Origin: an uncultured Christensenella sp.
Lineage (GTDB): Bacteria > Bacillota > Clostridia > Christensenellales > UBA1242
NCBI GenBank assembly: GCA_949282135.1
Contig: CASDOR010000001.1
Coordinates: 2,730-66,729, forward strand
Length of the DNA stretch: 64,000 nt
Reading direction: 5' to 3'
Positions 1 to 64,000 of this stretch are shown here, piece after piece. The position numbers were made by a program, and so were the translations under genes. Each line of letters opens with the position of its first letter. Position 1 is the stretch's first letter. The notes under the pieces are model-generated. The model saw only the letters and a list, made by a program, of their open reading frames with translations. It did no database searches and had not been told where the DNA came from.

Positions 1-155
1 AATGTTAAAGTGTAAAAAAGTTGAAAAACTTTTCCCGCTTGACCAAATGGTAGTCAAGCGACTATGCAATAATGTTGTTGAAAAAATAAAAAAAAAGTTT
101 TTCCGCAGGGACAAATGCTGTCCCCGCGACAATTGTAAAATCAATTTAAAAAGAG

Positions 156-329
156 GTGCGAAATGTAAAATTAAACTTAAAAATTCAAGAAAATCAAAAA
201 ACAAAAGAATTAGAAAAATATGAATATGACAACAATATGACTGATGAAGAAATAGAAGAACGCATACAAGAACTTGAAAGATTGCAAGAGCAAAAGAAAA
301 GGAAGAAAGAAAAAGATTTTGAGATGTAG
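156..329 (+). CDS. Small charged ORF (~57 aa from GTG156, or 30 aa from ATG237) ending ...KKKEKDFEM, probably mobile-element cargo or remnant
   Basis: Open frame from 150 to TAG at 327-329, not in the ORF track. K/E-rich; the C-terminus resembles the -DFEM/-DFER endings of Firmicutes mobile-element proteins. Start uncertain. Confidence 0.35.
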   Translation: MRNVKLNLKIQENQKTKELEKYEYDNNMTDEEIEERIQELERLQEQKKRKKEKDFEM

Positions 330-379
330 ATGAATTTAAAATAATAGTATGATATAATACTGTATAAATAGAGGTTTAT

Positions 380-973
380 ATGATTAAATTATTTTTAAAG
401 AAAAATTGGCCTAGTTTAATTATAACGTTGGTATGGGCAATATTAACAGGGCTTTCAAAATTAGAGATTGATGTTTCATGGATAAAAGATATAAATACTT
501 GGGCTAATGCATTTATTTTAGAACTATATTTATTTCAATTAATGTCTGCAATTACTATTAAGATTAAAAATCAATATTGGCAATCATTGATAAGTTTAAT
601 GGTTTCTTTGTTTGTCGGAGAAACAATTAGATATAATTTTAATCTCGTTGATTTTTCTTTTATGAATTTGTTAGGAATATTCTTATTTTCATTGTTTACA
701 ATCTTGATGACATACCAGTCATTTTCTTTTGGAGTAAATAAAGGAATTAAAGAAATTGAACAGCAAAAAAATGTTTTACATTCAAAAATAAGAGAAATGT
801 CAAATGAAGATACCAAAAGTTTTTTAAAAGAAATAAATAGAAGTATCAATTTTATGAAAAAACATCCATTTGCTGCAAGTATTATCAAAGATAGCAATTT
901 GCGGGAGTTGGAGTCCTTTAGAAGTGAGGTAAAAGAAATAAAAAATACAACAAATAAAATTGACAGCAAATGA
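380..973 (+). CDS. Hypothetical membrane protein (about 4 TM helices plus charged C-terminal helical tail)
   Basis: 197-aa ORF with TGATATAAT (-10 at 353-358) and AGAGG RBS upstream; hydrophobic N-terminal 115 aa; stop codon lies within the TGACAGCAAA repeats. Confidence 0.8.
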   Translation: MIKLFLKKNWPSLIITLVWAILTGLSKLEIDVSWIKDINTWANAFILELYLFQLMSAITIKIKNQYWQSLISLMVSLFVGETIRYNFNLVDFSFMNLLGIFLFSLFTILMTYQSFSFGVNKGIKEIEQQKNVLHSKIREMSNEDTKSFLKEINRSINFMKKHPFAASIIKDSNLRELESFRSEVKEIKNTTNKIDSK

Positions 974-1094
974 CAGCAAATTTATCAGTTTTGGGTAATT
1001 TTAGAACGATTTAGACCGATAGTTGAAATTTTGACTATCGGTCTATTTTTTTTAAAAATTTTTGACAGCAAATATTGATAAATTTGACAGCAAA
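961..1094 (+). repeat. Four direct copies of TGACAGCAAA (961, 971, 1063, 1085), candidate integrase arm-type sites
   Basis: Exact 10-mers seen in two pairs about 90-225 bp from the tRNA 3' end. The arm-site role is inferred from tyrosine-integrase att architecture. Confidence 0.65.
1013..1053 (+). terminator. Intrinsic terminator after ORF 380-973
   Basis: 11-bp stem AGACCGATAGT/ACTATCGGTCT followed by a T-run. Confidence 0.75.
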
Positions 1095-1135
1095 TATTTT
1101 TTATTAGGAAAATTAATAAATGTTTTTAAAAATTA

Positions 1136-1180
1136 AAAAATCGCTAAAAGCCTTTATTTATAAGGGATTTAGCGATTTTT
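1136..1180. terminator. Hairpin immediately 3' of tRNA-Thr (terminator or att-adjacent stem)
   Basis: 13-bp perfect stem AAAAATCGCTAAA/TTTAGCGATTTTT. Confidence 0.65.
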
Positions 1181-1186
1181 AATGAG

Positions 1187-1262
1187 TGGAGCTTATGATG
1201 GGACTCGAACCCATGACCTCAGCCTTACCAAGGCTGTGCGCTACCTGCTGCGCCACATAAGC
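1187..1262 (-). tRNA. tRNA-Thr(GGT)
   Basis: Reverse complement GCTTATGTGGCGCAGCAGGTAGCGCACAGCCTTGGTAAGGCTGAGGTCATGGGTTCGAGTCCCATCATAAGCTCCA: 76 nt, fully paired acceptor and anticodon stems, GGT anticodon, TTCGA T-loop, encoded CCA. Confidence 0.97.
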
Positions 1263-1323
1263 ATATTGAATTTGAGAGTGTTTTTTGTTGTTTTTCGAGT
1301 GGTAAAATTTGTCATTTTTTATT

Positions 1324-1360
1324 TTACCAAGGCGGTGCTCTACCGCTGGGCCACACCAGC
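1324..1360 (-). pseudogene. 5' half of a second, different tRNA-Thr(GGT), cut at the anticodon loop
   Basis: Reverse complement GCTGGTGTGGCCCAGCGGTAGAGCACCGCCTTGGTAA = acceptor 5' strand, D-arm, anticodon 5' strand and loop; no 3' half follows. Confidence 0.85.
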
Positions 1361-1422
1361 ACGGACTAAATAAAGGGTGATTTTTTTTAGTGACTTTAAG
1401 GTGTAAAATTTGTTATTTTTTT

Positions 1423-1459
1423 TTACTGAGGGGGAGCACTGCTTTTGAGATACATCAAT
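1423..1459 (-). pseudogene. Heavily decayed second tRNA 5'-half copy
   Basis: Aligns without gaps to 1324-1360 at 22/37 identity, mismatches mostly G>A or C>T; preceded on + by the same GTAAAA...TTTTAC motif about 100 bp from the first. Confidence 0.55.
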
Positions 1460-2342
1460 GTGGATTTAGTGAGAGGGGGTATTGGTTAGTTTTCGTCATT
1501 CTTGAATTATTTATTTTGCATATTATTTTTTGTGCAGTGTTTAAGTAGAATCTCGTCTGCTTTTTTAACATATTATGATTAAGATTGTTTTTTATAATTT
1601 CATATCAACTTTTTACTGAAATTATTTTCAAAATGCATGTCATTTAAAAATTTTATTAAATAAAAATTTGTGAAATATTATTTTTAATTTAGTTTTATGA
1701 CATCAATTTGTAGAGATTCTATTTAATAATATATACAAGCATAGCACATAATGACCACCAATATTACAAGTATGATTTTAAATTAAAACTAGGTACTTTT
1801 AAGAAGATAGACACTAAGAATCTTTATTCATAATTTGCAAATTATACAAGCCTAAAATTCAGAAAAACTGCTTAAATTTTATACGATAAACTAATATAAT
1901 AATATTTAAACATCATTAGATTTTTACGACTCTACGAGGCTTTCCACTAATTGTAACTAATTTTAACAAATTATTTATTTGCAAGAAATATAGTTTAAAA
2001 TAAATATATTTGGTGCATGGTTAAAGTCTAGTACATTAAAATGTTGATGTCAAGCAATTTTAGTAAATTAAGCTAGGAATGGATTTTTCGTAATCAAAAA
2101 TTTCTTTGGAAAACAAATTTTATAACTTTTTGAGGAATTGAAAATTTGCTACTCATTGGCAAAAATAATAGGTTTATTAAACAATTGTTGTCTTTGTTTT
2201 TATTATATTTAGGTGATTTTTTTGTAAAGCAAAAGTTAATTTTATCTTTATAATATCGAGAAATTGTATTTAAAATAAAAAATGCATTATTTTATTGCCA
2301 TAAAAGATAAAATTTTGTAAAATAATACTAATAGGGTGAGGA

Positions 2343-3920
2343 GTGATAATGTTTAAAGTCAAAAGAGAAATAAAAAATTTATTTGTACTATTTGGGCTTT
2401 TAGTGATAGTTTGTTTTTCTTTTTGCTTTTGCATACAAATAAATAGTAATAAAGCCCAGTCTATTGAGACAAAGTTGTCTACTAGTGAAGGGGTAAACCA
2501 AGAAACTAAATTTCTGAATGAAGAAGTTAATTTATTTACTAGTCAAAAAAAGGATTTGGTTAGTGTAAATGAAGATGAAAGCGATGTTAAGGTTGTTTAT
2601 AAGAATCTTATTTTTGTAGACAGCAATTGTAATAATTATGTATATAATGGCAAGCCTCAAAACTTTGTGAAGTCATTGTCCAATTTGAGTGGTGCTTTAT
2701 GTGGAATAAATGAAAATGCTATGATTGTGGATGGGGCAATACAAACAAATCCTGGAAGATATTATATTACTATTAGACTAAAAGATGGTTATGTTTGGGA
2801 AGATGGAAGTAATGATGACTATGATTTGCCTTTTTCGTTTATAATTAAGAAAAAGGACCTAGACTTATCTGAGGTTAGTGTTTCTCATGATACATATTCA
2901 TATGATGGCAAAGAAAAAAAGGCGAGAATAATAAACGAAGAAATATTGAGTCAGGACGGAATATTAGATTATTATTGGGCGGACGATTGTGATGGAGGGG
3001 TTTCTCCAGGCGTATACGAGACAAAATTAATAATTAACGTGGATGAAAGGTTTTATAATACTCCAAGTCCAATCCTAGGAAGTATTACAATAAATCCTAC
3101 AAAGCTTAGTTTTGACGATGAAAGTTTGGTTATGAAAATAGAAATAAATACTTTAAGTGGAAGCTTTTTGCTGGGAAGTTCCTTAAGTGTTAAAAATGTG
3201 GAAAAAGGGGGCAGTACACTTTTACAACAAAGCGCTTTATATGAAAAATATATTAAAGACAATGAGGAGATTGTTTTTTCTTATGACATTAGTGTTGTAA
3301 ACGAAGGCGAAGAAGTCACCTTATCTTCACCAGCTTTAATAAAAATGAAGCTGCCTAATGAGGTTAAGGGGAAGGATTTTAGAATCTTACATATACATAA
3401 TGATAATGTAACTCAAGTAGATGAATTAAGTTATGAGATTGTTGGAGATTATGCTCTTGTCAATGTCGATTCCTTGTCGGAATTTGCATTTATAGTGTCA
3501 AACACAAATGGGAATGCAAATCTTTGGATTGTTATTCTTATTTCTGGTATCGCAGGAATTTTGCTAATTCTACTCGTATTTTATTATTCTACTTATGCAG
3601 TATGGAAAAGAAAGGGGGTACTTATTGTGCCGGCTCTTGAAAAACTTTACCGTAAGACGAATATCAAATTTGCTAAAACTAGTTACAATGACACTGAGTT
3701 AAATAAAGAACTTAATAGTTTGGTAGAGGCTAAAGATGTTGAAAAACAGGAGAAAATAAAAGATGAGACAAATGAAGAGCAGGAGAGCAAGATTATAAAA
3801 AAACAGAGAAAAAAGAGAAGTCAGCCAAGAAAAAAAACAACTAAGATAAGAAAAACTTTGCAAAAAAGAGCAACAAATAATAATAAGAAAACTACAAAAA
3901 CTAATTCTGATATTAAGTAA
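2343..3920 (+). CDS. Type I membrane-anchored surface protein (signal peptide, MBG/Ig-like repeats, C-terminal TM, Lys/Arg-rich tail)
   Basis: N-terminal hydrophobic segment; YVYNGKPQ and TYSYDGKEKK motifs typical of MBG-like domains; TM LWIVILISGIAGILLILLVFYY; very basic tail. Confidence 0.8.
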   Translation: MIMFKVKREIKNLFVLFGLLVIVCFSFCFCIQINSNKAQSIETKLSTSEGVNQETKFLNEEVNLFTSQKKDLVSVNEDESDVKVVYKNLIFVDSNCNNYVYNGKPQNFVKSLSNLSGALCGINENAMIVDGAIQTNPGRYYITIRLKDGYVWEDGSNDDYDLPFSFIIKKKDLDLSEVSVSHDTYSYDGKEKKARIINEEILSQDGILDYYWADDCDGGVSPGVYETKLIINVDERFYNTPSPILGSITINPTKLSFDDESLVMKIEINTLSGSFLLGSSLSVKNVEKGGSTLLQQSALYEKYIKDNEEIVFSYDISVVNEGEEVTLSSPALIKMKLPNEVKGKDFRILHIHNDNVTQVDELSYEIVGDYALVNVDSLSEFAFIVSNTNGNANLWIVILISGIAGILLILLVFYYSTYAVWKRKGVLIVPALEKLYRKTNIKFAKTSYNDTELNKELNSLVEAKDVEKQEKIKDETNEEQESKIIKKQRKKRSQPRKKTTKIRKTLQKRATNNNKKTTKTNSDIK

Positions 3921-3923
3921 AGT

Positions 3924-5618
3924 ATGAGCTTTTTTAATGTAAATTTTACAAAGAGGGAAACGACAAAAATGAGAATTGGATTTAACGAGAGAAAACTAAA
4001 TATTCTTTTTGGTATACTTATTCTTTTTTGTTGTATTGGTTTTTCTTGCTTTTATTTTAACCTGGATGTTCATGCAAAGGTGAATCTCGTTAGTAATGCT
4101 AGTACTTCTGAAATAAATACAAGTAACTATTATTTATTTGACCTTGATAGTAACATGTTTAATGCCCTATGTGCGATTGAACACGAAATTAAGGGCGATG
4201 GAGATACAAAAGACTTAGCTTTTAATAGTGATTTTTTTAGTGTAGGATATAAAGAAGCTGTGCCAACAAGTAGTGATGGGGTCGCAATTAAAAATGATTT
4301 AACACAAGGTGTTCTTTATCTTGTGGCTGGTCCAAATGCAAAATATGAATGCTTAAAGGGGCTTGGTGGTTTAGAAAATATTGAGGGACTTAACAATATT
4401 GATTTTAGTGGTGTTAATGAACTTGTTCTTACTGGAAATTCTATTAACCAAATTAGTGAACTTGATTTAGAAAGTTTTACAACTCTTACAAGATTATCTG
4501 CTGAAAACAATGAACTAACAAACATAGACTTAAGTCCTGAGTTACAATCAAGACTCGTAGAATTAAATTTAAGTAATAACAAGTTAACCAGTTTAGATAT
4601 AAGTAGGGTAGGCAATCAAGCGAACGTAAATTTAAGTAGTAATAAATTAACAAGTCTAGGAAACTTGTCTGGGAATTTAGGAACTTTAAATATTGGTTTT
4701 AATAACATAACAAACGTTAATGAGTTAAATATTATTAGAAATACTGCAGGTTGTAGTCCTTTAATTTTTGTGCAGGGCTTAGGTGATGTTAGCATCGCAG
4801 GAGATAAAATTTTAGTAGATAGTACTCACTATAATTTACAAGCAACACTTGAATATTCCTATGAAAGCATGTTTGCAGGAGAGGAAATAGTGCTTAACAC
4901 TCAATCTAATTTTTGCGAGATTTATATGCCTGCAGGATACGTGACTCTTTCATTTGAATATGCTGAGAATATGCCAATTAACGTCTTAAGTTTATTAGTT
5001 GATAGAGAGTATGCGCTTAAATTAGATATGCCTCAGGTTACGGCAATGTCAAATGGAAACACAATTACAAATTTTGAAAGTACTCAAAGTATGTATTTTA
5101 CTTTTTCAATTAATTTGAATGAAAATATAGCAAATTATCAAGATATTTTGTCAAATGCTACACTTTATTCTGGAATAGGCGAAAATATTGGCGAGGGAGG
5201 ACAAATAGCAATAGAAGAAAATGGGGATTATACGTTGCGTTCATATGTTGTTTTTGATAATATACAAAGTGATGTCATATCTATAAGCGTTTCTAAGAAT
5301 GACTATTCAGGAGTTACATGGGCTTTAATTATTATAGTGGGAATTGTTGTTATAATTGCAAGTCTTTGGTTTATAATTAGATGGTTTAGAAATGGGGCGG
5401 TTGTAGCGCCACTTTCTGATAGAGAAATTGCGAGACTTAATAGAAAAAAAGAGATTAGAGAAAGTGGTAAATATTATTCTTATTCCTTTGAAAAGGAAAA
5501 GGATTTAGAAGGACACGATGACGATTTAGTAGACTTAAGTGACGATGGCACAAATGATTTGGAAAATGGTGACTTAGATCTAAATAATGGAGAGGGAGAA
5601 GATGGCGAAAAGTATTAA
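3924..5618 (+). CDS. Internalin-type leucine-rich-repeat membrane-anchored surface protein
   Basis: LxxLxLxxNxL repeats (LVLTGNSI, LSAENNEL, LNLSNNKL, VNLSSNKL, LNIGFNNI); N-terminal hydrophobic segment; TM near the C-terminus; acidic tail. Confidence 0.85.
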   Translation: MSFFNVNFTKRETTKMRIGFNERKLNILFGILILFCCIGFSCFYFNLDVHAKVNLVSNASTSEINTSNYYLFDLDSNMFNALCAIEHEIKGDGDTKDLAFNSDFFSVGYKEAVPTSSDGVAIKNDLTQGVLYLVAGPNAKYECLKGLGGLENIEGLNNIDFSGVNELVLTGNSINQISELDLESFTTLTRLSAENNELTNIDLSPELQSRLVELNLSNNKLTSLDISRVGNQANVNLSSNKLTSLGNLSGNLGTLNIGFNNITNVNELNIIRNTAGCSPLIFVQGLGDVSIAGDKILVDSTHYNLQATLEYSYESMFAGEEIVLNTQSNFCEIYMPAGYVTLSFEYAENMPINVLSLLVDREYALKLDMPQVTAMSNGNTITNFESTQSMYFTFSINLNENIANYQDILSNATLYSGIGENIGEGGQIAIEENGDYTLRSYVVFDNIQSDVISISVSKNDYSGVTWALIIIVGIVVIIASLWFIIRWFRNGAVVAPLSDREIARLNRKKEIRESGKYYSYSFEKEKDLEGHDDDLVDLSDDGTNDLENGDLDLNNGEGEDGEKY

Positions 5619-6408
5619 TGGAAGAGTGGTTGTTGTAACTGGGGCATCAAGTGGTATTGGTAGGGAAATCGCAAAATATTTTGCAAATAATGGAGATAAG
5701 GTTTTTGGACTAGCAAGAAGTAGTTTTGAGGAAGAAAACATAAAGTCAATTAGTTGTGATGTAACGATAAAAGAAAGTGTGAGGCTTGCGATAAAAGAAG
5801 TAATTACAAAAGAGGGGCATATTGATATACTTATAAATAATGCTGGGTGTGGAGTGTCAGGAAGTGTAGAGAATAGCGATATAGATGACATAAAAAATAT
5901 GTTTAATGTTAATTTTTTTGGGGCAGTAAGTGTTACACAAGAAGTTTTACCTTTTATGCGTGAACATGGTGGCGGAAAAATAATAAATACTAGTTCTGTC
6001 GCAAGTGTTATACCTATACCTTTTCAAAGCTTTTATAGTGCGACTAAGTCCAGTCTTGATATATACGCAAAAGCACTTAGGCTTGAAGTTAAACCATTTA
6101 ATATTGAAATATGTAACGTACTTGTTGGAGATACTAAATCTAATTTTACCTCTTCTAGAAAAAAATCTCAGAGAGATGAGGGAAGTGTGTATGAAGAGAC
6201 TGTAAAAAGGTCAGTTGAAAAAATGGAAAATGACGAGAAAAACGGAAAAGATCCAGTAAGTGTTGCAAAAACAATGTTTAAACTTTCGCTTAAAAAGAAA
6301 CTCCCACCAACAAAGACAGTTGGACTAAAGTACAAACTTATTGTTTTCTTAAACAAAATTTTACCTCAAAAATTCATGTTGTTTGTTGTATCAAAGCTGT
6401 ATTCCTAG
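5602..6408 (+). CDS. Short-chain dehydrogenase/reductase (SDR)
   Basis: TGASSGIG, NNAG and YxxxK (YSATK) motifs; start taken at ATG5602 after GGGAG. Confidence 0.93.
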   Translation: MAKSINGRVVVVTGASSGIGREIAKYFANNGDKVFGLARSSFEEENIKSISCDVTIKESVRLAIKEVITKEGHIDILINNAGCGVSGSVENSDIDDIKNMFNVNFFGAVSVTQEVLPFMREHGGGKIINTSSVASVIPIPFQSFYSATKSSLDIYAKALRLEVKPFNIEICNVLVGDTKSNFTSSRKKSQRDEGSVYEETVKRSVEKMENDEKNGKDPVSVAKTMFKLSLKKKLPPTKTVGLKYKLIVFLNKILPQKFMLFVVSKLYS

Positions 6409-6652
6409 TTTTAATACAGATTTCTTAAGAGAGAAGTTTATTTTATCTTTTTAGATTAAATACGACATGCGATATATTACATTAATAAAATTTAACTTTA
6501 AAAGAAAATTAAATTTTTAAGTTAGTATTTTTTATTTACAATTAAATACTTATAAAAAATGAAAGTTGCGAGCTTCCATTTTTTTAAATAAGACTAATAT
6601 AAAAAAGTTTTTGGGTTATAATTTTAAACTTTTTTAGTATAAGAGAATTCAT

Positions 6653-8224
6653 TTAGCAAAATTTTTCTAGGTATTCTTGATAAGTGATATATTTGTCAAG
6701 AGTCTTAGTGTTATCTATTTTAATGATTCTATTTGCAACTGTTTGTGTAAGTTCTTGGTCGCTAGAACTAAAAAGTAAAACTCCTTTAAAGTTTATCATG
6801 CCTTTGTTAAGTGCTGTAATACTTTCGAGGTCGAGGTGATTTGTTGGTTCATCAAGAATGACAACATTTCCTTGCTCTAGCATTATTTTTGATAGCATAC
6901 ATCTAACTTTTTCGCCCCCACTTAGAACGTTTGCAGGTTTCAATGCTTCTTCTCCAGAGAAAAGCATCCTTCCGAGCCAACTTCTAAGAAAAGTAGTATC
7001 TTTTTCTTTAGAAAATTGACCTAGCCAATCAGTCAAGCTTAAATTTGTGTTAAAAATTTCATTATATTCTTTTGGAAGATAAGAATAGGTAATTGTCTTC
7101 CCCCAAGTGACTGTGCCAGTAAAGTCTTTATCTTTTCCAGATAATATGTTAAATAGAGCTGTAATAGCATTTGTATTGTCTGATAAAAAGGCGATTTTGT
7201 CATCTTTATTAACTACAAAACTAATATTTTCAAAAATACCTTTTTTTGTAAGATTTTTGACAATTAAAATATCATTTCCAATTTGTCTTTCAAAACTAAA
7301 AGCTATATATGGGTATCTACGACTTGATGGCTTGATATCTTCAATAGTAAGTTTTTCAAGTTCTTTTTTTCTGCTTGTTGCTTGTCTACTTTTACTTGCA
7401 TTTGCAGAGAATCTGGCAATAAAATCTTGTAATTCCTTTGCTCTTGCTTCTGCTTTTTTATTTGCTTCTTTTTGTTGACGTAAAATAAGTTGACTGGTTT
7501 CATACCAGAAGTCATAGTTTCCAACAAAAATTGAAATCTTACCATAATCGACATCGCAAATGTGTGTACATACCTTATTAAGAAAGTGTCTATTATGAGA
7601 TACTGTTATAACTGTGTTTTCATAGTTTAAAAGGAAATTTTCGAGCCAAGCAGTAGTTTTAATATCAAGATTGTTTGTAGGTTCGTCAAGAAGTAAAATG
7701 TCAGGAGAACCGAAGAGTGCTTGGGCAAGTAAAACCTTGACTTTAAGTTTACTATCTAAATCTTTCATTTTTGTGTCAAAGAATTTACTATCTATTCCAA
7801 TGTCTTTAAGCAAAGTCTCTGCATTTCCTTCCGCTTCCCAGCCTCCTAAATCTGCAAACTCTTGCTCTAATTCTCCGGCGAGTATTCCATCTTCTTCAGT
7901 AAAATCACTTTTAGCATATAATTCGTCTTTTTTGTCCCATACTTCCATTAGTCTTTTATGACCAAGTAAAACCGTGCGAAGTACAGTTTCATCATCATAA
8001 GCGTTTTGATTTTGCTGAAGTACAGACATCCTTTCATTTTTGTCTAGTATTATATCTCCATGACTTGGTTCAATTTCACCAGACAACAACTTTAAGAATG
8101 TAGACTTGCCAGCACCATTTGCACCAATAACGCCATAGCAATTACCTTTTGTAAATTTAAGATTTACATCACTAAATAATTTTCTATTTCCAAAATTAAG
8201 AGATACATTAATAACTTGTAACAT
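6653..8224 (-). CDS. ybiT: ABC-F family ribosome-associated ATPase, YbiT/YkpA subfamily
   Basis: Two NBDs, no TM; GANGAGKST, LLLDEPTNNLD, P-site tRNA interaction linker (FSANASKSRQATSRKK), LSGGE, ILDEPTNHLD. Confidence 0.88.
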   Translation of the reverse strand: MLQVINVSLNFGNRKLFSDVNLKFTKGNCYGVIGANGAGKSTFLKLLSGEIEPSHGDIILDKNERMSVLQQNQNAYDDETVLRTVLLGHKRLMEVWDKKDELYAKSDFTEEDGILAGELEQEFADLGGWEAEGNAETLLKDIGIDSKFFDTKMKDLDSKLKVKVLLAQALFGSPDILLLDEPTNNLDIKTTAWLENFLLNYENTVITVSHNRHFLNKVCTHICDVDYGKISIFVGNYDFWYETSQLILRQQKEANKKAEARAKELQDFIARFSANASKSRQATSRKKELEKLTIEDIKPSSRRYPYIAFSFERQIGNDILIVKNLTKKGIFENISFVVNKDDKIAFLSDNTNAITALFNILSGKDKDFTGTVTWGKTITYSYLPKEYNEIFNTNLSLTDWLGQFSKEKDTTFLRSWLGRMLFSGEEALKPANVLSGGEKVRCMLSKIMLEQGNVVILDEPTNHLDLESITALNKGMINFKGVLLFSSSDQELTQTVANRIIKIDNTKTLDKYITYQEYLEKFC

Positions 8225-8358
8225 GTTTCAATTCCTTTCTATTTATAGAGATATTACACGAAATATCTTAAATAGTCAATAAAAAGTATCTTTGCATATA
8301 AAATTTAAATTTTAAAACAAAAAAAACTAAGGTTAATAACCTTTGAAACTAGCAGATT

Positions 8359-8393
8359 AAAGAACGCTTTACCATTGTGATAAAGCGTTCTTT
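8359..8393. terminator. Hairpin just inside the left inverted repeat
   Basis: 13-bp perfect stem AAAGAACGCTTTA/TAAAGCGTTCTTT. Confidence 0.65.
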
Positions 8394-8413
8394 ATTAAAA
8401 TAAATTATTTCAT

Positions 8414-8458
8414 TTTGCAAATAAAATGTTTGCAAATTATAAACAAAAAGTGTATAAT
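8414..8458 (+). promoter_or_regulatory. Sigma-A promoter of the R-M operon with a candidate autoregulatory operator
   Basis: TTGCAA (8430-8435), 17-nt spacer, TATAAT (8453-8458); two TTTGCAAA palindromes (8414, 8429), the second overlapping -35. Confidence 0.6.
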
Positions 8459-8489
8459 ATGACTAATTAATTTATTTAAGGAGATTTTA

Positions 8490-8702
8490 ATGTCTATTTC
8501 ATATAATAAACTCTGGAAATTACTTATTGATAAAGGAATGACTAAAACGGAATTAAGATTAGAAGCGGATATAGGTACTTCAACACTTGCCAAACTTAGT
8601 AAAAATGAACAAGTGAGTATGGAAGTTTTACTAAAAATTTGTAAAACACTGAATTGCGATTTATCTGATATTGTTGAAGTAAAAGAGGTACAAAATGTGT
8701 AA
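8490..8702 (+). CDS. XRE/Cro-C1 (HTH_26-like) transcriptional regulator, likely controller of the cassette
   Basis: 70 aa, ISYNKLWKLLIDKGM...TLAKLSKNEQVSMEVLLKIC signature; AAGGAG RBS; overlaps the MTase start. Confidence 0.9.
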   Translation: MSISYNKLWKLLIDKGMTKTELRLEADIGTSTLAKLSKNEQVSMEVLLKICKTLNCDLSDIVEVKEVQNV

Positions 8703-9606
8703 ATGTGTTGCTAAACCATTTTTAAAATGGGCTGGCGGAAAAGGTCAACTTCTTGATGCTTTTGATAAAATCTTCCCACAAGAACTTATCAATGGAAAAA
8801 TTAAAACATACATTGAACCTTTTGTTGGCGGCGGTGCTGTTTTGTTTCATATATTACAAAATTACAAAATTGAAAAAGCATACATCAACGACATAAATAA
8901 GGAACTTATAAATTGTTATCGTTGCATTAAAGCTGATGTCGAAGAGGTTATAAAGCCATTAAGTATTTTAGAAAATGACTATCTATCTAGCGAAGATAGA
9001 GCCAAATATTTTTACAATGTGAGAGAGCGTTATAATCAAATTCACTTGAATGGTCACTATGATTATGAAAAATGTGCAGATTTTATATTTTTAAACCACA
9101 CTTGTTTCAATGGACTTTATAGAGTTAATAAAGATGGAAAATTTAATGTTCCACACGGAAAATATAAGAATCCTTTAATTTGCGATAAAGAAAATTTAAG
9201 ACTTTGCTCTCAGTTATTGCAAAAGGTTGAAATCAGTTTTGGAGATTATAGACAAGCCTTGTCAAATGCGGATAAAGATAGTTTTGTATATTTCGATCCC
9301 CCATATAGACCACTGATAGAAAATAATTCGTTTGTAAATTATGACAAAACCGGATTTGATGATAATGACCAGATTGAATTATCACAGAACTATAAAAAAT
9401 TAGATAAACAAAACTGCTTGCTAATGCTTTCAAATTCAGACCCCAAAAACACAAATGAAAATGATAACTTTTTTGATGACTTATATAAGGGCTTTAACAT
9501 TGAAAGGGTTTACGCAAAAAGAATGATAAATTGCCAGGCAAGTAAGCGTGGAAATATCACAGAAATAGTTGTTATGAATTACAAAAGGAGAAAAAATGAT
9601 GAGTAA
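8695..9606 (+). CDS. Dam/DpnM-family (D12 class) N6-adenine DNA methyltransferase
   Basis: KPFLKWAGGK, YIEPFVGGGAV, FNGLYRVN..G.FNVP.G and FDPPY motifs. Confidence 0.95.
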   Translation: MCKCVAKPFLKWAGGKGQLLDAFDKIFPQELINGKIKTYIEPFVGGGAVLFHILQNYKIEKAYINDINKELINCYRCIKADVEEVIKPLSILENDYLSSEDRAKYFYNVRERYNQIHLNGHYDYEKCADFIFLNHTCFNGLYRVNKDGKFNVPHGKYKNPLICDKENLRLCSQLLQKVEISFGDYRQALSNADKDSFVYFDPPYRPLIENNSFVNYDKTGFDDNDQIELSQNYKKLDKQNCLLMLSNSDPKNTNENDNFFDDLYKGFNIERVYAKRMINCQASKRGNITEIVVMNYKRRKNDE

Positions 9607-10423
9607 TATTGTTGAATTAAATGATGTTGAGATAAAAGAAAGTTTGGAACAATTATATAACTCTTTCGACAATGGATATGAATTTGAGCAATTTTTAAAA
9701 GTATTTTTAGAAAAAATTGGACTTGAAGAAGTAGTGGTGACTCAAAGATCTAGAGATGGCGGGATAGATTTAACTTGTGTTAAATCAGGCATCAATGGTT
9801 TATCAACTCTAGATGAAGTTAAGTATTATGTTCAAGCAAAACGTTTTAAGCCAAGTTCTACCGTTTCAATAAAAGATTTGAGAGAATTAAGAGGAGTTAT
9901 GCCTTTAAACTATAAAGGCATATTCATTACAACTGCTAAATTCCCTAGCGGAGCAAAAGAATTTGCGGAAGAAGACAACACAAGACAAATAATTTTAATT
10001 GATGGTAAAACTCTAATACAACAATGCATAACAATAGGTTTGGGATTTAATTTTAAACCAGTATTTGATGCAAACACCCTAGAAATTAAAACGTTAAACA
10101 ATCAGAATAATAACAATCCCAATGATAATTTTGTTTTTACTGTTAGTAAAAAAATAAGTTTAAATGATATACGGGCAAGAATTTTAAGAATTCCTTCTGA
10201 AATAGAGAAGGAACTTCCTCATGAAAAGTCTAATATAAATGTATTAATCAATGGCAAAGAATATAAATTAAACATCAATGCAGATAGAACTTATTTGGGC
10301 GGAGTGACCAAAATTTACAAAGATGAAGGTTTAATATTAGAAAATAATTTATATATATCCAAACTTGCAACATGGTATTATTCAAAAGAAAAAATAGTAA
10401 TAGAAATCAAAGGAGAAAATTAA
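9596..10423 (+). CDS. Mrr-like PD-(D/E)XK endonuclease with an extra C-terminal domain
   Basis: FEQF...RDGGIDL...YVQAKRF...GIFITTAKF...LIDG is the Mrr catalytic domain; ~110-aa unassigned C-terminal domain. Confidence 0.85.
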   Translation: MMSNIVELNDVEIKESLEQLYNSFDNGYEFEQFLKVFLEKIGLEEVVVTQRSRDGGIDLTCVKSGINGLSTLDEVKYYVQAKRFKPSSTVSIKDLRELRGVMPLNYKGIFITTAKFPSGAKEFAEEDNTRQIILIDGKTLIQQCITIGLGFNFKPVFDANTLEIKTLNNQNNNNPNDNFVFTVSKKISLNDIRARILRIPSEIEKELPHEKSNINVLINGKEYKLNINADRTYLGGVTKIYKDEGLILENNLYISKLATWYYSKEKIVIEIKGEN

Positions 10424-10425
10424 TT

Positions 10426-10965
10426 ATGATAAAAAATGGTAAAGGTGGTGGAAATACTAAAACGGGTTTGGTTTTTGAAGGAAGAGTTGATCTGTCCACC
10501 TTTTTAAGTCATCAACCGCATTATTCTATAAAGGGTCATGATGTTTATTTTGATAATGAGAAAGTCGCACGAGTATTTAAAAAGAATGATTTTTATTCAA
10601 TATTTCTTAAAGAATTGAATATTGATTGGACAAAATGTATATCTAAAAAATTATTGCCAGATGATAGCATTTTTGTATTACTAAACAATACTCTTTTTAT
10701 AATTGAATGTAAACATCAGCAAGTAGCAGGTTCGGTGGATGAAAAATTACAAACTTGTGATTTCAAGAAAAAACAATATAAGAAACTTATGGCACCAGCT
10801 AATATTGATGTCCAATATATCTATCTTCTTGATGAGTGGTTTAAAAACCCTAGATATAAGGATGTGCTAGATTACATTCAGTCTGTAGGATGCGACTATT
10901 ATTTTGAGTATATTCCATTAACAAAGTTAGGTTTGCCAGTTCCACCAGAAAATATTGAGGACTAA
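10426..10965 (+). CDS. PD-(D/E)XK nuclease, putative Type II restriction endonuclease (179 aa)
   Basis: LLPDD...IIECKHQ catalytic pattern; start at ATG10426 after AAGGAG; lies between two MTases. Confidence 0.75.
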   Translation: MIKNGKGGGNTKTGLVFEGRVDLSTFLSHQPHYSIKGHDVYFDNEKVARVFKKNDFYSIFLKELNIDWTKCISKKLLPDDSIFVLLNNTLFIIECKHQQVAGSVDEKLQTCDFKKKQYKKLMAPANIDVQYIYLLDEWFKNPRYKDVLDYIQSVGCDYYFEYIPLTKLGLPVPPENIED

Positions 10966-10967
10966 TA

Positions 10968-11687
10968 ATGGAAGAAAAATTTGAATTAGAAACCAATACG
11001 GTTTGGTCATTCCCAAATCGTGGTAAATGGGCAACGCATGATGCGAAATATCGTGGAAATTTTTCGCCTTATGTTGCCAAGAATATTATTTTACGTTATT
11101 CAAAACCAAATGACATTGTTCTGGATCAATTTGTTGGCGGCGGAACAACACTTATTGAATGTAAACTAAATAATCGTAATGCTATTGGCTTTGATATAAA
11201 TATAAAAGCTGTTGAGATAACCAAAGATAAATTAAATTTTGAAACTAAATATCAAAAAGATATAAAAGTAAATATTGGTGACGCTTGTAATTTGCAAGAT
11301 ATTGAAGATAATAGCATTGATTTAATTTGCACCCACCCACCTTATGCTGATATTATTAAATACAGTGAAGATATTGAAGGTGATTTATCTCATTTAAAAT
11401 ATAAAGATTTTCTTGTTGCAATTAAAAATGTAGCAAGTGAGTGTTTTAGAGTTTTAAAGAAAGATAAATTTTGCGCAATAGTTATGGGTGATACTCGCAA
11501 GAACGGAATGGTTCAACCATTAGGTTTTGAAGTTATGCAAAGGTTTATCAATGCTGGTTTCAAATTAAAAGAAATTATAATCAAAGAACAACACAACTGC
11601 AAGGCAACAGGTTTTTGGAAAACAAATAGTCAAAAATACAACTTTTTGCTTTTAGCACATGAGTATATTTTTATTTTTAAAAAGTAA
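10968..11687 (+). CDS. Second amino-methyltransferase (N4-C/N6-A DNA methylase family)
   Basis: DQFVGGGTT SAM-binding motif followed by THPPY catalytic motif. Confidence 0.88.
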   Translation: MEEKFELETNTVWSFPNRGKWATHDAKYRGNFSPYVAKNIILRYSKPNDIVLDQFVGGGTTLIECKLNNRNAIGFDINIKAVEITKDKLNFETKYQKDIKVNIGDACNLQDIEDNSIDLICTHPPYADIIKYSEDIEGDLSHLKYKDFLVAIKNVASECFRVLKKDKFCAIVMGDTRKNGMVQPLGFEVMQRFINAGFKLKEIIIKEQHNCKATGFWKTNSQKYNFLLLAHEYIFIFKK

Positions 11688-11698
11688 AAGGGGTAAAA

Positions 11699-13357
11699 AT
11701 GGATTTTGATTCAACGAATAGAAGTGTAAAAGAATTATTATCTGATAAAATTTTTAAAATTCCTATAAACCAAAGGAAATATGTTTGGTCAGAGCGAAAT
11801 TGGAAAGATCTTTTAACTGATGTATTTTTAGTTTGTGATGAAAATACAAAAGGACATTTTATAGGCAGTATAGTTTTAGAAGATAATGGGAAAAATGATG
11901 CGATTAAATTTTATAAAATAATTGATGGTCAGCAAAGGATTATATCTATTGTTATTTTATTATCGTCTTTATATCAAATTTATTTAGAAAAGGGAATGCT
12001 TAAGGAATCTGAAGCAATTAAAAGATACTGCTTTGCATTCAATTCAAATAATGATATGTTTTTTGTTTTGGAAAATGCTGAACCTGGATTAAAAGAGATG
12101 GTTATAGATGTTTTTTCTAAAACAGAAGCTTTTGACTTTATTTGGATTGAAAAACCTTTAAAAAATAAAAATAATGAAAATATTTTTAATGCATATAACT
12201 ATTTTTACGAACAATTAAAAAATAAAATATCTTTGCAAACAGATAAAAGAAAATATCTTTTAAAAATTTTTCAGACGATTATTGGTATTGATTATATTGA
12301 TGTTGTAACATCAGCAAGCGAAGATTCTTTTACCATATTTGAAATTTTAAATGCTAGAGGACAAAAACTTGAGGATTATGAGTTATTAAAAAATTTAGTA
12401 CTTAAATATTCGAAAAATAAAGAAGATACAAAAAATAAATGGCAAATTATATTGCAAAATGTAACAACAAAAGGTAAATGTTATATTAAAAATTTTATTA
12501 AACATTACAGCATGCACAAATATCTCAGTAAAAGTTATTCTTCTCCATATTTGGTTATTAGAGAAAATGTTGATAAAGCGAATATCGAAGATTTAATAAA
12601 TGATTTATTTGTAAAATCAAATATCTATAGAGAATTTTTGGCACCAGATGAAATAAATGAATCCGAATTACGCCGAAATATTTATGTGTTTTTTAATGCG
12701 AACAAACAAACACAATATCGTCCATTAATAATGAGTCTAACCAATCAGTTTAATAAAGGTCAAATGACTAAGGAACAATTTGACAATGCGTTGATATTCT
12801 TGAAAAAATATTTTATTTGCTTTACATTAATAAGTATGGAAAAGTCAAACAAAATAGAAAATGTTATTTATAAATATTCTAGCCTTTTAGAAAACAATTA
12901 CACTGATGAAAATTTGCGTGATTTAATTGATTCATTAAAAAATAAGTTTCCTTCAAAGATTTTGTTTTCTAAAAGGTTAGAAACTGTTGCATGGTCCCAC
13001 AAGCCAGATAGCCCCTACAATGAAGAAAAAATGAAGGAACGAATTAAAATAATATTTAATTTAATTGAAGAATTCAACACAGGCAGATCATGTATAGTCG
13101 ACTTTACAATTGAGCATATATTACCAGACGATGGTGGCGATACTAATTCAAAAATTGGCAATTTATTACCATTGGAAAGACATTTAAATGAGAGATGTAA
13201 AAATAAAACATTTTTAGAGAAGTTAAAGATCTACAACGAAAGTCAAATACAAAGTGTGAGAAAGTTTTGCACTATATATAAAAACCAACAATTTAGAATT
13301 GAATCAAGACATAACTATGTAGTAGACTTACTTTATGAAAAGATACTTACCTATTAA
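11699..13357 (+). CDS. DUF262-DUF1524 (fused GmrSD-like) endonuclease
   Basis: IPINQRKYVWS, IIDGQQRI and FEILNARG (DUF262); TIEHILP...IGNLLPL..HLN (DUF1524 HNH-like). Confidence 0.9.
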   Translation: MDFDSTNRSVKELLSDKIFKIPINQRKYVWSERNWKDLLTDVFLVCDENTKGHFIGSIVLEDNGKNDAIKFYKIIDGQQRIISIVILLSSLYQIYLEKGMLKESEAIKRYCFAFNSNNDMFFVLENAEPGLKEMVIDVFSKTEAFDFIWIEKPLKNKNNENIFNAYNYFYEQLKNKISLQTDKRKYLLKIFQTIIGIDYIDVVTSASEDSFTIFEILNARGQKLEDYELLKNLVLKYSKNKEDTKNKWQIILQNVTTKGKCYIKNFIKHYSMHKYLSKSYSSPYLVIRENVDKANIEDLINDLFVKSNIYREFLAPDEINESELRRNIYVFFNANKQTQYRPLIMSLTNQFNKGQMTKEQFDNALIFLKKYFICFTLISMEKSNKIENVIYKYSSLLENNYTDENLRDLIDSLKNKFPSKILFSKRLETVAWSHKPDSPYNEEKMKERIKIIFNLIEEFNTGRSCIVDFTIEHILPDDGGDTNSKIGNLLPLERHLNERCKNKTFLEKLKIYNESQIQSVRKFCTIYKNQQFRIESRHNYVVDLLYEKILTY

Positions 13358-13381
13358 ACTTTTTAAATTTTGGCAGTTAAA

Positions 13382-13511
13382 CGTGCGCTTGTCTTGATAC
13401 AAGTCGGTGTCGCTTCGCTCCACCGAAAGACAAGCACACGCTAATAATCCATTTGTGTTACAAAAAGAGCGGCTGCTGGCAGAGCGTAACGCAATCCGCT
13501 CTTTTGTTTTT
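13382..13511. other. Tandem GC-rich stem-loops after gmrSD-like gene (terminators or small-RNA candidate)
   Basis: Stem 13383-13395/13427-13439 (12/13) enclosing CGGTG/CACCG; second stem AAAAGAGCGG/CCGCTCTTTT (13463-13505) with T-runs on both strands. Confidence 0.6.
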
Positions 13512-13524
13512 TCTCTCTTTTTCT

Positions 13525-13552
13525 AGTATAAACGAATATTCTTTGTTGTCAA
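13525..13552 (-). promoter_or_regulatory. Near-consensus sigma-A promoter pointing leftwards into the hairpins
   Basis: Minus strand TTGACA-16 nt-TATACT. Confidence 0.55.
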
Positions 13553-13657
13553 GGTTAAAGTGAATGTCTAAAAATTTGCAAATTGAAAATTATAATAACA
13601 ACCTATGACAACGGCAGAAGTATTCGTTTTTTTGCAATTAAGAGAGAATTAAGTGCA

Positions 13658-13697
13658 AAAAGAAAACATAGGTGGTTTTTTACCTATGTTTCTCTTT
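13658..13697 (-). terminator. Hairpin just inside the right inverted repeat (probable terminator for yqeY-like gene)
   Basis: 10-bp perfect core AAACATAGGT/ACCTATGTTT with flanking A/T runs. Confidence 0.65.
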
Positions 13698-13786
13698 AAT
13701 ATTCTGCTAGTTTCAAAATTGCTTGACTAATTGCTAGCTCTTTTTAAATTAACTTTTTTAAACTGCATAAGACTTTATAATAAAAA

Positions 13787-14209
13787 TTACATTTCCTTAA
13801 GAGTCTTACTTACAAGTGCCATATCTACTTTTCCTAAGTAATTTTGTTTAAAATGTTTCATGACAGATGGGATTGACTTGTCATCAAGAGAAAGAATAAT
13901 ATTTTTTATTTCTGCTTCCTCTAACATCTTAGGTAGATAAATAGAAATAATTTCCTTTTGCTGAAGAATATTTTTAGATTGCTCTAGATTACCTGCCTTT
14001 TCATAACTTTCCGACTCGTCGGTCAGCTCTTTAATTGTTTTTTGAATAATTCTAATCATGTCCTCATCTGTCAATTCTTCGTTTTTTTCACGTTTTTTAA
14101 CTGTTTCAAGCATTGCTTTTGTCATAACGACTGAATATACCGCTCTTGCGTTTTGGTCTTTGTTTTTTAGTGCGACCATATTAGCACGTTTAATTTCATC
14201 TAAAATCAT
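13787..14209 (-). CDS. GatB/YqeY domain protein
   Basis: Helical 140 aa; ...MVALKNKD...LTDEDMIRIIQKTIKE...YLPKML...SVMK..K.GKVD pattern of YqeY. Confidence 0.85.
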   Translation of the reverse strand: MILDEIKRANMVALKNKDQNARAVYSVVMTKAMLETVKKREKNEELTDEDMIRIIQKTIKELTDESESYEKAGNLEQSKNILQQKEIISIYLPKMLEEAEIKNIILSLDDKSIPSVMKHFKQNYLGKVDMALVSKTLKEM

Positions 14210-14373
14210 CTTATCACTTCCTTTGCTTTATTATTTTGTTATATTTATTATAATTTGTCAATTAATTATGCACAATTATTTTCTTCCGTTTTATTTGTGT
14301 TTGTTTGACTAAAGCCATAAATTCATGTACAATTTTATTGTTAAGTTAGACAAACTATAGATAAGGGGGCAAA

Positions 14374-15768
14374 ATGAAAAGAGTAAAAAAATATTTGTTT
14401 TTGGCTTTAGTTTTTGTTGTTTTTCCACTTGTTTCTTTTGCGTGTAATGAGACAACCTTTGAGGATGTCCCATGGGGAAGTTCAAACTTAAGTGTAGAAG
14501 AGATTGTTTCTCAAGTGACTGCGAGTAAAAATGTTATGATTGAATCGGGCCTTGCTGTTGAATACAAAACTGTTACTACTTACAACTTCAAACAAACACT
14601 AAATAATGACTTTCAAAATAGAGTAGTTAGAGATGAGAAAACTACAATATTGTCAAATTGGAACTCGCAAAATGCTGTGGCAAAAGTCGAAAATTTAAGG
14701 TATATAGATGATATTTTGACTGAGACTTCTACTGAATATTATGTGAAATATCAAGGGCAAACAGGAGTTTCATGTTACCTTTATAGTGAGAATACGAGAT
14801 TAGTAAACGAGGCAGAGGTTACTACTTACAATAGAGAGAATTATAGTACAGTAGATAATCCTTTTCTGACTTTGCTTAGTGAAATAATTTATGATACGAA
14901 CATTACAGAAGTAAGTGTTGTTAGTGAAAAAGTTTTTGAAGAGGACTTGTACTATAGACTTACGTCTGAGGTGGGAGAACTTGCTGTTGTAAACAACAAA
15001 TTTAGTGAAAATGAGGATATTTTTTCAAATCCAAAATTATTTGAACTATATAACGAAACAGAAGATTATGTTATTTCTTTTAACTGTGAGTATGGACTAA
15101 ATGAGGCAGAGTATTTACAACATTTTGCACTATCTTATAATATTGAGAGAAGTAATGGCGTTTTTCATGAAAGAGAAACATATTTAAGTGTTAATTCTGT
15201 AACAACACTCTCTACGTATGGAAGAGATGTGGCGATTCCTTCTTCGCCAGAGAATGTTGATTTGTATACAGTTAGCGGATTTAAAGACTGTGTTTCAGAG
15301 GGCGATTCTTATATAACTTACCAAGACAATGCTTCTGGTCAAGGTCTTACAAATGAATATAGTGTATATAAAAAAGGTGATGACTATATTTTTAATGTCA
15401 GGGTTTATAATTCGCAAACAGCCGTTGGAGAAACTCAGCATTACTATGCATCTAAATTTAATGACGCCTTTACGATTTACCAAATTAATGTTGAAAATGG
15501 AACATATTATGATGTGACGAGCACAATTAATCCGCTTTTTTTAAGTTTTGATTATAATTTGGGTCTTGTAAATACCGACCAAGAGGAGGGAATATATCAA
15601 TTTGGTACGACAGAATCATATATAGAAATTAGATTAGTAAATGGTGAGGTGTATTCTGTTAAAACTCAAAATTCGGGAGCTCTTTATGTTGTGGAATATG
15701 GGTCAGGTATGCCAAGCGATGAAGTATTTTATGATATAGAAGATTTTGAATTTGTAGAAAGTGAGTAA
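14374..15768 (+). CDS. Hypothetical lipoprotein
   Basis: Basic N-terminus, hydrophobic core, lipobox-like VSFAC; acidic Tyr/Asn-rich mature part. Confidence 0.8.
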   Translation: MKRVKKYLFLALVFVVFPLVSFACNETTFEDVPWGSSNLSVEEIVSQVTASKNVMIESGLAVEYKTVTTYNFKQTLNNDFQNRVVRDEKTTILSNWNSQNAVAKVENLRYIDDILTETSTEYYVKYQGQTGVSCYLYSENTRLVNEAEVTTYNRENYSTVDNPFLTLLSEIIYDTNITEVSVVSEKVFEEDLYYRLTSEVGELAVVNNKFSENEDIFSNPKLFELYNETEDYVISFNCEYGLNEAEYLQHFALSYNIERSNGVFHERETYLSVNSVTTLSTYGRDVAIPSSPENVDLYTVSGFKDCVSEGDSYITYQDNASGQGLTNEYSVYKKGDDYIFNVRVYNSQTAVGETQHYYASKFNDAFTIYQINVENGTYYDVTSTINPLFLSFDYNLGLVNTDQEEGIYQFGTTESYIEIRLVNGEVYSVKTQNSGALYVVEYGSGMPSDEVFYDIEDFEFVESE

Positions 15769-15790
15769 ATAAAAAAAGGAGGGAATTTTT

Positions 15791-16702
15791 ATGTCACGAT
15801 CTAAAACACTCTTAATCATGGCAGGAGGACTGGGAAGTCGATTCGGAGGACTAAAACAGGTAGAACCTATTGATAAAGAGGGTAATTTTATTATAGACTA
15901 CTCGGTTTTTGATAGTATACGGGCTGGTTTTAATAAGGTGGTATTTGTTATAAAAAAAGAAAATTACAAGATTTTTAAAGAGACTATTGGTAAAAGAATT
16001 TCTAAAAAAATTAAGGTGGCTTATGCCTTTCAGGAAATGTCAAGTTTTGTGCCAGATAACTTTGATTATTCAAAGAGGGTGAAACCTTGGGGGACGGGGC
16101 ACGCTGTTTTATGTGCAAGAGATGAAGTTGATGGCGACTTTACAGTCATAAATGCAGATGATTTCTATGGCTATGATGGTTTTAGAGTCGCTTCAAAATT
16201 TTTTGATGACAACTTAGATCCTAATTTGTATGCTATAGTTTGTTACGAGGCAGGAAACACTTTAACAGAGAATGGTGCTGTAAAACGTGGTGTTTGTGAT
16301 ATAAGAAATGGTTATTTTTATGGCGTAAAAGAAAGTAGTATTGAGAAAAGGGATGGTAAAATTTTTGCTATAGAACTTGGAACTGAAAACGAAGAAGAAA
16401 TTACTGCTGATTGTTTGGTTAATATGAATTTAATTTGTTTTAGAAAAAACTACTTTGATGTGCTTGAAAAAAGGTTTAAAGACTTTTTGACAAATAAAAA
16501 TACTAATCTTGAGAAAGATGAATTTTTACTTTTAAATGAAGTCCCTTATGCAATGGAAACGCTTGGGTGTAGTATGAAAGTTCTTTCTACTTCGGCTGTG
16601 TGGCATGGGTTTACATATAAAGAAGACAAGGAAAAAGTTGTAAAAGCTTTAGATAAACTTAGGAAAAATGGCGAATATCCACCAAGTCTTTGGAATAATT
16701 AA
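15791..16702 (+). CDS. Sugar-phosphate nucleotidyltransferase (NTP_transferase family)
   Basis: MAGGLGSRFGGLKQ, KPWGTGHAV and VINADDFYG motifs. Confidence 0.92.
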   Translation: MSRSKTLLIMAGGLGSRFGGLKQVEPIDKEGNFIIDYSVFDSIRAGFNKVVFVIKKENYKIFKETIGKRISKKIKVAYAFQEMSSFVPDNFDYSKRVKPWGTGHAVLCARDEVDGDFTVINADDFYGYDGFRVASKFFDDNLDPNLYAIVCYEAGNTLTENGAVKRGVCDIRNGYFYGVKESSIEKRDGKIFAIELGTENEEEITADCLVNMNLICFRKNYFDVLEKRFKDFLTNKNTNLEKDEFLLLNEVPYAMETLGCSMKVLSTSAVWHGFTYKEDKEKVVKALDKLRKNGEYPPSLWNN

Positions 16703-17198
16703 TTTGTTTTTGGGTATTTTCATTGGAATAAACATTAATTAAGTGAGTAGTTATTTTATAACTTCAAAATTTACTATTTATGAGAAAGAATTAATAAATT
16801 TATTTTTATGCATAAAATAAAAAGGGTACGAGCTGTATTCTATAAAGAGTTTTTTAAAAGAATTTTTATTAATTCAAGGTAATAGCAATTAACTATGATA
16901 ATGTTGTATTTTTGTCGATTTAGCATAAAGTAGTTTAATATTAAAGTAAAAAATATACAGAGTATACTTATTTTAGGTATCTTGCTTTTTTCGTGTTATG
17001 TATTTAAATTTGACCTTTTTTGCGTTACGATCAAAGAAAAATTGGGTGATTATTATTAAAATATGAAAAATTGGTACAAAAAAGATAGGTTTTTGAACTA
17101 AAATTTATAATTATTTAAAAAAATGTGTATTTATACTTGATTTTGATTTTAGAGTGTGATAAGATTTCAAATAGTGAATAAAGGAGTTTGTGAAGTAA

Positions 17199-17966
17199 AT
17201 GTATAAGTTTTTTAAACGTTTTTTTGATATTATTATTTCATTAATAGCACTTATTGTGCTTTCTCCTGTTTTTTTGATTTTGGCTATTTTAGTTGCTTGT
17301 TTTAATGGTCTACCAGTTATATTTAAACAACCTAGGCCTGGGAAAAATGGTAAAATTTTTATGATGTACAAATTTAGAAGTATGTCCAACAAGAAGGATC
17401 AGTATGGTAACTTACTTCCTGACTCACAAAGGGTGACAAAGTTTGGCAGTTTTCTTAGAAAGACGAGCCTAGACGAATTGCCTCAACTTTGGAATGTTTT
17501 TAAAGGAGATATGAGCTTAGTTGGGCCTAGACCTAGACTTATAAAAGATGCGGTTTTTTATCCTGATTATGTTAAATCATTGAATGTTAGACCGGGGATT
17601 ACATGTCTTGCACATGTCAATGGTAGAAATCTTAACACATGGGATAGTGTGTTTATATATGATGAATTATATGTGGAGAGAATGTCTCTGAAACTTGATA
17701 TAAAAACTTTATTTCAGACTGTATCAGTTGTACTTAAGAAAACTGGTACAAATGACGGAACTCAGGATATGCAAGATTATTATTATGCCGACTATTTGCT
17801 TAGGATGGGGATGATAAGTCAGGAGCAATATGCTGAAGGAATAAATAGAGCAAAAAGAATTGAGAAAGAGTTTAGAGATTCAAGGAAATTTAGAAGGAAA
17901 TTTAATCTTAGTCCTACATACAAAGAAGTTGAAGATTTTGATCTGCAAGAGAAGAATGTTGATTAA
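17199..17966 (+). CDS. Priming phosphoglycosyl transferase (Bac_transf; PglC/EpsL-like)
   Basis: KRFFDI, single TM, YKFRSM, LRKTSLDELPQLWNV.KGDMSLVGPRP, RPGIT. Confidence 0.93.
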   Translation: MYKFFKRFFDIIISLIALIVLSPVFLILAILVACFNGLPVIFKQPRPGKNGKIFMMYKFRSMSNKKDQYGNLLPDSQRVTKFGSFLRKTSLDELPQLWNVFKGDMSLVGPRPRLIKDAVFYPDYVKSLNVRPGITCLAHVNGRNLNTWDSVFIYDELYVERMSLKLDIKTLFQTVSVVLKKTGTNDGTQDMQDYYYADYLLRMGMISQEQYAEGINRAKRIEKEFRDSRKFRRKFNLSPTYKEVEDFDLQEKNVD

Positions 17967-18267
17967 AGATTGTGGAGTATTCCATAATCTTTTTTTATTA
18001 AACATTGTTAAAATGAAGAATTTTGTTAAGCTGACAATTTTTTGAGAGAATTAATCAATTTGTGCTTTTAAGTCTATAAATAAAAATGAAATGACCATAG
18101 CTAAAAAGTAAAAAATATTAAAAATTTAATTGAAGAACAAGAATAGAAATTGTTAGTAAAATTTTTATTGATTTTACATGCAAAATTTAGTATAATCTTG
18201 ACGTAAAATATATTTAGGCAAAATAAAGGGATAAAATCCCTTTTGTTTTGTTGTAAAAGGATAAGAT

Positions 18268-19521
18268 ATGAAAGTAACAATTTTAGGAACAGGTTGTATT
18301 TGGACAAAAAGGGCATGTGCAAGTTATTTAATTGATGATGACATTTTAATTGACCCAGGCTCGGGGACGTTAAAACAATTATTTAAGTCATCAAATGTTT
18401 TACTTCATCATGAAAAAATTGAGAAGATAAAATTAATTTTGATTACACATTATCATATAGACCATTATTTTGATATTGTTCATCTTATGTGGAAAATTGC
18501 AAGCGAGAACAACCCTCACCTAAGTTGTACTATAATTTGTCCTCCAGGTGGAAGAGAAAGGATTGAGACTTTATGTAAACTTGGGATGAGCACCAGTACT
18601 TTCAATAAACTTAATTTTGATAAGTATATAAAATTTATAGATGCGTCGAATATGGGGACTTATGAATTTGGTGACTATGAAATAACTTCGCACAAAATGG
18701 ACCATGGGGATATTGATTGTTATGGGTATAGCTTCAAGGAAAGAAGAGGTAAAACGGTGTCATTTACTGGAGATTCTACAATGTGCGACAATATGATGTA
18801 TTTAATTAACAATAGTGATGTTGCGTTTGTGGACATGGCAGGGACTGATTATTCAAATAAGCATTATAATATTATTGATGGTATTAATCTTATGAAAGAA
18901 TATAGGGGTAAATGTTGCATTGTGCCTTGTCATTTAACAAGTCAGGCTGTTGATTATTGTCAAGGGAGAATAAATACTCCAAAGGAGTTGATGACCTTAA
19001 ACATAAACGATCCTTTGCCATATGATTATGTTTTAGGTGAAAAGAAAGAAAATGCAATAAGGCAGGAGGATTTTAAATTTAAAGTAAAAAAGTTCGAAAA
19101 GATAAAAGGTAAAATTGTTGATTTGGAGTTGGCTCAGACAAAAAACAGGACAGAAAATTACAAAATGCCAACATACTGTTTTAAAATTTTGCAGGCAGGG
19201 ACAGAAAATGTTATAGGAAATTTGACATATAGTGTTGTGCCAAATAATATTGATGGGCATGCTGATAATGTGTCTTTAAGTCTTCAAAAGGATTATGACC
19301 TTAAATCAATAAAATATGAGTGTTGTATGCTGGTGGGGAAGGTTGCAAAAAAACATAAAGCAAAATGTTTATATTTGACTTGTGCTCCAAATGACCTTGA
19401 CACTAGACGCGTTTATGAAAGCTTGGGGGCATATTTAAAAGAAGTAAAGACAATTATTAGTTTTGATAATGATAACAAGAGACAAAACACAGAAAAAAGC
19501 ATTTGGGTTTGGGAGTTTTAA
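18268..19521 (+). CDS. RNase Z-like metallo-beta-lactamase fused to a C-terminal GNAT-like domain
   Basis: ILGTG, THYHIDH, H and TGD metal motifs; C-terminal ...LTCAPNDLDTRRVYESLGA resembles the GNAT motif B. Confidence 0.8.
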   Translation: MKVTILGTGCIWTKRACASYLIDDDILIDPGSGTLKQLFKSSNVLLHHEKIEKIKLILITHYHIDHYFDIVHLMWKIASENNPHLSCTIICPPGGRERIETLCKLGMSTSTFNKLNFDKYIKFIDASNMGTYEFGDYEITSHKMDHGDIDCYGYSFKERRGKTVSFTGDSTMCDNMMYLINNSDVAFVDMAGTDYSNKHYNIIDGINLMKEYRGKCCIVPCHLTSQAVDYCQGRINTPKELMTLNINDPLPYDYVLGEKKENAIRQEDFKFKVKKFEKIKGKIVDLELAQTKNRTENYKMPTYCFKILQAGTENVIGNLTYSVVPNNIDGHADNVSLSLQKDYDLKSIKYECCMLVGKVAKKHKAKCLYLTCAPNDLDTRRVYESLGAYLKEVKTIISFDNDNKRQNTEKSIWVWEF

Positions 19522-21353
19522 TGATGGAAAATAATAAAGTAAGAAATATTGCAATAATAGCGCACGTTGACCATGGTAAAACTAGTCTTGTAAATGAGCT
19601 TCTAAAGCAAGGCGGTGCGTTTAGACAAAATCAAGAAGTTGAAGATAGAGTAATGGATTCCAATGCTCTTGAAAAGGAAAGAGGAATTACTATTCTTAGC
19701 AAAAATGCGTCCTTTTATTACAAAGATATTAAGGTAAACGTAGTTGATACCCCAGGACATGCCGACTTTGGCGGAGAAGTCGAAAGGGTTCTTAAAATGG
19801 TAGATGGAGCACTTCTTGTTGTTGATGCATATGAAGGACCAATGCCACAGACTAGATTTGTGCTTGAAAAGGCTTTAGCACTTAACTTAAAGATAATTAT
19901 TGTTGTTAACAAGATTGACAGAAAAGACAGTCGTGCAAAAGAAGTAGTTGACGAGGTGTTAGAGCTTCTTTTTGACCTCAACGCATCTGAAGAGCAGTTA
20001 GACTCTCCAGTTGTCTTTGCGTCAGCACGTTTTGGGACTGCAACTTTAGATTTGAACAAAGAGGGCAAGGATATGACTCCTCTTTTTGAGACAATTATAA
20101 ATCATATTCCAAGTCCAAAGGGAGATGAAAGTAAGCCTTTTAATATGCTTGTCAGCTCTACAGAGCAAAACGATTTCTTAGGTAAACTTGCAGTTGGTAA
20201 AATTGAGCAGGGAAAACTAAAAGTGAATGATAGTTTGATTGTGACGAACTATCATGATGAGACAAAAAGAGTTTTGTTTAAAGTGCAAAATTTATTTGAA
20301 TTTGCAGGGCTTAAAAGGCAGCCTATTGTTGAGGCAAAAGTTGGCGACATTGTATGTATTGCAGGGGCGGACAATATTACGGTTGGAGATACGTTAAGTG
20401 ACAAAGATAATGTGAATACACTTCCATTTGTTAAGATTAGTGAACCAAGTGTTGAAATGAATTTTATGGTTAATAATAGCCCTTTTGCTGGTAAAGAGGG
20501 TAAATATTGCACTAGTAGACAGCTTAGGGAGAGATTATATAAAGAGGCAGTAAAAGATTTAAGTCTTAAAGTTTTTGATACAGAAAATGCAGATACTTTT
20601 AGAGTGCTTGGTAGAGGGGAGATGCATTTGTCTATTTTAATGGAGAACCTAAGACGTGATGGTTTTGAGTTCCAAGTGAGCATGCCAAAGGTTTTATACA
20701 AAGAAATAGATGGAAAGATGTGTGAACCTATTGAAAGGGCGGTAATTGATGTTCCTGATGACAAGGCAGGTGTTGTTATAAGCACACTTGGAGCAAGAAA
20801 GGGAGAACTTGTTTCAATGCATAGTACCAATAATAGGACTAGACTTGAATATCTAATTCCTGCTCGAGGACTTCTAGGGTATAAAGGGCAATTTTTAACT
20901 GACACTAATGGCGAAGGTATTATGAGTAGTGTTTTTGATAGTTACGGAGAATATAAAGGCCCACTTCAAAGAAGAAATTTTGGTATGCTTGTTGCGTATG
21001 AAACGGGAGAGGCAGTGCAATATGGTCTTTTTTATTCACAACAACATGGTAAATTGTTTATAACTCCAGGAGAAAAAGTTTATGGAGGCATGATTGTTGG
21101 CACAAATCCAAGAACAGAAGACATAGTTGTTAATGTGTGTAAGACGAAACATTTAACAAACACAAGGTCTAGCGCTAGTGACGATGCCTTGAGACTTGAG
21201 CCAATACAAAAACCAAGCCTTGAACAATACCTTGATATGTTAGATGAAGATGAACTACTTGAGATTACTCCAAAAAATATTAGAATGAGAAAGAAAACGT
21301 TAGATCACACAATGCGTGGTAGGGAAAACTTTAGAAGAAAAAATGGTGTGTAA
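19521..21353 (+). CDS. typA: Translational GTPase TypA/BipA
   Basis: AHVDHGKT, EKERGITI, DTPGH, NKID, GRGEMHL and conserved BipA C-terminus. Confidence 0.98.
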   Translation: MMENNKVRNIAIIAHVDHGKTSLVNELLKQGGAFRQNQEVEDRVMDSNALEKERGITILSKNASFYYKDIKVNVVDTPGHADFGGEVERVLKMVDGALLVVDAYEGPMPQTRFVLEKALALNLKIIIVVNKIDRKDSRAKEVVDEVLELLFDLNASEEQLDSPVVFASARFGTATLDLNKEGKDMTPLFETIINHIPSPKGDESKPFNMLVSSTEQNDFLGKLAVGKIEQGKLKVNDSLIVTNYHDETKRVLFKVQNLFEFAGLKRQPIVEAKVGDIVCIAGADNITVGDTLSDKDNVNTLPFVKISEPSVEMNFMVNNSPFAGKEGKYCTSRQLRERLYKEAVKDLSLKVFDTENADTFRVLGRGEMHLSILMENLRRDGFEFQVSMPKVLYKEIDGKMCEPIERAVIDVPDDKAGVVISTLGARKGELVSMHSTNNRTRLEYLIPARGLLGYKGQFLTDTNGEGIMSSVFDSYGEYKGPLQRRNFGMLVAYETGEAVQYGLFYSQQHGKLFITPGEKVYGGMIVGTNPRTEDIVVNVCKTKHLTNTRSSASDDALRLEPIQKPSLEQYLDMLDEDELLEITPKNIRMRKKTLDHTMRGRENFRRKNGV

Positions 21354-21359
21354 TAAATT

Positions 21360-21438
21360 AAAGGACGTACAAAATGAAGTGAGTCCCAAAGGTTAGTTAA
21401 CTTAAGGAGATTCACTTCAAGATTGGGCGTCTTTTTTG
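21360..21438 (+). terminator. Long interrupted hairpin terminator after typA
   Basis: Outer AAGGACGT/GCGTCTTT, inner TGAAGTGA/TCACTTCA, T-run. Confidence 0.65.
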
Positions 21439-21640
21439 TTTTATTTTTTTTATTTTTACCTATTGACTTTTGTCATAAAAAAGCTAAACTATTTTTAGTG
21501 GTTAATTTTCTAAAAATAGGGGATTATTTTAGTAAATTTAACTAAAAACAAACTTACAATATAAGTGAAATCAGTTAAATGTGAAATTTTAAAATTACTA
21601 ACAATATATAATTTTTCACTTTTATATTATAGAGGGAGAA

Positions 21641-21931
21641 ATGAAAATAGAATTAATTGTAAAAGAGGTTGGCAAGTTTAACGATTATGTACTAATTGAT
21701 AAGTTAAAAGATAAACTTTATACAGCATATTTTGAATTTTATGGTGTGCCACAGTTATGTGTGAATGATAAAATTATTGTTGAGGAAGACATACTTAACA
21801 GCAAGAGTGCTAATTATGTCATGCCTTGTGCATTTGAACCGTTAACTGATGGATGTCAAGTGAAATCAAAGGATTTAGCGGTTGCACAAATAAAAGATAA
21901 AGAGTACAAATTAAAAAGAGTTTATGGGTAA
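21641..21931 (+). CDS. Hypothetical protein (96 aa)
   Basis: GAGGGAG RBS; stop is 2 nt before the next start. Confidence 0.75.
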   Translation: MKIELIVKEVGKFNDYVLIDKLKDKLYTAYFEFYGVPQLCVNDKIIVEEDILNSKSANYVMPCAFEPLTDGCQVKSKDLAVAQIKDKEYKLKRVYG

Positions 21932-21933
21932 AA

Positions 21934-23781
21934 ATGGAACAAAATATTGACTTAAAATATATAAAATATCATTATGGAGAAAATTTTGCGCATCTTTGTA
22001 GACGCTTGTTTCCTTCTCTTCTTGAAAAAAGTGGAGATTTAACTCAAATTATAAAAAGGAATTTTAATCCTAGTCGTGAACTTTATTATGACATAGTCAA
22101 TAATTCGCTAATTGAGGATTTTAAGGCTTTTATATTTGGCTGTAGCAAATACATTATGACGCCAATGGTTAAAACAGACAAAAGTCCTGAGGAGCTTATG
22201 GACGAAGCGGGATATGTTTTATACCCTGAATGTCAAAACAATGAAGATATTTTATTGTATAGGCACTTTTATAAGAGAGAAGAGTTGCTTTGTACTTTTA
22301 GAGAGGAAAGGTTAAAAAGTTGTCGTGTGTGGTTTGCAATAAAAAAAGACGTAGATAAAATAAGAAGAGAGGATTTTACAAATCCAGAAAGACAGGATAA
22401 GTACGGCACTAGTGTAATTAGTATTCAATTTACAAAAGGTAAAAGCAATATTTTGTCAATAAAAAATAGGTATAATCATGCTGTAGATAATCCAGATGCT
22501 ACATTTGGTAATAATTTAGATAATATAATTCCTGGCCTAAGTTACGCGTTTTCAAAGGCATATGATTTAAATATAGATTTTGATAGATCCAATTCTTTAG
22601 AAATTCCAAATTATGTTAGAGCGGTGGATGGAAAGTTTTACAAATATAATTCTGAATATAATTGTATTTATTTTTGTTCTAATAATATTGTTATAAAAGA
22701 TGAAGAGCCAGTACAATTTGATAGTAAGCAATATGTTGTTTTTGACAATTATATCTTAGATATGAAAGATAAACTTTTGTTTATTCCTTGGCAAAAAAAC
22801 GTAAACGAATCTCAAGATGCATTTACTAAAAGTGTGGGAAGAATAAAAGAAATTAGAAGAGAATGGTCAAAAAAAGAAGATACTATTTTTTTGATTCCCT
22901 ACAGGGGAGAAAAGGTCGAGATAACTATTAGTAAAAGTGGGCAACTTAAAAGATATTCGAATCCAAATGTTACAAGAATTGAAAATGACTTTTTGATTGA
23001 GAATGAGACTCTAGAAGAATTAGAACTTGAAAATGTAAAACAAATAGGCTCTTATTGTTTGATAGGGAATAGTGAAATAAAAAAATTAGTGCTTCCAAAC
23101 ATAAAAACTATTGGTGATTTTTTTATGGAGTATAATTATGGACTTAAGGATGTGGATTTGCCAAATTTAGAGAGGGTGGGTGATTGTTTTTTCAGAGATA
23201 ATAATTCAATTGAAAAGCTAAACATTCCAAGCCTAAAAAAAGTAGGAGATTGCTTCCTTGCAAGTAATAATGTTATTAAAAAACTCAACATGCCAAATAT
23301 GGTACGAGTAGGTTCTAATTTCTTAGAAAGAAATAATACGCTAGTTGAGCTAAGCATGCCAAATCTTGAGTCAATTAATAATAACTTTATGATGAACAAT
23401 AACAAGCTTTTAAGTCTTAACTTTCCTAATTTAAAATCAGTTGGATATAACTTTTTGAACAAAAATGAAAGTCTTAGAATATTAAATGCTCCAAACCTAA
23501 ATAAGATTAATTTATATTTTTTACCTAGAAATCAATATATTGATTGGTATAATTTGCCTAGTTTGGAATTTGTAGGTAAGGAGCGTTTATCACTAGATGA
23601 TAAGCCACGACTTGCCCTATTATACTCTAACAACTTATTAAAGGAATTACATCAATTGTTAAACGAAACTCAAAATAGTTCTATAAGTAACAAAAATCTA
23701 TTAAATGAGGAAAAATTTTCTAGTGTAGAAGAAATAAAAAGTAAGATTTCAAGGCAGAAAGATGAGGAGCAGATAAAATAG
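21934..23781 (+). CDS. Cytoplasmic BspA-like (LRR_5) protein with unassigned N-terminal domain
   Basis: About 9 exact 22-aa repeats PNLxxVGxxFLxxNxxLxxLxL (~22963-23580); no signal peptide or TM. Confidence 0.85.
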   Translation: MEQNIDLKYIKYHYGENFAHLCRRLFPSLLEKSGDLTQIIKRNFNPSRELYYDIVNNSLIEDFKAFIFGCSKYIMTPMVKTDKSPEELMDEAGYVLYPECQNNEDILLYRHFYKREELLCTFREERLKSCRVWFAIKKDVDKIRREDFTNPERQDKYGTSVISIQFTKGKSNILSIKNRYNHAVDNPDATFGNNLDNIIPGLSYAFSKAYDLNIDFDRSNSLEIPNYVRAVDGKFYKYNSEYNCIYFCSNNIVIKDEEPVQFDSKQYVVFDNYILDMKDKLLFIPWQKNVNESQDAFTKSVGRIKEIRREWSKKEDTIFLIPYRGEKVEITISKSGQLKRYSNPNVTRIENDFLIENETLEELELENVKQIGSYCLIGNSEIKKLVLPNIKTIGDFFMEYNYGLKDVDLPNLERVGDCFFRDNNSIEKLNIPSLKKVGDCFLASNNVIKKLNMPNMVRVGSNFLERNNTLVELSMPNLESINNNFMMNNNKLLSLNFPNLKSVGYNFLNKNESLRILNAPNLNKINLYFLPRNQYIDWYNLPSLEFVGKERLSLDDKPRLALLYSNNLLKELHQLLNETQNSSISNKNLLNEEKFSSVEEIKSKISRQKDEEQIK

Positions 23782-23806
23782 TAGATATTTTATCTGCTAT
23801 TTTTTT
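23777..23806 (+). terminator. Intrinsic terminator
   Basis: AATAGTAGATA/TATCTGCTATT followed by a T-run. Confidence 0.7.
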
Positions 23807-24021
23807 GTCTTAAAGAGGATTTAATTGGTTTTGTATTTTAGTTTTTGGTGTATCTTTTGCTTTTCTACTTTGCTGAGGAGAAAAAAAATTTATTTTGATT
23901 TATTGATAAACAAAACAACTTATAAATTTCAGGTTATTTTGTTAGACAAAAATCACTAATAGTGGTATATTTTTCTTTGGTTTTTATAATGCCAAAAATT
24001 AATATTAATATGGGGGAGAAA

Positions 24022-24714
24022 ATGAATTATACTAGTGAAGTTACAAATATGTGTACAGTTAGAAATGGCGCAAATCATGGGCCAGCACCTATTCCAGAAG
24101 AGGCAAAATGGGTACAAGCAAAAGAAATTAAAGACATATCAGGGTTTACGCATGGAGTAGGCTGGTGTGCACCTCAACAAGGAGCTTGCAAACTTACACT
24201 TAATATAAAAAATGGAATTATTGAAGAAGCTTTAATCGAGACTTTGGGTTGCAGTGGAATGACTCATTCTGCAGCAATGGCAAGTGAAATCTTGGTTGGA
24301 AAAACCATTCTTGAGGCTCTTAATACAGACCTTGTTTGCGATGCTATAAATACAGCTATGAGAGAACTATTTTTACAAATTGTTTATGGTAGAAGTCAAT
24401 CAGCTTTTTCTGAGGATGGTCTAAGCATTGGGGCTGGGCTAGAGGACCTTGGTAAAGGGCATAGGAGTCAAGTGGGGACGTGTTATAGCACGAAACTAAA
24501 AGGGCCTAGATATCTTGAACTTGCTGAAGGATATATCACAAAAATTGGTCTTAATGAAAATGATGAAATAATAGGTTATGAATACATTAATTTTGGGAAA
24601 ATGATGGACTTTATTAAACAGGGAGATAGTCCTATTGACGCAATAAATAAGTCAAGTGGGAGTTATGGAAGAATAAAGGATGCCGTAAAAGTTATTGACC
24701 CAAGAAAAGAGTAG
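24022..24714 (+). CDS. IscU/NifU-N-like Fe-S scaffold-domain protein (partner of GGGtGRT protein)
   Basis: GWCAPQQGAC, GCSGMTHSA, LVCDAIN; start ATG24022 after GGGGAG. Confidence 0.82.
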   Translation: MNYTSEVTNMCTVRNGANHGPAPIPEEAKWVQAKEIKDISGFTHGVGWCAPQQGACKLTLNIKNGIIEEALIETLGCSGMTHSAAMASEILVGKTILEALNTDLVCDAINTAMRELFLQIVYGRSQSAFSEDGLSIGAGLEDLGKGHRSQVGTCYSTKLKGPRYLELAEGYITKIGLNENDEIIGYEYINFGKMMDFIKQGDSPIDAINKSSGSYGRIKDAVKVIDPRKE

Positions 24715-24725
24715 GAGGAGAGAAA

Positions 24726-25724
24726 ATGGTTTTTGAAAATTATGAAAGAAGAATAGATAGAATAAATAAAGTTTTAAATGAAAATGGTATTCGTGACCTT
24801 GATGAAGCAAAGGCACTATGTGATGGTATAGGAGTTGATGTTGCAAAAATAGTAAAAGATATTCAGCCTATTTGCTTTGATAATGCTTGTTATGCTTACA
24901 TGGTTGGAGCGGCACTTGCAATAAAAAGAGGAATAAAAAAGGCAGATGAAGTTGCGAAGTGTATTGGGGAAGGGCTTCAAGCATTTTGTATACCAGGGTC
25001 TGTTGCTGATGAAAGAAAGGTAGGCTTAGGACACGGAAATTTAGGTAGTATGCTACTTAGCGATAGTACTGAATGTTTTGCGTTTGTTGCGGGGCATGAA
25101 AGTTTTGCTGCGGCAGAAGGGGCAATAGGTATTGCAAATAATGCAAATAAAGTAAGAAGCAAACCTTTAAGAGTAATTCTTAACGGACTTGGCAAAGATG
25201 CAGCTCAAATTATTTCTAGAATTAATGGTTTTACCTATGTAAAAACTCAGTATGATTATTACACAGGAAAACTTAATATTGTGGAGGAAATTAGCTATTC
25301 CTCTGGCGAGAGATCAAAAGTTAGGTGTTATGGGGCAAATGATGTTAGAGAGGGAGTTGCTATAATGCATCATGAAAATGTAGACATTTCAATTACTGGA
25401 AATTCTACTAATCCAACACGTTTTCAGCATCCTGTTTGTGGTACCTATAAAAAGGAAAGACTTGAAGAAGGAAAAAAGTATTTTTCAGTCGCAAGTGGTG
25501 GCGGAACAGGTAGAACTTTGCATCCAGATAATATGGCAGCGGGGCCTGCATCATATGGTATGACAGACACTATGGGTAGAATGCATAGTGATGCACAGTT
25601 TGCAGGGTCCTCAAGTGTGCCAGCACATGTTGAAATGATGGGACTTATTGGAATGGGTAATAATCCTATGGTTGGAGCTACAGTTTCAGTCTCAGTTGCA
25701 GTTGCAAGTCATATGAATAAGTAG
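24726..25724 (+). CDS. GGGtGRT family protein
   Basis: Diagnostic SGGGTGRTLHPDNM motif, GHESFAAAEGA. Confidence 0.93.
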   Translation: MVFENYERRIDRINKVLNENGIRDLDEAKALCDGIGVDVAKIVKDIQPICFDNACYAYMVGAALAIKRGIKKADEVAKCIGEGLQAFCIPGSVADERKVGLGHGNLGSMLLSDSTECFAFVAGHESFAAAEGAIGIANNANKVRSKPLRVILNGLGKDAAQIISRINGFTYVKTQYDYYTGKLNIVEEISYSSGERSKVRCYGANDVREGVAIMHHENVDISITGNSTNPTRFQHPVCGTYKKERLEEGKKYFSVASGGGTGRTLHPDNMAAGPASYGMTDTMGRMHSDAQFAGSSSVPAHVEMMGLIGMGNNPMVGATVSVSVAVASHMNK

Positions 25725-25873
25725 TTTATTCTATGGATGAGTTGTCATAACTTAATCAATATATTCCTTTATTTTAGCGAAGATTGTTATTTACGACCGG
25801 TCGGTCGAAACAGTACAAATAATTGAAATAAAAAGATTTGTTTGTTTGAAATTTAATACAGTTAAGCTAATAA

Positions 25874-25910
25874 AAATATGAAACTAAGACAATGGTTTCA
25901 TATTTTTTTG
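25874..25910 (+). terminator. Intrinsic terminator after the GGGtGRT operon
   Basis: AAAAATATGAAAC/GTTTCATATTTTT stem with T-run. Confidence 0.65.
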
Positions 25911-26358
25911 TTTATGCAAAGTGGTGATAGTAGCAATTTGATGTTAATTAAACGAAAATAAATTTAAACAAACTTACAAAAAAAAGAAAAGGGGAGTTTT
26001 TAAAAAGTTTATATTAAAAAGAATTTTATTTGAGTTTTAAGGTTTTTATTCGAGTAAATTTTTTGTAAGAAAGCTAATTGTTTTTTATTTGCTGCTAAAA
26101 AACTTTAAAGCTCACGATTTTCTTTAAAATAAATATAATTACAAAGTTTAGGGTTTACGATTTAGGATGGATTTTTTGAAAAAAACTACAAAAACTTTTA
26201 GAAAAAAATGTTAAAAATTTTTTAAAATATCGCTTATTTGTTTTGGCTTTTGAAATGTATATGATATACTACTTACGTATTATTATGTGGTTATCAAAAT
26301 TGCTTAGTTTTTACAAATATTTTTAGGATGAAAAGGTCATAATACTAAGGAGGAATAA

Positions 26359-29300
26359 ATGAACAACGATACACCAAGAAATAATGGGAATAAAAATCCT
26401 AATCCAGTAAAAAACAGCGTTCCAAATATGCCTAGGGGAAATATGCCTAGACAAGGTCAGGTTCCGCCACCAAACGGTAGAAGGGCTGTCCCAAGGCCTA
26501 TGCCTTCAAATGTTAATCGTGTTCCAAGTCCTAATGGGGTTCCTCGTCAAAATATTAGAGGACCTATAGGCCCACAAGTTCCTCAGAATAGAGTACAAAG
26601 GTCACAAGCGCCTATAAGGCCGCAGACTCCTCCAGTTCAAAACAGACCAAGACCTACCGCTCAAAATTTAAATAGACAGATGCCTCCAAGAGCAAATGGT
26701 ATGCCTCCTCAAAATGCAAATATTAGACCTCAAGTTTTAAATAGACAAAATATTAACAATGTTCCTCCTGTTCAAGCTGCTAATAACGTTCCTCCAAGAG
26801 CTGCTAATCCTAACATGCCACGTGCGGATGTTTTTGAAAACTCAAAGCAAGTCGTTTCGCCTCAAATTTTAACCACAAATAACATGAGTGGGGCTAATTT
26901 AAATGCGGAGAGCAAGCAAAGAACTGATAACATTACACAAAATTCAGTGAATACACAAGAAAGTGTAAATCTTCCACCTAGAAAGGAAGAGGCAACTTTA
27001 CAAGCTAAAGAAGTCTTAGAAAATGAGAGAGTAAATAGTTCTAGCGAGCCAGTTGCGTCTGAGACTATAGTTTCTAACAGTGATGAGCAAAATATAGAGG
27101 CATATAGTGAAGAAAAATTAGAAAATGTTGCCTCTCAAGAAGAAAATGCAGAAAATGACAAGAATGAAGTATATGCGGAAAGTGAGGATGCTGTAGATTC
27201 AGAAATAGAAGAAGAAAGCCAAAGTAATGAGTCTAATGAGAGAAGTGATGAAACTAGTGCGGTAGACACTAGTAGTGCACCAGCTGAAGTTGTTGAGTTT
27301 TCCTCTGAAAAATCTAAAAAAGAGAGAAGAATAAAAAATCAAAAGAATAAAGGTAGAAGTAGAAAAAAAGTAATCGGCATACTTGTTGCGGTTTTTGTAG
27401 GAGTGATTGCACTTGCCGGTTTATTATACGGATTATCTTTAGGAAATAGAACATATAGGATTTCATTTGTAACAGGTCCTTTTGAAGAAATGGAGCCTTT
27501 GACGTTTAAAGATGGAGAATTTCCAAGTGTTAGTGATTTAGATGACATTATGTCGCTTGATGAAGAGCCAAAGCCTTTAGTTGAGTTTACTGGTTGGTAT
27601 TTAGATAAAGACAGAACTATAGAGTATAGACCTAAGGCACTTCATGAAGATTTAACTTTGTATGCTGGTTATGAGCTTGGAACAGTTACGACAGAATTTT
27701 ATATGATAAATGAATATGATGAAGATGGATCATATATCTATTTGAGTGAGGTTGAAACTGAGTATTATACGGGTGAGATTGACTTTTCTTCGCTTGTTGA
27801 ATCCATAACGAGCTTAGATAGTATTTATTACATAGCCGCACCAAATGTTATTGGTTTTGATCCGGTGAATTTTAACACACAAGGTACAAAATCTATAACG
27901 ATAGACGAATATACTAGTTTTCTTGAAAATTATTTTACCATTTCAACTTTTACTCGTATGGATGATGGGAGTTATTCAGTTTACGGAGTAGAAAGTAATA
28001 TTCCTACTCCTAACAAGGATGCAACATTCTATGTGGAGTTTGCACCAAATGACGTTTCTCTTATTTTTAACTCTAATAAAAGTAGTTTGAAAGATTATTA
28101 TGATAGGGTTGGAGAAGGGAGTGAAGATTTTGTAGATAGCACAACCACGACAACTGTTAAGTATGGAGAAGAGTATATTTTGCCATCTTATGCAACAATT
28201 TCAGGTGGTGTCTTTGGAGAATATCCAGAGTATCACAGTCCTTATGGATGGAGCATTGATCCAGACATGCCTATTGAAGAGGGTAATCAAAACTTAATTT
28301 ATGAAGAAAGTGACACTATAAAAATAGATAAGGATTTTTTAAATAATCAAACATCTATTGAACTTTTTGCTCTTTGGATTGAAGGGATGACTCCTCTTGT
28401 GATTTATACTGAACTTGATGATGGCGGTCCTATGCTTGAGACTTCTATTTCTGTAGGACTTAGTAGACCTCTTGAAGACTGGGCGTTTGATTTTATGGAT
28501 GATTTAAACAAAGAGGGTTATGCTCTTTTAGGGTTCAATACAGAAAGCGATTTGTCAGGTGAAGTGGTGTCTTTTGAGGATAGTATTAATGGAAGTGTAA
28601 ATACTCCAGGCTATGACGAAGAGAGGGGCGCGATTGTCCTTTATGCTGTTTATAAAAAGATAGTCAATGAAACAATGTTTTATGTTTATGATGATGTGAT
28701 TGATAGAGCACAAATTGATGAGCTTTCATTAAACATTAGCAATTTTAATATTAATTTAAATCTTGGGCATGAAAAATACGTTTATAATGGTGAGATGGTG
28801 TTGACCGTGCATAAGACAGGTAATGTCATTGATTATATAACCATTTCTAATTTGCTCGAGGGGGCAAGCTTTACTTTGCCTAATTTTTTACGCGAAAACT
28901 ATACTTTAGCAGGCTACCAAAATGCTACCAGTAATAAAAGCGTTAGAACAAACGAAACATTTACTATTGAAAGTAGAGATATAGATGGAACTTCAAATGT
29001 CATACTAAATATGATTTGGCAAGGAGACGATTATGTTTTTGTAGTAAATAACTACGAAGGAGAGGATGGTGTATGGCAAAATAGAGAAATAAGTGTTCCT
29101 TATGGTTCAACTTTAAGATTTGTAAGTTCTACCAGTAATTATCCAGACAATGCAACAACTGTAAGCATACAAATTTATAATGAGTCAACTGGACAAATGG
29201 TAACAGGGGGCAATTTTTCCTTTGTTAGGACGGGTTATGATTTTGTTAATTGGCATAAATATGATGGAGAAAATGTGGGTGACGCAATTGATAGTTCTTT

Positions 29301-32300
29301 CTTAAGTTCTTTTAAGGTAAATAGAGAATTTAACCAAATTAGTGCGAAATGGACAAAAAAAGAATATACAGTAACCTTTAAGTTAGCTGGTGGAAATATA
29401 ACTAGTGGAAGTGGACTAGAGGACGTGGGTGGAAACATTGTAATTGAAAATATAGAATATGGTGATACGCAATCATTAATTTCAAACTTAATTGAAAGGA
29501 GTGGCTATTATTTAAGTGGATGGGCTCTTTCTGATGTGATTGGAGCTCCTGTTGTGTACGAGTATGATGAGACAGAATTTGTGGTTGAAAACAATACAAC
29601 ACTTTTTGCTGTATGGCAAGAGGCCTATACTATTACTTTATATCTTGATGCTTCTAGACAAAATTATGCAACAATTGCTGTTGATAGAGATAATAAGTTT
29701 ACAATTAATGGTGATGAGCTTGGAGGATACACATTTACAAGGTTTAATGCTTCAGATATAGGTGTTGGTCAAGAAATTGTTATAGTTGAAAATGAAGATG
29801 AAATTATAGAAAGTGCTAACACTGAATATTTTGTTAAAGGGGTAGAGACGGATTATCCTTTTAATACGAGCACCTCTTTCTTTGCTATGTGGTTTGGTGT
29901 AGAGTTTTTAAATGGGGAAGATGAAAATAATGTTGTTGACGATAATGCACCAAATGGGTTCTATGTTAGTTATGGCTCAACATTTACCTTGCCTCAAAAT
30001 ACATTTACTCCATCAGTTTATTATGAATTTGACAATTGGCTTTATAATGGTTCGCCATGCCTAAGCTATTTTACGGTAGGTACAGAAAATGGGCTTAGTA
30101 TGTCAAGTGGTGTTGTTGGATCTACTTTAAGTTTCACTGCCAGTTGGGCACTAAAAGAGATAAGAATTGATTTGTACTCTGATGAAACTTCTGACGGAAG
30201 TTTTACGAGTGAATATGTAAGTGGAAATGAATTTATTATTTCTTCAAAAAATGAAAATTTGCCTTTTAAAGTAAGTCATGAGATAGATTACATTTTAGAT
30301 AGTAATGATGACACAAGTAGGTTAGCTTATTTCATTAATGAGAATAATGAATTTGTTATTACTATTCCTGACATAACAGACGAAAGTGTTAAACAAGAAA
30401 GTGGCGAATTTTATTATGAACTATTCACCGTATGGAAAAAAACCTTAACACTTAACGCAAATACCGGTACGTCTAGTAGAACGCAGAGATACTACGCTGG
30501 TGTTACATATGACAAAGAGACTTATCTTGAAAATGTTGTGCCTGTTGATGTATTGTCAGAGGTGTCATTTACTCTTCCAACAGTAGGAGGCGAGAGTGGT
30601 GTAGATTTTATTAACCCACATATGGATTTTGTTTATTGGGCAGAACAAAGTAACGGAAGTGGGGAAACCTATTTAGGAGAACAAGATATAGTCTTAACTG
30701 AAGATAAGACGTTGTATGCTATTTGGGTAGAAACTCAATACACATTGCAAATTGTTGATGAGACTGGAATTAATGAGACTTTAAGTTTTAGTGGGCTTAC
30801 CTATGGTAAAAGCGGAATTTTAAGTAATATTTTTAGTGAGGTAAATGATCTTACTACAACTGATTTAGACGAAATAAATGGGTATTATGTCAATCTAAAA
30901 CGTTTTGTTTATACTTATAATGATAATCCTTCAAGATATTTTGGGTTTAATGATTTATTTGAGCTTTTAAATACTGATGAAAATGGTGCTTTTTATGAGG
31001 AAGATTTAGAGGATGATAATACCATTATTCTTGAATGTGTTTGGGAAGAAAAGACTTATGAGCTAGTTGTAAATCTTGATGGAGGAAGATTAAGAGACGG
31101 TGTAACATATGATGAGTATGACATTGCTTCAAATACATTTATATATGAGGTAAAATATAGCGAAATCAATAGCAGTGCTACAGGTCTAGAATTACTTTAC
31201 GATGGGCTTATAAAGAGTGGTTATAGATTTAATGGCTTTGCAGTAGAAGACGAGGAATTTAGCCAAGTCACAAGTATTAGTGGACGTTATTATTACTCAT
31301 TAATTAAAGATGCTGACGCGCTTGAGGCAAAGAATGGAGATAGTATTACTGTTGTTTGGCAGGAGATATTTACACTTACTTTTGACGGAAATGGCGGAAG
31401 TGTAAGTAATTTTGAAACTGAAAGCGAAGACGTTACACATGACGAAGCACATTTTGTTATTCCAAGTGATATTTCAGCTAGTTATCCACAGACAGCACAG
31501 TTTATGGGCTGGTGGTATACAAATTCAGTTGATGGAGAAAATGGTATACTTGCAAATAAGAATAAGTTATTACAAAATGGTGATAGTGTTATAATTACAA
31601 GAGACATAATGAATACTTATGGCGATATTGTCACCAACACTGTGACTCTTTATGCGGTTTGGCAAGTAAATATAAGGTTTAGGACGGAAACCATTGTACT
31701 TGGTGAGCAAGTTTCAGTTATGGGTTACTACACACCAGAAAGTGAAGACATGATTGAAATGCAAGGTAACTATTACTACTTTGAAGTGCCTTTCTTTGTT
31801 GGACAAGAAGTGCGTGCTAGTGACCTTGAAGGATATATGTTTGTGCTTGCTACATTAAAAGGCGAGAGGATTGACTATTTTGAAACAAGTGGTTGGATTT
31901 ATAATGAGAATATTGTACAAAACTTTACAGTAACTAGTCCTATTATTTTAGTTGCAGAATGGGTAACTACTACATTTAGGATTTATTTAAAAGACTATAA
32001 TGGTAGTGATTTTAACATAGAAGGAACACTTGTTGAAGTTTATGCTGAAGTGTCTACACAAGACGGTTCTTTAGACCCAGATAAGGCGTTTAGTGACTTT
32101 ATGCAAGCAAATAACTTTAGTCAAACACGTCCTAATTTATTCGGATATACCTTTATCGGCTGGAGACTTACATCAGGGAGTAATCCAGTTGCAAGTTCTG
32201 AAGCAGATATTTTTAGTTCAACAAATCACTATAGTCCTTTGACAAGGAGCTTAGATTTATATGCAAGTTATAGGGCGGAGAATGTAAGAGTTGTTTATGA

Positions 32301-35300
32301 CACTGGAAACGATAATGCAGAAACTGGTCAAGATGGGATTATTGTGGACTATCAAGTACCTTATGGTTCACAGTATAAGGTGAGAAGTGATATAGAGTAT
32401 ACGTTAGACTATCACAATTTGTCTGGTTGGACTGTGGAGGGAGAAGCAGGTACAATCACTTATGATGCTGGACAAAATATTCCTGTAACAACTGGAGTTG
32501 AAAGGGATATTTCTGGAGATACTGTCACTTATACTTTGACCTTACGAGCTAATTGGACAAGAGTTACAAAGACAATCCAAATTAGCCTTGATGGAGGTGA
32601 GTTTGATAACAATGGCGAGAATGATAATTTAGAGCCTTTCTATGTGGTTTATGAAGGAGATGGCGAGTACACTCCTGAAATGGGTAGTAGTTATGTTTTA
32701 AATTATACAACTGAAGCTGGAGTGCTTTATGTTACTGTACTTGTTGGGGAAGGTTATAAATTTAAGTTGCCAACAAGAGAGTATATGTTACGTGATAGTT
32801 ATCAGATTGGAAATTATATGACATTTAGCGGCTCTCAGTTTGTCGCTGGTAATGACTATGATAGTGTAGACGGAAATGCGGTAATTTTAAATACAAACTG
32901 GTTAGAGGAACTAACAATTAGAGTTTATGCAAATAGGAACGGAGAATATGATGACTCTGAGCCAATAATTATTGATAATCTTTTATACAATGATAGTATT
33001 CGTTTCTATGTTGAAGAAGATGTTGCATATATTGGATCTTATAATTCTCAAAATATGGTGCCAATTACTTTTGAACGTGATGGCTATTTCTTGTCGGGTT
33101 ATAGTAGTGTAAGTGACCCTGAGTCGACCACTATTGAAATTAACTACGATTTGACTATTCAGTCTACACTTAGTTTTAATGAAGAAAATTTTGATTTAGA
33201 CTTAAATTCTAGACGTTATGTTGATTTGTATTGTCAGTGGGAAGGGGAACTTGTGAGTGTTGCCCTTAAGACAAATGACACTGACGGGGAAATAATAGAA
33301 ACTGATATTGAGGTTAGGTACGGCGAAAGAGTAAACATAAGTGATTACTTCCTAGGCGATGAATATGCTGAGGAAGGGTATACATTTTCACACTTTGTAG
33401 ATAAAGTGGGAACTAGTTATGATAGCGAGAACTACTTCTTCACTCCTCTTCCTGGTAATGCCGATGAGGAAGACGTTGTGATAGATAATGATACTCAAGA
33501 CGTAAGAGATAGGTTTATTTTGACTGCTGTTTGGGAAGGCAAAGAATACAACTTGACAATAAATTTTGCTGAAACGACTTTTACGGGTAGATTTAATGGC
33601 CAAGATTATGTAAATGCGACTTCAATTACTATTCCAGTACAATATGATAGTGTTGATCCAGAGCCAGTAGATTTAAGCTCGTTTAGTGGGGCAAATTTTG
33701 TACATACTATCGATCAAAATCGCGAGAGAAAATTATATATTGCATCTGGTTTCACCTCTAGTGTGGATGGTGATGTTGTTACAAATAGCTTTACAATGCC
33801 AGCATGTGATGTTGTTTTGACTCTCCGCTGGATAAGTGAAAATTTCACACTTATTTTTGATGTTGACGGTTCGCTTATAGCAGGTGAGGATGGTGTAGTA
33901 TATACTGGCGCTGAGTTTAATGAGGCAGACCTTGGCGAAAATATGATGCTAGATGAAAGTGGAAATTTAATTTTGCTTAACAATAAAATTGGTGACAATA
34001 TTGATTTTAGCTTGCTTCCAGCAGCTACACTTGAAGGGAATAACTATTCGTTTAGCTATTTAATTGACTATTACTTAGCATTAGGAAATCGTTATGATGG
34101 TGAGACTAGGAACTATATGACTGCTTCCATTTTTAACCTAAATATTTATAATGGTGAAGGCATTATTTCAAATATAGATAAAATGTGGAGTGATACATAT
34201 GATAGCTTTGTTTACTATTTTTCACTTGATTGGGGTGGGTTGCAATATATAGTCCATTATGAAAACCAGTTACCTTCAACCTCTAATAAGTATGAGGCAA
34301 ATGCTACAGGAGTGCTTGTCGGCACATGTGCTGATGAAACGCATGCTTATGGTGTTATAAGCACTTTAAGTTCTGGGTTTGATTTAACAGGTTGGTCACA
34401 AACGGGATGGTCTACAGAAAGCAATGTAGAATTGCAAACAGATGAAAACACCATTGAGTTTGTTTTGTATGAAGAAGAAAATGAGGATGGGTCTATTGAT
34501 ACCGTTTATGGCCCAAAGCCAAAGGCTTATAACTTAGTCACTTCAGGCGAGGATGGACAAATAGTTACACTTTATCCAGTTTGGGAGCAAAATGAATACT
34601 CAGTTGTTTTTGTAGATGAACTAGGTAATAATTCTCTAAGTGGCGAGAACTTAAAGTTTAAGTATGATTCAATTTTAAAATTATCTAGCTTATATACTGG
34701 TGAAATTGAAAAAAAGACATTTAGCGAATATTACTACAATTTTATCGGCTGGAAACTTGCCAACTCAAGTAGAGTATTTAGCATGGAGGACGAAATACTT
34801 TTCTCAACTAGTGCTGGAGGTATTTTAACTTCAGCTGATCTAGGGGCGGAAGAAGGTGTCACATTTAATGCTTCTTGGGAAGAGGAAGAATATACAATTC
34901 GTTTAAAACTAGGAGAAGGAAAATATTCTTCTAGAACAAATGATTTTGAATATATTTATGATGCAACTACTAATACAAGAGATATTGTCTATCAGATTCC
35001 TTATTCAATTATAGAAAATGGGGTTGATTTAAAAGAATATATGGGATTAGACGATAGTCTTATCTCAAAAAATGACTTTACTTTTGCTGGATGGTCATTG
35101 TTAGCTGACACAAGTAGATTAGACTTCTTTAAGGGTGAAAAAGTAGAGTATGTTGTAAGTGACGTAGAGACAACTTTAAAAGATAAAAATTTTGAATTTG
35201 TGTTCTATGCTATGTACAATGAATATCTTGTAACTCTTGATGGCAATGGGGGGACAAAATTATCTTCTCTTGGTGATAGTTATTCCCATGAAGATAGTGT

Positions 35301-38300
35301 AAATAACTATACATATAACTGGGTATTGGAAGACAATGCTTTTTACCTTTATACATATCTAAATGCTAGTTTTGATTTGCCAGAAGTTTTGTTAAATGGT
35401 TTTGAAAAGGATAGGTATCACATATTAAATACCGCTGATTCAAATACCATAATTGTAACTGAAAACATAGTAAAAAGTATTAGTTGGGAAGGAAATTATA
35501 GGTTAATTGTGCTTGATAAAGACGGAGAAGGAAGTATTAATCTTAACAATTTCTCTTTCTCTGATTCAACATTACTTGGGGCGGAATATAGAATTGTTGA
35601 AATTTCGTCACCAGATGAGTTTTTAAGCCACCCTGGAAAGCTATATGTATATGTTTATAATGAAGAAGAAACCCTAGACAATAAATTTGTATTTGCGTCT
35701 TCTTATAATGAGGGTGAAACTTATTTTGAAAAGGTGTCGGATAGCGGGCATATCTATATTGCCGCAAGAAACGGGGATACCATTTCTGATATTAGTGAAA
35801 TAACGTTAACTACTGAGCGTAATTTCCTTGGTTGGGTCGATGAGAATGCAAATTATTCAACAAAAAACCTTATTGTTGATGTTAGTGACGATGAGGTAAT
35901 TTATCTTCGCGCTTCATTTGATAGTCCATATGTTTACTTTGAACTCAATGGTGGAATTTATCAAAACGAAAATTATATTAAACCTTTACAGGACGAAAAG
36001 CCGGAAAATGGGGTTTATACTGTTACTCTTCCGAGTGATTATGTAGGGCCTGCTGGGGTTGGACCTTTTAAGTTTGGTTACACGTTTATTGGCTGGTCAG
36101 ATGAATATATGACTTATGACGAGATTATGGGTGAAGAAAACAGTCAGACTGTGCTTGATAATTTATATAAGCATAATGACGAATATTCTATCACTGATGG
36201 TAGAAGTAAAACATTGTTTGCTATTTGGCAACCAAGAGAAATTACTTTTGTTTTTGATGCAAAAACTTCAGAAGGAGACTCTACTTCTCTTGAAGGTTTG
36301 CCAACGGCCAGTGTAAATGCTAGATATGATGAAAATCTTGTTTTACTTGATAGAACAAATGAGGTTGTTTCTAAATGGACTTACTCAGGGCATGCATTTG
36401 GCCACTGGATTATAGATGGCGTAGAGTATGCGCAGGGCGAAACTCTTTCAGTTTCATCACTTTGCGAAGGGTATGAAAGTGTTCCAACACAAATAGAAAT
36501 TTATTCTGTCTGGATTAAAGATAGTATTACAATAAGAATTAATTTAGGTAATGATAATACAGCAAGGTATATTGGAGACGAGGAAGGATATGAACTTATT
36601 CGTGAAAGCGGAAATACTTATCTTATTCTTGAAACCACTTTATCTTCAGGGGAGCAATATACTTTCTTAGATCTTGGCAATATGTATAGATTTGGTATGA
36701 GTGCAGTTTCTTATAGTGATAGTAATGGAACTCCATATCAAAGTGGTTCTAAAGTTACAATTTCTGAAAGCATGATTGAAGAAATTAATGGGGAAGACGT
36801 AATTACTTTCACCGTAAATTGGGCAAATGCTCAAGCGTATATTAGAAACTTCTACGGAGAAAACACTAATGTCCACAAATTCTATGACACACTTGAGAAT
36901 GCTTTTCTGGATTTAAGTGCTGAAGAGCTTAATTCTAGAGATAGTATTGAGGTGGTTATTCTTCGTGGTTCAACATTCTATTTCTCAAATACCATTAACA
37001 TTAATGCAAAAAATGTAACAATTAGCTTTGATAATTCAGCAACAAATAATGTTGTCTTCCGTAGAGATTCGAGTTTTAGTGGTAACATATTTGCTGTGGG
37101 TCAGGGTGCTTCTCTAACTTTCTCAGAATTATCTTTATACACAATTACTTTTGACGGAGCTGAAAGGGTAGGTGATTCATTCATTTCTGTAAATGGAGGA
37201 ATACTTGAATTAAATAATGTTATATTTGTAGATAACATATCAAACAACAATGGTGGAGCAATTAGACTTTCAAATAATGCTACGCTAACTGCGAATAATG
37301 TTACTTTTGAAAACAATGCTGTTAGTTCTGAAAATGCTAGTGCATATGGTGGTGCAATTTATATTGAGGGCAATTCAAATGTTAGTTTGACAAGCGCTTC
37401 TTTTACAAACAACTCTGTTTTAGGCTTAGGAGCCAGAGGTGGTGCTATCTATCAAAATGGTGGAATACTTAGCATATCAGATAGCATGTTTACAGAGAAT
37501 TCTGCAGAATCAAGTACTTCTTCTAACAGTTTTGGTGGTGCAATTTATACCACTCTTACTGAAGTTAGTATATCTGGAGATCTTGAAATAACATCAGAAA
37601 ATAAAGTTTTAACAAGCGTATTCTTGAATAATACTGCTTCAAGTGGTGGTGCAATCTATATAGGTAGCAGTGCAAACAATTCTATAGCGGGTGTAGAATT
37701 CCAAAGTAACACAGCAACAAATGGAAATGGTGGTACAATTTATCTTTCTTCTGCTTCTACGAAAATATCAAGTTGTAACTTTACAGGTAGTGTATCTAGC
37801 CAAAATGGGGGAACTATTTATGCTAGTGAAGAAAGTGAAAGTGTACTTACAATAAATATGGTTACAATTTCAGATTCTGTTGCTACAAATGGTAGTGGTG
37901 GAGGCATATATGCCGAGTGCTCGATTGATTCAAATTATTTAATAATATCAGATTCTTCCGCAAATGCTGATACTGGACTTGGTGGAGGAATATATCTTGG
38001 TTGTTTGAGTAGTGTTATTAGCAATACAGCTGTCTTTAAATATATATTACTAGATAACAACTCTAGCTTTAATGGTGGTGGTATTTATATAAACGAAAAT
38101 ATTGAAGTTACTATTGACACTACTGACGTGTGGGAGGTTATTGGATTAGATGAGTTTGGTCGGGATAAGTATGCTTGGGTTAGATATTATCCAGAAATAT
38201 CAAACAACATTGCATCAAGTGGTTCTGGAATTTACTACAATTCTTCATTAAATAGTACTATAAACGAGATTTCTATTTTTGGCAATTCGCCAAGCGGGGC

Positions 38301-41300
38301 AAGAGAGTCTTATAATGAAAATAATCGTGGTGGTGGTATTTACTTTGCCAAAGGATTACTTACTATAAGTTCTTCACAAATTTATAATAATACTTCATAT
38401 TATGGTGGCGGAATTTATTTACATGGAGATAATAGTGAAGAAGACGGTTATCTTGCAAGTTTAACTTTAAATGATACTTATATTAGTGATGATGGAATTA
38501 TAAATTATGCTGTAAATGAGGATGGAGAAGAATATATATCTAACTATACCCAAAGCTATGCAGGAAACACTGCTTATTATGGGGCTGGGCTTTACATTGC
38601 AAGAAGAAGCAATGTCGAGTTTACAAGCGGTAAAATAATGGGCGGATATGCTTATACAAGTGCAGCAACAATATATAATGAAGGTAGAGTAAATCTTGGA
38701 GATGTTATGATGGGGCAAAATTCTTCTAATGATAGAGTTACAATTTATAACATGGGACAGTTTATCATTAGTGGGAATGCTTTGTTTGCGTCTGGTGAAA
38801 GAATATATATTGAGACTATAGGTGAAGGAAATGTAGAAAATAACACCTTTAGATATATTGAAATCACAAATGAAAATTACTTAAATGATTATAGAATTAT
38901 AAACATTGAAAATGGAGTAGAAGTAGAGGACGAAGCACAGGCTAATACTGGGATCACTCTAATGTTTGATGAGGAAAATTTTGCAATTGGTAAGGATATA
39001 GTAAAATTTATAAATGAAACGGCCTTTAACAATTATGTTGCAAATAATGAAACTTCTATTATGTTTGGGATTGAGAATACTCAAGAATTTTTACTAACTC
39101 AAGAGGGAGAACCACGTTTTTCACTTACAATTAATTATAGTAAACATAATTTCTTCTTTAGAGATGTTAGCCTAGATCAAATAGACTTTATGAATTATGA
39201 CGAAACATTAACGTTTACATATAATAGTTCATTTAGTGAAGCGGATTTAGAAAACATTAATAGTATATTGTCAGACTCTCGTACTGGATATACTCAAATA
39301 GGCTGGGTATGTTATATTTCAAAAAATGATGAGGGAGAGTTGTTTTATGGTGGAGAGTTAAATCAAAACACTCTTGAAATTTATGACTACTTAAATGATG
39401 ACGAGTCAAATCCTTATCGTGACTCATTTGCGTGGGTAAATACTTTATTTGAAGAGGGATTTGTTTATGGACATTATGACATGTATTTGTATGCAGTTTG
39501 GGAACCAAATAGCTATGATATAGAATATAAATATGACAAAGATGACTATTTATTTAATGGCGAAGCATTAACAAACGACAACTTAGACACTGTTACACTT
39601 CCAGCTCCAGATGGACTAGGATATTTAAGTGAAATTAGGTATAATAAGACCTTAAAACTTCCAACAGCAGATGAGATTAATGGATATAAAGTTGTCAATG
39701 CTGAGACTGGTGTTTTATTCGGTTGGGAATACGAGTTTGTAAATAATAGTGGAAATAATGCAAATATGTATCCAGAACAGATTAGGTTTATGGATGAAAG
39801 CAAAAAAGAAGAACAAGTAATCGACCTTAAGTTTGTAGATGGATATTATACTTTTACCTATGAGGAAACTTTAGGTGGGGTTATTAATTACAGATTAGAA
39901 CAGGTTTATAGACCAGACAATTATGTATTTAGCCATTACTTAATTAATAATATCTCTTATGAGGGAGGAAAATCGTTCACAATAAATGCTAACACAATAG
40001 ATACAAACTCCTCTATTGTTATAACCTTAGTGTTTGAGAGGATGAGTACAAATGTTGTTATTAACTTGGGTAAGGGTGAGTATTTGTTTACATCAGGACT
40101 TGATTCTTCATTAAACGAGGATTCCTCTACAACTGATGGTGAAGCGGTTATAATATTAGACGGAAACGTTGGAGAAGAAATGAATCTTCCAACTGATAGA
40201 GATTCTACTCAATATGTAGTAAATGATGGAAACTCAACTTACTATGATTACTATTATGTTTATAATCCTGGCTATGCTCTTATAGGATACGCAAGTACTG
40301 AGGATGCTAGTGAGGTAGAATTTTATGCTGACATGCCTTTTGTTGTTACCCCTTCTGCAAGTGGTAATGTTTATTTGTATGCGATATGGCAAGAGGCAGT
40401 ATGTTATGTCGAGTCAGGAATTATAGTTAACAACAAAACATTTGACTTGTATTTCTCAAGCCTTGAAGATGCTGTGAGTTATGCAAATGCATCACTTGGG
40501 AATGATACTATTGTAATGATAGAAAGTGTTTATCTTTCAAGCCCTATTGAAATTACTTCTTCTATTACAATTACTTCTGAAGATAATGGAGTTGTAATAG
40601 GACTTAGTGATGATTTTAGTACAAGTGATCCTATGTTTACGATAGTCAATTCAACAAACCAAAGTGAAAGGGTTAGTGTTGTATTTGGTTCTAGTGAGTA
40701 CACTACTGTAACTGAGAACACACCATCTCTTACTTTGACTACATGTAATGAAGAAGGTATTAAAAATACAAACAGAACTGTAAGTTTGCTTGTTATAGAA
40801 AACGGAAATAGTGTGGTTATCAATGCAAATATAATCTTAACTTCTTCTAATCTTTCTACCTCTTCAGGTAATGCAGGTGAATATGGTGGTGCGATTACTG
40901 TAAGTGGTGAGCTTGAGATAAATGGGGCAACATTCACATCAAATTCTGCCTTGAATGGCGGAGCAATTTTAGTTAAAACAAATGCTAATGTTACTATAAA
41001 TGGCGGATACTTTGGGCTTGAAGGCGAAGGCAACGAAAATATGGCAAGTAATGGTGGTGCTATTTATCAGAGTGGCGGAAAGCTTACAATTAATGGGGCA
41101 ATCTTTAGAAATAATAATGCAACTAATGGCGGAGCAATTTACTATAAAGACGGAGAGTTTATTATTCCAGATAGTGAAAAAGAAATTAACACCGGCGATG
41201 TTTTATTTGCGTCAAATATTGCAAATAACACTGGTGGTGCAATTTATGTAGAAGAATTAACAAGTCAATCTTCGCTCATTTTTGAAAATGTGTCTTTTGA

Positions 41301-44300
41301 CAAAAATACTGCTTCAAGTGGAGGTGCTATTTACTCCCTTGGATATCTAAATTTAGTCAATTGTTCTTTCTCGACAAATAGTGCAACAAATGGAGGAGCA
41401 ATCTTCTTTGGACGAGATTTGTCATTAGCACAGGGTTTAACGGAAAGTGAATTGATGAATTTACAACAGTTGATAATACAAGGTGGAAGATTTACAAATA
41501 ATAGTGCTTATTCTCTTGGTGGAGCAATTTATACAACTTATACTACAATTAATATTAGTAGAAATTCAGACTCTACTTCAAATGTTGTATTTACTGGAAA
41601 TTCTGCGCAAAGTTCTTCAAGCTCTGGTAATGTTTATGGTGGAGCGGTCTATTTGAACGCATCTAGTGGTAATTTTGCAAATGTTGATTTTAGTTATAAT
41701 TATACCGCGACCCAAACTAATAATAGGGACACGTTAGGTGGTGCGTTATACGTGAGTGGTGGGTCACTTAGAATAGACTCAAGTACATTCACCAGCAATG
41801 GTGTTATGGAAAGCGGAAGTAGGACAAGGACACAAAATGGTGGAGCAATTTATATACTTTCCTCTAATCTGGAAATATATTCTTCAAGTTTTTCACAAAA
41901 TAAGGCAACAAAAAATGGTGGTGCTATATTTGCAAGTGGCACTGCTATGGCACTCAGTGATACAATGACTAATGTTGGAGAGCTGATATTTAATGAAAAC
42001 ACTGCTGGAGGGGCAGGTGGAGCTTTGTATATTATAAACAATAGCTCACTAGTAATAAATACTAAAACCTCAGAGGAAAATTTGAGTTTAACAAATAATA
42101 GTGCAGGCACTTATGGTGGTGCTATATACTTTGGTTCGACAGCTATTCAGAGTAGCACTATTGCAAATTGTACTATTTCATTAAATTCTGCTTCAAATGG
42201 AACAAATATTTACGTTAACTCTGGAACATTGTCACTTAGTGAAATTACAATGGATAGTGGAATTGAAGAAGATGTTTTAATTTATATTGCAAATCTAGGA
42301 AGATTAGATTTAAATGGAACTGAGATTTTAGGTATTATTTATGTTGATTCAACTGCAGAGTCCTCATTTGGTAGACTTAGCATGAGTGGAACTTCATATG
42401 TAAAAGATATTTATCTATCTCAGTATTCATATGTTTCAATTGCTGGAACAACTTTAAGTAGTTCTAGATATGCTAGTGGGGAAACGACAAATATAATCGT
42501 ATTCGGTGCAAGAGAAGAGCTTATTAATGTGACGAATTTAAACAATGCTAAAGATTTAGTAGTCTTTACTTACGCAAATTATGCTGCTGAATGCGAAGAT
42601 TATTTTGTCTTAGGTGGTTTATATACTCAAAAGTTTGATGCTAGTATTAGTCTTGAAGATTATGCATCAAGTAGACTGGGCGGATATACTATCTATAGGT
42701 ATACAACTTCACTTAAAGTTGTAAAGAGGGCAGATTCTATTCAGATAGATCCAAATGGTGGTGTTTTAACCTATCGTGGAGAGGAACATAAAGAAGCATT
42801 TATAGTCGAAGTTGGAGAGGAATATACTACTCTTTCATTCTTAAGTGAAATTGAAGGCTTCCTTATGGGATATACTTTAAGTGGTTCTTATAGAAGCGGA
42901 AATGAAATTTACACTGCAGACTCTGAAATACCAATTTTATTTACTACTATTACAGCACAATGGACAAAGAAAGATTTTATTGTGGCGAGTGTTTCAAGTG
43001 TTCTATCGCTAGGTAGTTATAACGAATCAATTACCATGGGAGGAAGTCAAGTAAAGGGCTTTAACACAATAGGTAGACAATACTATACTTTTGATCATTA
43101 CTATTTGGCATACTTGGATGTAAATCAAGAGTTGCAAGAAAGACCAGATATTACTTTCTATCCAAATAGTGTAGAAAAAGTTAATTTCTCATTTACTTAT
43201 TTAACAGAAGATATTTATAAGGCAATTGATGCATCTGGATTATCTGCAAGTAACTACGCAAACCCTACGGTATTCCTTGTTAGTGTATTTACAAGAAATA
43301 CAGTAACAGTCAATATTAATGGTAATGGAGGCGTAGCACAAGAAAAAGAAGACGCTCTTCACAATAGACAAGTTAGTGAAGACGGCACAACTGTTACTTA
43401 CACTTATTATCAAGATGAATTAAGTCTATCTCTTACATATTTTATGAATGACTTTGGTATGACAGGTCATGCGATAAGAGACTTGAATCTTACGGTTTAC
43501 AATGACGTAGAAGTTATTGCAAGCAATCCAAGGCAAGGAATAAACACTTATCCATCTATTGAGAATGCAACTAGAGTTGAAATTATATGTAACTGGTATG
43601 AAGTTATTGCGTATGTAAGTAGGACGGAAAATACCAAGGAAACGATTACCTATTTTGGTAAAGAAGAGGACAGTGACACTCTAGAAGACATTTTAAATAG
43701 ACTAATGAACTTTATTCGAAGTGATGACGAAATAGTGTTTGTTGTGGAAAATTTAACACTTGAAGCACCTATTACTATTAATGAAAGAGTAACAATTTCT
43801 GCGAATAATAATGTTGTCTTTAGAAGAAGTTTAGCACTAAGAGATAGTATGCTTATTGTTGGAAGTAAGGGCAATGTAACTTTTGCAGATTCGGAAAACA
43901 TAATTACATTTAATGCAGAAACTAGTTATCCTATTGCATACAGTACAATAGAAGTAGAAAATGGCGGAATATTGACCCTTGGTACTTCAGTTGAAGTTAT
44001 AAATAGTAACACAAGTGCAAATGGAGCAGGTATTCATTCAAGAGGAACACTTACAATTGATGGTGCAACTATTTCTAATAACAAAACTTCGTCATATGGT
44101 GGCGGTATTTATTCTTGTGGATATCTAATAATAGTTTCTGGTACTATTTCAAATAATAGTGCAACAAGAGGCGGTGGAGTTTATGTTGAGTCTGAGACTA
44201 TCACAAGTGGTTCATCTTCAATAAGCCGTGGTGGCACGTTCACAATGTCGGGAGGAAATATTACTTATAACGATGCACAATTTGGTGCTGGGCTATACTT

Positions 44301-47300
44301 TATTGGGCGTGGGTCTGAGACAAGTACTATTACAGGCGGCAGCATATCTTATGGTAATGCAAATTACTCAACTCCAGCTACTGCTCCACAAAATGCGAAA
44401 TATGGTGGCGGAATCTATTTGTCAAATAACTGCGGAAAACTTGAAATAGGTGGAAGTGCAACAATAAATAACAATAGAGTTGATTATGGTGGCGGAATCT
44501 ACTGCGAAGGTAATAATGAGACAAACGCAGAGTTTAACGTTCTTCTTATAAGTGGTGGTGAAATCACATCTAATACTGCTTATAGTTATGGTGGTGGAAT
44601 TTGTATTGGTGACATGGCTCAATCTATGAACAAGCATGTTGTTGAAATGACTGCTGGGGAAATTTATAATAATTTTGCTACTTCTGGTGCAGGTGTTAGT
44701 GTGTTTAGAGGGAGACTAACTGTAAGTGGTGAAAACGTAGTAATTGAAAATAACGCATTACTTGGTGACAGTGGGTATGGCACAAACTTATACATTTACT
44801 CTTCAAGTATTGATAACAATGGTATTGTTGATTTGTCAAGTGGTACTATTGGAAGCGAAGATAATGTTGGTACAATTTATATTGATGCAGGCAGTCTTGG
44901 AAACGGTAAATTAAATCTTAGTGGAAATATTAATATTTATTCAACGATGGTTCTTGTCAATAATAATTTAACAGGAGAAAATACGCTAATTGACATTGTA
45001 GGTGAGTTAGATGAGAATATCAGAATTATAACACTAGAACCTACACTATTCCCAGACGCAGATGAAAAGGAAGTTGAATATCCACTCATTCGTTTTGCAA
45101 ATAGTCTTGATGCTAGTGATGAAAAATTTATAATGACAGACAACACAGATTATAGACTTAAAGTTGTCAATCAATATATTGTTTTGACACCTGCCTACTT
45201 TACACTAACTTTTGATGCAAATGGTGGAGAACTTTCAACAGAAGCTGACTTAAACTTTATAATCGAAAATGAAATGTGGATATTTGATGTGCATTTTGGA
45301 GATAGTCTAAACGACATAATTTCAAATATTGTAGCAAGTATCGATAATAGAAAGTTCTTGTTCTGGAGTATAAGTGGTGGAGAATATGACGGCACTAGAC
45401 TTGACACGGATTCTACAATGCCATATGATGACATACTAGTTATTGCTAACTGGTCTGATCCTTACTATTACTTAACAATTGACTTTAATGATACAAAGAA
45501 TCCTCTTAGTGTCAGTGCAGAATTTGATGAAGAAGGATTAGGTAGCAATGGTGTATATTACGAGGAATATAGTCAAGTTACACTTGAGGTGTTTATTGAT
45601 AGTGGTAATACTACTTATGGTAAAGATGCTATAAATTTGGTTGCAAATCTTCTTTCTAGACAAGGGTATGAATTAACCTCCTTTAGTCCTTCACAACTTC
45701 TTGACGGGCACATTAAGTATAGTGTAGACGGAACGGGCTTTATGATGCCAGAAGACAATGTAATTCTTTACGCAATTTGGACTCCTACAAATTATACAAT
45801 TACATATAATTCAAGTATGCAAATTAATGGCATAGTACAAGAAATAAGTGAAGAGGTATCTCTTGATGAGGCGGTTTTACTTGACGAGGCATTTACTATT
45901 GATGGGTACACTTTAACTGGCTGGTCTTATGGAGAAAATGAGTTTAATTTTGGTGATAGAGTTACCAATCTTCCAAAAGTTCTTGGCATTGACATTGAGG
46001 GAGAGGAAAGTGTAAATATTACACTTACTGCAAATTGGACTAGAGATAGTTATATAATTAAGTTTGATGCAAATAGAGAAGAGTACTCTGTAAGTTCTCC
46101 AGAGGATGTAGAAGATATTACTGCACTTGTAAATGAATCCTACGAACTACCAGGTGAAGTCTTCTATGCGGATGGTTATATATTAGTTGGCTTTAGTCTT
46201 GATAAAAACACGCATTACACCGATAGTGAAAACATTTTTGAATTATCTAGTAATGTAACTAATTTGGCACGTAGCGGAGAAGTAACACTTTATGGTGTAT
46301 GGCGTCCAAATAACTATATTATTGAACTAAACGACAGCAACGGAAGTTCAATAGTTATAGACACCCCTTATACCTATGATGAGGTAGGCTTGTTACCTAG
46401 AATGTATGCAGAAGATGACTTAAGTCAGTCAAATATTTTACTTGGGCTTACACCTCGTCAAAATTATTACTTCGCAGGTTGGACAGAGACTAGAAACTCA
46501 ACAGAAGTTATGTATCTTGACGGAGCTGAGGTCTTTAACTTAACTAATCAAAATAGATTTACTCTGTACGCAGTGTGGCTAGAGTATAATGTTGTTGTAA
46601 ATTCAAACGATGGGAATAACGATTCCTTTGGTTTACTTGCAGACGAAAACAAGAGGGTAACTTTAAATGTAAGTGATTTAGAATTATTTGATAACCCTGG
46701 TTATGCCCCTGTTGGAATAAGCTTTACAAGTAGTGGTAGTGGTGATGTTTATGAATTTGTTGAGGGGGTAGTTACATTCACACTTCCAAACAGAGTAGAA
46801 GGCAGAGACTTTAACGTATATGTTGTTTGGGAAAGGGTAAATTACACAGTTGAGTTTGTGTTAAATTCTGAGGTTATTAGTGAAATAACAGCTAGTATTG
46901 GAGAAGAAATAACTCCTTATACTAGCAGTGGAGTAGTTGGTTATTCTGTTATGGAAGAGAGCATTACTCTTGACATAACACTTGAAAACTTTGTTTTAAC
47001 AAGAGATTTAATTTCAAAAATCAGAAATTATCAGGACATTTCTAGCGGAATTATAAGATTATATGCTGTAATGGATACAACATATACTATTACTTACGAC
47101 CTTAATTCAAATGGGCATCAAGTACTCTTAAATGGTGAAGTAATTACGAATGACGATTTGAATGTTTCAAATGAATTTTCTTCAACGGATAATGTTACTT
47201 TAAAATTTGACAACTACGAGATTGCAGATGCAAACTACGAGTCTACAACGTCAAGGTATGCATATTTCCTTGGATGGAGTTTAACAAGTGGTAGCCGTAC

Positions 47301-50300
47301 TCCAGATTATGATAGTAACTCAACAACTGTCCAATTTGGCTCAGATGTTACGCTTTATGCTGTTTGGGAATACTATACAAATCCATTCTATTTTGAATAT
47401 GTAGAAAATGAAAATGGACTAACTATTGTTGGATTTAGCAGTCTTGGAATAAATAATTTTAGAGGCACAACACTTATTCTTCCAAAGCATAATTATACCT
47501 TAAGTGGTAGCTTGTTACTTGAGGGAGAAAAAGTTACTCAAATAGGACAATTTAATTCTTCAGATGCAACTAATGGGGTAGAAATCCTTGATTTGGGTTT
47601 AGTGGATGGTCTTGAAGATATTCTTGATCTTGCATTTGTAAACTTTAGTGAGCTTACAAGTGTCTTAGGAGTAAAAGGTGATATTACAATAGGTAATGGA
47701 GCTTTTGGAGCACCAAGTATTACCGAAATAGGATTTAATAATCTTGACTCTTCAAAGTACGTCTTAGATGAAATGGGTAACATTTATGAAGTGAGAGGTG
47801 GAGAACTTAGTCTACATACACTTCTTGCTACTAATACTCAAAATATAAATTACACCGTTTCAAACGAAGTTAATGGAATGACAGTATCAAGTATTTCAAC
47901 GTATGCAATGTACAATGCAGGCTTTGTATCTCTTACTGTGGAGGACAATATTACTGTAATTGAGATGGGCGCTTTTGAAGGAATAACTGATAGTCTTGTT
48001 TCCTTAACTCTTTCCTTCATTGGAGAAAGTTTAAATTCAAATACAAATCTTGGATATGTATTTAATGGAGCAAACAATGCTCCAACGAGTATGAAAGAGG
48101 TTATAGTCACTTCACTTAATTCGGTTCCAGAAGGAGCGTTTAAAGACTTTAGTTATATTGAAAGAGTTTACTTTGAAAATGCAACAATTACTACTATTGG
48201 AGCTGAGGCATTTTATAATTGTACTAATTTAAAACTACTTGGGGAAGAAAATGAGATTGACCTTCAAAGAGTTGTGACAATCGGAGACAGAGCTTTCTAT
48301 AATTGTAAGAGCCTTCCTGAAAGTATTACTTTCACAAGTGCTAGAACTATAGGTAATGAGGCGTTTTCACAAACAAATATTACTTTTGTTGAACTTACAA
48401 ATAATGTTGTTAGCCTTGGCATTAGCGAAAGTGGAGATAGCAATACTGCGTTTATGAATAATGAAAACTTGTTAGGTGCAAGGGTTTACTCTGAGATTGC
48501 ATTAAAGGCGGTGATTAAAAATACGGGCATTGTAAAAGGGCTCACAGATAATGATAGTTATATTTACACAAACATGGAATTTTATAATGAGATAGAAAGG
48601 CTATGTAGTGGAAATTCTCCAAAAGATTATCTTGAGTACAACATTATAGTTGAAGATAGATTTGAATTGTTTGATCCAAATAATAATTCTCGTGGAGTGT
48701 ATAACAGTCTTCAAGAGGCAATAAATAATGCTGAAAGCAATTACACAATTCTTATTAAAGGAAATTATGTTCTAACTGCTACTATTGAAATTAATAAACC
48801 AGTAAACATTGTTGCTGGGGCAAGTTCAAATAGCAGTAACACAGCTATTACATTATCAAGACATGAGAGTCTTACTGACTATGCGTTTGTCATAAGTAGT
48901 ATAGGTGTCAAAATTGGTGGAGACTTTAATCTAAGAGATTATAATGCATTACCTTTACATTTAGCTGGAAATGGGGTAGAAAGTTTAAGTCTTATTTATG
49001 TTGACAAAGGAGAATTAACTCTTGGAAGTCAACTTGAAGTGTACAATAACTACTCTAACCTTGGTGCGGTGGTAAGATTGTCAGCTGATGGAGGAGAAGT
49101 CAATGTTGAGGGTGGAAAATACTATGACAATGTTGTTAGCGGTAGTGGTGTTGAAACTGCAAATGGTGGTGTGTTCTATCTTGACGAGGAAAGTAGACTA
49201 AATATCACAGGTGGAGAGTTCTATAATAATAGCGCTGTAAGAGGTGGCGTGATTTATTCTCGTGGACAAAGCATTATTAATATTGATGCTACGCAAAGCT
49301 CAGAAATTAAGATGTATAATAATAGTGCTACAAATGGAGGGGTATTATATATTGCTTCGACAATACTTGATGAGGAATACGCAAATTATATAGGCAATGC
49401 AAGTATTTTTAATAATTTACTTACAAATGTTTCTTCAAGCGGTGGTGCTGTATATATTGCAAATGGTATGTTAAGCATTGGAAACGAGGCTCGCATTTAT
49501 TCTAACTATGCAGTCAATGGTGGTGGTGTATATGTTGGTAATGGTATACTAGCGATATATAACGGTGTCATTGGTGGTAATGCAACTGGAAATAGGGCAG
49601 TAAATGGTGGCGGTGTTTATATTGGTGACAATGGTATTATAAGGCTATCTTCTAGTCAAGCGGAAGTGTCTTACAACAGTGCAAGTAGCGGTGCTAATAT
49701 TTACTTTGCATCTACTTATAACGTATCAGGTAAAGTATCTATATTATCAAGTGGCAGTATTATTGGAGGCAATAAAACAAGTGCAACATCTAGCAATCCA
49801 AGTAATATTTCAAGCTTAAAAGGTGGCGGAATATTTATAAAGAGCGGGAATCTTGAGATAAAAGATGAAGTTGTAGTAACAAATAACGTTGCAGGTTTTG
49901 GTGGAGGTATTTACATTGAAGGTGGTATGCTTACTTTAAGGAATAATAGAAATACTTCAAATTCTTATGGAATAATTTCAAACTCTGCTTTAAATGGCGG
50001 TGGAATTTACGTAAAGAATGGTCGAGTAGATGTGCTTGCAAGTGCAATACTTACTAATACGTCTTCTCAAAATGGTGGCGGTATTTACCTTGAAGATGGT
50101 GAAGTAAAAGTCTATGATACGTCAAAGAACTCTTCAATTATTTCAGGAAATACAAGCACGTTAAATGGTGGTGGAATTTATTGTGTAGGCGGTGAACTTA
50201 ATGTATATGTCGTGAATGGGAATGTAAGTCAAATTAGTTCAAACTCTGCCTACGACGGTGCAGGCATATATCTAGGTGGTGGAGAAACTAATTTACGAGG

Positions 50301-53300
50301 AATTATAATTTCTAATAATACAGCAAGAAATAGCGGTGGTGGTATTTATACCTATAATATAAATCAAAATAATAGTTATAGTTATGAATTGTATGACAAT
50401 GTTAATATTTCTAACAATACTGCTTTAAACGGTGGCGGAATATACGTAAATTCAATACTTGACATTATTGAAGCGACAATTACAGAAAACACTGCGGGTT
50501 TGCAAGGCAATGATACACAAAATGGGTTTGGTGGAGCATTATATGTCGGCGGTAGTGCAGTATTGACACTTGAAAAGGCAAATATTAGTGGCAATTTCTC
50601 AACACACGTAGCAAGCGGAGATATTAAAACTAATAGTTCTATTGAAGGAGTAATTTATAACAATTTCGCGGGAATTTATTTATCATCTAGTGTAAGTAGA
50701 ACACTAAGAATTTCTAATGAAAGTACTATTCGTGATATTGTATACTTAGTACAAGATGCAACAATATATATTACTGACAGAGCAACAAATGATATGAAGA
50801 ATAGTGACGATTATTCTATTCCATTGTATCTTGAGTCAAGTGTAGGCTTTGGTGAGTATATTTTAGTTGGCGAATACGATAATGAATTGGATGCTGACAT
50901 TGAGAAATTTATTGGCGAAGATATGGTCTTTACTAAACGAGGAGCTAACATTTATGCTACTCAATCAAGCGTATATAATGCGACAACTGGCAAATATTAC
51001 GCTTCAATAAAAGATGCAGTCAATCAATCTCCTGATGGTCAAAAGGTTTTACTTGTTCTTGTTAATACTGATCAAGTTATAAACGAAGATACAATGGTTA
51101 CAATTCCAGCAAATAAAGATATTACAATTATTGGTGAAAGTAGTGAAGATGAAAGTATCATTACAAGAAAAATTGTACGTGAACAGGATGAAGACGGAAA
51201 TAATGCTTACTTAGGTTACTTATTTATTGTTTATGGAAGACTATCATTTAACATAAGTAGCGAAGATGAGGGTGAGTTCGCTGATTTAGATTACGACATT
51301 TCAAATAGACCTATTATTGTTGATGGTGGCAAAACAAATGGTGGATATGTAGAGAATGCAAATTCACTTATATACATTGGTGGAGTTGGTACAAGTGTAT
51401 ATGAGGAAGGAAAAGATGGTCTAGTAGTAATTAACAGCAATGCCGAATTTGTAAATAATAAGGCAAGCAATACAACTGCGTTGTCAATTACAAACCCAAC
51501 AGATGGGATTACTATAGATAGGGTTGCGAATCCAAGTTATGGCGGTGCGGTATATGTAAATGGTGGGTCATTCATAATGAATGGTGGTAGAATCCGTGGT
51601 AACGAGGCTACACGTGGTGGTGCAATTTATATAGCAACTGGTGAGGCAAGAATAAACTCTGGTTTAATAGGTTCTAAGAACAGTGTAGAAGACAAAACTC
51701 AGTACAACAGTGCAGAAGATGGTGGTGCAATTTATGTGTTTGGTGGAATTTGTTATGTTGGTAGAGACGTGCTTGTAAACGAAGACGAAAGAGCTAATAT
51801 AAATGGAAATGAGGCAACACGTAATGGCGGTGGAATTTATATTTCCTCATATGGTAACCTTTATATGCAATATGGAATTGTAAATTACAATAAAGCTATA
51901 AATGGTGGTGGCTTATATGTAGCGTCAGTCTCAGATAACATTCAAAATCTTGAGGTGTCAGGTGTTATAGTAAATGGGTCTATTTTGTCAAATAACACAG
52001 CAAGCTTAAGTGGTGGCGGTGTTTATGTTGAATCTGGGCTTTTTGAAACTTACATGTTTGAGACAATTTATACTACTATACAAAATAATACGGCTTCAGA
52101 AAATGGTGGTGGAGTGTATGTTGGTAGTACTGGATTTATAAAATTAACTGAGACTGAAATTGTTTCAAATACAGCTTCAGAAAATGGTGGGGGAATTTAC
52201 TACAATGGTATGGACCATTCTTCATCTCAATTCATAGCTTCCTACGGAGATAGTTTTGAAGATATGAATGCAGGCGAATATATCTCTTCATTAACTAGTG
52301 ACAATAGAATTAGTACTTTAAATGGAAGCTTTATTGGAGTAAATGCTTTAGGTGACGAAGGTGGGAATAGTGCTGAAAATGGTGGAAATATTTATCTAGC
52401 AGCAGGCTCTTTGCATGTTATATCTTCGACTATTTCAAATGGTACATCTTCTATTGGTGCAGGTATATATGCTGGAGGCAGTAGCGACTTAAGAGTCTAT
52501 AATGGAAGTATTTCAAATAACATTTCTACTGATAATGGTGCTGGACTATATGTTACAAACTTTAGTACAAGAATATATGGGGCAACTATCACAAATAATG
52601 AGTCAGCAAATTATGGTGGTGGTATTTACTTTAATAGCGGAGCACTTGATTTACGTGCTTACGAAGCTACACTTACGCAAGTATCTTCAAATAGGGCGGA
52701 AAGGCACGGTGCAGGTATTTATCTTGGTATGCTAAGTGGAGCAACTAATTACTATGTGACTATTAAAGATACAACAATATCAAGTAATACTTCAGTAAAT
52801 GGTTTAGGTGGTGGTATTTATGAAAATGGGGCAATACTTGAACTTGTAGATGAAGTCACAATAGAGAATAACAACGCGATAAGTGATGGGCAAGGATTAT
52901 ATCACGCAACTGGTGTACTTGCTATTTACGGAAGCAACCGAATAGATAACAAAGGTAGTATTGCAGTTAATGCCAATATGGATGATAATTTGCCTGATGG
53001 ACAAAGTTTTGTTAATCTTAAAGAATTTACTAACTTATTTATTTTAGCAGGTGACGTTGAAAATATAGAGGATGAAATCTACCTAGCAACTAGACTTGCA
53101 TATATTACTGTTGTTGATGACGATGATACAAATAGTATTTATTCATCAGGACTTGGCACAGCTACTCTAAAAATTAATTTAGATAGTCAAACAGGTACTA
53201 ATTTCTCTGTTGGAGGTCAAGTTATTAGGTTTATGAATCCTAATAACAAAGACGAGGTACTAAGTTACTTTAATTTACCTATAAGTTCAGGCATGCTACT

Positions 53301-56300
53301 TTGGTATTCACTTAGAAGTGATAATACAAATTGGTTTGTTCTTGAGTATCAGTACTTCCAAGAAATAGAAGATGGAGGAAATATTGTTAGAGTTAGCGCC
53401 ACCTTTGAAGACGCATTAGCTCATGTGACTGATGGTAATGTAATTATAGTCAATATGAACTCTGCTAATGACTATACTCTTGTTCTTGACGATACAATAG
53501 AAATAGGGACAACAGACGAAAGCGGTATGGTGACAAACATGAATGTGACAATAACTGCGAGATATCTTGGAACGCGTATTGTAAGAGGCAGTGAGTTTAC
53601 TGGAGCAATGTTTAGAGTGCAAGCAGGTTCCTCACTCTTTATAGGCTATAATACTGAGTTTAATTATGGTAGTGATTTTACAAGTACTAGCTCTACACTA
53701 ACTCTCACAGGGAACAGTGATAGTTCTTCAACTATTATCCAAAACTATGGAACATTTACTTTGGGGGCTTGTGGTAGTCTTACAGGAGAAAACTCTACAA
53801 GTAACGGAAGCGCTATAGCAAACTTAGGGGAAGGAATTGTAAACATTGAAGGTGGCTCAATTTATAGTAATGTTTCTAGAATAGAAGAAATTGAGGGCTC
53901 TGAAGAGGCAGATGCATTAGGTGGAAATGGTGGTGCAATATTTGTGAGTAGAGGCACTACGCTTAATATTTCAGGCGGATATATTTATGGCAATAGTGCG
54001 GTAAATGGTGGTGCAATTTACCTGTCAAATGGTGCTACTCTTAATGTCACAGGTGGCCAGATAGGTATTAACACACAAGATCAAGCTGCAGGTAATTTAG
54101 CTGAAAATGGTGGTGCGATCTATTCCAATGGTGCAAATGTTAATATTACAGGTGGACAAATTTCCTATAATACAGCATCAGTAAATGGTGGTGGAATTTA
54201 TGCCACATATTATGTGACTTCTTCAGCAGAAGGGAATGATATGTACGTTTATTCAAATGTTATTCTAGGGGAAGAAAACGAAGATAGTATTAAAAATATA
54301 AATATAAGTTTCAACTCTTCTTCTCAAAATGGCGGTGGTATATACATTTTAAGCAGAATGGAAAACAGCGAAGAAACGTCAATAACAATTTATTCTCAAA
54401 CAAGGATTAGAGATAATAGTGCTTTAAACGGTGCTGGAGTATATATTGATGGTGAATATATTAATGATGATATAGATTATACAAACTCAGTAGCTATTAG
54501 AGGCGGAATTATTGATGGAAATACGGCGACAAATGCCGGTGGTGGAATTTATGCACGAAATTCAATAATAAATATGTTTTATGGCAAAATAGGGGATGTG
54601 ACATTCTATAACAGTGCAAGCCTAGGCGGTGGTTTATATCTAGAAAATTCTAATGCAGAGATACTTTCTTCTGGGTTTAATACTACAACTGATATCTCTG
54701 GTAATAGAGCAGTTATCAAAGATGGTGAAAACGGTAATGGTGGTGGTATATTTGTTGATAACCATTCTAGAGTGATTATAAATAGTGCAAATGTAAATAT
54801 AGAGGATAACGCTGCAGAAAATAATGGCGGTGGTATCTACATGTATCAATACGATATTGGAGACGAGGATGATGAAGATTATGGTAGTGTAGGAACTGTC
54901 GAGATTATAGAAGGTTTTATTGCTGATAATGTGGCAAATGGCGAAGGTGATGGTATATTTGTTAACGGAGATGGAAAACTTATTCTTCAAAGGAAGGATG
55001 ACCGTTCCGCGTTACTTGCAGAGGGGCTTAGGATTGTTGATGAAATATACTTGAACCACCTCTTGTTAAAAGATAAAACAGAAGAAAATGATAAACAAGT
55101 ATCAAGGATAAGAGTAAATGCTGGGTTTGACGGAAGCCTTAATTCACAGGTTAATATTAAGACCCCTTATCCAGCAACGGATATAGACATAATTGTTGGT
55201 TACTACTTTGTACAAGGGCAAGCAATAGAAGATGCTTACTTAGTTCCAGATATATTTATAGGTGTAGATGAAAATGCACAAGAATATATCTTCGTTATGG
55301 GAGTTACAAATACTGGGGGCAAGTATGAAATACTAACTGGCGAAAGAAATGTTGCTAGAGTGACAGGTAACATTACAAGATACTATTCTAGGATTAATGA
55401 TGCAGTCGTTACGTCTCAACTTGGAACTTTAAATAGTATCTACTTGCTAAAAGATTTTGAGTTTAGCGAAGGTGGTGTAATTCATTCTATTAGCGGTTTA
55501 GATGATCAAAATCAGATGATAATTGAGTTCTACGCAGGCATTTATGAAAATAATGAAGTTAGAGAAGATACATTATCACGTAGAACAATTACAAGAACTG
55601 GTACTGGTACTTTATTCTCGATTGGTAATTATGCGAGAGTAAGTTTTAATAACATTGATTTTGAGAGTAATTTGTCAAGAGGAAATGCTTTAATAGACTC
55701 AAGAGGAAATGAAATTGCTTTACGTAATGTAGATTTTAGCAATATTGCTATTTTAAATGGTGCGGTTCTTTTGATTAGTGGTGCAAGTGTCATTAATATA
55801 GATAATGTAAAATTTAATGGTTGTATTTCAAAAGAATACTCAATATTAAGGCTAGAAAATAGTGCTACAGGGAATGGAAAAATTAATAATCTAACAATTG
55901 ATGGCACAACTGACGATTTCTCAGTTAAGAATGGCGCAATTAATATTGATGATTGCTCTTTGATTGAAATGTCTAATGTGGAGATTAACAACATTAAATC
56001 TTCAGGAAATGGCGCAGGTTTTTATATTACAGATTCGGCAGTAACTATTGATACTGTGACATTGAGTAATAACGAAGCAAGTATAAACGGCGGTGCTATA
56101 TATGTTATGGGGGGAAGTAAAGATACAGCCTTATCTCTCACAAGTGCTACATTGACAAACAATTCTGCAGGCTCAAATGGTGGTGCAATATACGTAAATA
56201 ATGCGGATTTAAATTTTGGTTCTTCTACTATAAATAACGCAAATGCAACCAATGGTGGTGGAATGTATATTACGTCAACCGCTACAGTAAATGTTATAGG

Positions 56301-59300
56301 TAATTCAACTATAATGAACGCAACAGCAAGTAATAATGGTGGTGCGGTATACTTAAGTGGTGTACTTAATGTAGATAACAATTTACAACTTACAAGTAAC
56401 CACGCGAAAAACGGAGCAGGTTTATATAGCGATAGTAATAAGTTGAATGTCGCAGGTTCACTAGTGATTTCAGGTAACGAGGCAACAAGCGGTGGAGGTA
56501 TATATTATATTGGTACAGAAGAGCTATCACTTAATCAAACTACAAGCATTGTTAGCAATACTGCAACTAATGGTGGTGGAATTTATGTTGATAATACCTC
56601 AATCTCACTTTCAGGAGCTTCATCAGGGAATAAGATGATAATCGGCGGAAGTGGAGCAGGCAATACTGCAACTAGTGCTGGTGGTGGTATTTATCTGAAT
56701 GGTTCTTCTTATTTAAGAGTTGAAAATGCGAACGTTGAAGTCTCTTATAATAGTGCAGCTCGTGGCGGTGGTATTTACTATAACTACAGCTATGTTGATA
56801 GTGTTTATAACGCAAGCGAAACGGCACAAAAAGAAAAATATGATAATATTTCAATCTCTAACTTGACTATTTCCAATAATACAGCGACCTCAAATGGTGG
56901 TGGTATATATATAAATATAACAAAGCAAAGAGTTACATTAACACTTTTCACTGTTAATATTAATGATAATAAGGCAAGTGTAGGTGGTGGAGGTATTTAT
57001 CTTGGTAATGGCAAAACTGTTATTAAATATTCAAGTCGTGTAAACACTAATAGCGCTCAAGAAGGTGCGGGTATCTATTTACTTGGAGAAACAACTCTAG
57101 GTATTCAAAACACTGAGATAAGTAACAATGGAAACATTGCGACTACGACTAATTTTGGCGGTGGAATTTTTGTAAATAATGCAGTATTGCAACTTCTACA
57201 ATCAGAGACATTGTCAAATGGTGTAAATACAACAAGCATCACTTCAAATAAAGCATCAAATGGTGCTGGTATATGTGTAACAAATAATGGTACGATTGAA
57301 ATGAGTAGCGGCGGAGACTCGAACATTACTGAGATCTCTGGAAACACTGCCAGCGGAAATGGTTCTAGTACTGGCTTTGGCGGAGGAATTTATATAAACA
57401 ATTCTGTAGTAAAGGTTAACTCAGGTAGAATTTCAGGCAATAAAGCAGTTGTAGGTGGAGGTGTATATATTACTTCTTATGGAAGTGCATTGTTTGAATT
57501 AAATGGTGGAAGTGTTTATTCAAATAGAGCATCAGATGGCGCAGGTTTATATTTAATTAGTAAAAATTCAACTCACATTGTAAACGCAACTATTAAGGGA
57601 AGTGTAACAGGAAATACTGCAACCTCAAGAGGGGGAGGAATTACAATGAGGGGTAGTGCTTGTACACTTACTTTAAATAGTAACTTATCAGGAAATAGTA
57701 GTAACGACCAGGCTGGTGGCTTATATTACGAAGGAGGTACAATAACTTCTAGTAATACAACAATTACTATAAGAGAAAACACTGCAAAGAAAGGCGGAGG
57801 TGTTGTATTTGCTAAATCTCCAACATTTGGTAGCAAAAAGAGTGTCGTAATTACTGAAAATACAGCAACAGAACAAGGCGGTGGTGTGTACATCCCGGTA
57901 GGTGGGGTAACTATAACAAATATTACTATTACTTCTAACCATGCAAAATATGGTGGAGGTCTTGCAAATGTAGGTTCTAATTTGATTTTAAATAATGTTA
58001 AGATTACTGATAACAAAAATCAAAGTAGTTCTGAAAATCCTCCTCCTATATTGCAAGGCGGTGGTGTGTACAATTCTGGTTCATTAGTAATTAATGGTAA
58101 TACGCAAATTACTGGAAATATAGCAGAAAATGGTGGAGGCTTATACTCTACTGGGACAACAACCCTAAGTTATGGTACTATTTCTGGAAATACTGCAGCA
58201 ACAAATGGTGGTGGCGTGTATGTTGCTTCCGGCCAGTTCTCAATGAGAAATTCAGGATCAAACCTTGCAGTCGTTGGTCTCTCAACTGCGGCAAATACAG
58301 CAAGTAGTGCTTCTGGAACTTATAGTAACAAAGCTGCGAATGGCGGTGGTGTATATGTAAATGGTGGTATATTTAATTTTGTAAGTGGACGAATCTATTA
58401 CAATTATGCAGTTTCGAATGGTGGAGGACTCTTTATTGCTAGCGGTGGAAATATGGGAGAAGGATCTAATGCTCAAATGACAGATGCCTCGCTTGTGTCT
58501 TACAACTATGCGACGAATGGTGGAGGTGTTTATACCTCAAAAGATACAATGGTAGGTGGGGTAGTTTCAAATAATACTGCAACAACAAATGGTGGTGGAA
58601 TTTACTTCAGTGTGGCAATGACTAAACAACTTCTTCTTAATGTTAATAATAATATGGCTGGAACCGGTGCTGGTGTGTATCTCCAAACAAGTGCTAGTAG
58701 TATAAGAGGAAGTATTTCAAATAATACTGCTTCAATACGTGGTGCTGGTGTGTATGTAAGTACAGGTACAGTTACTATTTATGCAAAAGTCGATGCTAAT
58801 AAAATTTCAATAGATAATAAAGAAGGCGCTGGTATTTATATTAATAATGCAACAGTTACAATATCAGGTGATGTTACAAATAACACTTTAAATCGTGGTC
58901 GTGGCGCCGGAGTGTATATTAAGTCAGGCACTCTTACTATAACAAGCGTAATAAGTGGCAATGGAGGGGCAACTAAAGGTGGTGGGCTTTATATGGAGAG
59001 TGGAAATGTTACTTTACGAGGGACAATAAAAGGTAATAATGTTACTGCAACTGCTCTCGATACTAGTGCTACACCTTCTGTAGTGGGTGCTGGAGTTTAT
59101 ATTAATGATGGAACTTTTTACATTGGAATTATAGATTATTGGCCATTTCTTATTATATCCCGAGGCAAAATATTTAATAATTTAGTTATTAATAATGGAT
59201 GTACTAATCTTAATGCATATTCAATTGAATTTATTGAAACAAATCAAGATCCTTTACCACAAGAGTATCGACATAGAAGTTATATAACTGGGATTTATCA

Positions 59301-59925
59301 GGCTGCCGGCAATACAGTTTTAAGACTAGGCAGTGTTTCAGAAAGAAAAAATCCAGTTAATATTGGTGGAACTAATTACTATAATATTGCTTATTATTTA
59401 AAGACTGGTTCGTGGTCATACTCAACACTTGCAAGCATTTCTGGCGACTTGTATTTTGAAAAGTATACTGAATTTTATACTTCTAATATTAGCGATAATG
59501 GTATAAATGCAGACTTTGTTAATTACTATCCAAGAGACTACCTGATTAATTGGAGTAGAAATCATGCTTATGTATTACGCGCAACCTGTACTCATAGTTA
59601 TACAACAGGCGCGCTTTGGTGGAAAAAACGCCACTATTGTAGGACTGCTTATTCAAGTAAGAGTAACCCAATAACGACTATTATATGCCAAGGTAATATA
59701 GAAGATACTACAAACATGATTGTTATGGGGCATGAAAAAAGAAGTGGAAATCATAGTGGAGGCTGGTGGAATAATCTTTGGGGTAATTCATCATCAAAGG
59801 ATCATGATTACTATTTCTCATACTCGCCAACTATAGCAAAATGGGCTGCAGGAGGTTCAATTAGAGATCATTATGAGAATAGATATATTAATGTAAAAGC
59901 TAAGTCGACAGATACAATTAACTAG
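26359..59925 (+). CDS. Giant (11,188 aa) type II membrane-anchored surface protein: InlB B-repeats (Flg_new), PMP-like beta-helix repeats and BspA LRR
   Basis: Single uninterrupted ORF with AAGGAGG RBS; one TM at ~27370-27445; about 45 FxGW...LYAxW repeats by eye; many NxA..GGAIY repeats; IGxxAF LRR block at ~47390-48600. Confidence 0.92.
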   Translation: MNNDTPRNNGNKNPNPVKNSVPNMPRGNMPRQGQVPPPNGRRAVPRPMPSNVNRVPSPNGVPRQNIRGPIGPQVPQNRVQRSQAPIRPQTPPVQNRPRPTAQNLNRQMPPRANGMPPQNANIRPQVLNRQNINNVPPVQAANNVPPRAANPNMPRADVFENSKQVVSPQILTTNNMSGANLNAESKQRTDNITQNSVNTQESVNLPPRKEEATLQAKEVLENERVNSSSEPVASETIVSNSDEQNIEAYSEEKLENVASQEENAENDKNEVYAESEDAVDSEIEEESQSNESNERSDETSAVDTSSAPAEVVEFSSEKSKKERRIKNQKNKGRSRKKVIGILVAVFVGVIALAGLLYGLSLGNRTYRISFVTGPFEEMEPLTFKDGEFPSVSDLDDIMSLDEEPKPLVEFTGWYLDKDRTIEYRPKALHEDLTLYAGYELGTVTTEFYMINEYDEDGSYIYLSEVETEYYTGEIDFSSLVESITSLDSIYYIAAPNVIGFDPVNFNTQGTKSITIDEYTSFLENYFTISTFTRMDDGSYSVYGVESNIPTPNKDATFYVEFAPNDVSLIFNSNKSSLKDYYDRVGEGSEDFVDSTTTTTVKYGEEYILPSYATISGGVFGEYPEYHSPYGWSIDPDMPIEEGNQNLIYEESDTIKIDKDFLNNQTSIELFALWIEGMTPLVIYTELDDGGPMLETSISVGLSRPLEDWAFDFMDDLNKEGYALLGFNTESDLSGEVVSFEDSINGSVNTPGYDEERGAIVLYAVYKKIVNETMFYVYDDVIDRAQIDELSLNISNFNINLNLGHEKYVYNGEMVLTVHKTGNVIDYITISNLLEGASFTLPNFLRENYTLAGYQNATSNKSVRTNETFTIESRDIDGTSNVILNMIWQGDDYVFVVNNYEGEDGVWQNREISVPYGSTLRFVSSTSNYPDNATTVSIQIYNESTGQMVTGGNFSFVRTGYDFVNWHKYDGENVGDAIDSSFLSSFKVNREFNQISAKWTKKEYTVTFKLAGGNITSGSGLEDVGGNIVIENIEYGDTQSLISNLIERSGYYLSGWALSDVIGAPVVYEYDETEFVVENNTTLFAVWQEAYTITLYLDASRQNYATIAVDRDNKFTINGDELGGYTFTRFNASDIGVGQEIVIVENEDEIIESANTEYFVKGVETDYPFNTSTSFFAMWFGVEFLNGEDENNVVDDNAPNGFYVSYGSTFTLPQNTFTPSVYYEFDNWLYNGSPCLSYFTVGTENGLSMSSGVVGSTLSFTASWALKEIRIDLYSDETSDGSFTSEYVSGNEFIISSKNENLPFKVSHEIDYILDSNDDTSRLAYFINENNEFVITIPDITDESVKQESGEFYYELFTVWKKTLTLNANTGTSSRTQRYYAGVTYDKETYLENVVPVDVLSEVSFTLPTVGGESGVDFINPHMDFVYWAEQSNGSGETYLGEQDIVLTEDKTLYAIWVETQYTLQIVDETGINETLSFSGLTYGKSGILSNIFSEVNDLTTTDLDEINGYYVNLKRFVYTYNDNPSRYFGFNDLFELLNTDENGAFYEEDLEDDNTIILECVWEEKTYELVVNLDGGRLRDGVTYDEYDIASNTFIYEVKYSEINSSATGLELLYDGLIKSGYRFNGFAVEDEEFSQVTSISGRYYYSLIKDADALEAKNGDSITVVWQEIFTLTFDGNGGSVSNFETESEDVTHDEAHFVIPSDISASYPQTAQFMGWWYTNSVDGENGILANKNKLLQNGDSVIITRDIMNTYGDIVTNTVTLYAVWQVNIRFRTETIVLGEQVSVMGYYTPESEDMIEMQGNYYYFEVPFFVGQEVRASDLEGYMFVLATLKGERIDYFETSGWIYNENIVQNFTVTSPIILVAEWVTTTFRIYLKDYNGSDFNIEGTLVEVYAEVSTQDGSLDPDKAFSDFMQANNFSQTRPNLFGYTFIGWRLTSGSNPVASSEADIFSSTNHYSPLTRSLDLYASYRAENVRVVYDTGNDNAETGQDGIIVDYQVPYGSQYKVRSDIEYTLDYHNLSGWTVEGEAGTITYDAGQNIPVTTGVERDISGDTVTYTLTLRANWTRVTKTIQISLDGGEFDNNGENDNLEPFYVVYEGDGEYTPEMGSSYVLNYTTEAGVLYVTVLVGEGYKFKLPTREYMLRDSYQIGNYMTFSGSQFVAGNDYDSVDGNAVILNTNWLEELTIRVYANRNGEYDDSEPIIIDNLLYNDSIRFYVEEDVAYIGSYNSQNMVPITFERDGYFLSGYSSVSDPESTTIEINYDLTIQSTLSFNEENFDLDLNSRRYVDLYCQWEGELVSVALKTNDTDGEIIETDIEVRYGERVNISDYFLGDEYAEEGYTFSHFVDKVGTSYDSENYFFTPLPGNADEEDVVIDNDTQDVRDRFILTAVWEGKEYNLTINFAETTFTGRFNGQDYVNATSITIPVQYDSVDPEPVDLSSFSGANFVHTIDQNRERKLYIASGFTSSVDGDVVTNSFTMPACDVVLTLRWISENFTLIFDVDGSLIAGEDGVVYTGAEFNEADLGENMMLDESGNLILLNNKIGDNIDFSLLPAATLEGNNYSFSYLIDYYLALGNRYDGETRNYMTASIFNLNIYNGEGIISNIDKMWSDTYDSFVYYFSLDWGGLQYIVHYENQLPSTSNKYEANATGVLVGTCADETHAYGVISTLSSGFDLTGWSQTGWSTESNVELQTDENTIEFVLYEEENEDGSIDTVYGPKPKAYNLVTSGEDGQIVTLYPVWEQNEYSVVFVDELGNNSLSGENLKFKYDSILKLSSLYTGEIEKKTFSEYYYNFIGWKLANSSRVFSMEDEILFSTSAGGILTSADLGAEEGVTFNASWEEEEYTIRLKLGEGKYSSRTNDFEYIYDATTNTRDIVYQIPYSIIENGVDLKEYMGLDDSLISKNDFTFAGWSLLADTSRLDFFKGEKVEYVVSDVETTLKDKNFEFVFYAMYNEYLVTLDGNGGTKLSSLGDSYSHEDSVNNYTYNWVLEDNAFYLYTYLNASFDLPEVLLNGFEKDRYHILNTADSNTIIVTENIVKSISWEGNYRLIVLDKDGEGSINLNNFSFSDSTLLGAEYRIVEISSPDEFLSHPGKLYVYVYNEEETLDNKFVFASSYNEGETYFEKVSDSGHIYIAARNGDTISDISEITLTTERNFLGWVDENANYSTKNLIVDVSDDEVIYLRASFDSPYVYFELNGGIYQNENYIKPLQDEKPENGVYTVTLPSDYVGPAGVGPFKFGYTFIGWSDEYMTYDEIMGEENSQTVLDNLYKHNDEYSITDGRSKTLFAIWQPREITFVFDAKTSEGDSTSLEGLPTASVNARYDENLVLLDRTNEVVSKWTYSGHAFGHWIIDGVEYAQGETLSVSSLCEGYESVPTQIEIYSVWIKDSITIRINLGNDNTARYIGDEEGYELIRESGNTYLILETTLSSGEQYTFLDLGNMYRFGMSAVSYSDSNGTPYQSGSKVTISESMIEEINGEDVITFTVNWANAQAYIRNFYGENTNVHKFYDTLENAFLDLSAEELNSRDSIEVVILRGSTFYFSNTININAKNVTISFDNSATNNVVFRRDSSFSGNIFAVGQGASLTFSELSLYTITFDGAERVGDSFISVNGGILELNNVIFVDNISNNNGGAIRLSNNATLTANNVTFENNAVSSENASAYGGAIYIEGNSNVSLTSASFTNNSVLGLGARGGAIYQNGGILSISDSMFTENSAESSTSSNSFGGAIYTTLTEVSISGDLEITSENKVLTSVFLNNTASSGGAIYIGSSANNSIAGVEFQSNTATNGNGGTIYLSSASTKISSCNFTGSVSSQNGGTIYASEESESVLTINMVTISDSVATNGSGGGIYAECSIDSNYLIISDSSANADTGLGGGIYLGCLSSVISNTAVFKYILLDNNSSFNGGGIYINENIEVTIDTTDVWEVIGLDEFGRDKYAWVRYYPEISNNIASSGSGIYYNSSLNSTINEISIFGNSPSGARESYNENNRGGGIYFAKGLLTISSSQIYNNTSYYGGGIYLHGDNSEEDGYLASLTLNDTYISDDGIINYAVNEDGEEYISNYTQSYAGNTAYYGAGLYIARRSNVEFTSGKIMGGYAYTSAATIYNEGRVNLGDVMMGQNSSNDRVTIYNMGQFIISGNALFASGERIYIETIGEGNVENNTFRYIEITNENYLNDYRIINIENGVEVEDEAQANTGITLMFDEENFAIGKDIVKFINETAFNNYVANNETSIMFGIENTQEFLLTQEGEPRFSLTINYSKHNFFFRDVSLDQIDFMNYDETLTFTYNSSFSEADLENINSILSDSRTGYTQIGWVCYISKNDEGELFYGGELNQNTLEIYDYLNDDESNPYRDSFAWVNTLFEEGFVYGHYDMYLYAVWEPNSYDIEYKYDKDDYLFNGEALTNDNLDTVTLPAPDGLGYLSEIRYNKTLKLPTADEINGYKVVNAETGVLFGWEYEFVNNSGNNANMYPEQIRFMDESKKEEQVIDLKFVDGYYTFTYEETLGGVINYRLEQVYRPDNYVFSHYLINNISYEGGKSFTINANTIDTNSSIVITLVFERMSTNVVINLGKGEYLFTSGLDSSLNEDSSTTDGEAVIILDGNVGEEMNLPTDRDSTQYVVNDGNSTYYDYYYVYNPGYALIGYASTEDASEVEFYADMPFVVTPSASGNVYLYAIWQEAVCYVESGIIVNNKTFDLYFSSLEDAVSYANASLGNDTIVMIESVYLSSPIEITSSITITSEDNGVVIGLSDDFSTSDPMFTIVNSTNQSERVSVVFGSSEYTTVTENTPSLTLTTCNEEGIKNTNRTVSLLVIENGNSVVINANIILTSSNLSTSSGNAGEYGGAITVSGELEINGATFTSNSALNGGAILVKTNANVTINGGYFGLEGEGNENMASNGGAIYQSGGKLTINGAIFRNNNATNGGAIYYKDGEFIIPDSEKEINTGDVLFASNIANNTGGAIYVEELTSQSSLIFENVSFDKNTASSGGAIYSLGYLNLVNCSFSTNSATNGGAIFFGRDLSLAQGLTESELMNLQQLIIQGGRFTNNSAYSLGGAIYTTYTTINISRNSDSTSNVVFTGNSAQSSSSSGNVYGGAVYLNASSGNFANVDFSYNYTATQTNNRDTLGGALYVSGGSLRIDSSTFTSNGVMESGSRTRTQNGGAIYILSSNLEIYSSSFSQNKATKNGGAIFASGTAMALSDTMTNVGELIFNENTAGGAGGALYIINNSSLVINTKTSEENLSLTNNSAGTYGGAIYFGSTAIQSSTIANCTISLNSASNGTNIYVNSGTLSLSEITMDSGIEEDVLIYIANLGRLDLNGTEILGIIYVDSTAESSFGRLSMSGTSYVKDIYLSQYSYVSIAGTTLSSSRYASGETTNIIVFGAREELINVTNLNNAKDLVVFTYANYAAECEDYFVLGGLYTQKFDASISLEDYASSRLGGYTIYRYTTSLKVVKRADSIQIDPNGGVLTYRGEEHKEAFIVEVGEEYTTLSFLSEIEGFLMGYTLSGSYRSGNEIYTADSEIPILFTTITAQWTKKDFIVASVSSVLSLGSYNESITMGGSQVKGFNTIGRQYYTFDHYYLAYLDVNQELQERPDITFYPNSVEKVNFSFTYLTEDIYKAIDASGLSASNYANPTVFLVSVFTRNTVTVNINGNGGVAQEKEDALHNRQVSEDGTTVTYTYYQDELSLSLTYFMNDFGMTGHAIRDLNLTVYNDVEVIASNPRQGINTYPSIENATRVEIICNWYEVIAYVSRTENTKETITYFGKEEDSDTLEDILNRLMNFIRSDDEIVFVVENLTLEAPITINERVTISANNNVVFRRSLALRDSMLIVGSKGNVTFADSENIITFNAETSYPIAYSTIEVENGGILTLGTSVEVINSNTSANGAGIHSRGTLTIDGATISNNKTSSYGGGIYSCGYLIIVSGTISNNSATRGGGVYVESETITSGSSSISRGGTFTMSGGNITYNDAQFGAGLYFIGRGSETSTITGGSISYGNANYSTPATAPQNAKYGGGIYLSNNCGKLEIGGSATINNNRVDYGGGIYCEGNNETNAEFNVLLISGGEITSNTAYSYGGGICIGDMAQSMNKHVVEMTAGEIYNNFATSGAGVSVFRGRLTVSGENVVIENNALLGDSGYGTNLYIYSSSIDNNGIVDLSSGTIGSEDNVGTIYIDAGSLGNGKLNLSGNINIYSTMVLVNNNLTGENTLIDIVGELDENIRIITLEPTLFPDADEKEVEYPLIRFANSLDASDEKFIMTDNTDYRLKVVNQYIVLTPAYFTLTFDANGGELSTEADLNFIIENEMWIFDVHFGDSLNDIISNIVASIDNRKFLFWSISGGEYDGTRLDTDSTMPYDDILVIANWSDPYYYLTIDFNDTKNPLSVSAEFDEEGLGSNGVYYEEYSQVTLEVFIDSGNTTYGKDAINLVANLLSRQGYELTSFSPSQLLDGHIKYSVDGTGFMMPEDNVILYAIWTPTNYTITYNSSMQINGIVQEISEEVSLDEAVLLDEAFTIDGYTLTGWSYGENEFNFGDRVTNLPKVLGIDIEGEESVNITLTANWTRDSYIIKFDANREEYSVSSPEDVEDITALVNESYELPGEVFYADGYILVGFSLDKNTHYTDSENIFELSSNVTNLARSGEVTLYGVWRPNNYIIELNDSNGSSIVIDTPYTYDEVGLLPRMYAEDDLSQSNILLGLTPRQNYYFAGWTETRNSTEVMYLDGAEVFNLTNQNRFTLYAVWLEYNVVVNSNDGNNDSFGLLADENKRVTLNVSDLELFDNPGYAPVGISFTSSGSGDVYEFVEGVVTFTLPNRVEGRDFNVYVVWERVNYTVEFVLNSEVISEITASIGEEITPYTSSGVVGYSVMEESITLDITLENFVLTRDLISKIRNYQDISSGIIRLYAVMDTTYTITYDLNSNGHQVLLNGEVITNDDLNVSNEFSSTDNVTLKFDNYEIADANYESTTSRYAYFLGWSLTSGSRTPDYDSNSTTVQFGSDVTLYAVWEYYTNPFYFEYVENENGLTIVGFSSLGINNFRGTTLILPKHNYTLSGSLLLEGEKVTQIGQFNSSDATNGVEILDLGLVDGLEDILDLAFVNFSELTSVLGVKGDITIGNGAFGAPSITEIGFNNLDSSKYVLDEMGNIYEVRGGELSLHTLLATNTQNINYTVSNEVNGMTVSSISTYAMYNAGFVSLTVEDNITVIEMGAFEGITDSLVSLTLSFIGESLNSNTNLGYVFNGANNAPTSMKEVIVTSLNSVPEGAFKDFSYIERVYFENATITTIGAEAFYNCTNLKLLGEENEIDLQRVVTIGDRAFYNCKSLPESITFTSARTIGNEAFSQTNITFVELTNNVVSLGISESGDSNTAFMNNENLLGARVYSEIALKAVIKNTGIVKGLTDNDSYIYTNMEFYNEIERLCSGNSPKDYLEYNIIVEDRFELFDPNNNSRGVYNSLQEAINNAESNYTILIKGNYVLTATIEINKPVNIVAGASSNSSNTAITLSRHESLTDYAFVISSIGVKIGGDFNLRDYNALPLHLAGNGVESLSLIYVDKGELTLGSQLEVYNNYSNLGAVVRLSADGGEVNVEGGKYYDNVVSGSGVETANGGVFYLDEESRLNITGGEFYNNSAVRGGVIYSRGQSIINIDATQSSEIKMYNNSATNGGVLYIASTILDEEYANYIGNASIFNNLLTNVSSSGGAVYIANGMLSIGNEARIYSNYAVNGGGVYVGNGILAIYNGVIGGNATGNRAVNGGGVYIGDNGIIRLSSSQAEVSYNSASSGANIYFASTYNVSGKVSILSSGSIIGGNKTSATSSNPSNISSLKGGGIFIKSGNLEIKDEVVVTNNVAGFGGGIYIEGGMLTLRNNRNTSNSYGIISNSALNGGGIYVKNGRVDVLASAILTNTSSQNGGGIYLEDGEVKVYDTSKNSSIISGNTSTLNGGGIYCVGGELNVYVVNGNVSQISSNSAYDGAGIYLGGGETNLRGIIISNNTARNSGGGIYTYNINQNNSYSYELYDNVNISNNTALNGGGIYVNSILDIIEATITENTAGLQGNDTQNGFGGALYVGGSAVLTLEKANISGNFSTHVASGDIKTNSSIEGVIYNNFAGIYLSSSVSRTLRISNESTIRDIVYLVQDATIYITDRATNDMKNSDDYSIPLYLESSVGFGEYILVGEYDNELDADIEKFIGEDMVFTKRGANIYATQSSVYNATTGKYYASIKDAVNQSPDGQKVLLVLVNTDQVINEDTMVTIPANKDITIIGESSEDESIITRKIVREQDEDGNNAYLGYLFIVYGRLSFNISSEDEGEFADLDYDISNRPIIVDGGKTNGGYVENANSLIYIGGVGTSVYEEGKDGLVVINSNAEFVNNKASNTTALSITNPTDGITIDRVANPSYGGAVYVNGGSFIMNGGRIRGNEATRGGAIYIATGEARINSGLIGSKNSVEDKTQYNSAEDGGAIYVFGGICYVGRDVLVNEDERANINGNEATRNGGGIYISSYGNLYMQYGIVNYNKAINGGGLYVASVSDNIQNLEVSGVIVNGSILSNNTASLSGGGVYVESGLFETYMFETIYTTIQNNTASENGGGVYVGSTGFIKLTETEIVSNTASENGGGIYYNGMDHSSSQFIASYGDSFEDMNAGEYISSLTSDNRISTLNGSFIGVNALGDEGGNSAENGGNIYLAAGSLHVISSTISNGTSSIGAGIYAGGSSDLRVYNGSISNNISTDNGAGLYVTNFSTRIYGATITNNESANYGGGIYFNSGALDLRAYEATLTQVSSNRAERHGAGIYLGMLSGATNYYVTIKDTTISSNTSVNGLGGGIYENGAILELVDEVTIENNNAISDGQGLYHATGVLAIYGSNRIDNKGSIAVNANMDDNLPDGQSFVNLKEFTNLFILAGDVENIEDEIYLATRLAYITVVDDDDTNSIYSSGLGTATLKINLDSQTGTNFSVGGQVIRFMNPNNKDEVLSYFNLPISSGMLLWYSLRSDNTNWFVLEYQYFQEIEDGGNIVRVSATFEDALAHVTDGNVIIVNMNSANDYTLVLDDTIEIGTTDESGMVTNMNVTITARYLGTRIVRGSEFTGAMFRVQAGSSLFIGYNTEFNYGSDFTSTSSTLTLTGNSDSSSTIIQNYGTFTLGACGSLTGENSTSNGSAIANLGEGIVNIEGGSIYSNVSRIEEIEGSEEADALGGNGGAIFVSRGTTLNISGGYIYGNSAVNGGAIYLSNGATLNVTGGQIGINTQDQAAGNLAENGGAIYSNGANVNITGGQISYNTASVNGGGIYATYYVTSSAEGNDMYVYSNVILGEENEDSIKNINISFNSSSQNGGGIYILSRMENSEETSITIYSQTRIRDNSALNGAGVYIDGEYINDDIDYTNSVAIRGGIIDGNTATNAGGGIYARNSIINMFYGKIGDVTFYNSASLGGGLYLENSNAEILSSGFNTTTDISGNRAVIKDGENGNGGGIFVDNHSRVIINSANVNIEDNAAENNGGGIYMYQYDIGDEDDEDYGSVGTVEIIEGFIADNVANGEGDGIFVNGDGKLILQRKDDRSALLAEGLRIVDEIYLNHLLLKDKTEENDKQVSRIRVNAGFDGSLNSQVNIKTPYPATDIDIIVGYYFVQGQAIEDAYLVPDIFIGVDENAQEYIFVMGVTNTGGKYEILTGERNVARVTGNITRYYSRINDAVVTSQLGTLNSIYLLKDFEFSEGGVIHSISGLDDQNQMIIEFYAGIYENNEVREDTLSRRTITRTGTGTLFSIGNYARVSFNNIDFESNLSRGNALIDSRGNEIALRNVDFSNIAILNGAVLLISGASVINIDNVKFNGCISKEYSILRLENSATGNGKINNLTIDGTTDDFSVKNGAINIDDCSLIEMSNVEINNIKSSGNGAGFYITDSAVTIDTVTLSNNEASINGGAIYVMGGSKDTALSLTSATLTNNSAGSNGGAIYVNNADLNFGSSTINNANATNGGGMYITSTATVNVIGNSTIMNATASNNGGAVYLSGVLNVDNNLQLTSNHAKNGAGLYSDSNKLNVAGSLVISGNEATSGGGIYYIGTEELSLNQTTSIVSNTATNGGGIYVDNTSISLSGASSGNKMIIGGSGAGNTATSAGGGIYLNGSSYLRVENANVEVSYNSAARGGGIYYNYSYVDSVYNASETAQKEKYDNISISNLTISNNTATSNGGGIYINITKQRVTLTLFTVNINDNKASVGGGGIYLGNGKTVIKYSSRVNTNSAQEGAGIYLLGETTLGIQNTEISNNGNIATTTNFGGGIFVNNAVLQLLQSETLSNGVNTTSITSNKASNGAGICVTNNGTIEMSSGGDSNITEISGNTASGNGSSTGFGGGIYINNSVVKVNSGRISGNKAVVGGGVYITSYGSALFELNGGSVYSNRASDGAGLYLISKNSTHIVNATIKGSVTGNTATSRGGGITMRGSACTLTLNSNLSGNSSNDQAGGLYYEGGTITSSNTTITIRENTAKKGGGVVFAKSPTFGSKKSVVITENTATEQGGGVYIPVGGVTITNITITSNHAKYGGGLANVGSNLILNNVKITDNKNQSSSENPPPILQGGGVYNSGSLVINGNTQITGNIAENGGGLYSTGTTTLSYGTISGNTAATNGGGVYVASGQFSMRNSGSNLAVVGLSTAANTASSASGTYSNKAANGGGVYVNGGIFNFVSGRIYYNYAVSNGGGLFIASGGNMGEGSNAQMTDASLVSYNYATNGGGVYTSKDTMVGGVVSNNTATTNGGGIYFSVAMTKQLLLNVNNNMAGTGAGVYLQTSASSIRGSISNNTASIRGAGVYVSTGTVTIYAKVDANKISIDNKEGAGIYINNATVTISGDVTNNTLNRGRGAGVYIKSGTLTITSVISGNGGATKGGGLYMESGNVTLRGTIKGNNVTATALDTSATPSVVGAGVYINDGTFYIGIIDYWPFLIISRGKIFNNLVINNGCTNLNAYSIEFIETNQDPLPQEYRHRSYITGIYQAAGNTVLRLGSVSERKNPVNIGGTNYYNIAYYLKTGSWSYSTLASISGDLYFEKYTEFYTSNISDNGINADFVNYYPRDYLINWSRNHAYVLRATCTHSYTTGALWWKKRHYCRTAYSSKSNPITTIICQGNIEDTTNMIVMGHEKRSGNHSGGWWNNLWGNSSSKDHDYYFSYSPTIAKWAAGGSIRDHYENRYINVKAKSTDTIN

Positions 59926-59974
59926 GTATAAAAAAATTATTTTATAAAAAGTAATTTTATGCTATAATAAACAT

Positions 59975-60562
59975 ATGGAAGAAAAGATTATAGAAAAATT
60001 GATTGGTGCATTTATGTTTTTACCGGGGGTGGGGTATAAAACTGCACAAAGGTATGCTTATAAAGTGTTATTAGGGGATGAGAATGATGTTAAAAATCTT
60101 GCCCATACAATAATTGAGGCAAAAGAGAAAGTAAGATTTTGTTCTCTTTGTGGTGGTTTTTCTACAACTGACGTTTGCGACAAATGTAGGACTAGAATAA
60201 GCAAAATTATCTGTGTAGTTGAAGAGCCTAAAGATATTGATTACATTGAAAGAGCTAAAAATTGTGAGCTTGTTTATCACGTTCTTCATGGTACTATTAG
60301 TCCTTTAAACAACAGAGGTCCTGAAGACATTAGAATAAAGGAGCTGCTTGAAAGACTTAAAACCGGAGATTACACGGAAGTTATTATTGCAACTAACCCG
60401 AGTGTAGAGGGAGAGGCGACCAGTATGTATATATCTCGCCTCTTAAAACCTCTTGGTATTAAGGTGACGAGACTTGCCCAAGGTATTTCAATGGGAAGTG
60501 ACCTAGAATACACGGATGAGGTAACGTTGTCAAAAGCATTAGAGGCTAGAAAAGAAATCTAA
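59975..60562 (+). CDS. recR: Recombination mediator RecR
   Basis: LPGVGYKTAQR HhH, CxxC...CxxC zinc finger, Toprim (VILATNP-like), GSDLEYTDEVTL. Confidence 0.97.
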   Translation: MEEKIIEKLIGAFMFLPGVGYKTAQRYAYKVLLGDENDVKNLAHTIIEAKEKVRFCSLCGGFSTTDVCDKCRTRISKIICVVEEPKDIDYIERAKNCELVYHVLHGTISPLNNRGPEDIRIKELLERLKTGDYTEVIIATNPSVEGEATSMYISRLLKPLGIKVTRLAQGISMGSDLEYTDEVTLSKALEARKEI

Positions 60563-60775
60563 AAAAGGTTCAAACTTTTTTTAAAAGTAGGGCTTAATTT
60601 ATCTCCTTATATTTTGAATTTTCTCTTAACAAATTTGAGGTTAAAAAGTAGAGGAAGTTAAGATAGTCAATCTTGGACGAAATTCAAGATAAGAGAAATC
60701 ACAAAAGTTGGACAACTTAAAGGAGAGGTTCATATATAGCAAGATTTTTTGTTATTAGTTTTTAGTAAGATAAAA

Positions 60776-60880
60776 GGATGCGGAAAAGCGAGGAAGAGAG
60801 ACTCTTCCATAAAAACCCGAAAGGGTTTTTAAAAAAATTAATGAAATTAATTTTTTTCGCTTTTCCGCGTCTATTTTTTT
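60776..60880. terminator. Four-way-junction stem-loop, probable bidirectional terminator or ncRNA 3' domain
   Basis: 15-bp outer stem (60777-60791/60857-60871) enclosing three hairpins; T-runs on both strands; lies between convergent genes. Confidence 0.6.
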
Positions 60881-60993
60881 GTAATCTAATTTTTTTGTTT
60901 ATTTTTAATGTTTTGCTATAACTAGACTTAAACATAAAAAAGATAAAACTAGACTTTAACGTGTACAGGTATTATATTCTAAAAATAATTAAT

Positions 60994-61590
60994 TTAAAAT
61001 AAAAGCTGTGTAAAAGAACCTAAAAAGCAAGTTGAAAATACACCTATTGTACGCGTAATAAGATTTGTGTATAAAAAGAATTTAAAGTCCATATTTATAA
61101 CGCCTGCTAACATACATAAAATATCGTCAGGGAAAAAGGGAAACAGCATCATAAGAAAAAAAACATATTTGCCCTTTTTAAGTTTATTACTTAAACTTTC
61201 TGTTTTTTCTTTACCTATTGCCCAGTGCAAAACTTTAATTCCAAGACTTTTGCCAATAAAAAAAGCAGATATACTACCAAGTAATATTGCAAGTAAACTA
61301 AGAAAAAAGCTTATTATAGGTCCAAATAGAATGACTCCTACTATGGTTGTAACTATTCCTGGTATAGGCAAAATTGTTACTTGTAAAAATTGAATTAATA
61401 CAAAAATAGAGTAAGAGTAAAATCCTGCGCCTTGTATTATCTTTTTTAATTCCTCAACATTATTAAATTTTCCAAGCCAACCTGTAGACTTAAATAAATA
61501 GTAAAGACCAATAAAAAAAGCAACTGACAAAACAAACACACATGTAAGTTTTATTATAGGCATAAAATAAGCCTTAATGCGTTTAACCAT
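60994..61590 (-). CDS. VTT/DedA (TVP38/TMEM64, SNARE-associated) membrane protein
   Basis: LQVTILPIPG, GxLFG, LFPFFPDDILCMLAG motifs; highly hydrophobic. Confidence 0.9.
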   Translation of the reverse strand: MVKRIKAYFMPIIKLTCVFVLSVAFFIGLYYLFKSTGWLGKFNNVEELKKIIQGAGFYSYSIFVLIQFLQVTILPIPGIVTTIVGVILFGPIISFFLSLLAILLGSISAFFIGKSLGIKVLHWAIGKEKTESLSNKLKKGKYVFFLMMLFPFFPDDILCMLAGVINMDFKFFLYTNLITRTIGVFSTCFLGSFTQLLF

Positions 61591-61638
61591 AATAAATATT
61601 TATGACGCAAATAAGGCTATTAATGAGTTGGATTTATT

Positions 61639-63123
61639 TTAATCAAATAAACTAGTAATATTAAATCTATCTAAACAAGTTAGGTTAATATTAAGTTCTT
61701 TTAAAGCCTTTTCTTCATCCTCGCTTAAAATATGGGTAGAGTGTGCATTGCACCCCTTAAGCTTAGAAAGCGAATCATATGCTTTTTGAATTTCTATGTT
61801 TTCATTTTTTAGCGAACAAAGTAAAATTAAAATTTCTTTTAAATCTAAAATTTGATTATCTTCACAAAGTACATTTTTCTTTAAGTCTTGTACAGCTTGC
61901 AATTTAGGCTGTATAAGTTTTTCTACCCGTTCTTTTAAATGACCTAAGGATTTGACTGCTTCTAGTATGCAACTTGTAGTATAGGAAAGGAATTCTGTTT
62001 GATGACCTAAAATAATATTTTTATTATCAAGTTCTATAGCAAGCGTTGCTAGTTTTGTTTGTTTGAAGCTTTCTTCAGCTTTAGATACAGATGGTCTATC
62101 GTATATTGTGAGACCAAGAGAGTCCATGAGTAATTTGATTCTTTTCTGACATTCATAGTCTAAGTTATTTTTTTTGTGGTCAACTTTTGCTTTTAAATAT
62201 CTTCTAATGATTTCTTGCTTTGCACTCTCCTCAGCTAGATTCATATCTACTATGCAGTCTTTTATGGTGTTAATCCCCATATCGGTAGGGGATTTATAAA
62301 CTTCATATCCAGCAATTTTATTTAAAATCCTTCTAACTACTGGAAAAGCTGACATGTCTCTATTGTAACTTACACAAACCTTATTATATGCATCAAAATG
62401 ATAGTGGTCTATAACATTTTTGTCACCTAGATCCGCCGTTGCTGCCTCATAAGCTATATTTATTGGACTATTTAAAGGGAGGTTATATACAGGGAATTTT
62501 TCAAACTTTGCATAACCTGCTTTTTTTCCAAGTAGCGACTCATGGTAAAGCTGTGATAGACAAGTTGCAAGTTTCCCACTTCCAGGGCCAGGGGCTGTTA
62601 CTGCAACAAGTGGACGAGTGGTCTCTATATATGGATTTTTACCATATCCATGTTTACTTACGACCGTATCTATGTCTGTTGGGTAACCTTTTGTGAAATA
62701 ATGAATATAAACTTTTTCTCCTAGACTAGTTAATCTTTCTTTAAAATTCAGAGCTGACTCTTGCCCCTCAAAAAGTGTAATAACGACAGCACTTACGTAT
62801 AGGTTATTTTGTCTAAGCTTATTTATTAGTCTGAGTACTTCCATATCATAGGTCATGCCATTGTCTGCACGAATTTTACCGCTTTCAATATCACGTGCAC
62901 TAATTACAAAAATTACCTCACATTCATCTTTAAAACTCTCAAGCAGTTTTATTTGCACATTTTTGTCAAAGCCTGGAAGAACACGTGAAGCATGTAGGTC
63001 GTCAAACAGCTTTCCGCCGAATTCCATATAAAGCTTATTGTCAAACTGCTTTAGTCTTTTACGAATAAGGGCACTTTGAAGCTTTATATATTTGTTTGAA
63101 TCAAAACATATTTTACTACTCAT
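61639..63123 (-). CDS. DUF1846 family protein
   Basis: LYMEFGGKLFDDLHASRVLPGFD, APGPGSGKLATCLSQLY, PTDMGIN. Confidence 0.92.
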   Translation of the reverse strand: MSSKICFDSNKYIKLQSALIRKRLKQFDNKLYMEFGGKLFDDLHASRVLPGFDKNVQIKLLESFKDECEVIFVISARDIESGKIRADNGMTYDMEVLRLINKLRQNNLYVSAVVITLFEGQESALNFKERLTSLGEKVYIHYFTKGYPTDIDTVVSKHGYGKNPYIETTRPLVAVTAPGPGSGKLATCLSQLYHESLLGKKAGYAKFEKFPVYNLPLNSPINIAYEAATADLGDKNVIDHYHFDAYNKVCVSYNRDMSAFPVVRRILNKIAGYEVYKSPTDMGINTIKDCIVDMNLAEESAKQEIIRRYLKAKVDHKKNNLDYECQKRIKLLMDSLGLTIYDRPSVSKAEESFKQTKLATLAIELDNKNIILGHQTEFLSYTTSCILEAVKSLGHLKERVEKLIQPKLQAVQDLKKNVLCEDNQILDLKEILILLCSLKNENIEIQKAYDSLSKLKGCNAHSTHILSEDEEKALKELNINLTCLDRFNITSLFD

Positions 63124-63209
63124 AGTTTTTTTAATTTCCTTTTGATTAAGAGTTTTATTTTTTTGGTTTACGTTAATATTTTAATGAAACTCATAAGTTT
63201 ATTTTATTA

Positions 63210-63767
63210 CTATTTTGTAAGAGAATTTATATATTTTTGAACTTCATTCTTTAATTCGCCCAAGGAGTCGTTATTAATTATAAAATGGTCTGCAATGGCG
63301 ATAGGACCGCCTTTTTCTATGTTTTCTATTTCTGTATAATCCCTTGTGACCACTTGTTCGGCAGTTAAAGGCCTATGGGGACGAATGCTTAGTCTTTTAG
63401 TCCTTAAATCCTTATCAACAACTATTGCAAGAACCTTAAAGTTTTCGCCGTAAATTTCTTTTAAGTATTTATATTCGCTCCAAGAATACATGCTTTCTAC
63501 AACCACATTTTTACCTGAGTTGTACGCGTCACTAATCTTTTTTTCGCTTAGTTTCGCATAAATTGCCATGTCATTTTTTGCACGCAACTCCTCACGTACC
63601 TTTCTTTCGTTTTCAGGTGTAAGTGGAAGGTTTTGCCTTTTCATTTCCTCAAATGTCGCATCTCCAAAATAAACTCTTGCAAAATCATTATCTAAAAATA
63701 CTTGAGTGGCTTCGCTTTTCCCAGCTCCACAAAGCCCCACAACTGCTACAATTATATTTTTTTTCAT
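63210..63767 (-). CDS. P-loop nucleotide kinase-like protein (dephospho-CoA kinase/UPF0200-like)
   Basis: GLCGAGKS Walker A; NMP-kinase-like layout with lid-region Arg residues (RTKRLSIR...TRD). Confidence 0.8.
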   Translation of the reverse strand: MKKNIIVAVVGLCGAGKSEATQVFLDNDFARVYFGDATFEEMKRQNLPLTPENERKVREELRAKNDMAIYAKLSEKKISDAYNSGKNVVVESMYSWSEYKYLKEIYGENFKVLAIVVDKDLRTKRLSIRPHRPLTAEQVVTRDYTEIENIEKGGPIAIADHFIINNDSLGELKNEVQKYINSLTK

Positions 63768-64000
63768 TTTCCTCTCCTTTTTTAGTTAGTGTACCAGTTT
63801 TTTTATCTTTTTACAATTTATTTTAAAGGAAATTTATAGAAAAAGAAGAGACACTTGTGTTTTAGAATTTTCTAAAAATATAACATAATTTTAGATATTG
63901 TGTTTTAAATATTTTCAATGTAATAACTGTTAGTATTTAAGGTTATAGAAAGTTGCAATTAAAAACATCAAGGCACAAGTTTTTATGGTTTTATTTGTAT

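Follow-up and report, generated by a model that had tools for sequence, protein, structure and literature searches.

How did an intact tRNA-Thr gene come to stand beside two 5′ halves of other tRNA-Thr genes, close to the start of the 64,000-nucleotide stretch of DNA analysed here (the window)? A preliminary description had read the two halves as the scars of successive elements, each of which cuts the resident tRNA gene at the anticodon loop and supplies a complete replacement. We followed up this reading within the window, on the adjoining contig and in related genomes. The results make it very probable that the region is attL, the tRNA-proximal end of a 12.2-kb integrative island, for which the target tRNA gene was split and which brought its own. 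The island family is common in small-genome Christensenellales. The features of the array are as follows.

1136-1180, minus strand: terminator-like hairpin immediately 3′ of the island tRNA (inverted repeat I7 with arms of 19 nt, 89% complementary)
1187-1262, minus strand: intact tRNA-Thr(GGT) (ARAGORN; Rfam tRNA, 71.7 bits)
1263-1323, minus strand: spacer 1, 61 nt, the core-proximal part of the element's P′ arm, with a short inverted repeat GGTAAA...TTTACC
1324-1360, minus strand: H1, stranded 5′ half of the tRNA-Thr(GGT) allele that was active before, reading GCTGGTGTGGCCCAGCGGTAGAGCACCGCCTTGGTAA
1324-1330, minus strand: attL crossover core TTGGTAA in the anticodon loop (8 bp including the preceding C)
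1361-1422, minus strand: spacer 2, homologous to 1263-1323 and assigned to an older element of the same kind
1423-1459, minus strand: H2, decayed 5′ half of a tRNA-Thr gene older than that of H1

The live tRNA gene and the two stranded halves

The live allele (GCTTATG...CATAAGC) encodes its CCA end and was the sole Rfam match on the island ends. An identical copy is present in other genomes, and hairpins equivalent to the one at 1136-1180 lie 3′ of the tRNA in the relatives. ARAGORN detected one tRNA-Thr(GGT) gene in the assembly, namely that on the island; its single-copy state makes it plausible that the island tRNA is required for survival.

H1 is indeed the clean tRNA-Thr(GGT) 5′ half that had been reported, stopping exactly after the anticodon loop. 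The decayed copy, H2, is likewise real. At an offset of 99 it is identical to H1 at 22 of 37 positions, the other offsets from 95 to 105 giving at most 15, and none of 123,926 control 37-mers from the window reached 22 identities (mean 8.3, SD 2.5). Local alignment of the two units, each consisting of a half and its spacer, scored 40 against 16.9 ± 2.9 for shuffled sequences, of which none in 2000 reached 40; the tRNA part of H2 by itself was not significant (311 of 2000 shuffles). A 22-nt block (repeat D7) is 91% identical between the units, and homologues of spacer 1 were found in three further genomes (G048, G018 and G013). The spacer DNA is AT-rich. The inverted repeat GTAAAA...TTTTAC, said to adjoin both halves, was found at 1302-1327 and at 1403-1426; its arms are merely 6 nt long, and one of them overlaps the crossover core. 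A faint third unit had been suspected near 1495, where the similarity turned out to lie within the range of shuffled sequences.

It had also been argued that H1 cannot pair with the 3′ half of the intact tRNA. This wording was too strong, because that combination has only a single mismatch in each of the two stems, acceptor and anticodon, besides 1 G.U pair in the acceptor stem. That integration did not restore the tRNA gene is better argued from the complete tRNA lying 61 nt away and from the true partner of H1 being elsewhere.

The far boundary of the island

The missing 3′ half that had been predicted for the far boundary was found on contig C21 (8209-8253), starting exactly with the predicted TTGGTAA. 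Other predicted letters differed: the anticodon-stem strand reads GGCAG, not GGCGG, and the acceptor strand CGCCAGC, not CACCAGC, which makes it complementary to the GCTGGTG of H1. When H1 was joined to C21:8216-8253, ARAGORN folded the product as a tRNA-Thr(GGT), with 7 of 7 acceptor-stem positions paired (one G.U included) and 69 of 75 positions identical to an intact allele in the relatives. The joined halves carry two stem mismatches which, as would be expected, fit decay without proving it.

C21 joins C1, the contig of the window, through an exact 44-bp overlap between the reverse complement of C21 and the start of C1. An ORF of 773 aa runs through this join, and in G098 a homologue of it, 78% identical, is contiguous across the junction. 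Bounded by the stranded 3′ half at C21:8209-8253 and by H1, the joined island is 12,223 bp long, and the live tRNA lies wholly within it, with 61 nt separating it from the crossover. The junctions attL (...cgccTTGGTAAaataa) and attR (...aaaacTTGGTAAggcag) have nothing but the 8 bp cTTGGTAA in common.

Between C21:8253 and a chromosomal HD-domain gene lie about 190 nt of hairpins. Downstream of C21:8253, a search for the 3′ partner of H2 gave only a suggestive GTCCtaGCCAGCa at 8379-8391, and a search for the body of an older element gave none. The HD-domain flank gene occurs in just 4 other genomes among the 40 searched, and in the one genome checked (G019) it lies on a different contig from the tRNA-Thr. 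As for the comparison of empty with occupied sites that had been suggested, the unsplit tRNA state was seen in other species (e.g., G020), but no true empty site was found at this locus, flanking synteny being poorly conserved among species representatives.

Integrase stump, putative arm sites and cargo

The part of the island that lies in the window contains the following features.

1-1330, no strand assigned: right-hand part of the island, 1.33 kb; the remainder (C1:1-2729 and C21:8208-1) lies off the window
26-85, plus strand: possible fragment of the deleted integrase (SAM-like domain, residues about 118-137), a weak match
170-337, plus strand: 3′ stump of a tyrosine integrase gene, encoding the C-terminal tail ...EEIEERIQELERLQEQKKRKKEKDFEM up to the stop, with the catalytic body deleted
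380-973, plus strand: 197-aa predicted membrane protein, in the position for cargo that separates the integrase from the P′ arm
960-1095, plus strand: P′ arm, with four direct TTGACAGCAAAT-type repeats at 960, 971, 1062 and 1084, putative arm-type integrase sites

In blastn, the stump matched over 30 related integrase genes at their 3′ ends (70-82% identity, E down to 1e-20), and its protein tail aligns with the C-terminus of the G013 integrase. No match to PF00589 was obtained in a search of the whole island. The candidate fragment at 26-85 is collinear with the tail remnant, and tblastn of KLFPLDQMVVKRLCNNVVEK against three integrases gave weak E values of 0.1-0.7. With its integrase deleted, the island is now immobile. 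A serine recombinase was considered as the agent and rejected, since the PF07508 matches lie elsewhere in the genomes and not at these loci.

The repeats of the P′ arm flank a hairpin (1012-1045), two on each side, and the module is kept at 70-79% in dozens of relatives. All six matches to TTGACA[AG]C in the 24-kb joined region fall within about 370 bp of the island ends, the density in the genome being 0.08 per kb. These repeats (also TTGACAAC) are putative arm-type integrase sites; they form clusters on both sides of the core, as in lambda-type arm-site systems. The P arm of the island aligns with the attR of G019, TTGTCAACTGTTGTCA included.

The 197-aa protein gave no Pfam or PADLOC match, and in G019 its position is taken by a DRT-type reverse transcriptase. 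Surface lipoproteins, an AAA/VWA module and a dead reverse transcriptase make up the island cargo, and the G019 element carries defence genes; phage structural or lysis genes were found in neither. A homologue of the AAA/VWA module in G098 adjoins tRNA-Lys(CTT) without a stranded half, and is therefore uninformative on the tRNA-Thr site.

Relatives with intact integrases

In the relatives, intact integrases of 450-500 aa (PF00589, Phage_int_SAM_3, Phage_int_M) occupy the position of the stump. On a single contig, G019 has a 5′ half, a 62-nt spacer, a full tRNA, the DRT-type reverse transcriptase gene, a 495-aa integrase and more cargo, with the matching 3′ half 14.4 kb away, and its attL and attR likewise share only cTTGGTAA. 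This intact element supports the earlier proposal that the resident gene is cut at the anticodon loop and that the replacement tRNA, carried about 60 nt off, is the next target.

We then considered 80 integrase-relative loci in Christensenellales MAGs. They hold 62 tRNAs, all convergent with the integrase, comprising 45 Thr(GGT) and 12 Ile(GAT) among others. Stacks of one to three 5′ halves ending exactly at the anticodon loop accompany 41 of the 62; at the majority of the loci with halves, 61-64 nt separate the tRNA from the first of them, and further halves follow at steps of about 101 nt. Within one stack, alleles and spacer types often differ. Stacking of this kind at dozens of integrase-linked loci agrees with the serial replacement that had been proposed, as does a stranded 5′ half in G015 that belongs to the window's own live allele. 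Past the element body in G064 and G066, the first 3′ half encountered is the pairing partner of the innermost 5′ half. Two distant relatives of the integrase (40% identity) were found in IMG/VR, neither with a tRNA nearby.

Proposed mechanism of integration

We propose that a lambda-type tyrosine integrase would join the 7-8-bp (c)TTGGTAA core with the anticodon loop of a chromosomal tRNA-Thr(GGU) gene; that this enzyme catalyses the integration is presumed. Because the element offers no further homology, the target tRNA would be split and not rebuilt, with the 5′ half (H1) left at one boundary of the island and the 3′ half (C21:8209-8253) at the opposite one. The element's complete tRNA-Thr(GGU) gene, 61 nt inside the junction, would replace the split gene and, since it has the same anticodon loop, would become the next attachment site. 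The attP circle would read ...ttcaaaacTTGGTAAaataaaaaatgac.... H2 and its spacer would record a previous round of such integration, and the scars would accordingly be ordered by age, the oldest being the most distant from the live tRNA. The present copy, with only the 3′ stump of its integrase left, is fixed in place, and its mobility is a matter of the past. Presumably, the host now depends on the island's tRNA.

The reading as an ordered array of integration scars is supported. Stacked halves, however, need not imply nested element bodies, since some units look like the footprints of elements that arrived and departed again, and no second 3′ half was found for H2.

Alternative explanations for the array

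The manner in which the older element was lost concerns H2 only. With appreciable but less than even confidence, we infer that the H2-spacer-H1 unit is a footprint, as opposed to what a later deletion left of a nested element. In this scheme, integration of an earlier element would have been followed by loss of its body through recombination between the core of its own tRNA and the attR core. Its spacer and the 5′ half of its tRNA (H1) would have stayed behind, joined to the 3′ half of the resident gene. The original partner of H2 would then be the 3′ half on C21, and a second 3′ half would never have existed there, in keeping with the finding of no second 3′ half or element remnant after C21:8253. 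Just such a product is seen at one locus (L061): the tRNA there consists of a G019-type 5′ half after a G019-type spacer and of a 3′ half that is a perfect pairing partner for the half stranded upstream, and beyond it lies the P′ arm of another element. Moreover, G061 and G014 contain perfectly duplicated half-plus-spacer units without 3′ partners, and stranded 5′ halves clearly outnumber stranded 3′ halves across the genomes searched. On the other hand, 3′ halves may also be hidden by MAG incompleteness and decay, H2 is too decayed for its pairing with the C21 3′ half to tell, and the outcome of a simple deletion of an older body would look no different.

Local tandem duplication of a unit of about 100 bp, by slippage or unequal homologous exchange and followed by decay, would produce H2 without a second element visit. 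The period of about 100 bp (offsets 99 and 101) and the identical tandem units in relatives are what such a process would give, but H2 differs from H1 at 15 of 37 positions and H1 from a live allele at only 2 of 37, which implies that H2 became neutral much earlier than H1. A copy of the H1 unit would also need a further upstream unit, of which none is detectable, and the stacks of relatives often mix alleles and unrelated spacer types, which duplication cannot yield. We therefore regard this explanation as unlikely.

The tRNA-gene site, the tyrosine integrase of the relatives and a crossover in the anticodon loop, as in many classical islands, would all suit an ordinary tRNA-restoring island of the Islander type with tandem accretion, in which the intact tRNA would be a host/island hybrid and H1 a displaced fragment. 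This is contradicted by the anatomy: the intact tRNA is wholly inside the island and away from the junction, attL and attR share too little sequence (the 8 bp given above), and the displaced 5′ and 3′ halves fit each other, all of which makes a restoring island highly improbable. Chimeric assembly or binning at a repeated tRNA has hardly any likelihood, even in a MAG of 29 contigs with an island that spans a contig break, as H2, H1 and the tRNA lie within one contig, the same architecture recurs in dozens of independent MAGs and on single long contigs, and the junction ORF is contiguous in G098.

Comparison with known systems

The split-and-replace integration that we propose for this island matches tRNA-dependent lysogeny, shown experimentally for actinobacteriophages (Fionnbharth, Cluster L, Gaia and others; Guerrero-Bustamante & Hatfull, mBio 2024, PMC10865867), and is not new in principle; it is the non-phage carriers that differ. 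Both systems have a tyrosine integrase (here a stump, intact in relatives) with arm-type sites (here putative) and an attB in a tRNA gene, here tRNA-Thr(GGT) split in the anticodon loop. The core is 8-17 bp in the phages and 8 bp here, the tRNA is not rebuilt at attL or attR, and in place of the lost tRNA the element supplies a cognate one with the same anticodon. In contrast to the phages, the elements described here carry surface-protein or defence cargo while working like the phage system, their hosts are Christensenellales and not Actinobacteria, and the copy in the window is fixed by deletion of its integrase. Their replacement tRNA also keeps a nearly constant spacing to the core, about 62 nt, and repeated integrations therefore leave a ladder of 5′ halves at about 100-nt intervals; we found no description of such a ladder in the literature. 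Prophage Lj965 of Lactobacillus johnsonii is cited as a likely tRNA-dependent case outside Actinobacteria (PMC10865867). By its description, it resembles the island as a Firmicutes element that carries a cognate tRNA and does not rebuild the target on integration, but it is a prophage, and neither stacking nor fixed spacing is reported for it.

Classical tRNA/tmRNA islands (Islander, PMC4383910; CIME/ICE accretion) also have tyrosine integrases and use the anticodon-loop sublocation, and where one tRNA site is used repeatedly, elements and tRNA fragments accumulate in arrays. They carry the 3′ (rarely the 5′) part of the tRNA and regenerate a hybrid gene, so that their scars are direct repeats of one part, whereas the present island regenerates nothing and installs an entire foreign allele, with complementary halves as the scars.

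Implications of tRNA-replacing islands

In a wider reading, which is possible though we hold it doubtful, the tRNA-Thr(GGU), Ile(GAU) and Arg(ACG) loci of small-genome Christensenellales would be self-renewing docking sites, with the 5′-half ladder as a log of visits, promoter capture and host lock-in. If so, each landing non-phage island would destroy the current tRNA gene and install a foreign allele as the next target, and many tRNA-Thr(GGU) genes of the lineage would be element-borne and exchanged horizontally. The ladder would be chronological and would include visits that ended in aberrant core-by-core excision, leaving a 100-bp footprint. The near-constant 62-nt spacer might then reflect promoter capture, by read-through of the host tRNA promoter across the dead halves, and decayed split halves would lock the host to the island tRNA even after loss of the integrase.

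The strategy of destroying a tRNA gene and bringing its replacement was proven only in 2024, for actinobacteriophages (PMC10865867). In gut Christensenellales, tRNA-replacing integration appears here to be in common use among cargo and defence islands that are not phages. It concerns the horizontal movement of tRNA genes themselves, whole alleles being swapped beyond the carriage of flanking islands. Essential genes may end up on dead elements, as with the only tRNA-Thr(GGU) detected in this assembly, which sits on an immobile island. Each event can leave a scar of about 100 nt, and a stack is an ordered integration record that can be mined across MAGs. Island finders that seek long tRNA-derived direct repeats will miss such islands, and tRNA finders may call halves or hybrids as genes.

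Split tRNA genes at the tRNA-proximal junction

The window covers positions 2730-66729 of contig C1 in the source genome, a 1.25-Mb MAG (32% G+C, 29 contigs) in which one tRNA-Thr(GGT) gene was detected. Read on the minus strand of the window, this gene and its surroundings are arranged as follows:

1459-1423, minus strand: H2, decayed tRNA-Thr 5′ half
62 nt, minus strand: spacer between H2 and H1
1360-1324, minus strand: H1, stranded 5′ half, reading GCTGGTGTGGCCCAGCGGTAGAGCACCGCC-TTGGTAA
61 nt, minus strand: spacer between H1 and the complete tRNA
1262-1187, minus strand: complete tRNA-Thr(GGT), Rfam score 71.7 bits
After the complete tRNA, minus strand: terminator hairpin
Beyond the terminator hairpin: a second hairpin with two TTGACAGCAAAT repeats on either side (four in total)

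The preliminary description had proposed an array of tRNA-Thr 5′ halves upstream of the intact tRNA, which was confirmed for H1 and H2. H1 stops at the exact end of the anticodon loop. Aligned at an offset of 99, H2 matches H1 at 22 of 37 positions, a level reached by none of 123,926 control 37-mers, and the homology extends into the spacer (unit-versus-unit local score of 40, against 16.9 ± 2.9 for shuffles); H2 is a genuine decayed copy. A third unit, proposed near position 1495, found no support in the comparison against shuffles.

The far boundary of the island

The 3′ half missing from H1 had been predicted to lie at the far island boundary, and a genome-wide search located it on another contig, C21, at 8209-8253 (plus strand), reading ...attcaaaac and then TTGGTAAGGCAGAGGTCACGGGTCCGAGTCCCGTCGCCAGCCCCA, where the sequence ahead of the half is non-tRNA; this outcome favoured the proposed splitting of the gene. 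When H1 and this half were joined in silico, ARAGORN called a tRNA-Thr(GGT) with 7/7 acceptor-stem pairs (one G.U among them), one mismatch each in the D stem and the anticodon stem, and 69 of 75 positions identical to a live allele in relatives. The T-loop TCCGA of the 3′ half is unusual but does not represent damage, because live alleles of the same genus have it too.

C21 was joined to the window's contig, C1, through 44 exact bases shared by the end of its reverse complement and the start of C1. A 773-aa ORF crosses the join, and genome G098 encodes a contiguous 773-aa homologue with 78% identity over the junction. The resulting island measures 12,223 bp core to core, and its tRNA-proximal and far junctions (attL and attR) have only cTTGGTAA in common.

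Many tRNA-Thr(GGT) alleles of the genus (full genes in the relatives G019, G014, G030, G005 and G002, and the half at C21:8209-8253) share the T-loop TCCGATT, which puts C at tRNA position 55. U (pseudouridine 55) is nearly universal at this position, and the live tRNA of the window has the canonical T-loop TTCGAGT.

Integrase remnant, end repeats and cargo

A search for PF00589 across the island found none, but window positions 170-337 showed 70-82% nucleotide identity to over 30 related integrase genes at their 3′ ends and code for the family's characteristic C-terminal tail (...KKEKDFEM*), and C1:2335-2910, just upstream, matches the module upstream of integrases at other loci; the integrase gene body has therefore been deleted. 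Judged from these remnants, the island belongs to an integrase-borne family and has decayed. The 24-kb joined region has six copies of the repeat TTGACA[AG]C, all of them at the two island ends and no farther than about 370 bp from them; the genome-wide density is 0.08 per kb. An alignment of the C21 end to the attR arm of the G019 element includes TTTTGACAAC and TTGTCAACTGTTGTCA.

The cargo comprises two lipoproteins (one with Flg_new repeats), a reverse-transcriptase pseudogene (RVT_1; C21:2325-2900) that is N-truncated and has an in-frame stop, an AAA_5/DUF6273 protein, a 127-aa ORF, a DUF2201 metallopeptidase/VWA protein and a 197-aa membrane protein. The best PADLOC matches of the pseudogene were generic RT, Cas1-fused RT and DRT UG17 models. 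The module holding the AAA_5/DUF6273 protein, the 127-aa ORF and the DUF2201 protein (10084-14191 of the joined sequence; C21:1917-1 plus C1:45-2235) shares 75-80% nucleotide identity with G098:C5:74428-78316, in another genus, where it adjoins tRNA-Lys(CTT). Cargo modules are therefore mobile among islands that occupy different tRNAs.

Two further segments were observed. C1:2100-2730 with window positions 1-150 contains three ~125-bp repeat units, each ending in GGTTATATAAGTAGAGGGG, followed by three hairpins CGC...CAAATGGT...GCG; this region is conserved upstream of integrase genes at other loci (L079, L108, L029, L056 and L094), had no Rfam match and may be a regulatory region or ncRNA of the element. 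C21:7778-7948, a G+C-richer segment (gggaagccgaacttgcttgcaagggtgaggctg...) within the AT-rich P arm of the island, is 77% conserved at locus L078, gave no Rfam hit and could be a structured RNA. About 3 kb past the far end of the island lies a CRISPR array (C21:11400-15200, L001) whose repeats translate as FNSLTPCGVR, beside genes judged by reading the sequences to be putative type I-C cas7 and cas8c.

Recurrence in relatives and at other tRNAs

Of 27 congeneric species genomes that were searched, 11 contain the motif of a 5′ half, a ~60-nt spacer and a full tRNA-Thr(GGT), as do some other genera; other genomes, e.g., G020, carry a plain unsplit gene. Named MAGs with related elements belong to Christensenellales (e.g., Candidatus Caccovivens, "uncultured Christensenella sp."). 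Tyrosine integrases (450-500 aa; Phage_integrase, Phage_int_SAM_3 and Phage_int_M domains; N-terminal GEGSI.QRKDGRW motif) closely follow the full tRNA and are convergent with it. G019 holds a complete element on a single contig, in the order 5′ half (GCTACTG...), 62-nt spacer, full tRNA (GCTGGTG...), DRT-type reverse transcriptase gene, integrase, further cargo and arm repeats, with the 3′ half (...CAGTAGA) 14.4 kb away and TTGGTAA as the sole sequence common to the junctions. Its cargo (PDC-S53, an SLFN-type helicase with a GIY-YIG domain, a radical-SAM protein, a MazG-like protein and a UG30-type DRT reverse transcriptase) is anti-phage defence rather than phage genes.

An integrase-profile scan of species genomes yielded 203 relatives, from which 80 loci were retained for flank analysis; these belong almost entirely to Christensenellales or Clostridia MAGs of animal and human guts. 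These flanks contained 62 tRNAs, all convergent with the integrase, including Thr(GGT) (45/62) and Ile(GAT) (12/62); 41 of the 62 were preceded by one to three stranded 5′ halves, each terminating precisely at the anticodon loop. The first half usually lies ~62 nt from the tRNA and the next ones follow in ~101-nt steps. A single stack often combines different alleles and spacer types (three of each at L071), a mixture that simple duplication cannot generate. The window's own tRNA allele stands as the outermost half in G015, and the order of the halves is visible in G064 and G066, where the inner 5′ half has its pairing partner in the 3′ half that comes first.

The source genome itself has the same architecture at tRNA-Ile(GAT) (C13:8600-10000), where three stacked Ile 5′ halves, two breaking after ...CCCTG and one after ...CTGATAA, precede the tRNA, and downstream of it lie a hairpin with two TTGACATCAA repeats on either side and a tyrosine integrase of 450 aa. 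The layout recurs at tRNA-Arg(ACG) (C9:49650-50550), where one Arg 5′ half is stranded 153 nt upstream, and an internal HTH_26 domain replaces the SAM-like domain of the convergent 476-aa integrase. After tRNA-Leu(TAA) (C6:42544-42970) come three AAAATTGGGGTC repeats and a fragment of an integrase (83 aa), and similar repeats (GGGGTCAAAAAT) follow tRNA-Lys(CTT) in G098; another family of tRNA-linked islands probably left both.

Proposed mechanism and known systems

The matching 3′ half, the island anatomy and the recurrence in relatives support the split-and-replace interpretation of the preliminary description. In the most likely scenario, the integrase, aided by putative arm-type sites on both sides, would exchange strands inside the anticodon loop (7 nt) of tRNA-Thr(GGU). 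The element has no tRNA homology past the loop, so its target would be destroyed. The element's complete tRNA, 61-62 nt inside attL, would replace the lost gene and present a fresh attB, such that successive hits would pile up units of 5′ half and spacer upstream, the outermost being the oldest. The host, with its single detected tRNA-Thr(GGT), may depend on the island's copy.

This mechanism is that of tRNA-dependent lysogeny, so the principle is not new. That system involves a tyrosine integrase, an attB within a tRNA, an 8-17-bp core and no reconstruction of the tRNA, the cognate phage tRNA being needed for lysogeny; its authors expected occurrence beyond Actinobacteria, citing Lj965 (Guerrero-Bustamante and Hatfull, 2024; PMC10865867). 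Four defining features are present here or were seen in relatives, but the island is not a temperate phage and thus works like tRNA-dependent lysogeny as a non-phage island. The host group and the element type are new for this recently described mechanism, and the scar array is informative; the literature searched held no description of the fixed ~62-nt spacing, the 5′-half ladder or fixation after integrase loss. A classical tRNA-restoring island (Islander, PMC4383910) was ruled out by the island anatomy.

Fate of the older element

Past C21:8253, neither a further 3′ half nor any remnant of an element was found. Loss of the older element fits aberrant excision between its own tRNA core and its own attR core, leaving a ~100-bp footprint, and also fits deletion of a nested older body. 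The footprint route agrees with perfectly duplicated units without 3′ partners in G061 and G014, and with stranded 3′ halves being fewer overall than stranded 5′ halves. Aberrant excision is illustrated directly by locus L061 (CAAGAO010000029.1), where a spacer and 5′ half, both of G019 type, are joined to a 3′ half able to pair with the upstream stranded half, and the P′ arm of a different element comes next. The resulting hybrid tRNA-Thr (5601-5675; 5′ half allele GCTGGTG/CCACC, 3′ half allele GGCAG/CAGTAGC), still called by ARAGORN despite three stem mismatches, resembles what an element would produce by recombining the core of its own tRNA with its attR core.

Follow-up and report, generated by a model that had tools for sequence, protein, structure and literature searches.

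When a block of genes is bracketed by a perfect inverted repeat and encodes nothing that could move it, what are the repeats for, and how did the block come to lie where it does? The question is raised by a stretch of 64,000 nucleotides from an uncultured Christensenella species of chicken-gut origin (the window, in which all positions are counted), where the sequence TTTGAAACTAGCAGA occurs as an exact copy on the plus strand at 8342-8356 and as a perfect reverse complement at 13703-13717. In our reading, the puzzle of an inverted repeat without a mobility gene is answered by attP half-sites on a recombinase-less derivative: the 5.4-kb stretch at about 8329-13730 is probably one of the non-autonomous copies in a family of integrative elements that are moved by a large serine recombinase (LSR).

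Ends and contents of the cassette

Both the repeat and the hairpins on its inner sides, which had been reported in a sequence-only reading of the window, proved to be as described: the two copies of TTTGAAACTAGCAGA match exactly, and folding energies agree with a strong hairpin inward of each, at 8359-8393 on the left (-17.0 kcal/mol, z = -6.8) and at 13658-13697 on the right (-16.9 kcal/mol on the plus strand and -16.5 kcal/mol on the minus strand, z about -5). When up to two mismatches are allowed, TTTGAAACTAGCAGA has three matches in the window as compared to 0.35 expected, and three or more were found in 0 of 100 shuffles. Family-wide conservation covers the first 12 bases only, TTTGAAACTAGC, the added AGA being peculiar to the window copy, and the conserved ends reach 13 bp beyond this 12-mer to an AA dinucleotide on each side (8329-8330 and 13729-13730); the earlier remark that no target-site duplication is visible must be qualified by this identical dinucleotide at both junctions. 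A search of the source genome (1.25 Mb), as the same reading had advised, found six copies of the 12-mer with its hairpin, which make up three cassettes. With all six copies at cassette ends, the 12-mer is neither a piece of 16S nor a repeat common in the genome, and a binding site for a regulator can be dismissed as well.

On the left, the host flank (8309-8330, the B half-site) is an A-run ending in T followed by the junction AA at 8329-8330; the family consensus for this flank is an A-run, a 7-nt variable stem and AA, and the window copy shows no pairing of this flank with the right one. The left element end (8331-8353, plus strand), the P' half-site of the deduced attP, joins an inner 11 bp, GGTTAATAACC, to the invariant 12-mer at 8342-8353. 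Every copy of the 12-mer has a terminator-like hairpin behind it whose sequence differs between cassettes, and the left inward hairpin of the window is read as a terminator that both replaces and insulates.

In the cassette's own promoter region (8405-8489, plus strand), a TATAAT and a ribosome-binding site accompany two direct boxes of TTTGCAAAT, at 8414-8422 and at 8429-8437. Six plus-strand open reading frames follow: a 70-aa XRE/Cro-type HTH regulator (8490-8702; HTH_26, 2.6e-18), read as controller-like; a Dam-family N6-adenine DNA methyltransferase of the D12 class (8695-9606; 2.8e-61; TIGR00571, 1.2e-85); a nuclease of the Mrr_cat (PD-(D/E)XK) family (9596-10423; 1.8e-24); a small nuclease-like protein with a weak match to the PDDEXK_11 family (10372-10965; 6.1e-06); a DNA methyltransferase of the N6_N4 class (10968-11687; 2.6e-31; MTase_II, 4.3e-109); and a GmrSD-type (DUF262/DUF1524) type IV restriction enzyme (11699-13357; GmrSD_N 7.3e-33, GmrSD_C 3.7e-07). 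A domain search of these six proteins found no recombinase or transposase domain, in agreement with the earlier description of a cassette without a mobility gene. That description also had the repeats enclosing exactly six defence genes, which is right for the six restriction-modification and GmrSD reading frames but leaves out a 370-nt non-coding module (13370-13717) that lies inside the repeats as well.

Within this module we distinguish hp2 (13372-13445, minus strand; -36.2 kcal/mol, z -6.1), a very stable hairpin that bulges on one side and has GCGAAGC at its apex; hairpin 1 with a T-run behind it (13466-13515, plus strand); and an internal inverted repeat, the arms (13522-13626), composed of CGAATATTCTTTGTTGTCAAGG, a cassette-specific spacer containing ATTTGCAAAT (13574-13583), and TGACAACGGCAGAAGTATTCG. 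The folding energy of hairpin 1 is unexceptional (z -0.14), and it is on the basis of its conservation over 67 copies that hairpin and T-run are read as the probable terminator of the plus-strand cargo operon. CGAATATTCTTTGTTGTCAAGG, at 13533-13554, is a consensus promoter on the minus strand, and across the family many cargo genes are co-oriented with the module promoter. In autonomous relatives the counterpart of the arms stands directly upstream of the recombinase gene, and the right inward hairpin (T1, 13658-13697) takes the place of the terminator that follows this gene; T1 is read as a replacement terminator for the neighboring gene yqeY. The right element end (13706-13728, minus strand; the P half-site) consists of the invariant 12-mer at 13706-13717 and an inner 11 bp, ATTGCTTGACT. 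Beyond it lie the junction AA (13729-13730) and the right host flank (13729-13750, the B' half-site), whose TTGCTAGCTC and T-run are the right half of the yqeY terminator, the ortholog in the closest relative being CTAGTCTTTTT.

The most conserved piece of the family is hp2, with 80-97% identity in several families of the order. Its copies were folded one by one, consensus folding of a MAFFT alignment being hampered by indels, and the minus strand was the more stable in 37 of the 51 copies with a strand difference. Rfam had no family for the module: a search of 8000-14500 gave no match at E up to 1, and in the paralogous loci none reached gathering score. Neither the plasmid collection nor the viral contigs contained the module, apart from one phage record with 70 nt resembling hp2 only. 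A role for the module as a 5' leader or riboswitch was set aside, since hp2 is also found without that promoter and beside Rep/LSR backbones, and some cargo is self-promoted.

Distribution among uncultured Clostridia

Dozens of genomes of uncultured Clostridia contain cassettes of 0.8-4.2 kb, at least 47 in all, between inverted pairs of TTTGAAACTAGC. A 22-mer from the right module is found at no fewer than 118 loci in genome contigs, nearly all of which have GCTAGTTTCAAA about 150 nt downstream, and an inverted TTTGAAACTAGC lies 0.8-4.2 kb upstream wherever the upstream sequence is long enough. The cassettes are mostly solitary and carry very diverse cargo, mostly metabolic or housekeeping-like with some restriction-modification systems. 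An exchangeable defence slot, as had been suggested for the window, is thus borne out insofar as different cargo occurs between the same ends elsewhere, but the slot is not specific to defence. Pairs of cassettes that are 94-99% identical over 1.2-2.0 kb have flanks without detectable similarity on either side, and near-identical cassettes between unrelated flanks make good the proposal that this is a discrete, insulated cassette of a kind that moves. Integron cassettes were rejected as a classification; the ends, 1-5 kb apart, enclose the cargo, and solitary cassettes predominate. A literature search for the element sequences returned nothing relevant, and this family of serine-recombinase elements in uncultured gut Clostridia is widespread and apparently undescribed.

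The gap between yqeY and the ABC-F gene is 5.6 kb here; most species of the genus have 17-250 bp at this place. The comparison of relatives that the sequence-only reading had called for turned out as it anticipated: the site is empty in the closest relative (G018), with a gap of 218 bp and no 12-mer, and G015 has in the same spacer a 2.3-kb cassette with other cargo and the same ends, within the stem GAAATAG/CTATTTC. The site is therefore polymorphic for presence or absence of a cassette, with a divergence between species that is too high for the exact junction to be read; a metagenome scan for an empty site of the same species found no same-species contig (best match 73% identity). Different small inserts occupy the spacer in several species of the genus. 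In the case of a second cassette, the "empty" site of the closest relative still has 12 bases resembling R13, so the loss there may not have been a clean excision.

Such variability would also suit an immobile docking scaffold on which homologous recombination exchanges the cargo once DNA has been taken up, in the manner of the pneumococcal DpnI/DpnII cassettes and the neisserial minimal mobile elements. The 370-nt module offers homology on one side, and the mismatched outer flanks of the window copy fit an exchange event. However, homology at the left end is limited to about 25 bp, and whole cassettes, including their group-specific 11-bp inner ends, recur between unrelated flanks and different stems, which requires insertion at new sites. 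Exchange by homology may act alongside site-specific insertion but cannot found new sites, and as the explanation of the family we consider a docking scaffold unlikely.

Where the cassettes insert

The unrelated flanks have a structure in common. Left and right flanks can pair with each other (at least three G-C pairs) in 63% of 46 cassettes as compared to 4% of shuffled pairings, and 35 of 37 cassettes abut the 3' end of a gene at a median distance of 18-28 nt. Most of the cassettes lie inside an intrinsic-terminator hairpin near a gene 3' end. The outer flanks of the window copy are unpaired. Of the yqeY terminator only the right half is present, and a search of the rest of the genome did not turn up its left partner.

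The two ends of the cassettes also differ in their setting, with a gene 3' end beside the module end in 32 of 37 and beside the other end in 23 of 37. This asymmetry counts against an invertible segment, in which the 15-bp repeats would be invertase sites and flipping would switch the expression of cargo or a neighbor. Perfect inverted repeats do bracket the segment and promoters lie inside it, but no invertase is encoded nearby, terminators stand at both ends so that a flip changes nothing obvious, and attP half-sites already account for the repeat. Inversion of the cassette, which had been raised from the sequence, is very improbable: nothing points to it, and the repeat is the remnant of a pseudo-palindromic serine-integrase attP.

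The junctions agree with integration by an LSR. An AA stands exactly 11 bp outside the 12-mer at the left junction in 38 and at the right junction in 39 of 46 cassettes, with AT as a variant six times at each, and each end thus has the form of one half of a pseudo-palindromic attP, some 50 bp in total (12 invariant plus 11 further bp per side), with a common dinucleotide at both junctions. Typical LSRs are sequence-specific for attB; the stems of this family vary, so whatever the enzyme recognizes in attB would have to lie in the A/T tracts, in the loop or in the shape of the DNA. With a length of about 24 bp and its invariant part distal, the deduced half-site fits the layout of the solved LSR-attP complex, in which a pseudo-palindrome with a central dinucleotide has 25-bp half-sites and the zinc-ribbon domain contacts the distal bases (PMC3783163). 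Xer/dif sites of the pdif type were rejected, the ends by eye having no 11-6-11 dyad of 28-bp sites.

Relatives with a recombinase

The sequence-only reading had proposed looking for a recombinase flanked by the same sequence, and relatives supplied one: an LSR gene is found within elements with these ends at six independent loci. The gene at L175, L176, L182, L183 and L184 combines Resolvase, Recombinase and Zn_ribbon_recom domains, and the right 12-mer follows about 60-250 nt downstream of it; L185 has a linked LSR as well, with a variant end. Two of these elements are complete, namely L175 (6 kb, with host stems that pair as GCCC/GGGC) and L184 (7.7 kb, with host stems TCACAGC/GCTGTGA and type I restriction-modification cargo); at L176, L182 and L183 the right end is seen. 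The LSRs are about 500 aa long (501 aa in L175, 500 aa in L184) and their genes adjoin the right 12-mer; the same element often encodes a rolling-circle Rep, that of L175 being of the PF23343 type. The LSR catalytic domain matches TP901-1 integrase and a recombinase from a clostridial conjugative transposon (PDB). The window module is collinear with L175 (94% identity in hp2, 72% in the arms and 75% at the right end), and what it lacks by comparison are two blocks, one of 2.4 kb (Rep and two small genes) and one of 1.7 kb (the LSR). The window cassette thus has attL and attR, has lost the genes for recombination and replication, and has an autonomous collinear relative, as expected of a CIME-type derivative; none of its six proteins has the LSR domains that would mark an autonomous element.

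Nor does the source genome (97.5% complete) encode an LSR of the linked clade. Its sole LSR, at 36% identity, abuts a tRNA gene, and no homologs of the genome's own recombinases were found beside cassettes in 80 loci. Among five other cassette-bearing genomes, three are without any LSR match and two have full-length matches at only 44% identity, one of these two having a 58% fragment besides.

Another reading is that of a MITE- or transposon-like cassette mobilized by a DDE transposase in trans, with imperfect terminal inverted repeats of about 26 bp as the transposase sites and AA as a 2-bp duplication of a preferred palindromic target. Terminal inverted repeats, an identical short dinucleotide at both ends and the want of an internal enzyme are indeed traits of non-autonomous transposons, and the source genome has one DDE_Tnp_1 gene, on a 2-kb contig. 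This contig is without the 12-mer, however, the cargo of the 47 cassettes examined includes no DDE gene, the DDE_3, rve, IS110 and Y1 families have no match in the source genome, and the gene that does occur within these ends, six times over, is an LSR. A DDE-driven cassette is accordingly about as unlikely as the docking scaffold. Among other mechanisms considered, IS110 bridge-RNA, IS200/IS605, IS630 and rve-type transposases are absent from the source genome, where TnpB has a sub-threshold match only.

How the cassettes might move

Under the LSR reading, an autonomous element of 6-8 kb would consist of cargo, hp2, often a rolling-circle Rep, and an LSR of about 500 aa expressed from one side of the internal inverted repeat. 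On the excised circle the LSR would recombine a 48-bp pseudo-palindromic attP, GCTAGTTTCAAA-N11-AA-N11-TTTGAAACTAGC, with an attB that is the loop of an intrinsic terminator (A-run, stem of about 7 bp, AA, stem, T-run), and crossover would take place at AA. Integration would put the attP half-sites at the ends of the element as an inverted repeat, with the halves of the host terminator just outside, and the element's own terminator inside each 12-mer would give the flanking host genes a working terminator again and at the same time insulate the cargo. The window copy has lost its Rep and LSR blocks and kept attL, attR, hp2 and the promoter/operator region; its inverted repeat is there because attP half-sites survive in attL and attR. 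With both blocks lost, its movement would depend on a cognate LSR acting in trans, probably together with a directionality factor, and the assembly contains no cognate LSR. We regard hp2 as a candidate cis-acting origin for the family Rep. The layout of the ends, the mobility of the family, its place in terminators, the linkage of the LSR to these ends, the collinearity with deleted blocks and the empty or differently filled sites of relatives are observations; crossover at AA, hp2 as an origin for Rep and mobilization in trans are inferences.

A bolder version is conceivable, though we hold it to be doubtful. The enzyme may be a multi-target serine integrase for which attB is a structural class, any bidirectional intrinsic terminator with AA in its loop, instead of a sequence, and the recombinase-less cassettes may be active satellites that are excised by an LSR in trans, copied by Rep from hp2 and reinserted in new terminators. 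If so, small-genome gut Clostridia would draw on an integron-like pool of self-insulated, ready-to-express accessory genes, those for defence included. As it is, restriction-modification, GmrSD and metabolic genes seem to travel among these uncultured, reduced-genome bacteria, each time as a single insulated unit. For the biology of mobile elements the family would represent a new choice of safe harbor, in which a terminator is apparently split in its loop and replaced on both sides, and serine integrases with unusual or relaxed target rules may be of interest to genome engineers.

Comparison with known systems

LSR integrative elements and their recombinase-less derivatives are, in principle, a known kind of system; what appears to be new is the targeting of terminator loops, together with the cassette family itself. 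Clostridia have integrative mobilizable elements and transposons that use an LSR, namely Tn4451/Tn4453 (TnpX) and Tn5397 (TndX), and there are the serine-integrase prophages A118, TP901-1, phiC31 and Bxb1; like these, the autonomous relatives have an LSR gene, whose product is made up of Resolvase, Recombinase and Zn-ribbon domains. The ends, too, are those of LSR elements, forming a pseudo-palindromic site of about 2 x 24 bp with a dinucleotide repeated at both junctions (PMC3783163), and elements of serine recombinases as a rule have very short direct repeats at attL and attR (PMC5704250). Unlike Tn4451, Tn5397 and the prophages, the family targets the loops of many intrinsic terminators with variable stems and not one gene or sequence, carries replacement terminators at both ends, has a backbone of LSR, G2P-type rolling-circle Rep and a conserved hairpin, and seems to be represented in assemblies more commonly by recombinase-less derivatives than by autonomous copies.

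Recombinase-less cassettes have precedents in the pseudo-SCC cassettes of staphylococci and in CIMEs. The latter, cis-mobilizable elements, are decayed integrative elements that have kept attL and attR and lost the integrase and transfer genes (PMC5704250). Similarly, the window cassette keeps att sites and cargo without a recombinase, and differs from the autonomous relatives with which it is collinear by the loss of defined blocks. A CIME is usually a lone, decayed relic in a single tRNA or gene site, whereas the present family is large, diversified and spread over many sites, and the 370-nt cis module common to its derivatives suggests continued selection for mobility or expression and not plain decay.

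The pdif modules of Acinetobacter plasmids are likewise recombinase-less units with short inverted recombination sites and diverse cargo, toxin-antitoxin and resistance genes included (PMC6449649, PMC13141974). They differ from the family in having 28-bp XerC/XerD sites (11-6-11), host Xer and a plasmid location, as opposed to ends without a dyad, a serine recombinase and chromosomal terminators. With integron cassettes the family shares many small, promiscuous single-gene or few-gene units, diverse cargo and a recombinase encoded elsewhere, but it has no attC and no IntI, and its cassettes are mostly solitary with their own promoter, leader and terminators.

In its choice of site the family finds company among elements that settle near hairpins. 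Group IIC introns insert after terminators and IS1397 in the loops of palindromic units. Hairpin-targeting elements of the IS110 family, e.g., ISPpu9 in REP palindromes, likewise use an extragenic palindrome as a safe harbor (PMC12288879). The enzyme class sets the family apart from ISPpu9, group IIC introns and IS1397 alike. The source genome is without an IS110 transposase, and in contrast to group IIC introns the family inserts in the terminator loop itself.

Structure of the cassette

In the window, the interval between the ABC-F ATPase gene (6653-8224, minus strand) and yqeY (13787-14209, minus strand) holds a cassette bounded by a 15-mer, TTTGAAACTAGCAGA, at 8342-8356 and by its exact reverse complement at 13703-13717. 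With up to two mismatches allowed, TTTGAAACTAGCAGA has three matches in the window versus 0.35 expected, a count reached by no shuffle. Folding places a strong hairpin inward of each copy, at 8359-8393 on the left (-17.0 kcal/mol, z -6.8) and at 13658-13697 on the right (about -16.7 kcal/mol on either strand, z about -5). Six ORFs are enclosed, encoding an XRE-type HTH protein, a Dam-family D12 methyltransferase, an Mrr_cat nuclease, a small PDDEXK_11 protein, an N6_N4 methyltransferase and a GmrSD type IV enzyme, and domain searches of all six proteins found no recombinase or transposase domain. The sequence-only reading had described these repeats, hairpins and genes and the lack of a mobility gene, all of which stands, and there is good support for its core inference, that of an insulated, non-autonomous cassette moved in trans. 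The motif TTTGCAAAT (nine matches in the window versus 3.2 expected) occurs as a direct repeat of two in the cassette's own promoter (8414-8437) and once as the palindrome ATTTGCAAAT (13574-13583) in the cassette-specific spacer between the arms of an internal inverted repeat of the right, non-coding part of the cassette (hereafter, the module), so that the 70-aa HTH protein may regulate the promoters of the module as well as its own operon.

A dispersed family with diverse cargo

A search of the whole genome (G000; 1.25 Mb in 29 contigs, about 31% G+C), as the sequence-only reading had proposed, found the core 12-mer of the repeat, TTTGAAACTAGC, in only six copies; a terminator-like hairpin, differing in sequence from copy to copy, follows each of them within 3-12 nt. 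Two paralogs of the module (13370-13717, the 350 nt reaching inward from the right repeat) are present in G000, 74-77% identical and both ending at the 12-mer. Its 22-mer CGAATATTCTTTGTTGTCAAGG has exact matches at no fewer than 118 places in genome contigs of uncultured Clostridia; GCTAGTTTCAAA, with at most one mismatch, lies within 260 nt after it (usually at about 150 nt) in 72 of 80 fetched loci, and inverted TTTGAAACTAGC lies 0.8-4.2 kb upstream wherever enough upstream DNA is present. Among 301 sampled genomes of the order, 22 from at least eight families carry the module or its most conserved hairpin. Across 47 complete cassettes the cargo varies greatly, most of it being singletons, and includes SDR, UDG-like, HaeIII restriction-modification, Mrr, LRR surface protein, aminotransferase, peptide deformylase, NUDIX, GNAT, PnuC and ABC transporter genes. 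The second G000 cassette spans a contig gap (C11:58868-59197, L008, and C23:1-1875, L006), and three further genomes (L035, L042, L090) share its small HTH, UDG-like and FtsZ/tubulin-like genes, with 98-99% identity. In the third, on C28:1-2100 (L007), perhaps with C29:74246-74580, the promoter of the module drives NUDIX, SDR and histidine-phosphatase genes. This cassette adjoins a defence-like gene (C28:2095-6210) whose 1371-aa product joins a helicase to an MTES_1575 nuclease domain.

Mobility and synteny

Cassette pairs that are 94-99% identical across their whole 1.2-2.0 kb are located in different genomes, and their flanks show no similarity on either side, tblastx included. Exchange purely through homologous recombination would be unable to found such new sites, with near-identical cassettes between dissimilar flanks; sequence comparison argues that the cassettes themselves move. 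The yqeY to ABC-F gap is 17-250 bp in most species of the genus. The comparison of this interval in relatives that had been suggested from the sequence gave both an empty site, in the closest relative, G018 (ABC-F 96% identical, gap of 218 bp, no 12-mer), and other cargo between the same ends, in G015, where a 2.3-kb cassette encodes a small HTH, a 261-aa protein and an FtsZ-like protein. The flanks of the second G000 cassette are likewise adjacent in G018; that site retains an R13-like TTGTATGACTAA, a possible scar. A metagenome scan for a same-species contig covering the cassette site found none. In four other species genomes (G020, G017, G006, G014) the yqeY/ABC-F spacer is occupied by unrelated inserts of 480-790 bp that have a small ORF on the minus strand, so the spacer is a general hot spot, beyond this cassette family alone.

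Insertion in terminator loops

Immediately beyond the conserved ends, the DNA differs from cassette to cassette, but its left and right parts are complementary: an A-run and about 7 nt to the left are answered on the right by the matching 7 nt and a T-run. A perfect run with at least three G-C pairs joins the own flanks of 63% of 46 cassettes, as compared to 4% of shuffled left/right pairings. A gene 3' end is abutted by 35 of 37 cassettes (median 18-28 nt), 20 of them between convergent genes. These flanks and 3' ends place the cassettes in the loops of intrinsic terminators. The hairpins just inside each 12-mer are terminators brought by the cassette, which would stand in for the split host terminator and insulate the cargo. 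An invertible switch would need an invertase, of which there is none nearby, and the gene 3' end adjoins the module end in 32 of 37 cassettes and the other end in 23 of 37, which speaks against inversion in place. The outer flanks of the window's cassette (8309-8330 and 13731-13750) are, unlike those of most of the family, not complementary. Its right flank, TTGCTAGCTC plus a T-run, is orthologous to the right half of the G018 yqeY terminator; the left half is missing, and in its place stands AAAACAAAAAAAAC, similar to the left flank of the C29 copy. The non-pairing flanks may record a past rearrangement between cassettes.

Ends and linked recombinases

Conservation reaches 13 bp past each 12-mer, and the same dinucleotide lies exactly 11 bp outside it at both junctions: AA at the left in 38 and at the right in 39 of 46 cassettes, with an AT variant six times at each; in the window, the AA pairs are at 8329-8330 and 13729-13730. 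Joined, the ends form a 48-bp pseudo-palindrome (12 + 11 + AA + 11 + 12) with its distal 12 bp invariant. The attP sites of serine integrases are pseudo-palindromic, with 25-bp half-sites, a central dinucleotide and a zinc-ribbon domain on the distal bases (PMC3783163), an anatomy that agrees with the joined site; the cassette ends thus look like serine-integrase half-sites. Repeats and dinucleotide would fit a MITE-like cassette mobilised by a DDE transposase as well, but the searches connected no transposase of that type with the ends. One G000 contig (C24, 2016 nt), without a 12-mer, is nearly filled by a 646-aa DDE_Tnp_1 frame and is probably a collapsed insertion sequence.

When the one large serine recombinase (LSR) of G000 was used as a query against the genus, weaker homologs were found adjoining module matches. 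A recombinase flanked by the same sequence, which the sequence-only reading had proposed to look for, is present in relatives (L175, L182, L183, L184). In L175 (G009), the recombinase has 501 aa, contains Resolvase, Recombinase and Zn_ribbon_recom domains, and is read from an arm of the internal inverted repeat; the right 12-mer follows about 130 nt past the stop of its gene. This 6-kb element adjoins an aminoacyl-tRNA synthetase gene, has a left end of A-run, GCCC, AAGG..., TTTGAAACTAGT and a right end of ...GACTAA, GGGC, T-run, and also carries a PF23343 rolling-circle Rep and a conserved hairpin, hp2. Homologs of its recombinase, 72-89% identical, were examined in their genomic contexts: in L182, L183 and L184 a terminator, the 12-mer and ...GACTAA lie directly 3' of the gene; the stem TCACAGC/GCTGTGA encloses L184, a complete element of 7.7 kb that carries a type I restriction-modification system; and Rep lies directly upstream of the recombinase in L183 and L185. 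L185 has a variant end (9509-9600): after its LSR, which shares 72% identity with the L175 protein, come a left-type end in reverse complement, ATTTATAGCCCTT, and a variant of the 12-mer, TTAGAAACTAGT. There are thus different end types and variants of the 12-mer, which may mean different specificities.

No LSR of the linked clade was found in the G000 assembly, its only LSR (L180, C2:18694-20420, 571 aa) being 36% identical. This LSR ends inside or against an opposite-strand tRNA gene, has a 96% identical ortholog in G013 and probably belongs to a different integrated element. Among five other cassette-bearing genomes, three gave no LSR match and two gave full-length matches at 44% identity only, one with a 58% fragment in addition. 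Many close homologs of the L175 recombinase are on short contigs, so we would guess that autonomous elements may be under-binned.

A deletion derivative

Three pieces of the window's module are collinear with L175: hp2 (13371-13440; L175 3251-3319; 94% identity), the arms (13509-13592; 5746-5831; 72%) and the right end (13684-13731; 7537-7583; 75%). The stretch from hp2 to the arms measures 2.4 kb in L175, where it contains two small genes and Rep, and about 70 nt in the window; that from the arms to the right end measures 1.7 kb in L175, where it contains the recombinase, and about 90 nt in the window. With the Rep and recombinase blocks gone, the alignment points to the window's cassette being a deletion derivative that has retained cis sites and lost trans functions. 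The co-occurrence of hp2 with Rep/LSR backbones, its extreme conservation (80-97% across families) and its GCGAAGC mini-hairpin make it a candidate Rep origin. This hairpin (about 65 nt, GCGAAGC apex) is also found without 12-mers in many of the sampled genomes (e.g., L021 and L020, in G009 and G012), where its neighbours are other hairpins and LSRs of other subtypes, and a single copy is in a phage record of 57 kb (MT835493.1:30531-30598); it seems to be a module common to several element families.

Comparison with known systems

The terminator-loop target, the built-in replacement terminators and the large population of recombinase-less cassettes with a common conserved cis module appear to be undescribed, no prior description of them having been found in the literature searched. 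Most likely, the cassettes share the mechanism of the large serine recombinases, an enzyme class already known. Integrative elements that keep cis sites and have lost trans functions are known as CIMEs (PMC5704250), and the situation of the window's cassette is the same.

Follow-up and report, generated by a model that had tools for sequence, protein, structure and literature searches.

An 11,188-residue modular protein of a chicken-gut Clostridia bacterium belongs to a genus-wide pair of predicted giant surface proteins and carries a strain-variable C-terminal knob

The window analysed here, a stretch of 64,000 nucleotides, derives from an uncultured Clostridia bacterium of the chicken gut with a genome of ~1-1.2 Mb, which is represented by a bin of 29 contigs (97.5% complete). 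It contains an open reading frame of 33.6 kb (26359..59925, + strand) encoding 11,188 aa. The translation is free of internal stops, in agreement with the frameshift-free gene of this length described in the initial annotation. A consensus ribosome-binding site, AAGGAGG, can be read directly from the sequence 5 nt upstream of the ATG at 26359. A promoter-like TTGGCT-16-TATACT with a TG extension precedes the start by about 90 nt, a consensus match only and not above shuffled expectation; the upstream spacer matched nothing in Rfam and showed no repeats convincing as those of an invertible promoter. On the other side, recR starts 49 nt downstream of the giant gene's stop codon, an arrangement common to the genomes G018 and G015. 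The predicted protein has a mass of 1.217 MDa and is very acidic (pI 4.2), with an ectodomain net charge of -799. The features of the locus are as follows:

26243..26270, + strand, promoter-like element
26347..26353, + strand, ribosome-binding site
26359..27369, + strand, aa 1-337, low-complexity head rich in P, N, Q and R, then an acidic stretch, with a K/R cluster at its end; predicted cytoplasmic
27370..27444, + strand, aa 338-362, single transmembrane (TM) helix, predicted signal anchor (N-in, C-out)
27445..36822, + strand, aa 363-3488, stalk; ~31 diverged Listeria-Bacteroides (InlB B-type, Flg_new) repeats recurring every ~100 aa
36823..39114, + strand, aa 3489-4252, beta-helix module 1, predicted capped right-handed beta-helix (POMP/Chlam_PMP; Chlam_PMP in 5 stretches, E 3.6e-9)
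39115..40389, + strand, aa 4253-4677, B-repeat block 2, ~4 repeats, end motifs at aa 4377 and 4673; colinear in homologues
40390..42729, + strand, aa 4678-5457, beta-helix module 2 (TIGR01376 POMP_repeat, 91.4 bits against a cut-off of 15)
42730..43596, + strand, aa 5458-5746, B-repeat block 3, ~3 repeats, motifs at aa 5531 and 5742
43597..45192, + strand, aa 5747-6278, beta-helix module 3 (POMP_repeat, 23.1 bits; cap motif read from the sequence)
45193..47367, + strand, aa 6279-7003, B-repeat block 4, ~8 repeats (Flg_new and TIGR02543, 4 matches to the internal HMM, end motifs)
47368..48651, + strand, aa 7004-7431, BspA-type leucine-rich-repeat (LRR) module (PF13306 LRR_5, 77.1 bits against 27.7, two stretches)
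48652..59148, + strand, aa 7432-10930, uninterrupted run of four capped beta-helix modules, which begin at about aa 7432, 8200, 8995 and 9660 (Chlam_PMP and POMP, recurring cap motifs)
59149..59568, + strand, aa 10931-11070, conserved tip base defined by the tip alignment, ending ...VNYYPRDYLINWSRNHA
59569..59922, + strand, aa 11071-11188, hypervariable knob of 118 aa, rich in aromatics and Cys, delimited by strain swaps

The domain order given in the initial annotation was essentially right: Pfam and NCBIfam models of the Flg_new/List_Bact_rpt, POMP/Chlam_PMP and BspA LRR_5 families matched where it had placed them, and its stalk (27460-36830, ~30 InlB-B repeats) agrees with the one delimited here. 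Within the B-repeats, Flg_new (PF09479) scored 35.5 and 33.4 bits (cut-off 27), and TIGR02543 24.7 bits (cut-off 20.95). The repeats are too diverged for self-detection and the repeat counts therefore rest on the spacing of the repeat-end motif xYAxW, which occurs 33 times, mostly at intervals of 85-117 aa. An internal HMM recovered 14 stalk repeats, an iterated HMM started from one Flg_new repeat collapsed to 4 matches, and an HMM built from 17 repeats gained only one more. The first ~600 aa beyond the TM helix are more degenerate and weakly repeat-like. For the last two stalk repeats, an AF2 model was confident and all-beta.

The seven beta-helix modules sum to 5,575 aa. Chlam_PMP (PF02415) reached 36.4 bits against a cut-off of 20.6, and GGxIY-type motifs were counted 83 times across the whole protein. 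The same AF2 model, which spans aa 3290-4290 and with them module 1, had a pLDDT of 80.3 and a pTM of 0.72. Most of its top Foldseek matches in the PDB, among them the adhesins Ag43 and PfbA, are right-handed beta-helices; the matches are weak (E >= 1e-3, TM 0.2-0.3). Searched by sequence against the PDB, pieces of the B-repeats and beta-helices had no match; the LRR module matched 4fs7 (E 1e-10) and 4gt6 (E 1e-9), which were deposited as 'Uncharacterized protein' and 'Cell surface protein'.

The best explanation of the N-terminal region is that the predicted product is a single-pass type-II membrane protein. Residues 338-362, preceded by KERRIKNQKNKGRSRKK, are the sole strong hydrophobic segment (Kyte-Doolittle peak 2.98); the only other window above threshold, 19 residues at aa 9796, lies within a beta-helix module. 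The flanking charge is ~+10 on the N side of the helix vs ~+1 on the C side, and the succession of low-complexity head, K/R cluster and TM helix is kept in all five full-length homologues. An N-terminal signal anchor in a protein lacking other anchors had been proposed initially, and the searches for those anchors bear it out. The protein has no LPXTG tail, as the LPxT/S-like strings amount to three chance occurrences inside the chain and the C-terminus is not hydrophobic, and sortase (PF04203) had no match in the 97.5%-complete genome, with control genomes positive. No lipobox was found in the first 400 aa, the TM helix lying 337 aa from the start; SLH domains were not matched in Pfam/NCBIfam scans of the protein, nor was an autotransporter beta-barrel in Pfam scans of its whole length. 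We posit that the 337-aa head remains in the cytoplasm, that aa 338-362 act as an uncleaved signal anchor, and that the remaining ~10,800 aa would be translocated by the general Sec pathway and remain attached to the membrane. Cleavage beyond the TM helix may also release the fibre.

The integrity of the gene was assessed on several lines. Chicken-gut Logan contigs from independent studies, up to 18.4 kb long, tile the reading frame colinearly at 96-98% identity, and the gene is present in more than ten chicken-gut studies. Each of the nine indel events displayed within the frame is a multiple of 3 or a compensated pair, while flank indels are not, and 42 of the 75 strain SNPs sampled are synonymous (22% expected at random). 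Compared with G018, dN/dS comes to 0.06-0.13 for the TM helix and the initial repeats, ~0.33 for the head and 0.24-0.36 for the tip. TRF found no tandem DNA repeats in the reading frame, where only matches of 30-67 nt at 60-80% identity occur, at the NGGGIY motif. The frame-keeping variants, the synonymous enrichment and the intact colinear homologues in the genus fit the initial view of an old, maintained gene and not of a recent expansion or assembly collapse; neither a chimeric assembly nor fragmentation in relatives, either of which would have spoken against it, was encountered. Runs labelled METAGENOMIC RNA-Seq showed flat, genome-like depth over genes and spacers, including a 630-bp intergenic spacer, and were for this reason not used as RNA evidence.

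Of the 28 species genomes in the genus, 25 contain homologues, and not one of 150 genomes from elsewhere in the order does. At least 13 genomes of the genus carry open frames of 10,677-11,788 aa, and nine carry two such genes. The family length is thus held at ~10,700-11,800 aa despite 30-50% identity, and homologues are colinear across ~9,500 aa at 25-45% identity. The G015 orthologue, rebuilt from two contigs overlapping by 25 aa, measures ~11,069 aa, and the greatest divergence from it is seen from aa 9500 onward. Relatives with ~1-Mb genomes encode two paralogues that differ in their tips, one with an aromatic/Cys tip, as in the present gene, and one with a helical-hydrophobic tip. According to this comparison, the gene belongs to a pair, conserved across the genus, that encodes predicted paralogues of ~11,000 aa. 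In the present genome the giant genes are dispersed, not clustered.

The tip, described as unique in the initial annotation, is indeed an orphan domain, but it is shared with genus relatives. Only two real matches were obtained among 1.84 billion representative proteins, the same two in a set of 5.8 billion, and none in JGI metagenome contigs; within the genus, the tip base is common to ~10 other members. The last 118 aa are hypervariable. In strains from runs X5 and X9, positions 59567-59957 are exchanged for 349 different letters, and P0001 and P0002 share 98% identity over 200 aa and then ~38% from the same 'NH' breakpoint. On these alignments, strains exchange their knobs at one fixed breakpoint. 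A diversity-generating retroelement (DGR) or silent cassettes were considered as the origin of this variation and rejected, as blastn with the tip DNA and tblastn with the tip protein against the whole genome returned no second copy. An AF2 model of the tip from a 7-sequence alignment reached a pLDDT of 32.

The protein is one of the giant adhesin-like proteins known from gut Clostridia. Giant proteins of 10,000-30,000 aa with Listeria-Bacteroides repeats and LRR have been reported from this group and proposed to mediate adhesion to other cells (West-Roberts et al., 2023, bioRxiv 10.1101/2023.11.21.568195). In class, gut habitat, size range, repeat families and proposed adhesion they resemble the present protein. 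In the paragraph that report gives to them, they come from mammalian gut metagenomes and are presented without anatomy, whereas the present host is a chicken-gut bacterium of ~1.2 Mb. Relative to that paragraph, our analysis adds the predicted signal anchor with its cytoplasmic head, the seven POMP modules, the paralogue pair, the length conservation and the knob. New here are the genus restriction, the conserved length, the paired paralogues and the hypervariable, swapped knob.

A comparable investment is found in Apilactobacillus kunkeei, where several extracellular proteins of 3,000-8,000 aa, Giant1-5, take up ~6% of a 1.5-Mb genome (Pedersen et al., 2026, PMC12863079). The spending of a large genome fraction on giant extracellular proteins is common to both cases. 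The Giants consist of other repeat families without sequence relationship to the present protein, Giant1-4 having a beta-solenoid N-terminal part. Their five genes are clustered, whereas the genes studied here are dispersed, the protein is larger and the variable part is a C-terminal knob.

Closer structural parallels exist for the individual modules. Chlamydial Pmp proteins and the AIDA/Ag43 passengers (TIGR01376/PF02415; 7ko9) have GGAI-type repeats and a right-handed beta-helix adhesin rod as predicted here, but also an autotransporter barrel and an outer membrane, neither of which applies to the present protein with its seven predicted helices in one chain and an N-terminal TM anchor. The C-terminal barrel that, together with a cleaved N-terminal signal, marks type V autotransporters is absent, the C-terminus being a predicted soluble aromatic knob. 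InlB B-repeat/Flg_new (PF09479) and BspA-type LRR (PF13306) proteins of Listeria, Bacteroides and Tannerella belong to the same families, matched above cut-offs; they comprise, however, hundreds to a few thousand residues and are anchored by GW modules, LPXTG or T9SS. In comparison with the InlB type, the present B-repeats are ~100 aa each, strongly diverged and ~45 in number by motif spacing. Ebh/Embp of staphylococci are fibronectin-binding surface fibres of Gram-positive bacteria, ~1.1 MDa in size and tethered by a single TM segment. Ebh, which is built of helical FIVAR/GA repeats, has its cleaved signal at the N-terminus and its TM anchor at the C-terminus, in contrast to the predicted all-beta architecture and N-terminal anchor of the present protein.

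Taken as a whole, these features are best explained by a membrane-tethered megadalton fibre that probably serves in long-range adhesion or contact, a reading that we favour with reasonable, though not high, confidence. The proximal ~31 small beta domains would carry the rest of the chain through and beyond the wall, followed by seven rigid capped beta-helix rods with interspaced B-repeat blocks and the LRR module, and by the knob at the far end. If extended, the fibre would probably measure ~0.2-0.3 micrometres, within the hundreds of nm suggested initially, on the assumption that a beta-helix rung of ~27 aa adds ~0.48 nm and a B-repeat 3.5-4 nm. Most likely it would contact host mucus, particles or other microbes, and specificity would sit in the distal modules, above all in the 118-aa knob that differs between strains.

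Fibres of this kind may instead protect or space the cell. A dense lawn of long, negatively charged fibres would form a glycocalyx-like brush keeping phages, host effectors and other cells away, with fibre length as the selected trait. The maintenance of 10,677-11,788 aa despite 30-40% identity is consistent with such a coat, as are the acidity of the ectodomain (pI 4.2, net charge -799) and the several other giant surface proteins of this genome, which are among the reading frames of at least 1,900 aa that together occupy 11% of the assembly. The LRR module and the strain-variable terminal knob, however, are more typical of ligand recognition, and we consider the coat unlikely as the main function, even if it is the strongest of the alternatives.

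Barely behind it stands the possibility of a tethered string of enzymes, with all seven beta-helix modules, or several of them, acting as polysaccharide depolymerases (lyases or hydrolases, tailspike-like) on a stalk. On this reading, which we regard as similarly doubtful, the modules would digest mucin, capsule or dietary glycans, and B-repeats and LRR would act as spacers or binders. The reduced genome and the glycan-rich gut habitat would suit this reading, and the best Foldseek matches include the GH87 alpha-1,3-glucanase 6k0q, the K1 capsule lyase 7w1c, phage tailspikes and pectate lyases. The beta-helix fold also occurs in polysaccharide lyases, hydrolases and phage tailspikes; with Foldseek matches this weak, some modules may be enzymatic. 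These scores, however, reflect the generic fold only; Pfam/NCBIfam scans gave no match to pectate lyase, GH28, GH87, PL6 or Beta_helix (PF13229), only adhesin-type POMP/Chlam_PMP repeats, and the PDB search returned no sequence relatives of these modules.

The exchange of the C-terminus also recalls polymorphic toxin systems (CDI, Rhs, LXG-like), and the protein could be pictured as a filament for contact-dependent competition whose variable 118 aa are an exchangeable effector delivered to neighbouring cells. The cassette-like replacement at a fixed, conserved 'NH' breakpoint and the helical-hydrophobic C-termini of the sister paralogues are compatible with this picture. The knob, however, has no Pfam match, known toxin and pre-toxin domains included, and recR follows the gene directly in this genome, as in G018 and G015, with no immunity-type small reading frame downstream. 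Orphan tip cassettes or second copies are likewise absent from the genome, and aromatic/Cys-rich domains are more typical of binding. A role as toxin filament is accordingly improbable. Least credible is an assembly artefact or a decaying pseudogene open by chance, a concern raised by the metagenomic origin of the 29-contig bin, by the proneness of repeat-rich genes to mis-assembly and by the short-read nature of all data, no PacBio-labelled or other long-read run able to span the gene having been found, but refuted, as far as such data allow, by the absence of tandem DNA repeats, the colinear contigs of independent studies, intact colinear homologues in more than 12 independently assembled genomes, frame-preserving indels and the synonymous excess.

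Going beyond the adhesin reading of the single protein, the paralogue pair could form a dedicated contact apparatus. The 'a' fibre, encoded by the present gene, would be a ruler that holds a strain-specific, cassette-swapped recognition knob ~0.2-0.3 micrometres out, and the conserved helical-hydrophobic W-K-E/D-x-R domain of the 'b' fibre would engage or insert in the partner membrane, together underpinning an obligate attached (epibiotic or host-bound) lifestyle. In Omnitrophota and CPR bacteria, too, giant proteins have been proposed to underlie an attached lifestyle. We offer this scenario as a speculation of low probability.

As a small, expressible handle, the 118-aa knob lends itself to ligand finding, and it is a possible strain marker in studies of the chicken-gut microbiome. 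The family further poses the questions why its length stays constant while its sequence drifts, and how an ectodomain of 10,800 residues is exported from an N-terminal signal anchor. With ~3% of a ~1-Mb genome spent on one gene, and ~6% on the pair in relatives, the fibres must bring an essential gain to these bacteria, and the family is a clean, well-conserved example in which to ask what role giant surface proteins have in gut Clostridia.

According to translation with table 11, the giant gene at 26359-59925 (+) is an uninterrupted frame of 11,188 codons with zero internal stops, in agreement with the initial annotation that it fills over half of the window without a frameshift. An AT-rich spacer of 634 bp lies upstream, AAGGAGG ends 5 nt before the ATG, and the GC content (~34%) and GC skew of the gene are the same as those of its flanks. 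The predicted protein of 1,217 kDa (pI 4.2) is built from domains arranged as follows.

Predicted layout of the giant protein (gene 26359-59925, + strand; amino acid positions; B-type repeats are Listeria-Bacteroides/Flg_new repeats)
aa 1-337: low-complexity head, P/N/Q/R-rich, basic for 200 aa and then acidic, ending in KERRIKNQKNKGRSRKK
aa 338-362: transmembrane (TM) helix, the only strong hydrophobic segment (Kyte-Doolittle 2.98)
aa 363-3488: stalk of ~31 diverged B-type repeats (Flg_new above cut-off), with xYAxW ends every 85-117 aa
aa 3489-4252, 4678-5457 and 5747-6278: capped beta-helix modules 1-3
alternating with modules 1-3: blocks of ~4, 3 and 8 B-type repeats
aa 7004-7431: BspA-type LRR module (LRR_5, 77 bits; PDB relatives 4fs7 and 4gt6)
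starting at ~aa 7432, 8200, 8995 and 9660, ending at aa 10930: four further capped beta-helix modules
aa 10931-11188: tip of 258 aa

This layout had been proposed from the sequence, and it proved right in every tested respect. The charge asymmetry around the single TM helix predicts an N-in, C-out orientation. Whole-protein domain and motif scans found no LPXTG tail or SLH domain, as the initial annotation had stated, and likewise no lipobox or cell-wall-binding domain; a sortase is absent from the 97.5%-complete genome. Three genes upstream, a 615-aa protein with BspA-type LRR_5 repeats (21934-23781, +; 55 bits) represents a second, ordinary-sized surface protein of the same LRR family as the LRR module of the giant. 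A perfect 13-bp hairpin at 25872-25907 (AAAAATATGAAAC...GTTTCATATTTTT), followed by a T run, is likely the terminator of the GGGtGRT gene, and was missed by a GC-based terminator scan because it is AT-rich.

The beta-helix modules match POMP/Chlam_PMP repeats above cut-offs (TIGR01376, 91 bits versus 15). A confident AF2 model of aa 3290-4290, made with five homologues from the genus (pLDDT 80.3, pTM 0.72), has two small beta domains at its start and then a long beta-helix rod. We posit that the protein would be exported by the Sec pathway from an uncleaved signal anchor and would form a fibre of roughly 0.2-0.3 micrometres, to which the beta-helices would contribute ~100 nm (5,575 aa at ~27 aa and 0.48 nm per rung) and the B-type repeats ~160-180 nm (~45 repeats at 3.5-4 nm each). 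Such a fibre would probably serve in adhesion or contact, with specificity provided by a terminal knob (the last 118 aa of the tip) and possibly by the LRR module. The ectodomain has a net charge of -799, and that such fibres form a protective brush seems unlikely to us. A string of tethered depolymerases appears similarly doubtful: PDB matches to the model are mostly right-handed parallel beta-helices, among them GH87 glucanase and K1 capsule lyase as well as Ag43, tailspikes and PfbA, and they support the fold class only, since their scores are weak (E >= 1e-3, TM 0.2-0.3).

The putative adhesion or contact fibre is encoded across the genus. A 697-aa query comprising the TM helix and first repeats matched 25 of the 28 species genomes in this genus. 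The rest of the order, sampled by 150 genomes from 96 genera, gave no match, and five of these genomes belong to the same family. Open frames of 10,677-11,788 aa occur in at least 13 genomes (for example 11,173 aa in the relative G022 and 10,903 aa in G005), nine of which carry two, and shorter homologous frames sit at contig ends. Length and domain order are conserved: five full-length homologues are colinear with the giant protein over ~9,500 aa, although only 25-45% identical to it, and in all five the front end has a low-complexity head and a K/R cluster before a single TM helix, after which the first repeat starts with 'Y-x-V-x-F-V'. G015 has the closest complete orthologue, which lies on two contigs with a terminal overlap of 25 aa (~11,069 aa when joined); it is colinear at 40-59% identity, with lower values of 30-43% beyond aa 9500 and 29% in the head. 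Orthology is supported by shared synteny, with recR, a VTT/DedA-family gene and DUF1846 downstream here and in G009, the first two also in G018 and G015, and GGGtGRT and NifU-like genes upstream here and in G022. Rough dN/dS values against G018, where dS is near saturation, are ~0.06-0.13 for the TM helix and first repeats, 0.33 for the head and 0.24-0.36 for the tip. The distal parts evolve fast. Together with the lack of tandem repeats, these long colinear homologues bear out the view that the gene is old and maintained rather than a recent expansion or assembly collapse, and it is unfragmented in relatives.

For the last ~270 aa, a set of 1.84 billion representative proteins yielded only two real relatives, each a fragment from a member of the genus. 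The tip, initially described as unique, has no Pfam or NCBIfam family, and its AF2 model failed, but its aromatic/Cys-rich type is common to ten other genes among the 24 of the family whose C-termini were compared. A second group comprises three related helical-hydrophobic types with a common W-K-E/D-x-R motif. All nine genomes in which both tips could be read carry one of each group, and we therefore distinguish the giant gene ('a') from a paralogue 'b'. A filament of the polymorphic-toxin kind, with a variable toxic tip, is very improbable and largely excluded, as Pfam scans show no toxin domain in the giant protein and no immunity gene follows the ORF.

In the 'a' type, a conserved base ending ...VNYYP-x-x-YL-x-W-x-x-NH precedes ~118 sharply varying residues. 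In the 200 aa before this breakpoint, two proteins, P0001 and P0002, share 98% identity; after it they share ~38%, with Cys positions kept, and in strains of the sequencing runs X5 and X9 exactly 59567-59957 (aa 11070 to just beyond the stop) is replaced by 349 other nt. A DGR or cassette store was rejected as the source, since no template or silent copy of the tip exists in the genome; allelic exchange by recombination is the likeliest one.

C-termini of 'b' were read from loci L019-L022 and L028-L044 in the relatives G004, G005, G007, G009, G012, G013, G015, G019, G021, G022, G024, G041 and G043. No Pfam family covers the helical-hydrophobic types, which could be a membrane-active or re-anchoring module; in one of them, four CxxC zinc-ribbon motifs (weak DnaJ_CXXCXGXG match) come before the domain. 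Our genome has 'b' at C9:66-2129 (- strand; 35% identical to the giant gene, 43-47% to 'b' of G015), of which only the first 863 codons are present at the contig edge, so that ~31 kb are probably missing from the bin. The window corresponds to C1:2730-66729 of this genome (1.248 Mb, 29 contigs), where ORFs of at least 1,900 aa account for 11% of the assembly and the four largest alone for 8.1%; owing to the truncated 'b', the true share of giant ORFs is higher. Besides a 9,264-aa ORF at C9:88537-116328 (-), which carries 27 GGxIY-type motifs and begins with an N-terminal signal-like stretch of its own, there are ORFs of 7,768, 5,642 and 2,864 aa (C29, C26).

At least ten studies yielded metagenomes with the giant-gene sequence, from chicken gut, birds and other gut samples. 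It is covered colinearly, at ~96-98% identity, by Logan contigs of other studies (5.2, 18.4, 5.4 and 2.8 kb in run X5; 18.1 and 11.9 kb in X21), and read depth is similar to that of the flanks, which speaks against a chimeric assembly. Repeat collapse is unlikely, since Tandem Repeats Finder detected no tandem repeats across the gene and, at the DNA level, only the codons for N-x-A-x-x-N-G-G-G-I-Y recur, as matches of 30-67 nt with 60-80% identity. The indels shown within the ORF all preserve the frame (+6, -6, +3, -3, one pair of -1 and -2, three +1/-1 pairs that compensate each other within 3-7 nt, and a replacement of 108 nt by 111 nt), whereas those of the flanking spacers have no such frame-like constraint, and 42 of the 75 listed strain SNPs are synonymous, where random changes to the ORF would give 22%. 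With independent assemblies and frame-preserving variation, an assembly artefact is largely excluded on the short-read data and its probability is negligible; a search for long-read runs found none. The 108-nt replacement, by 111 unrelated nt at 35376-35485 in the stalk of the X5 strain, marks a second small mosaic site besides the knob. Elsewhere in the window, 9228-12911 appears to be a strain-variable island, as depth is near zero there in the X9 and X25 strains but not in the flanks. All runs found with an RNA-Seq label have the library source 'METAGENOMIC' and behave like DNA, since genes, the ~630-bp spacer and flanks are covered at the same 5-9x depth.

According to West-Roberts et al. 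(bioRxiv 10.1101/2023.11.21.568195), gut Clostridia encode proteins of 10,000-30,000 aa with Listeria-Bacteroides repeats and LRRs for which adhesion was suggested, and the giant gene resembles them in both repeat types and in size range. Giant surface proteins of Apilactobacillus make up 6% of a 1.5-Mb genome according to Pedersen et al. (PMC12863079). A limited full-text literature search returned no earlier description of how the gene is distributed over the genus, of the a/b pair, of the tightly conserved length or of the fixed-breakpoint hypervariable knob. The initial observation is thus confirmed and its interpretation as a surface filament supported, with a role in adhesion or contact that we infer from sequence, and the giant gene joins a known kind of protein as an unusually well-preserved member.
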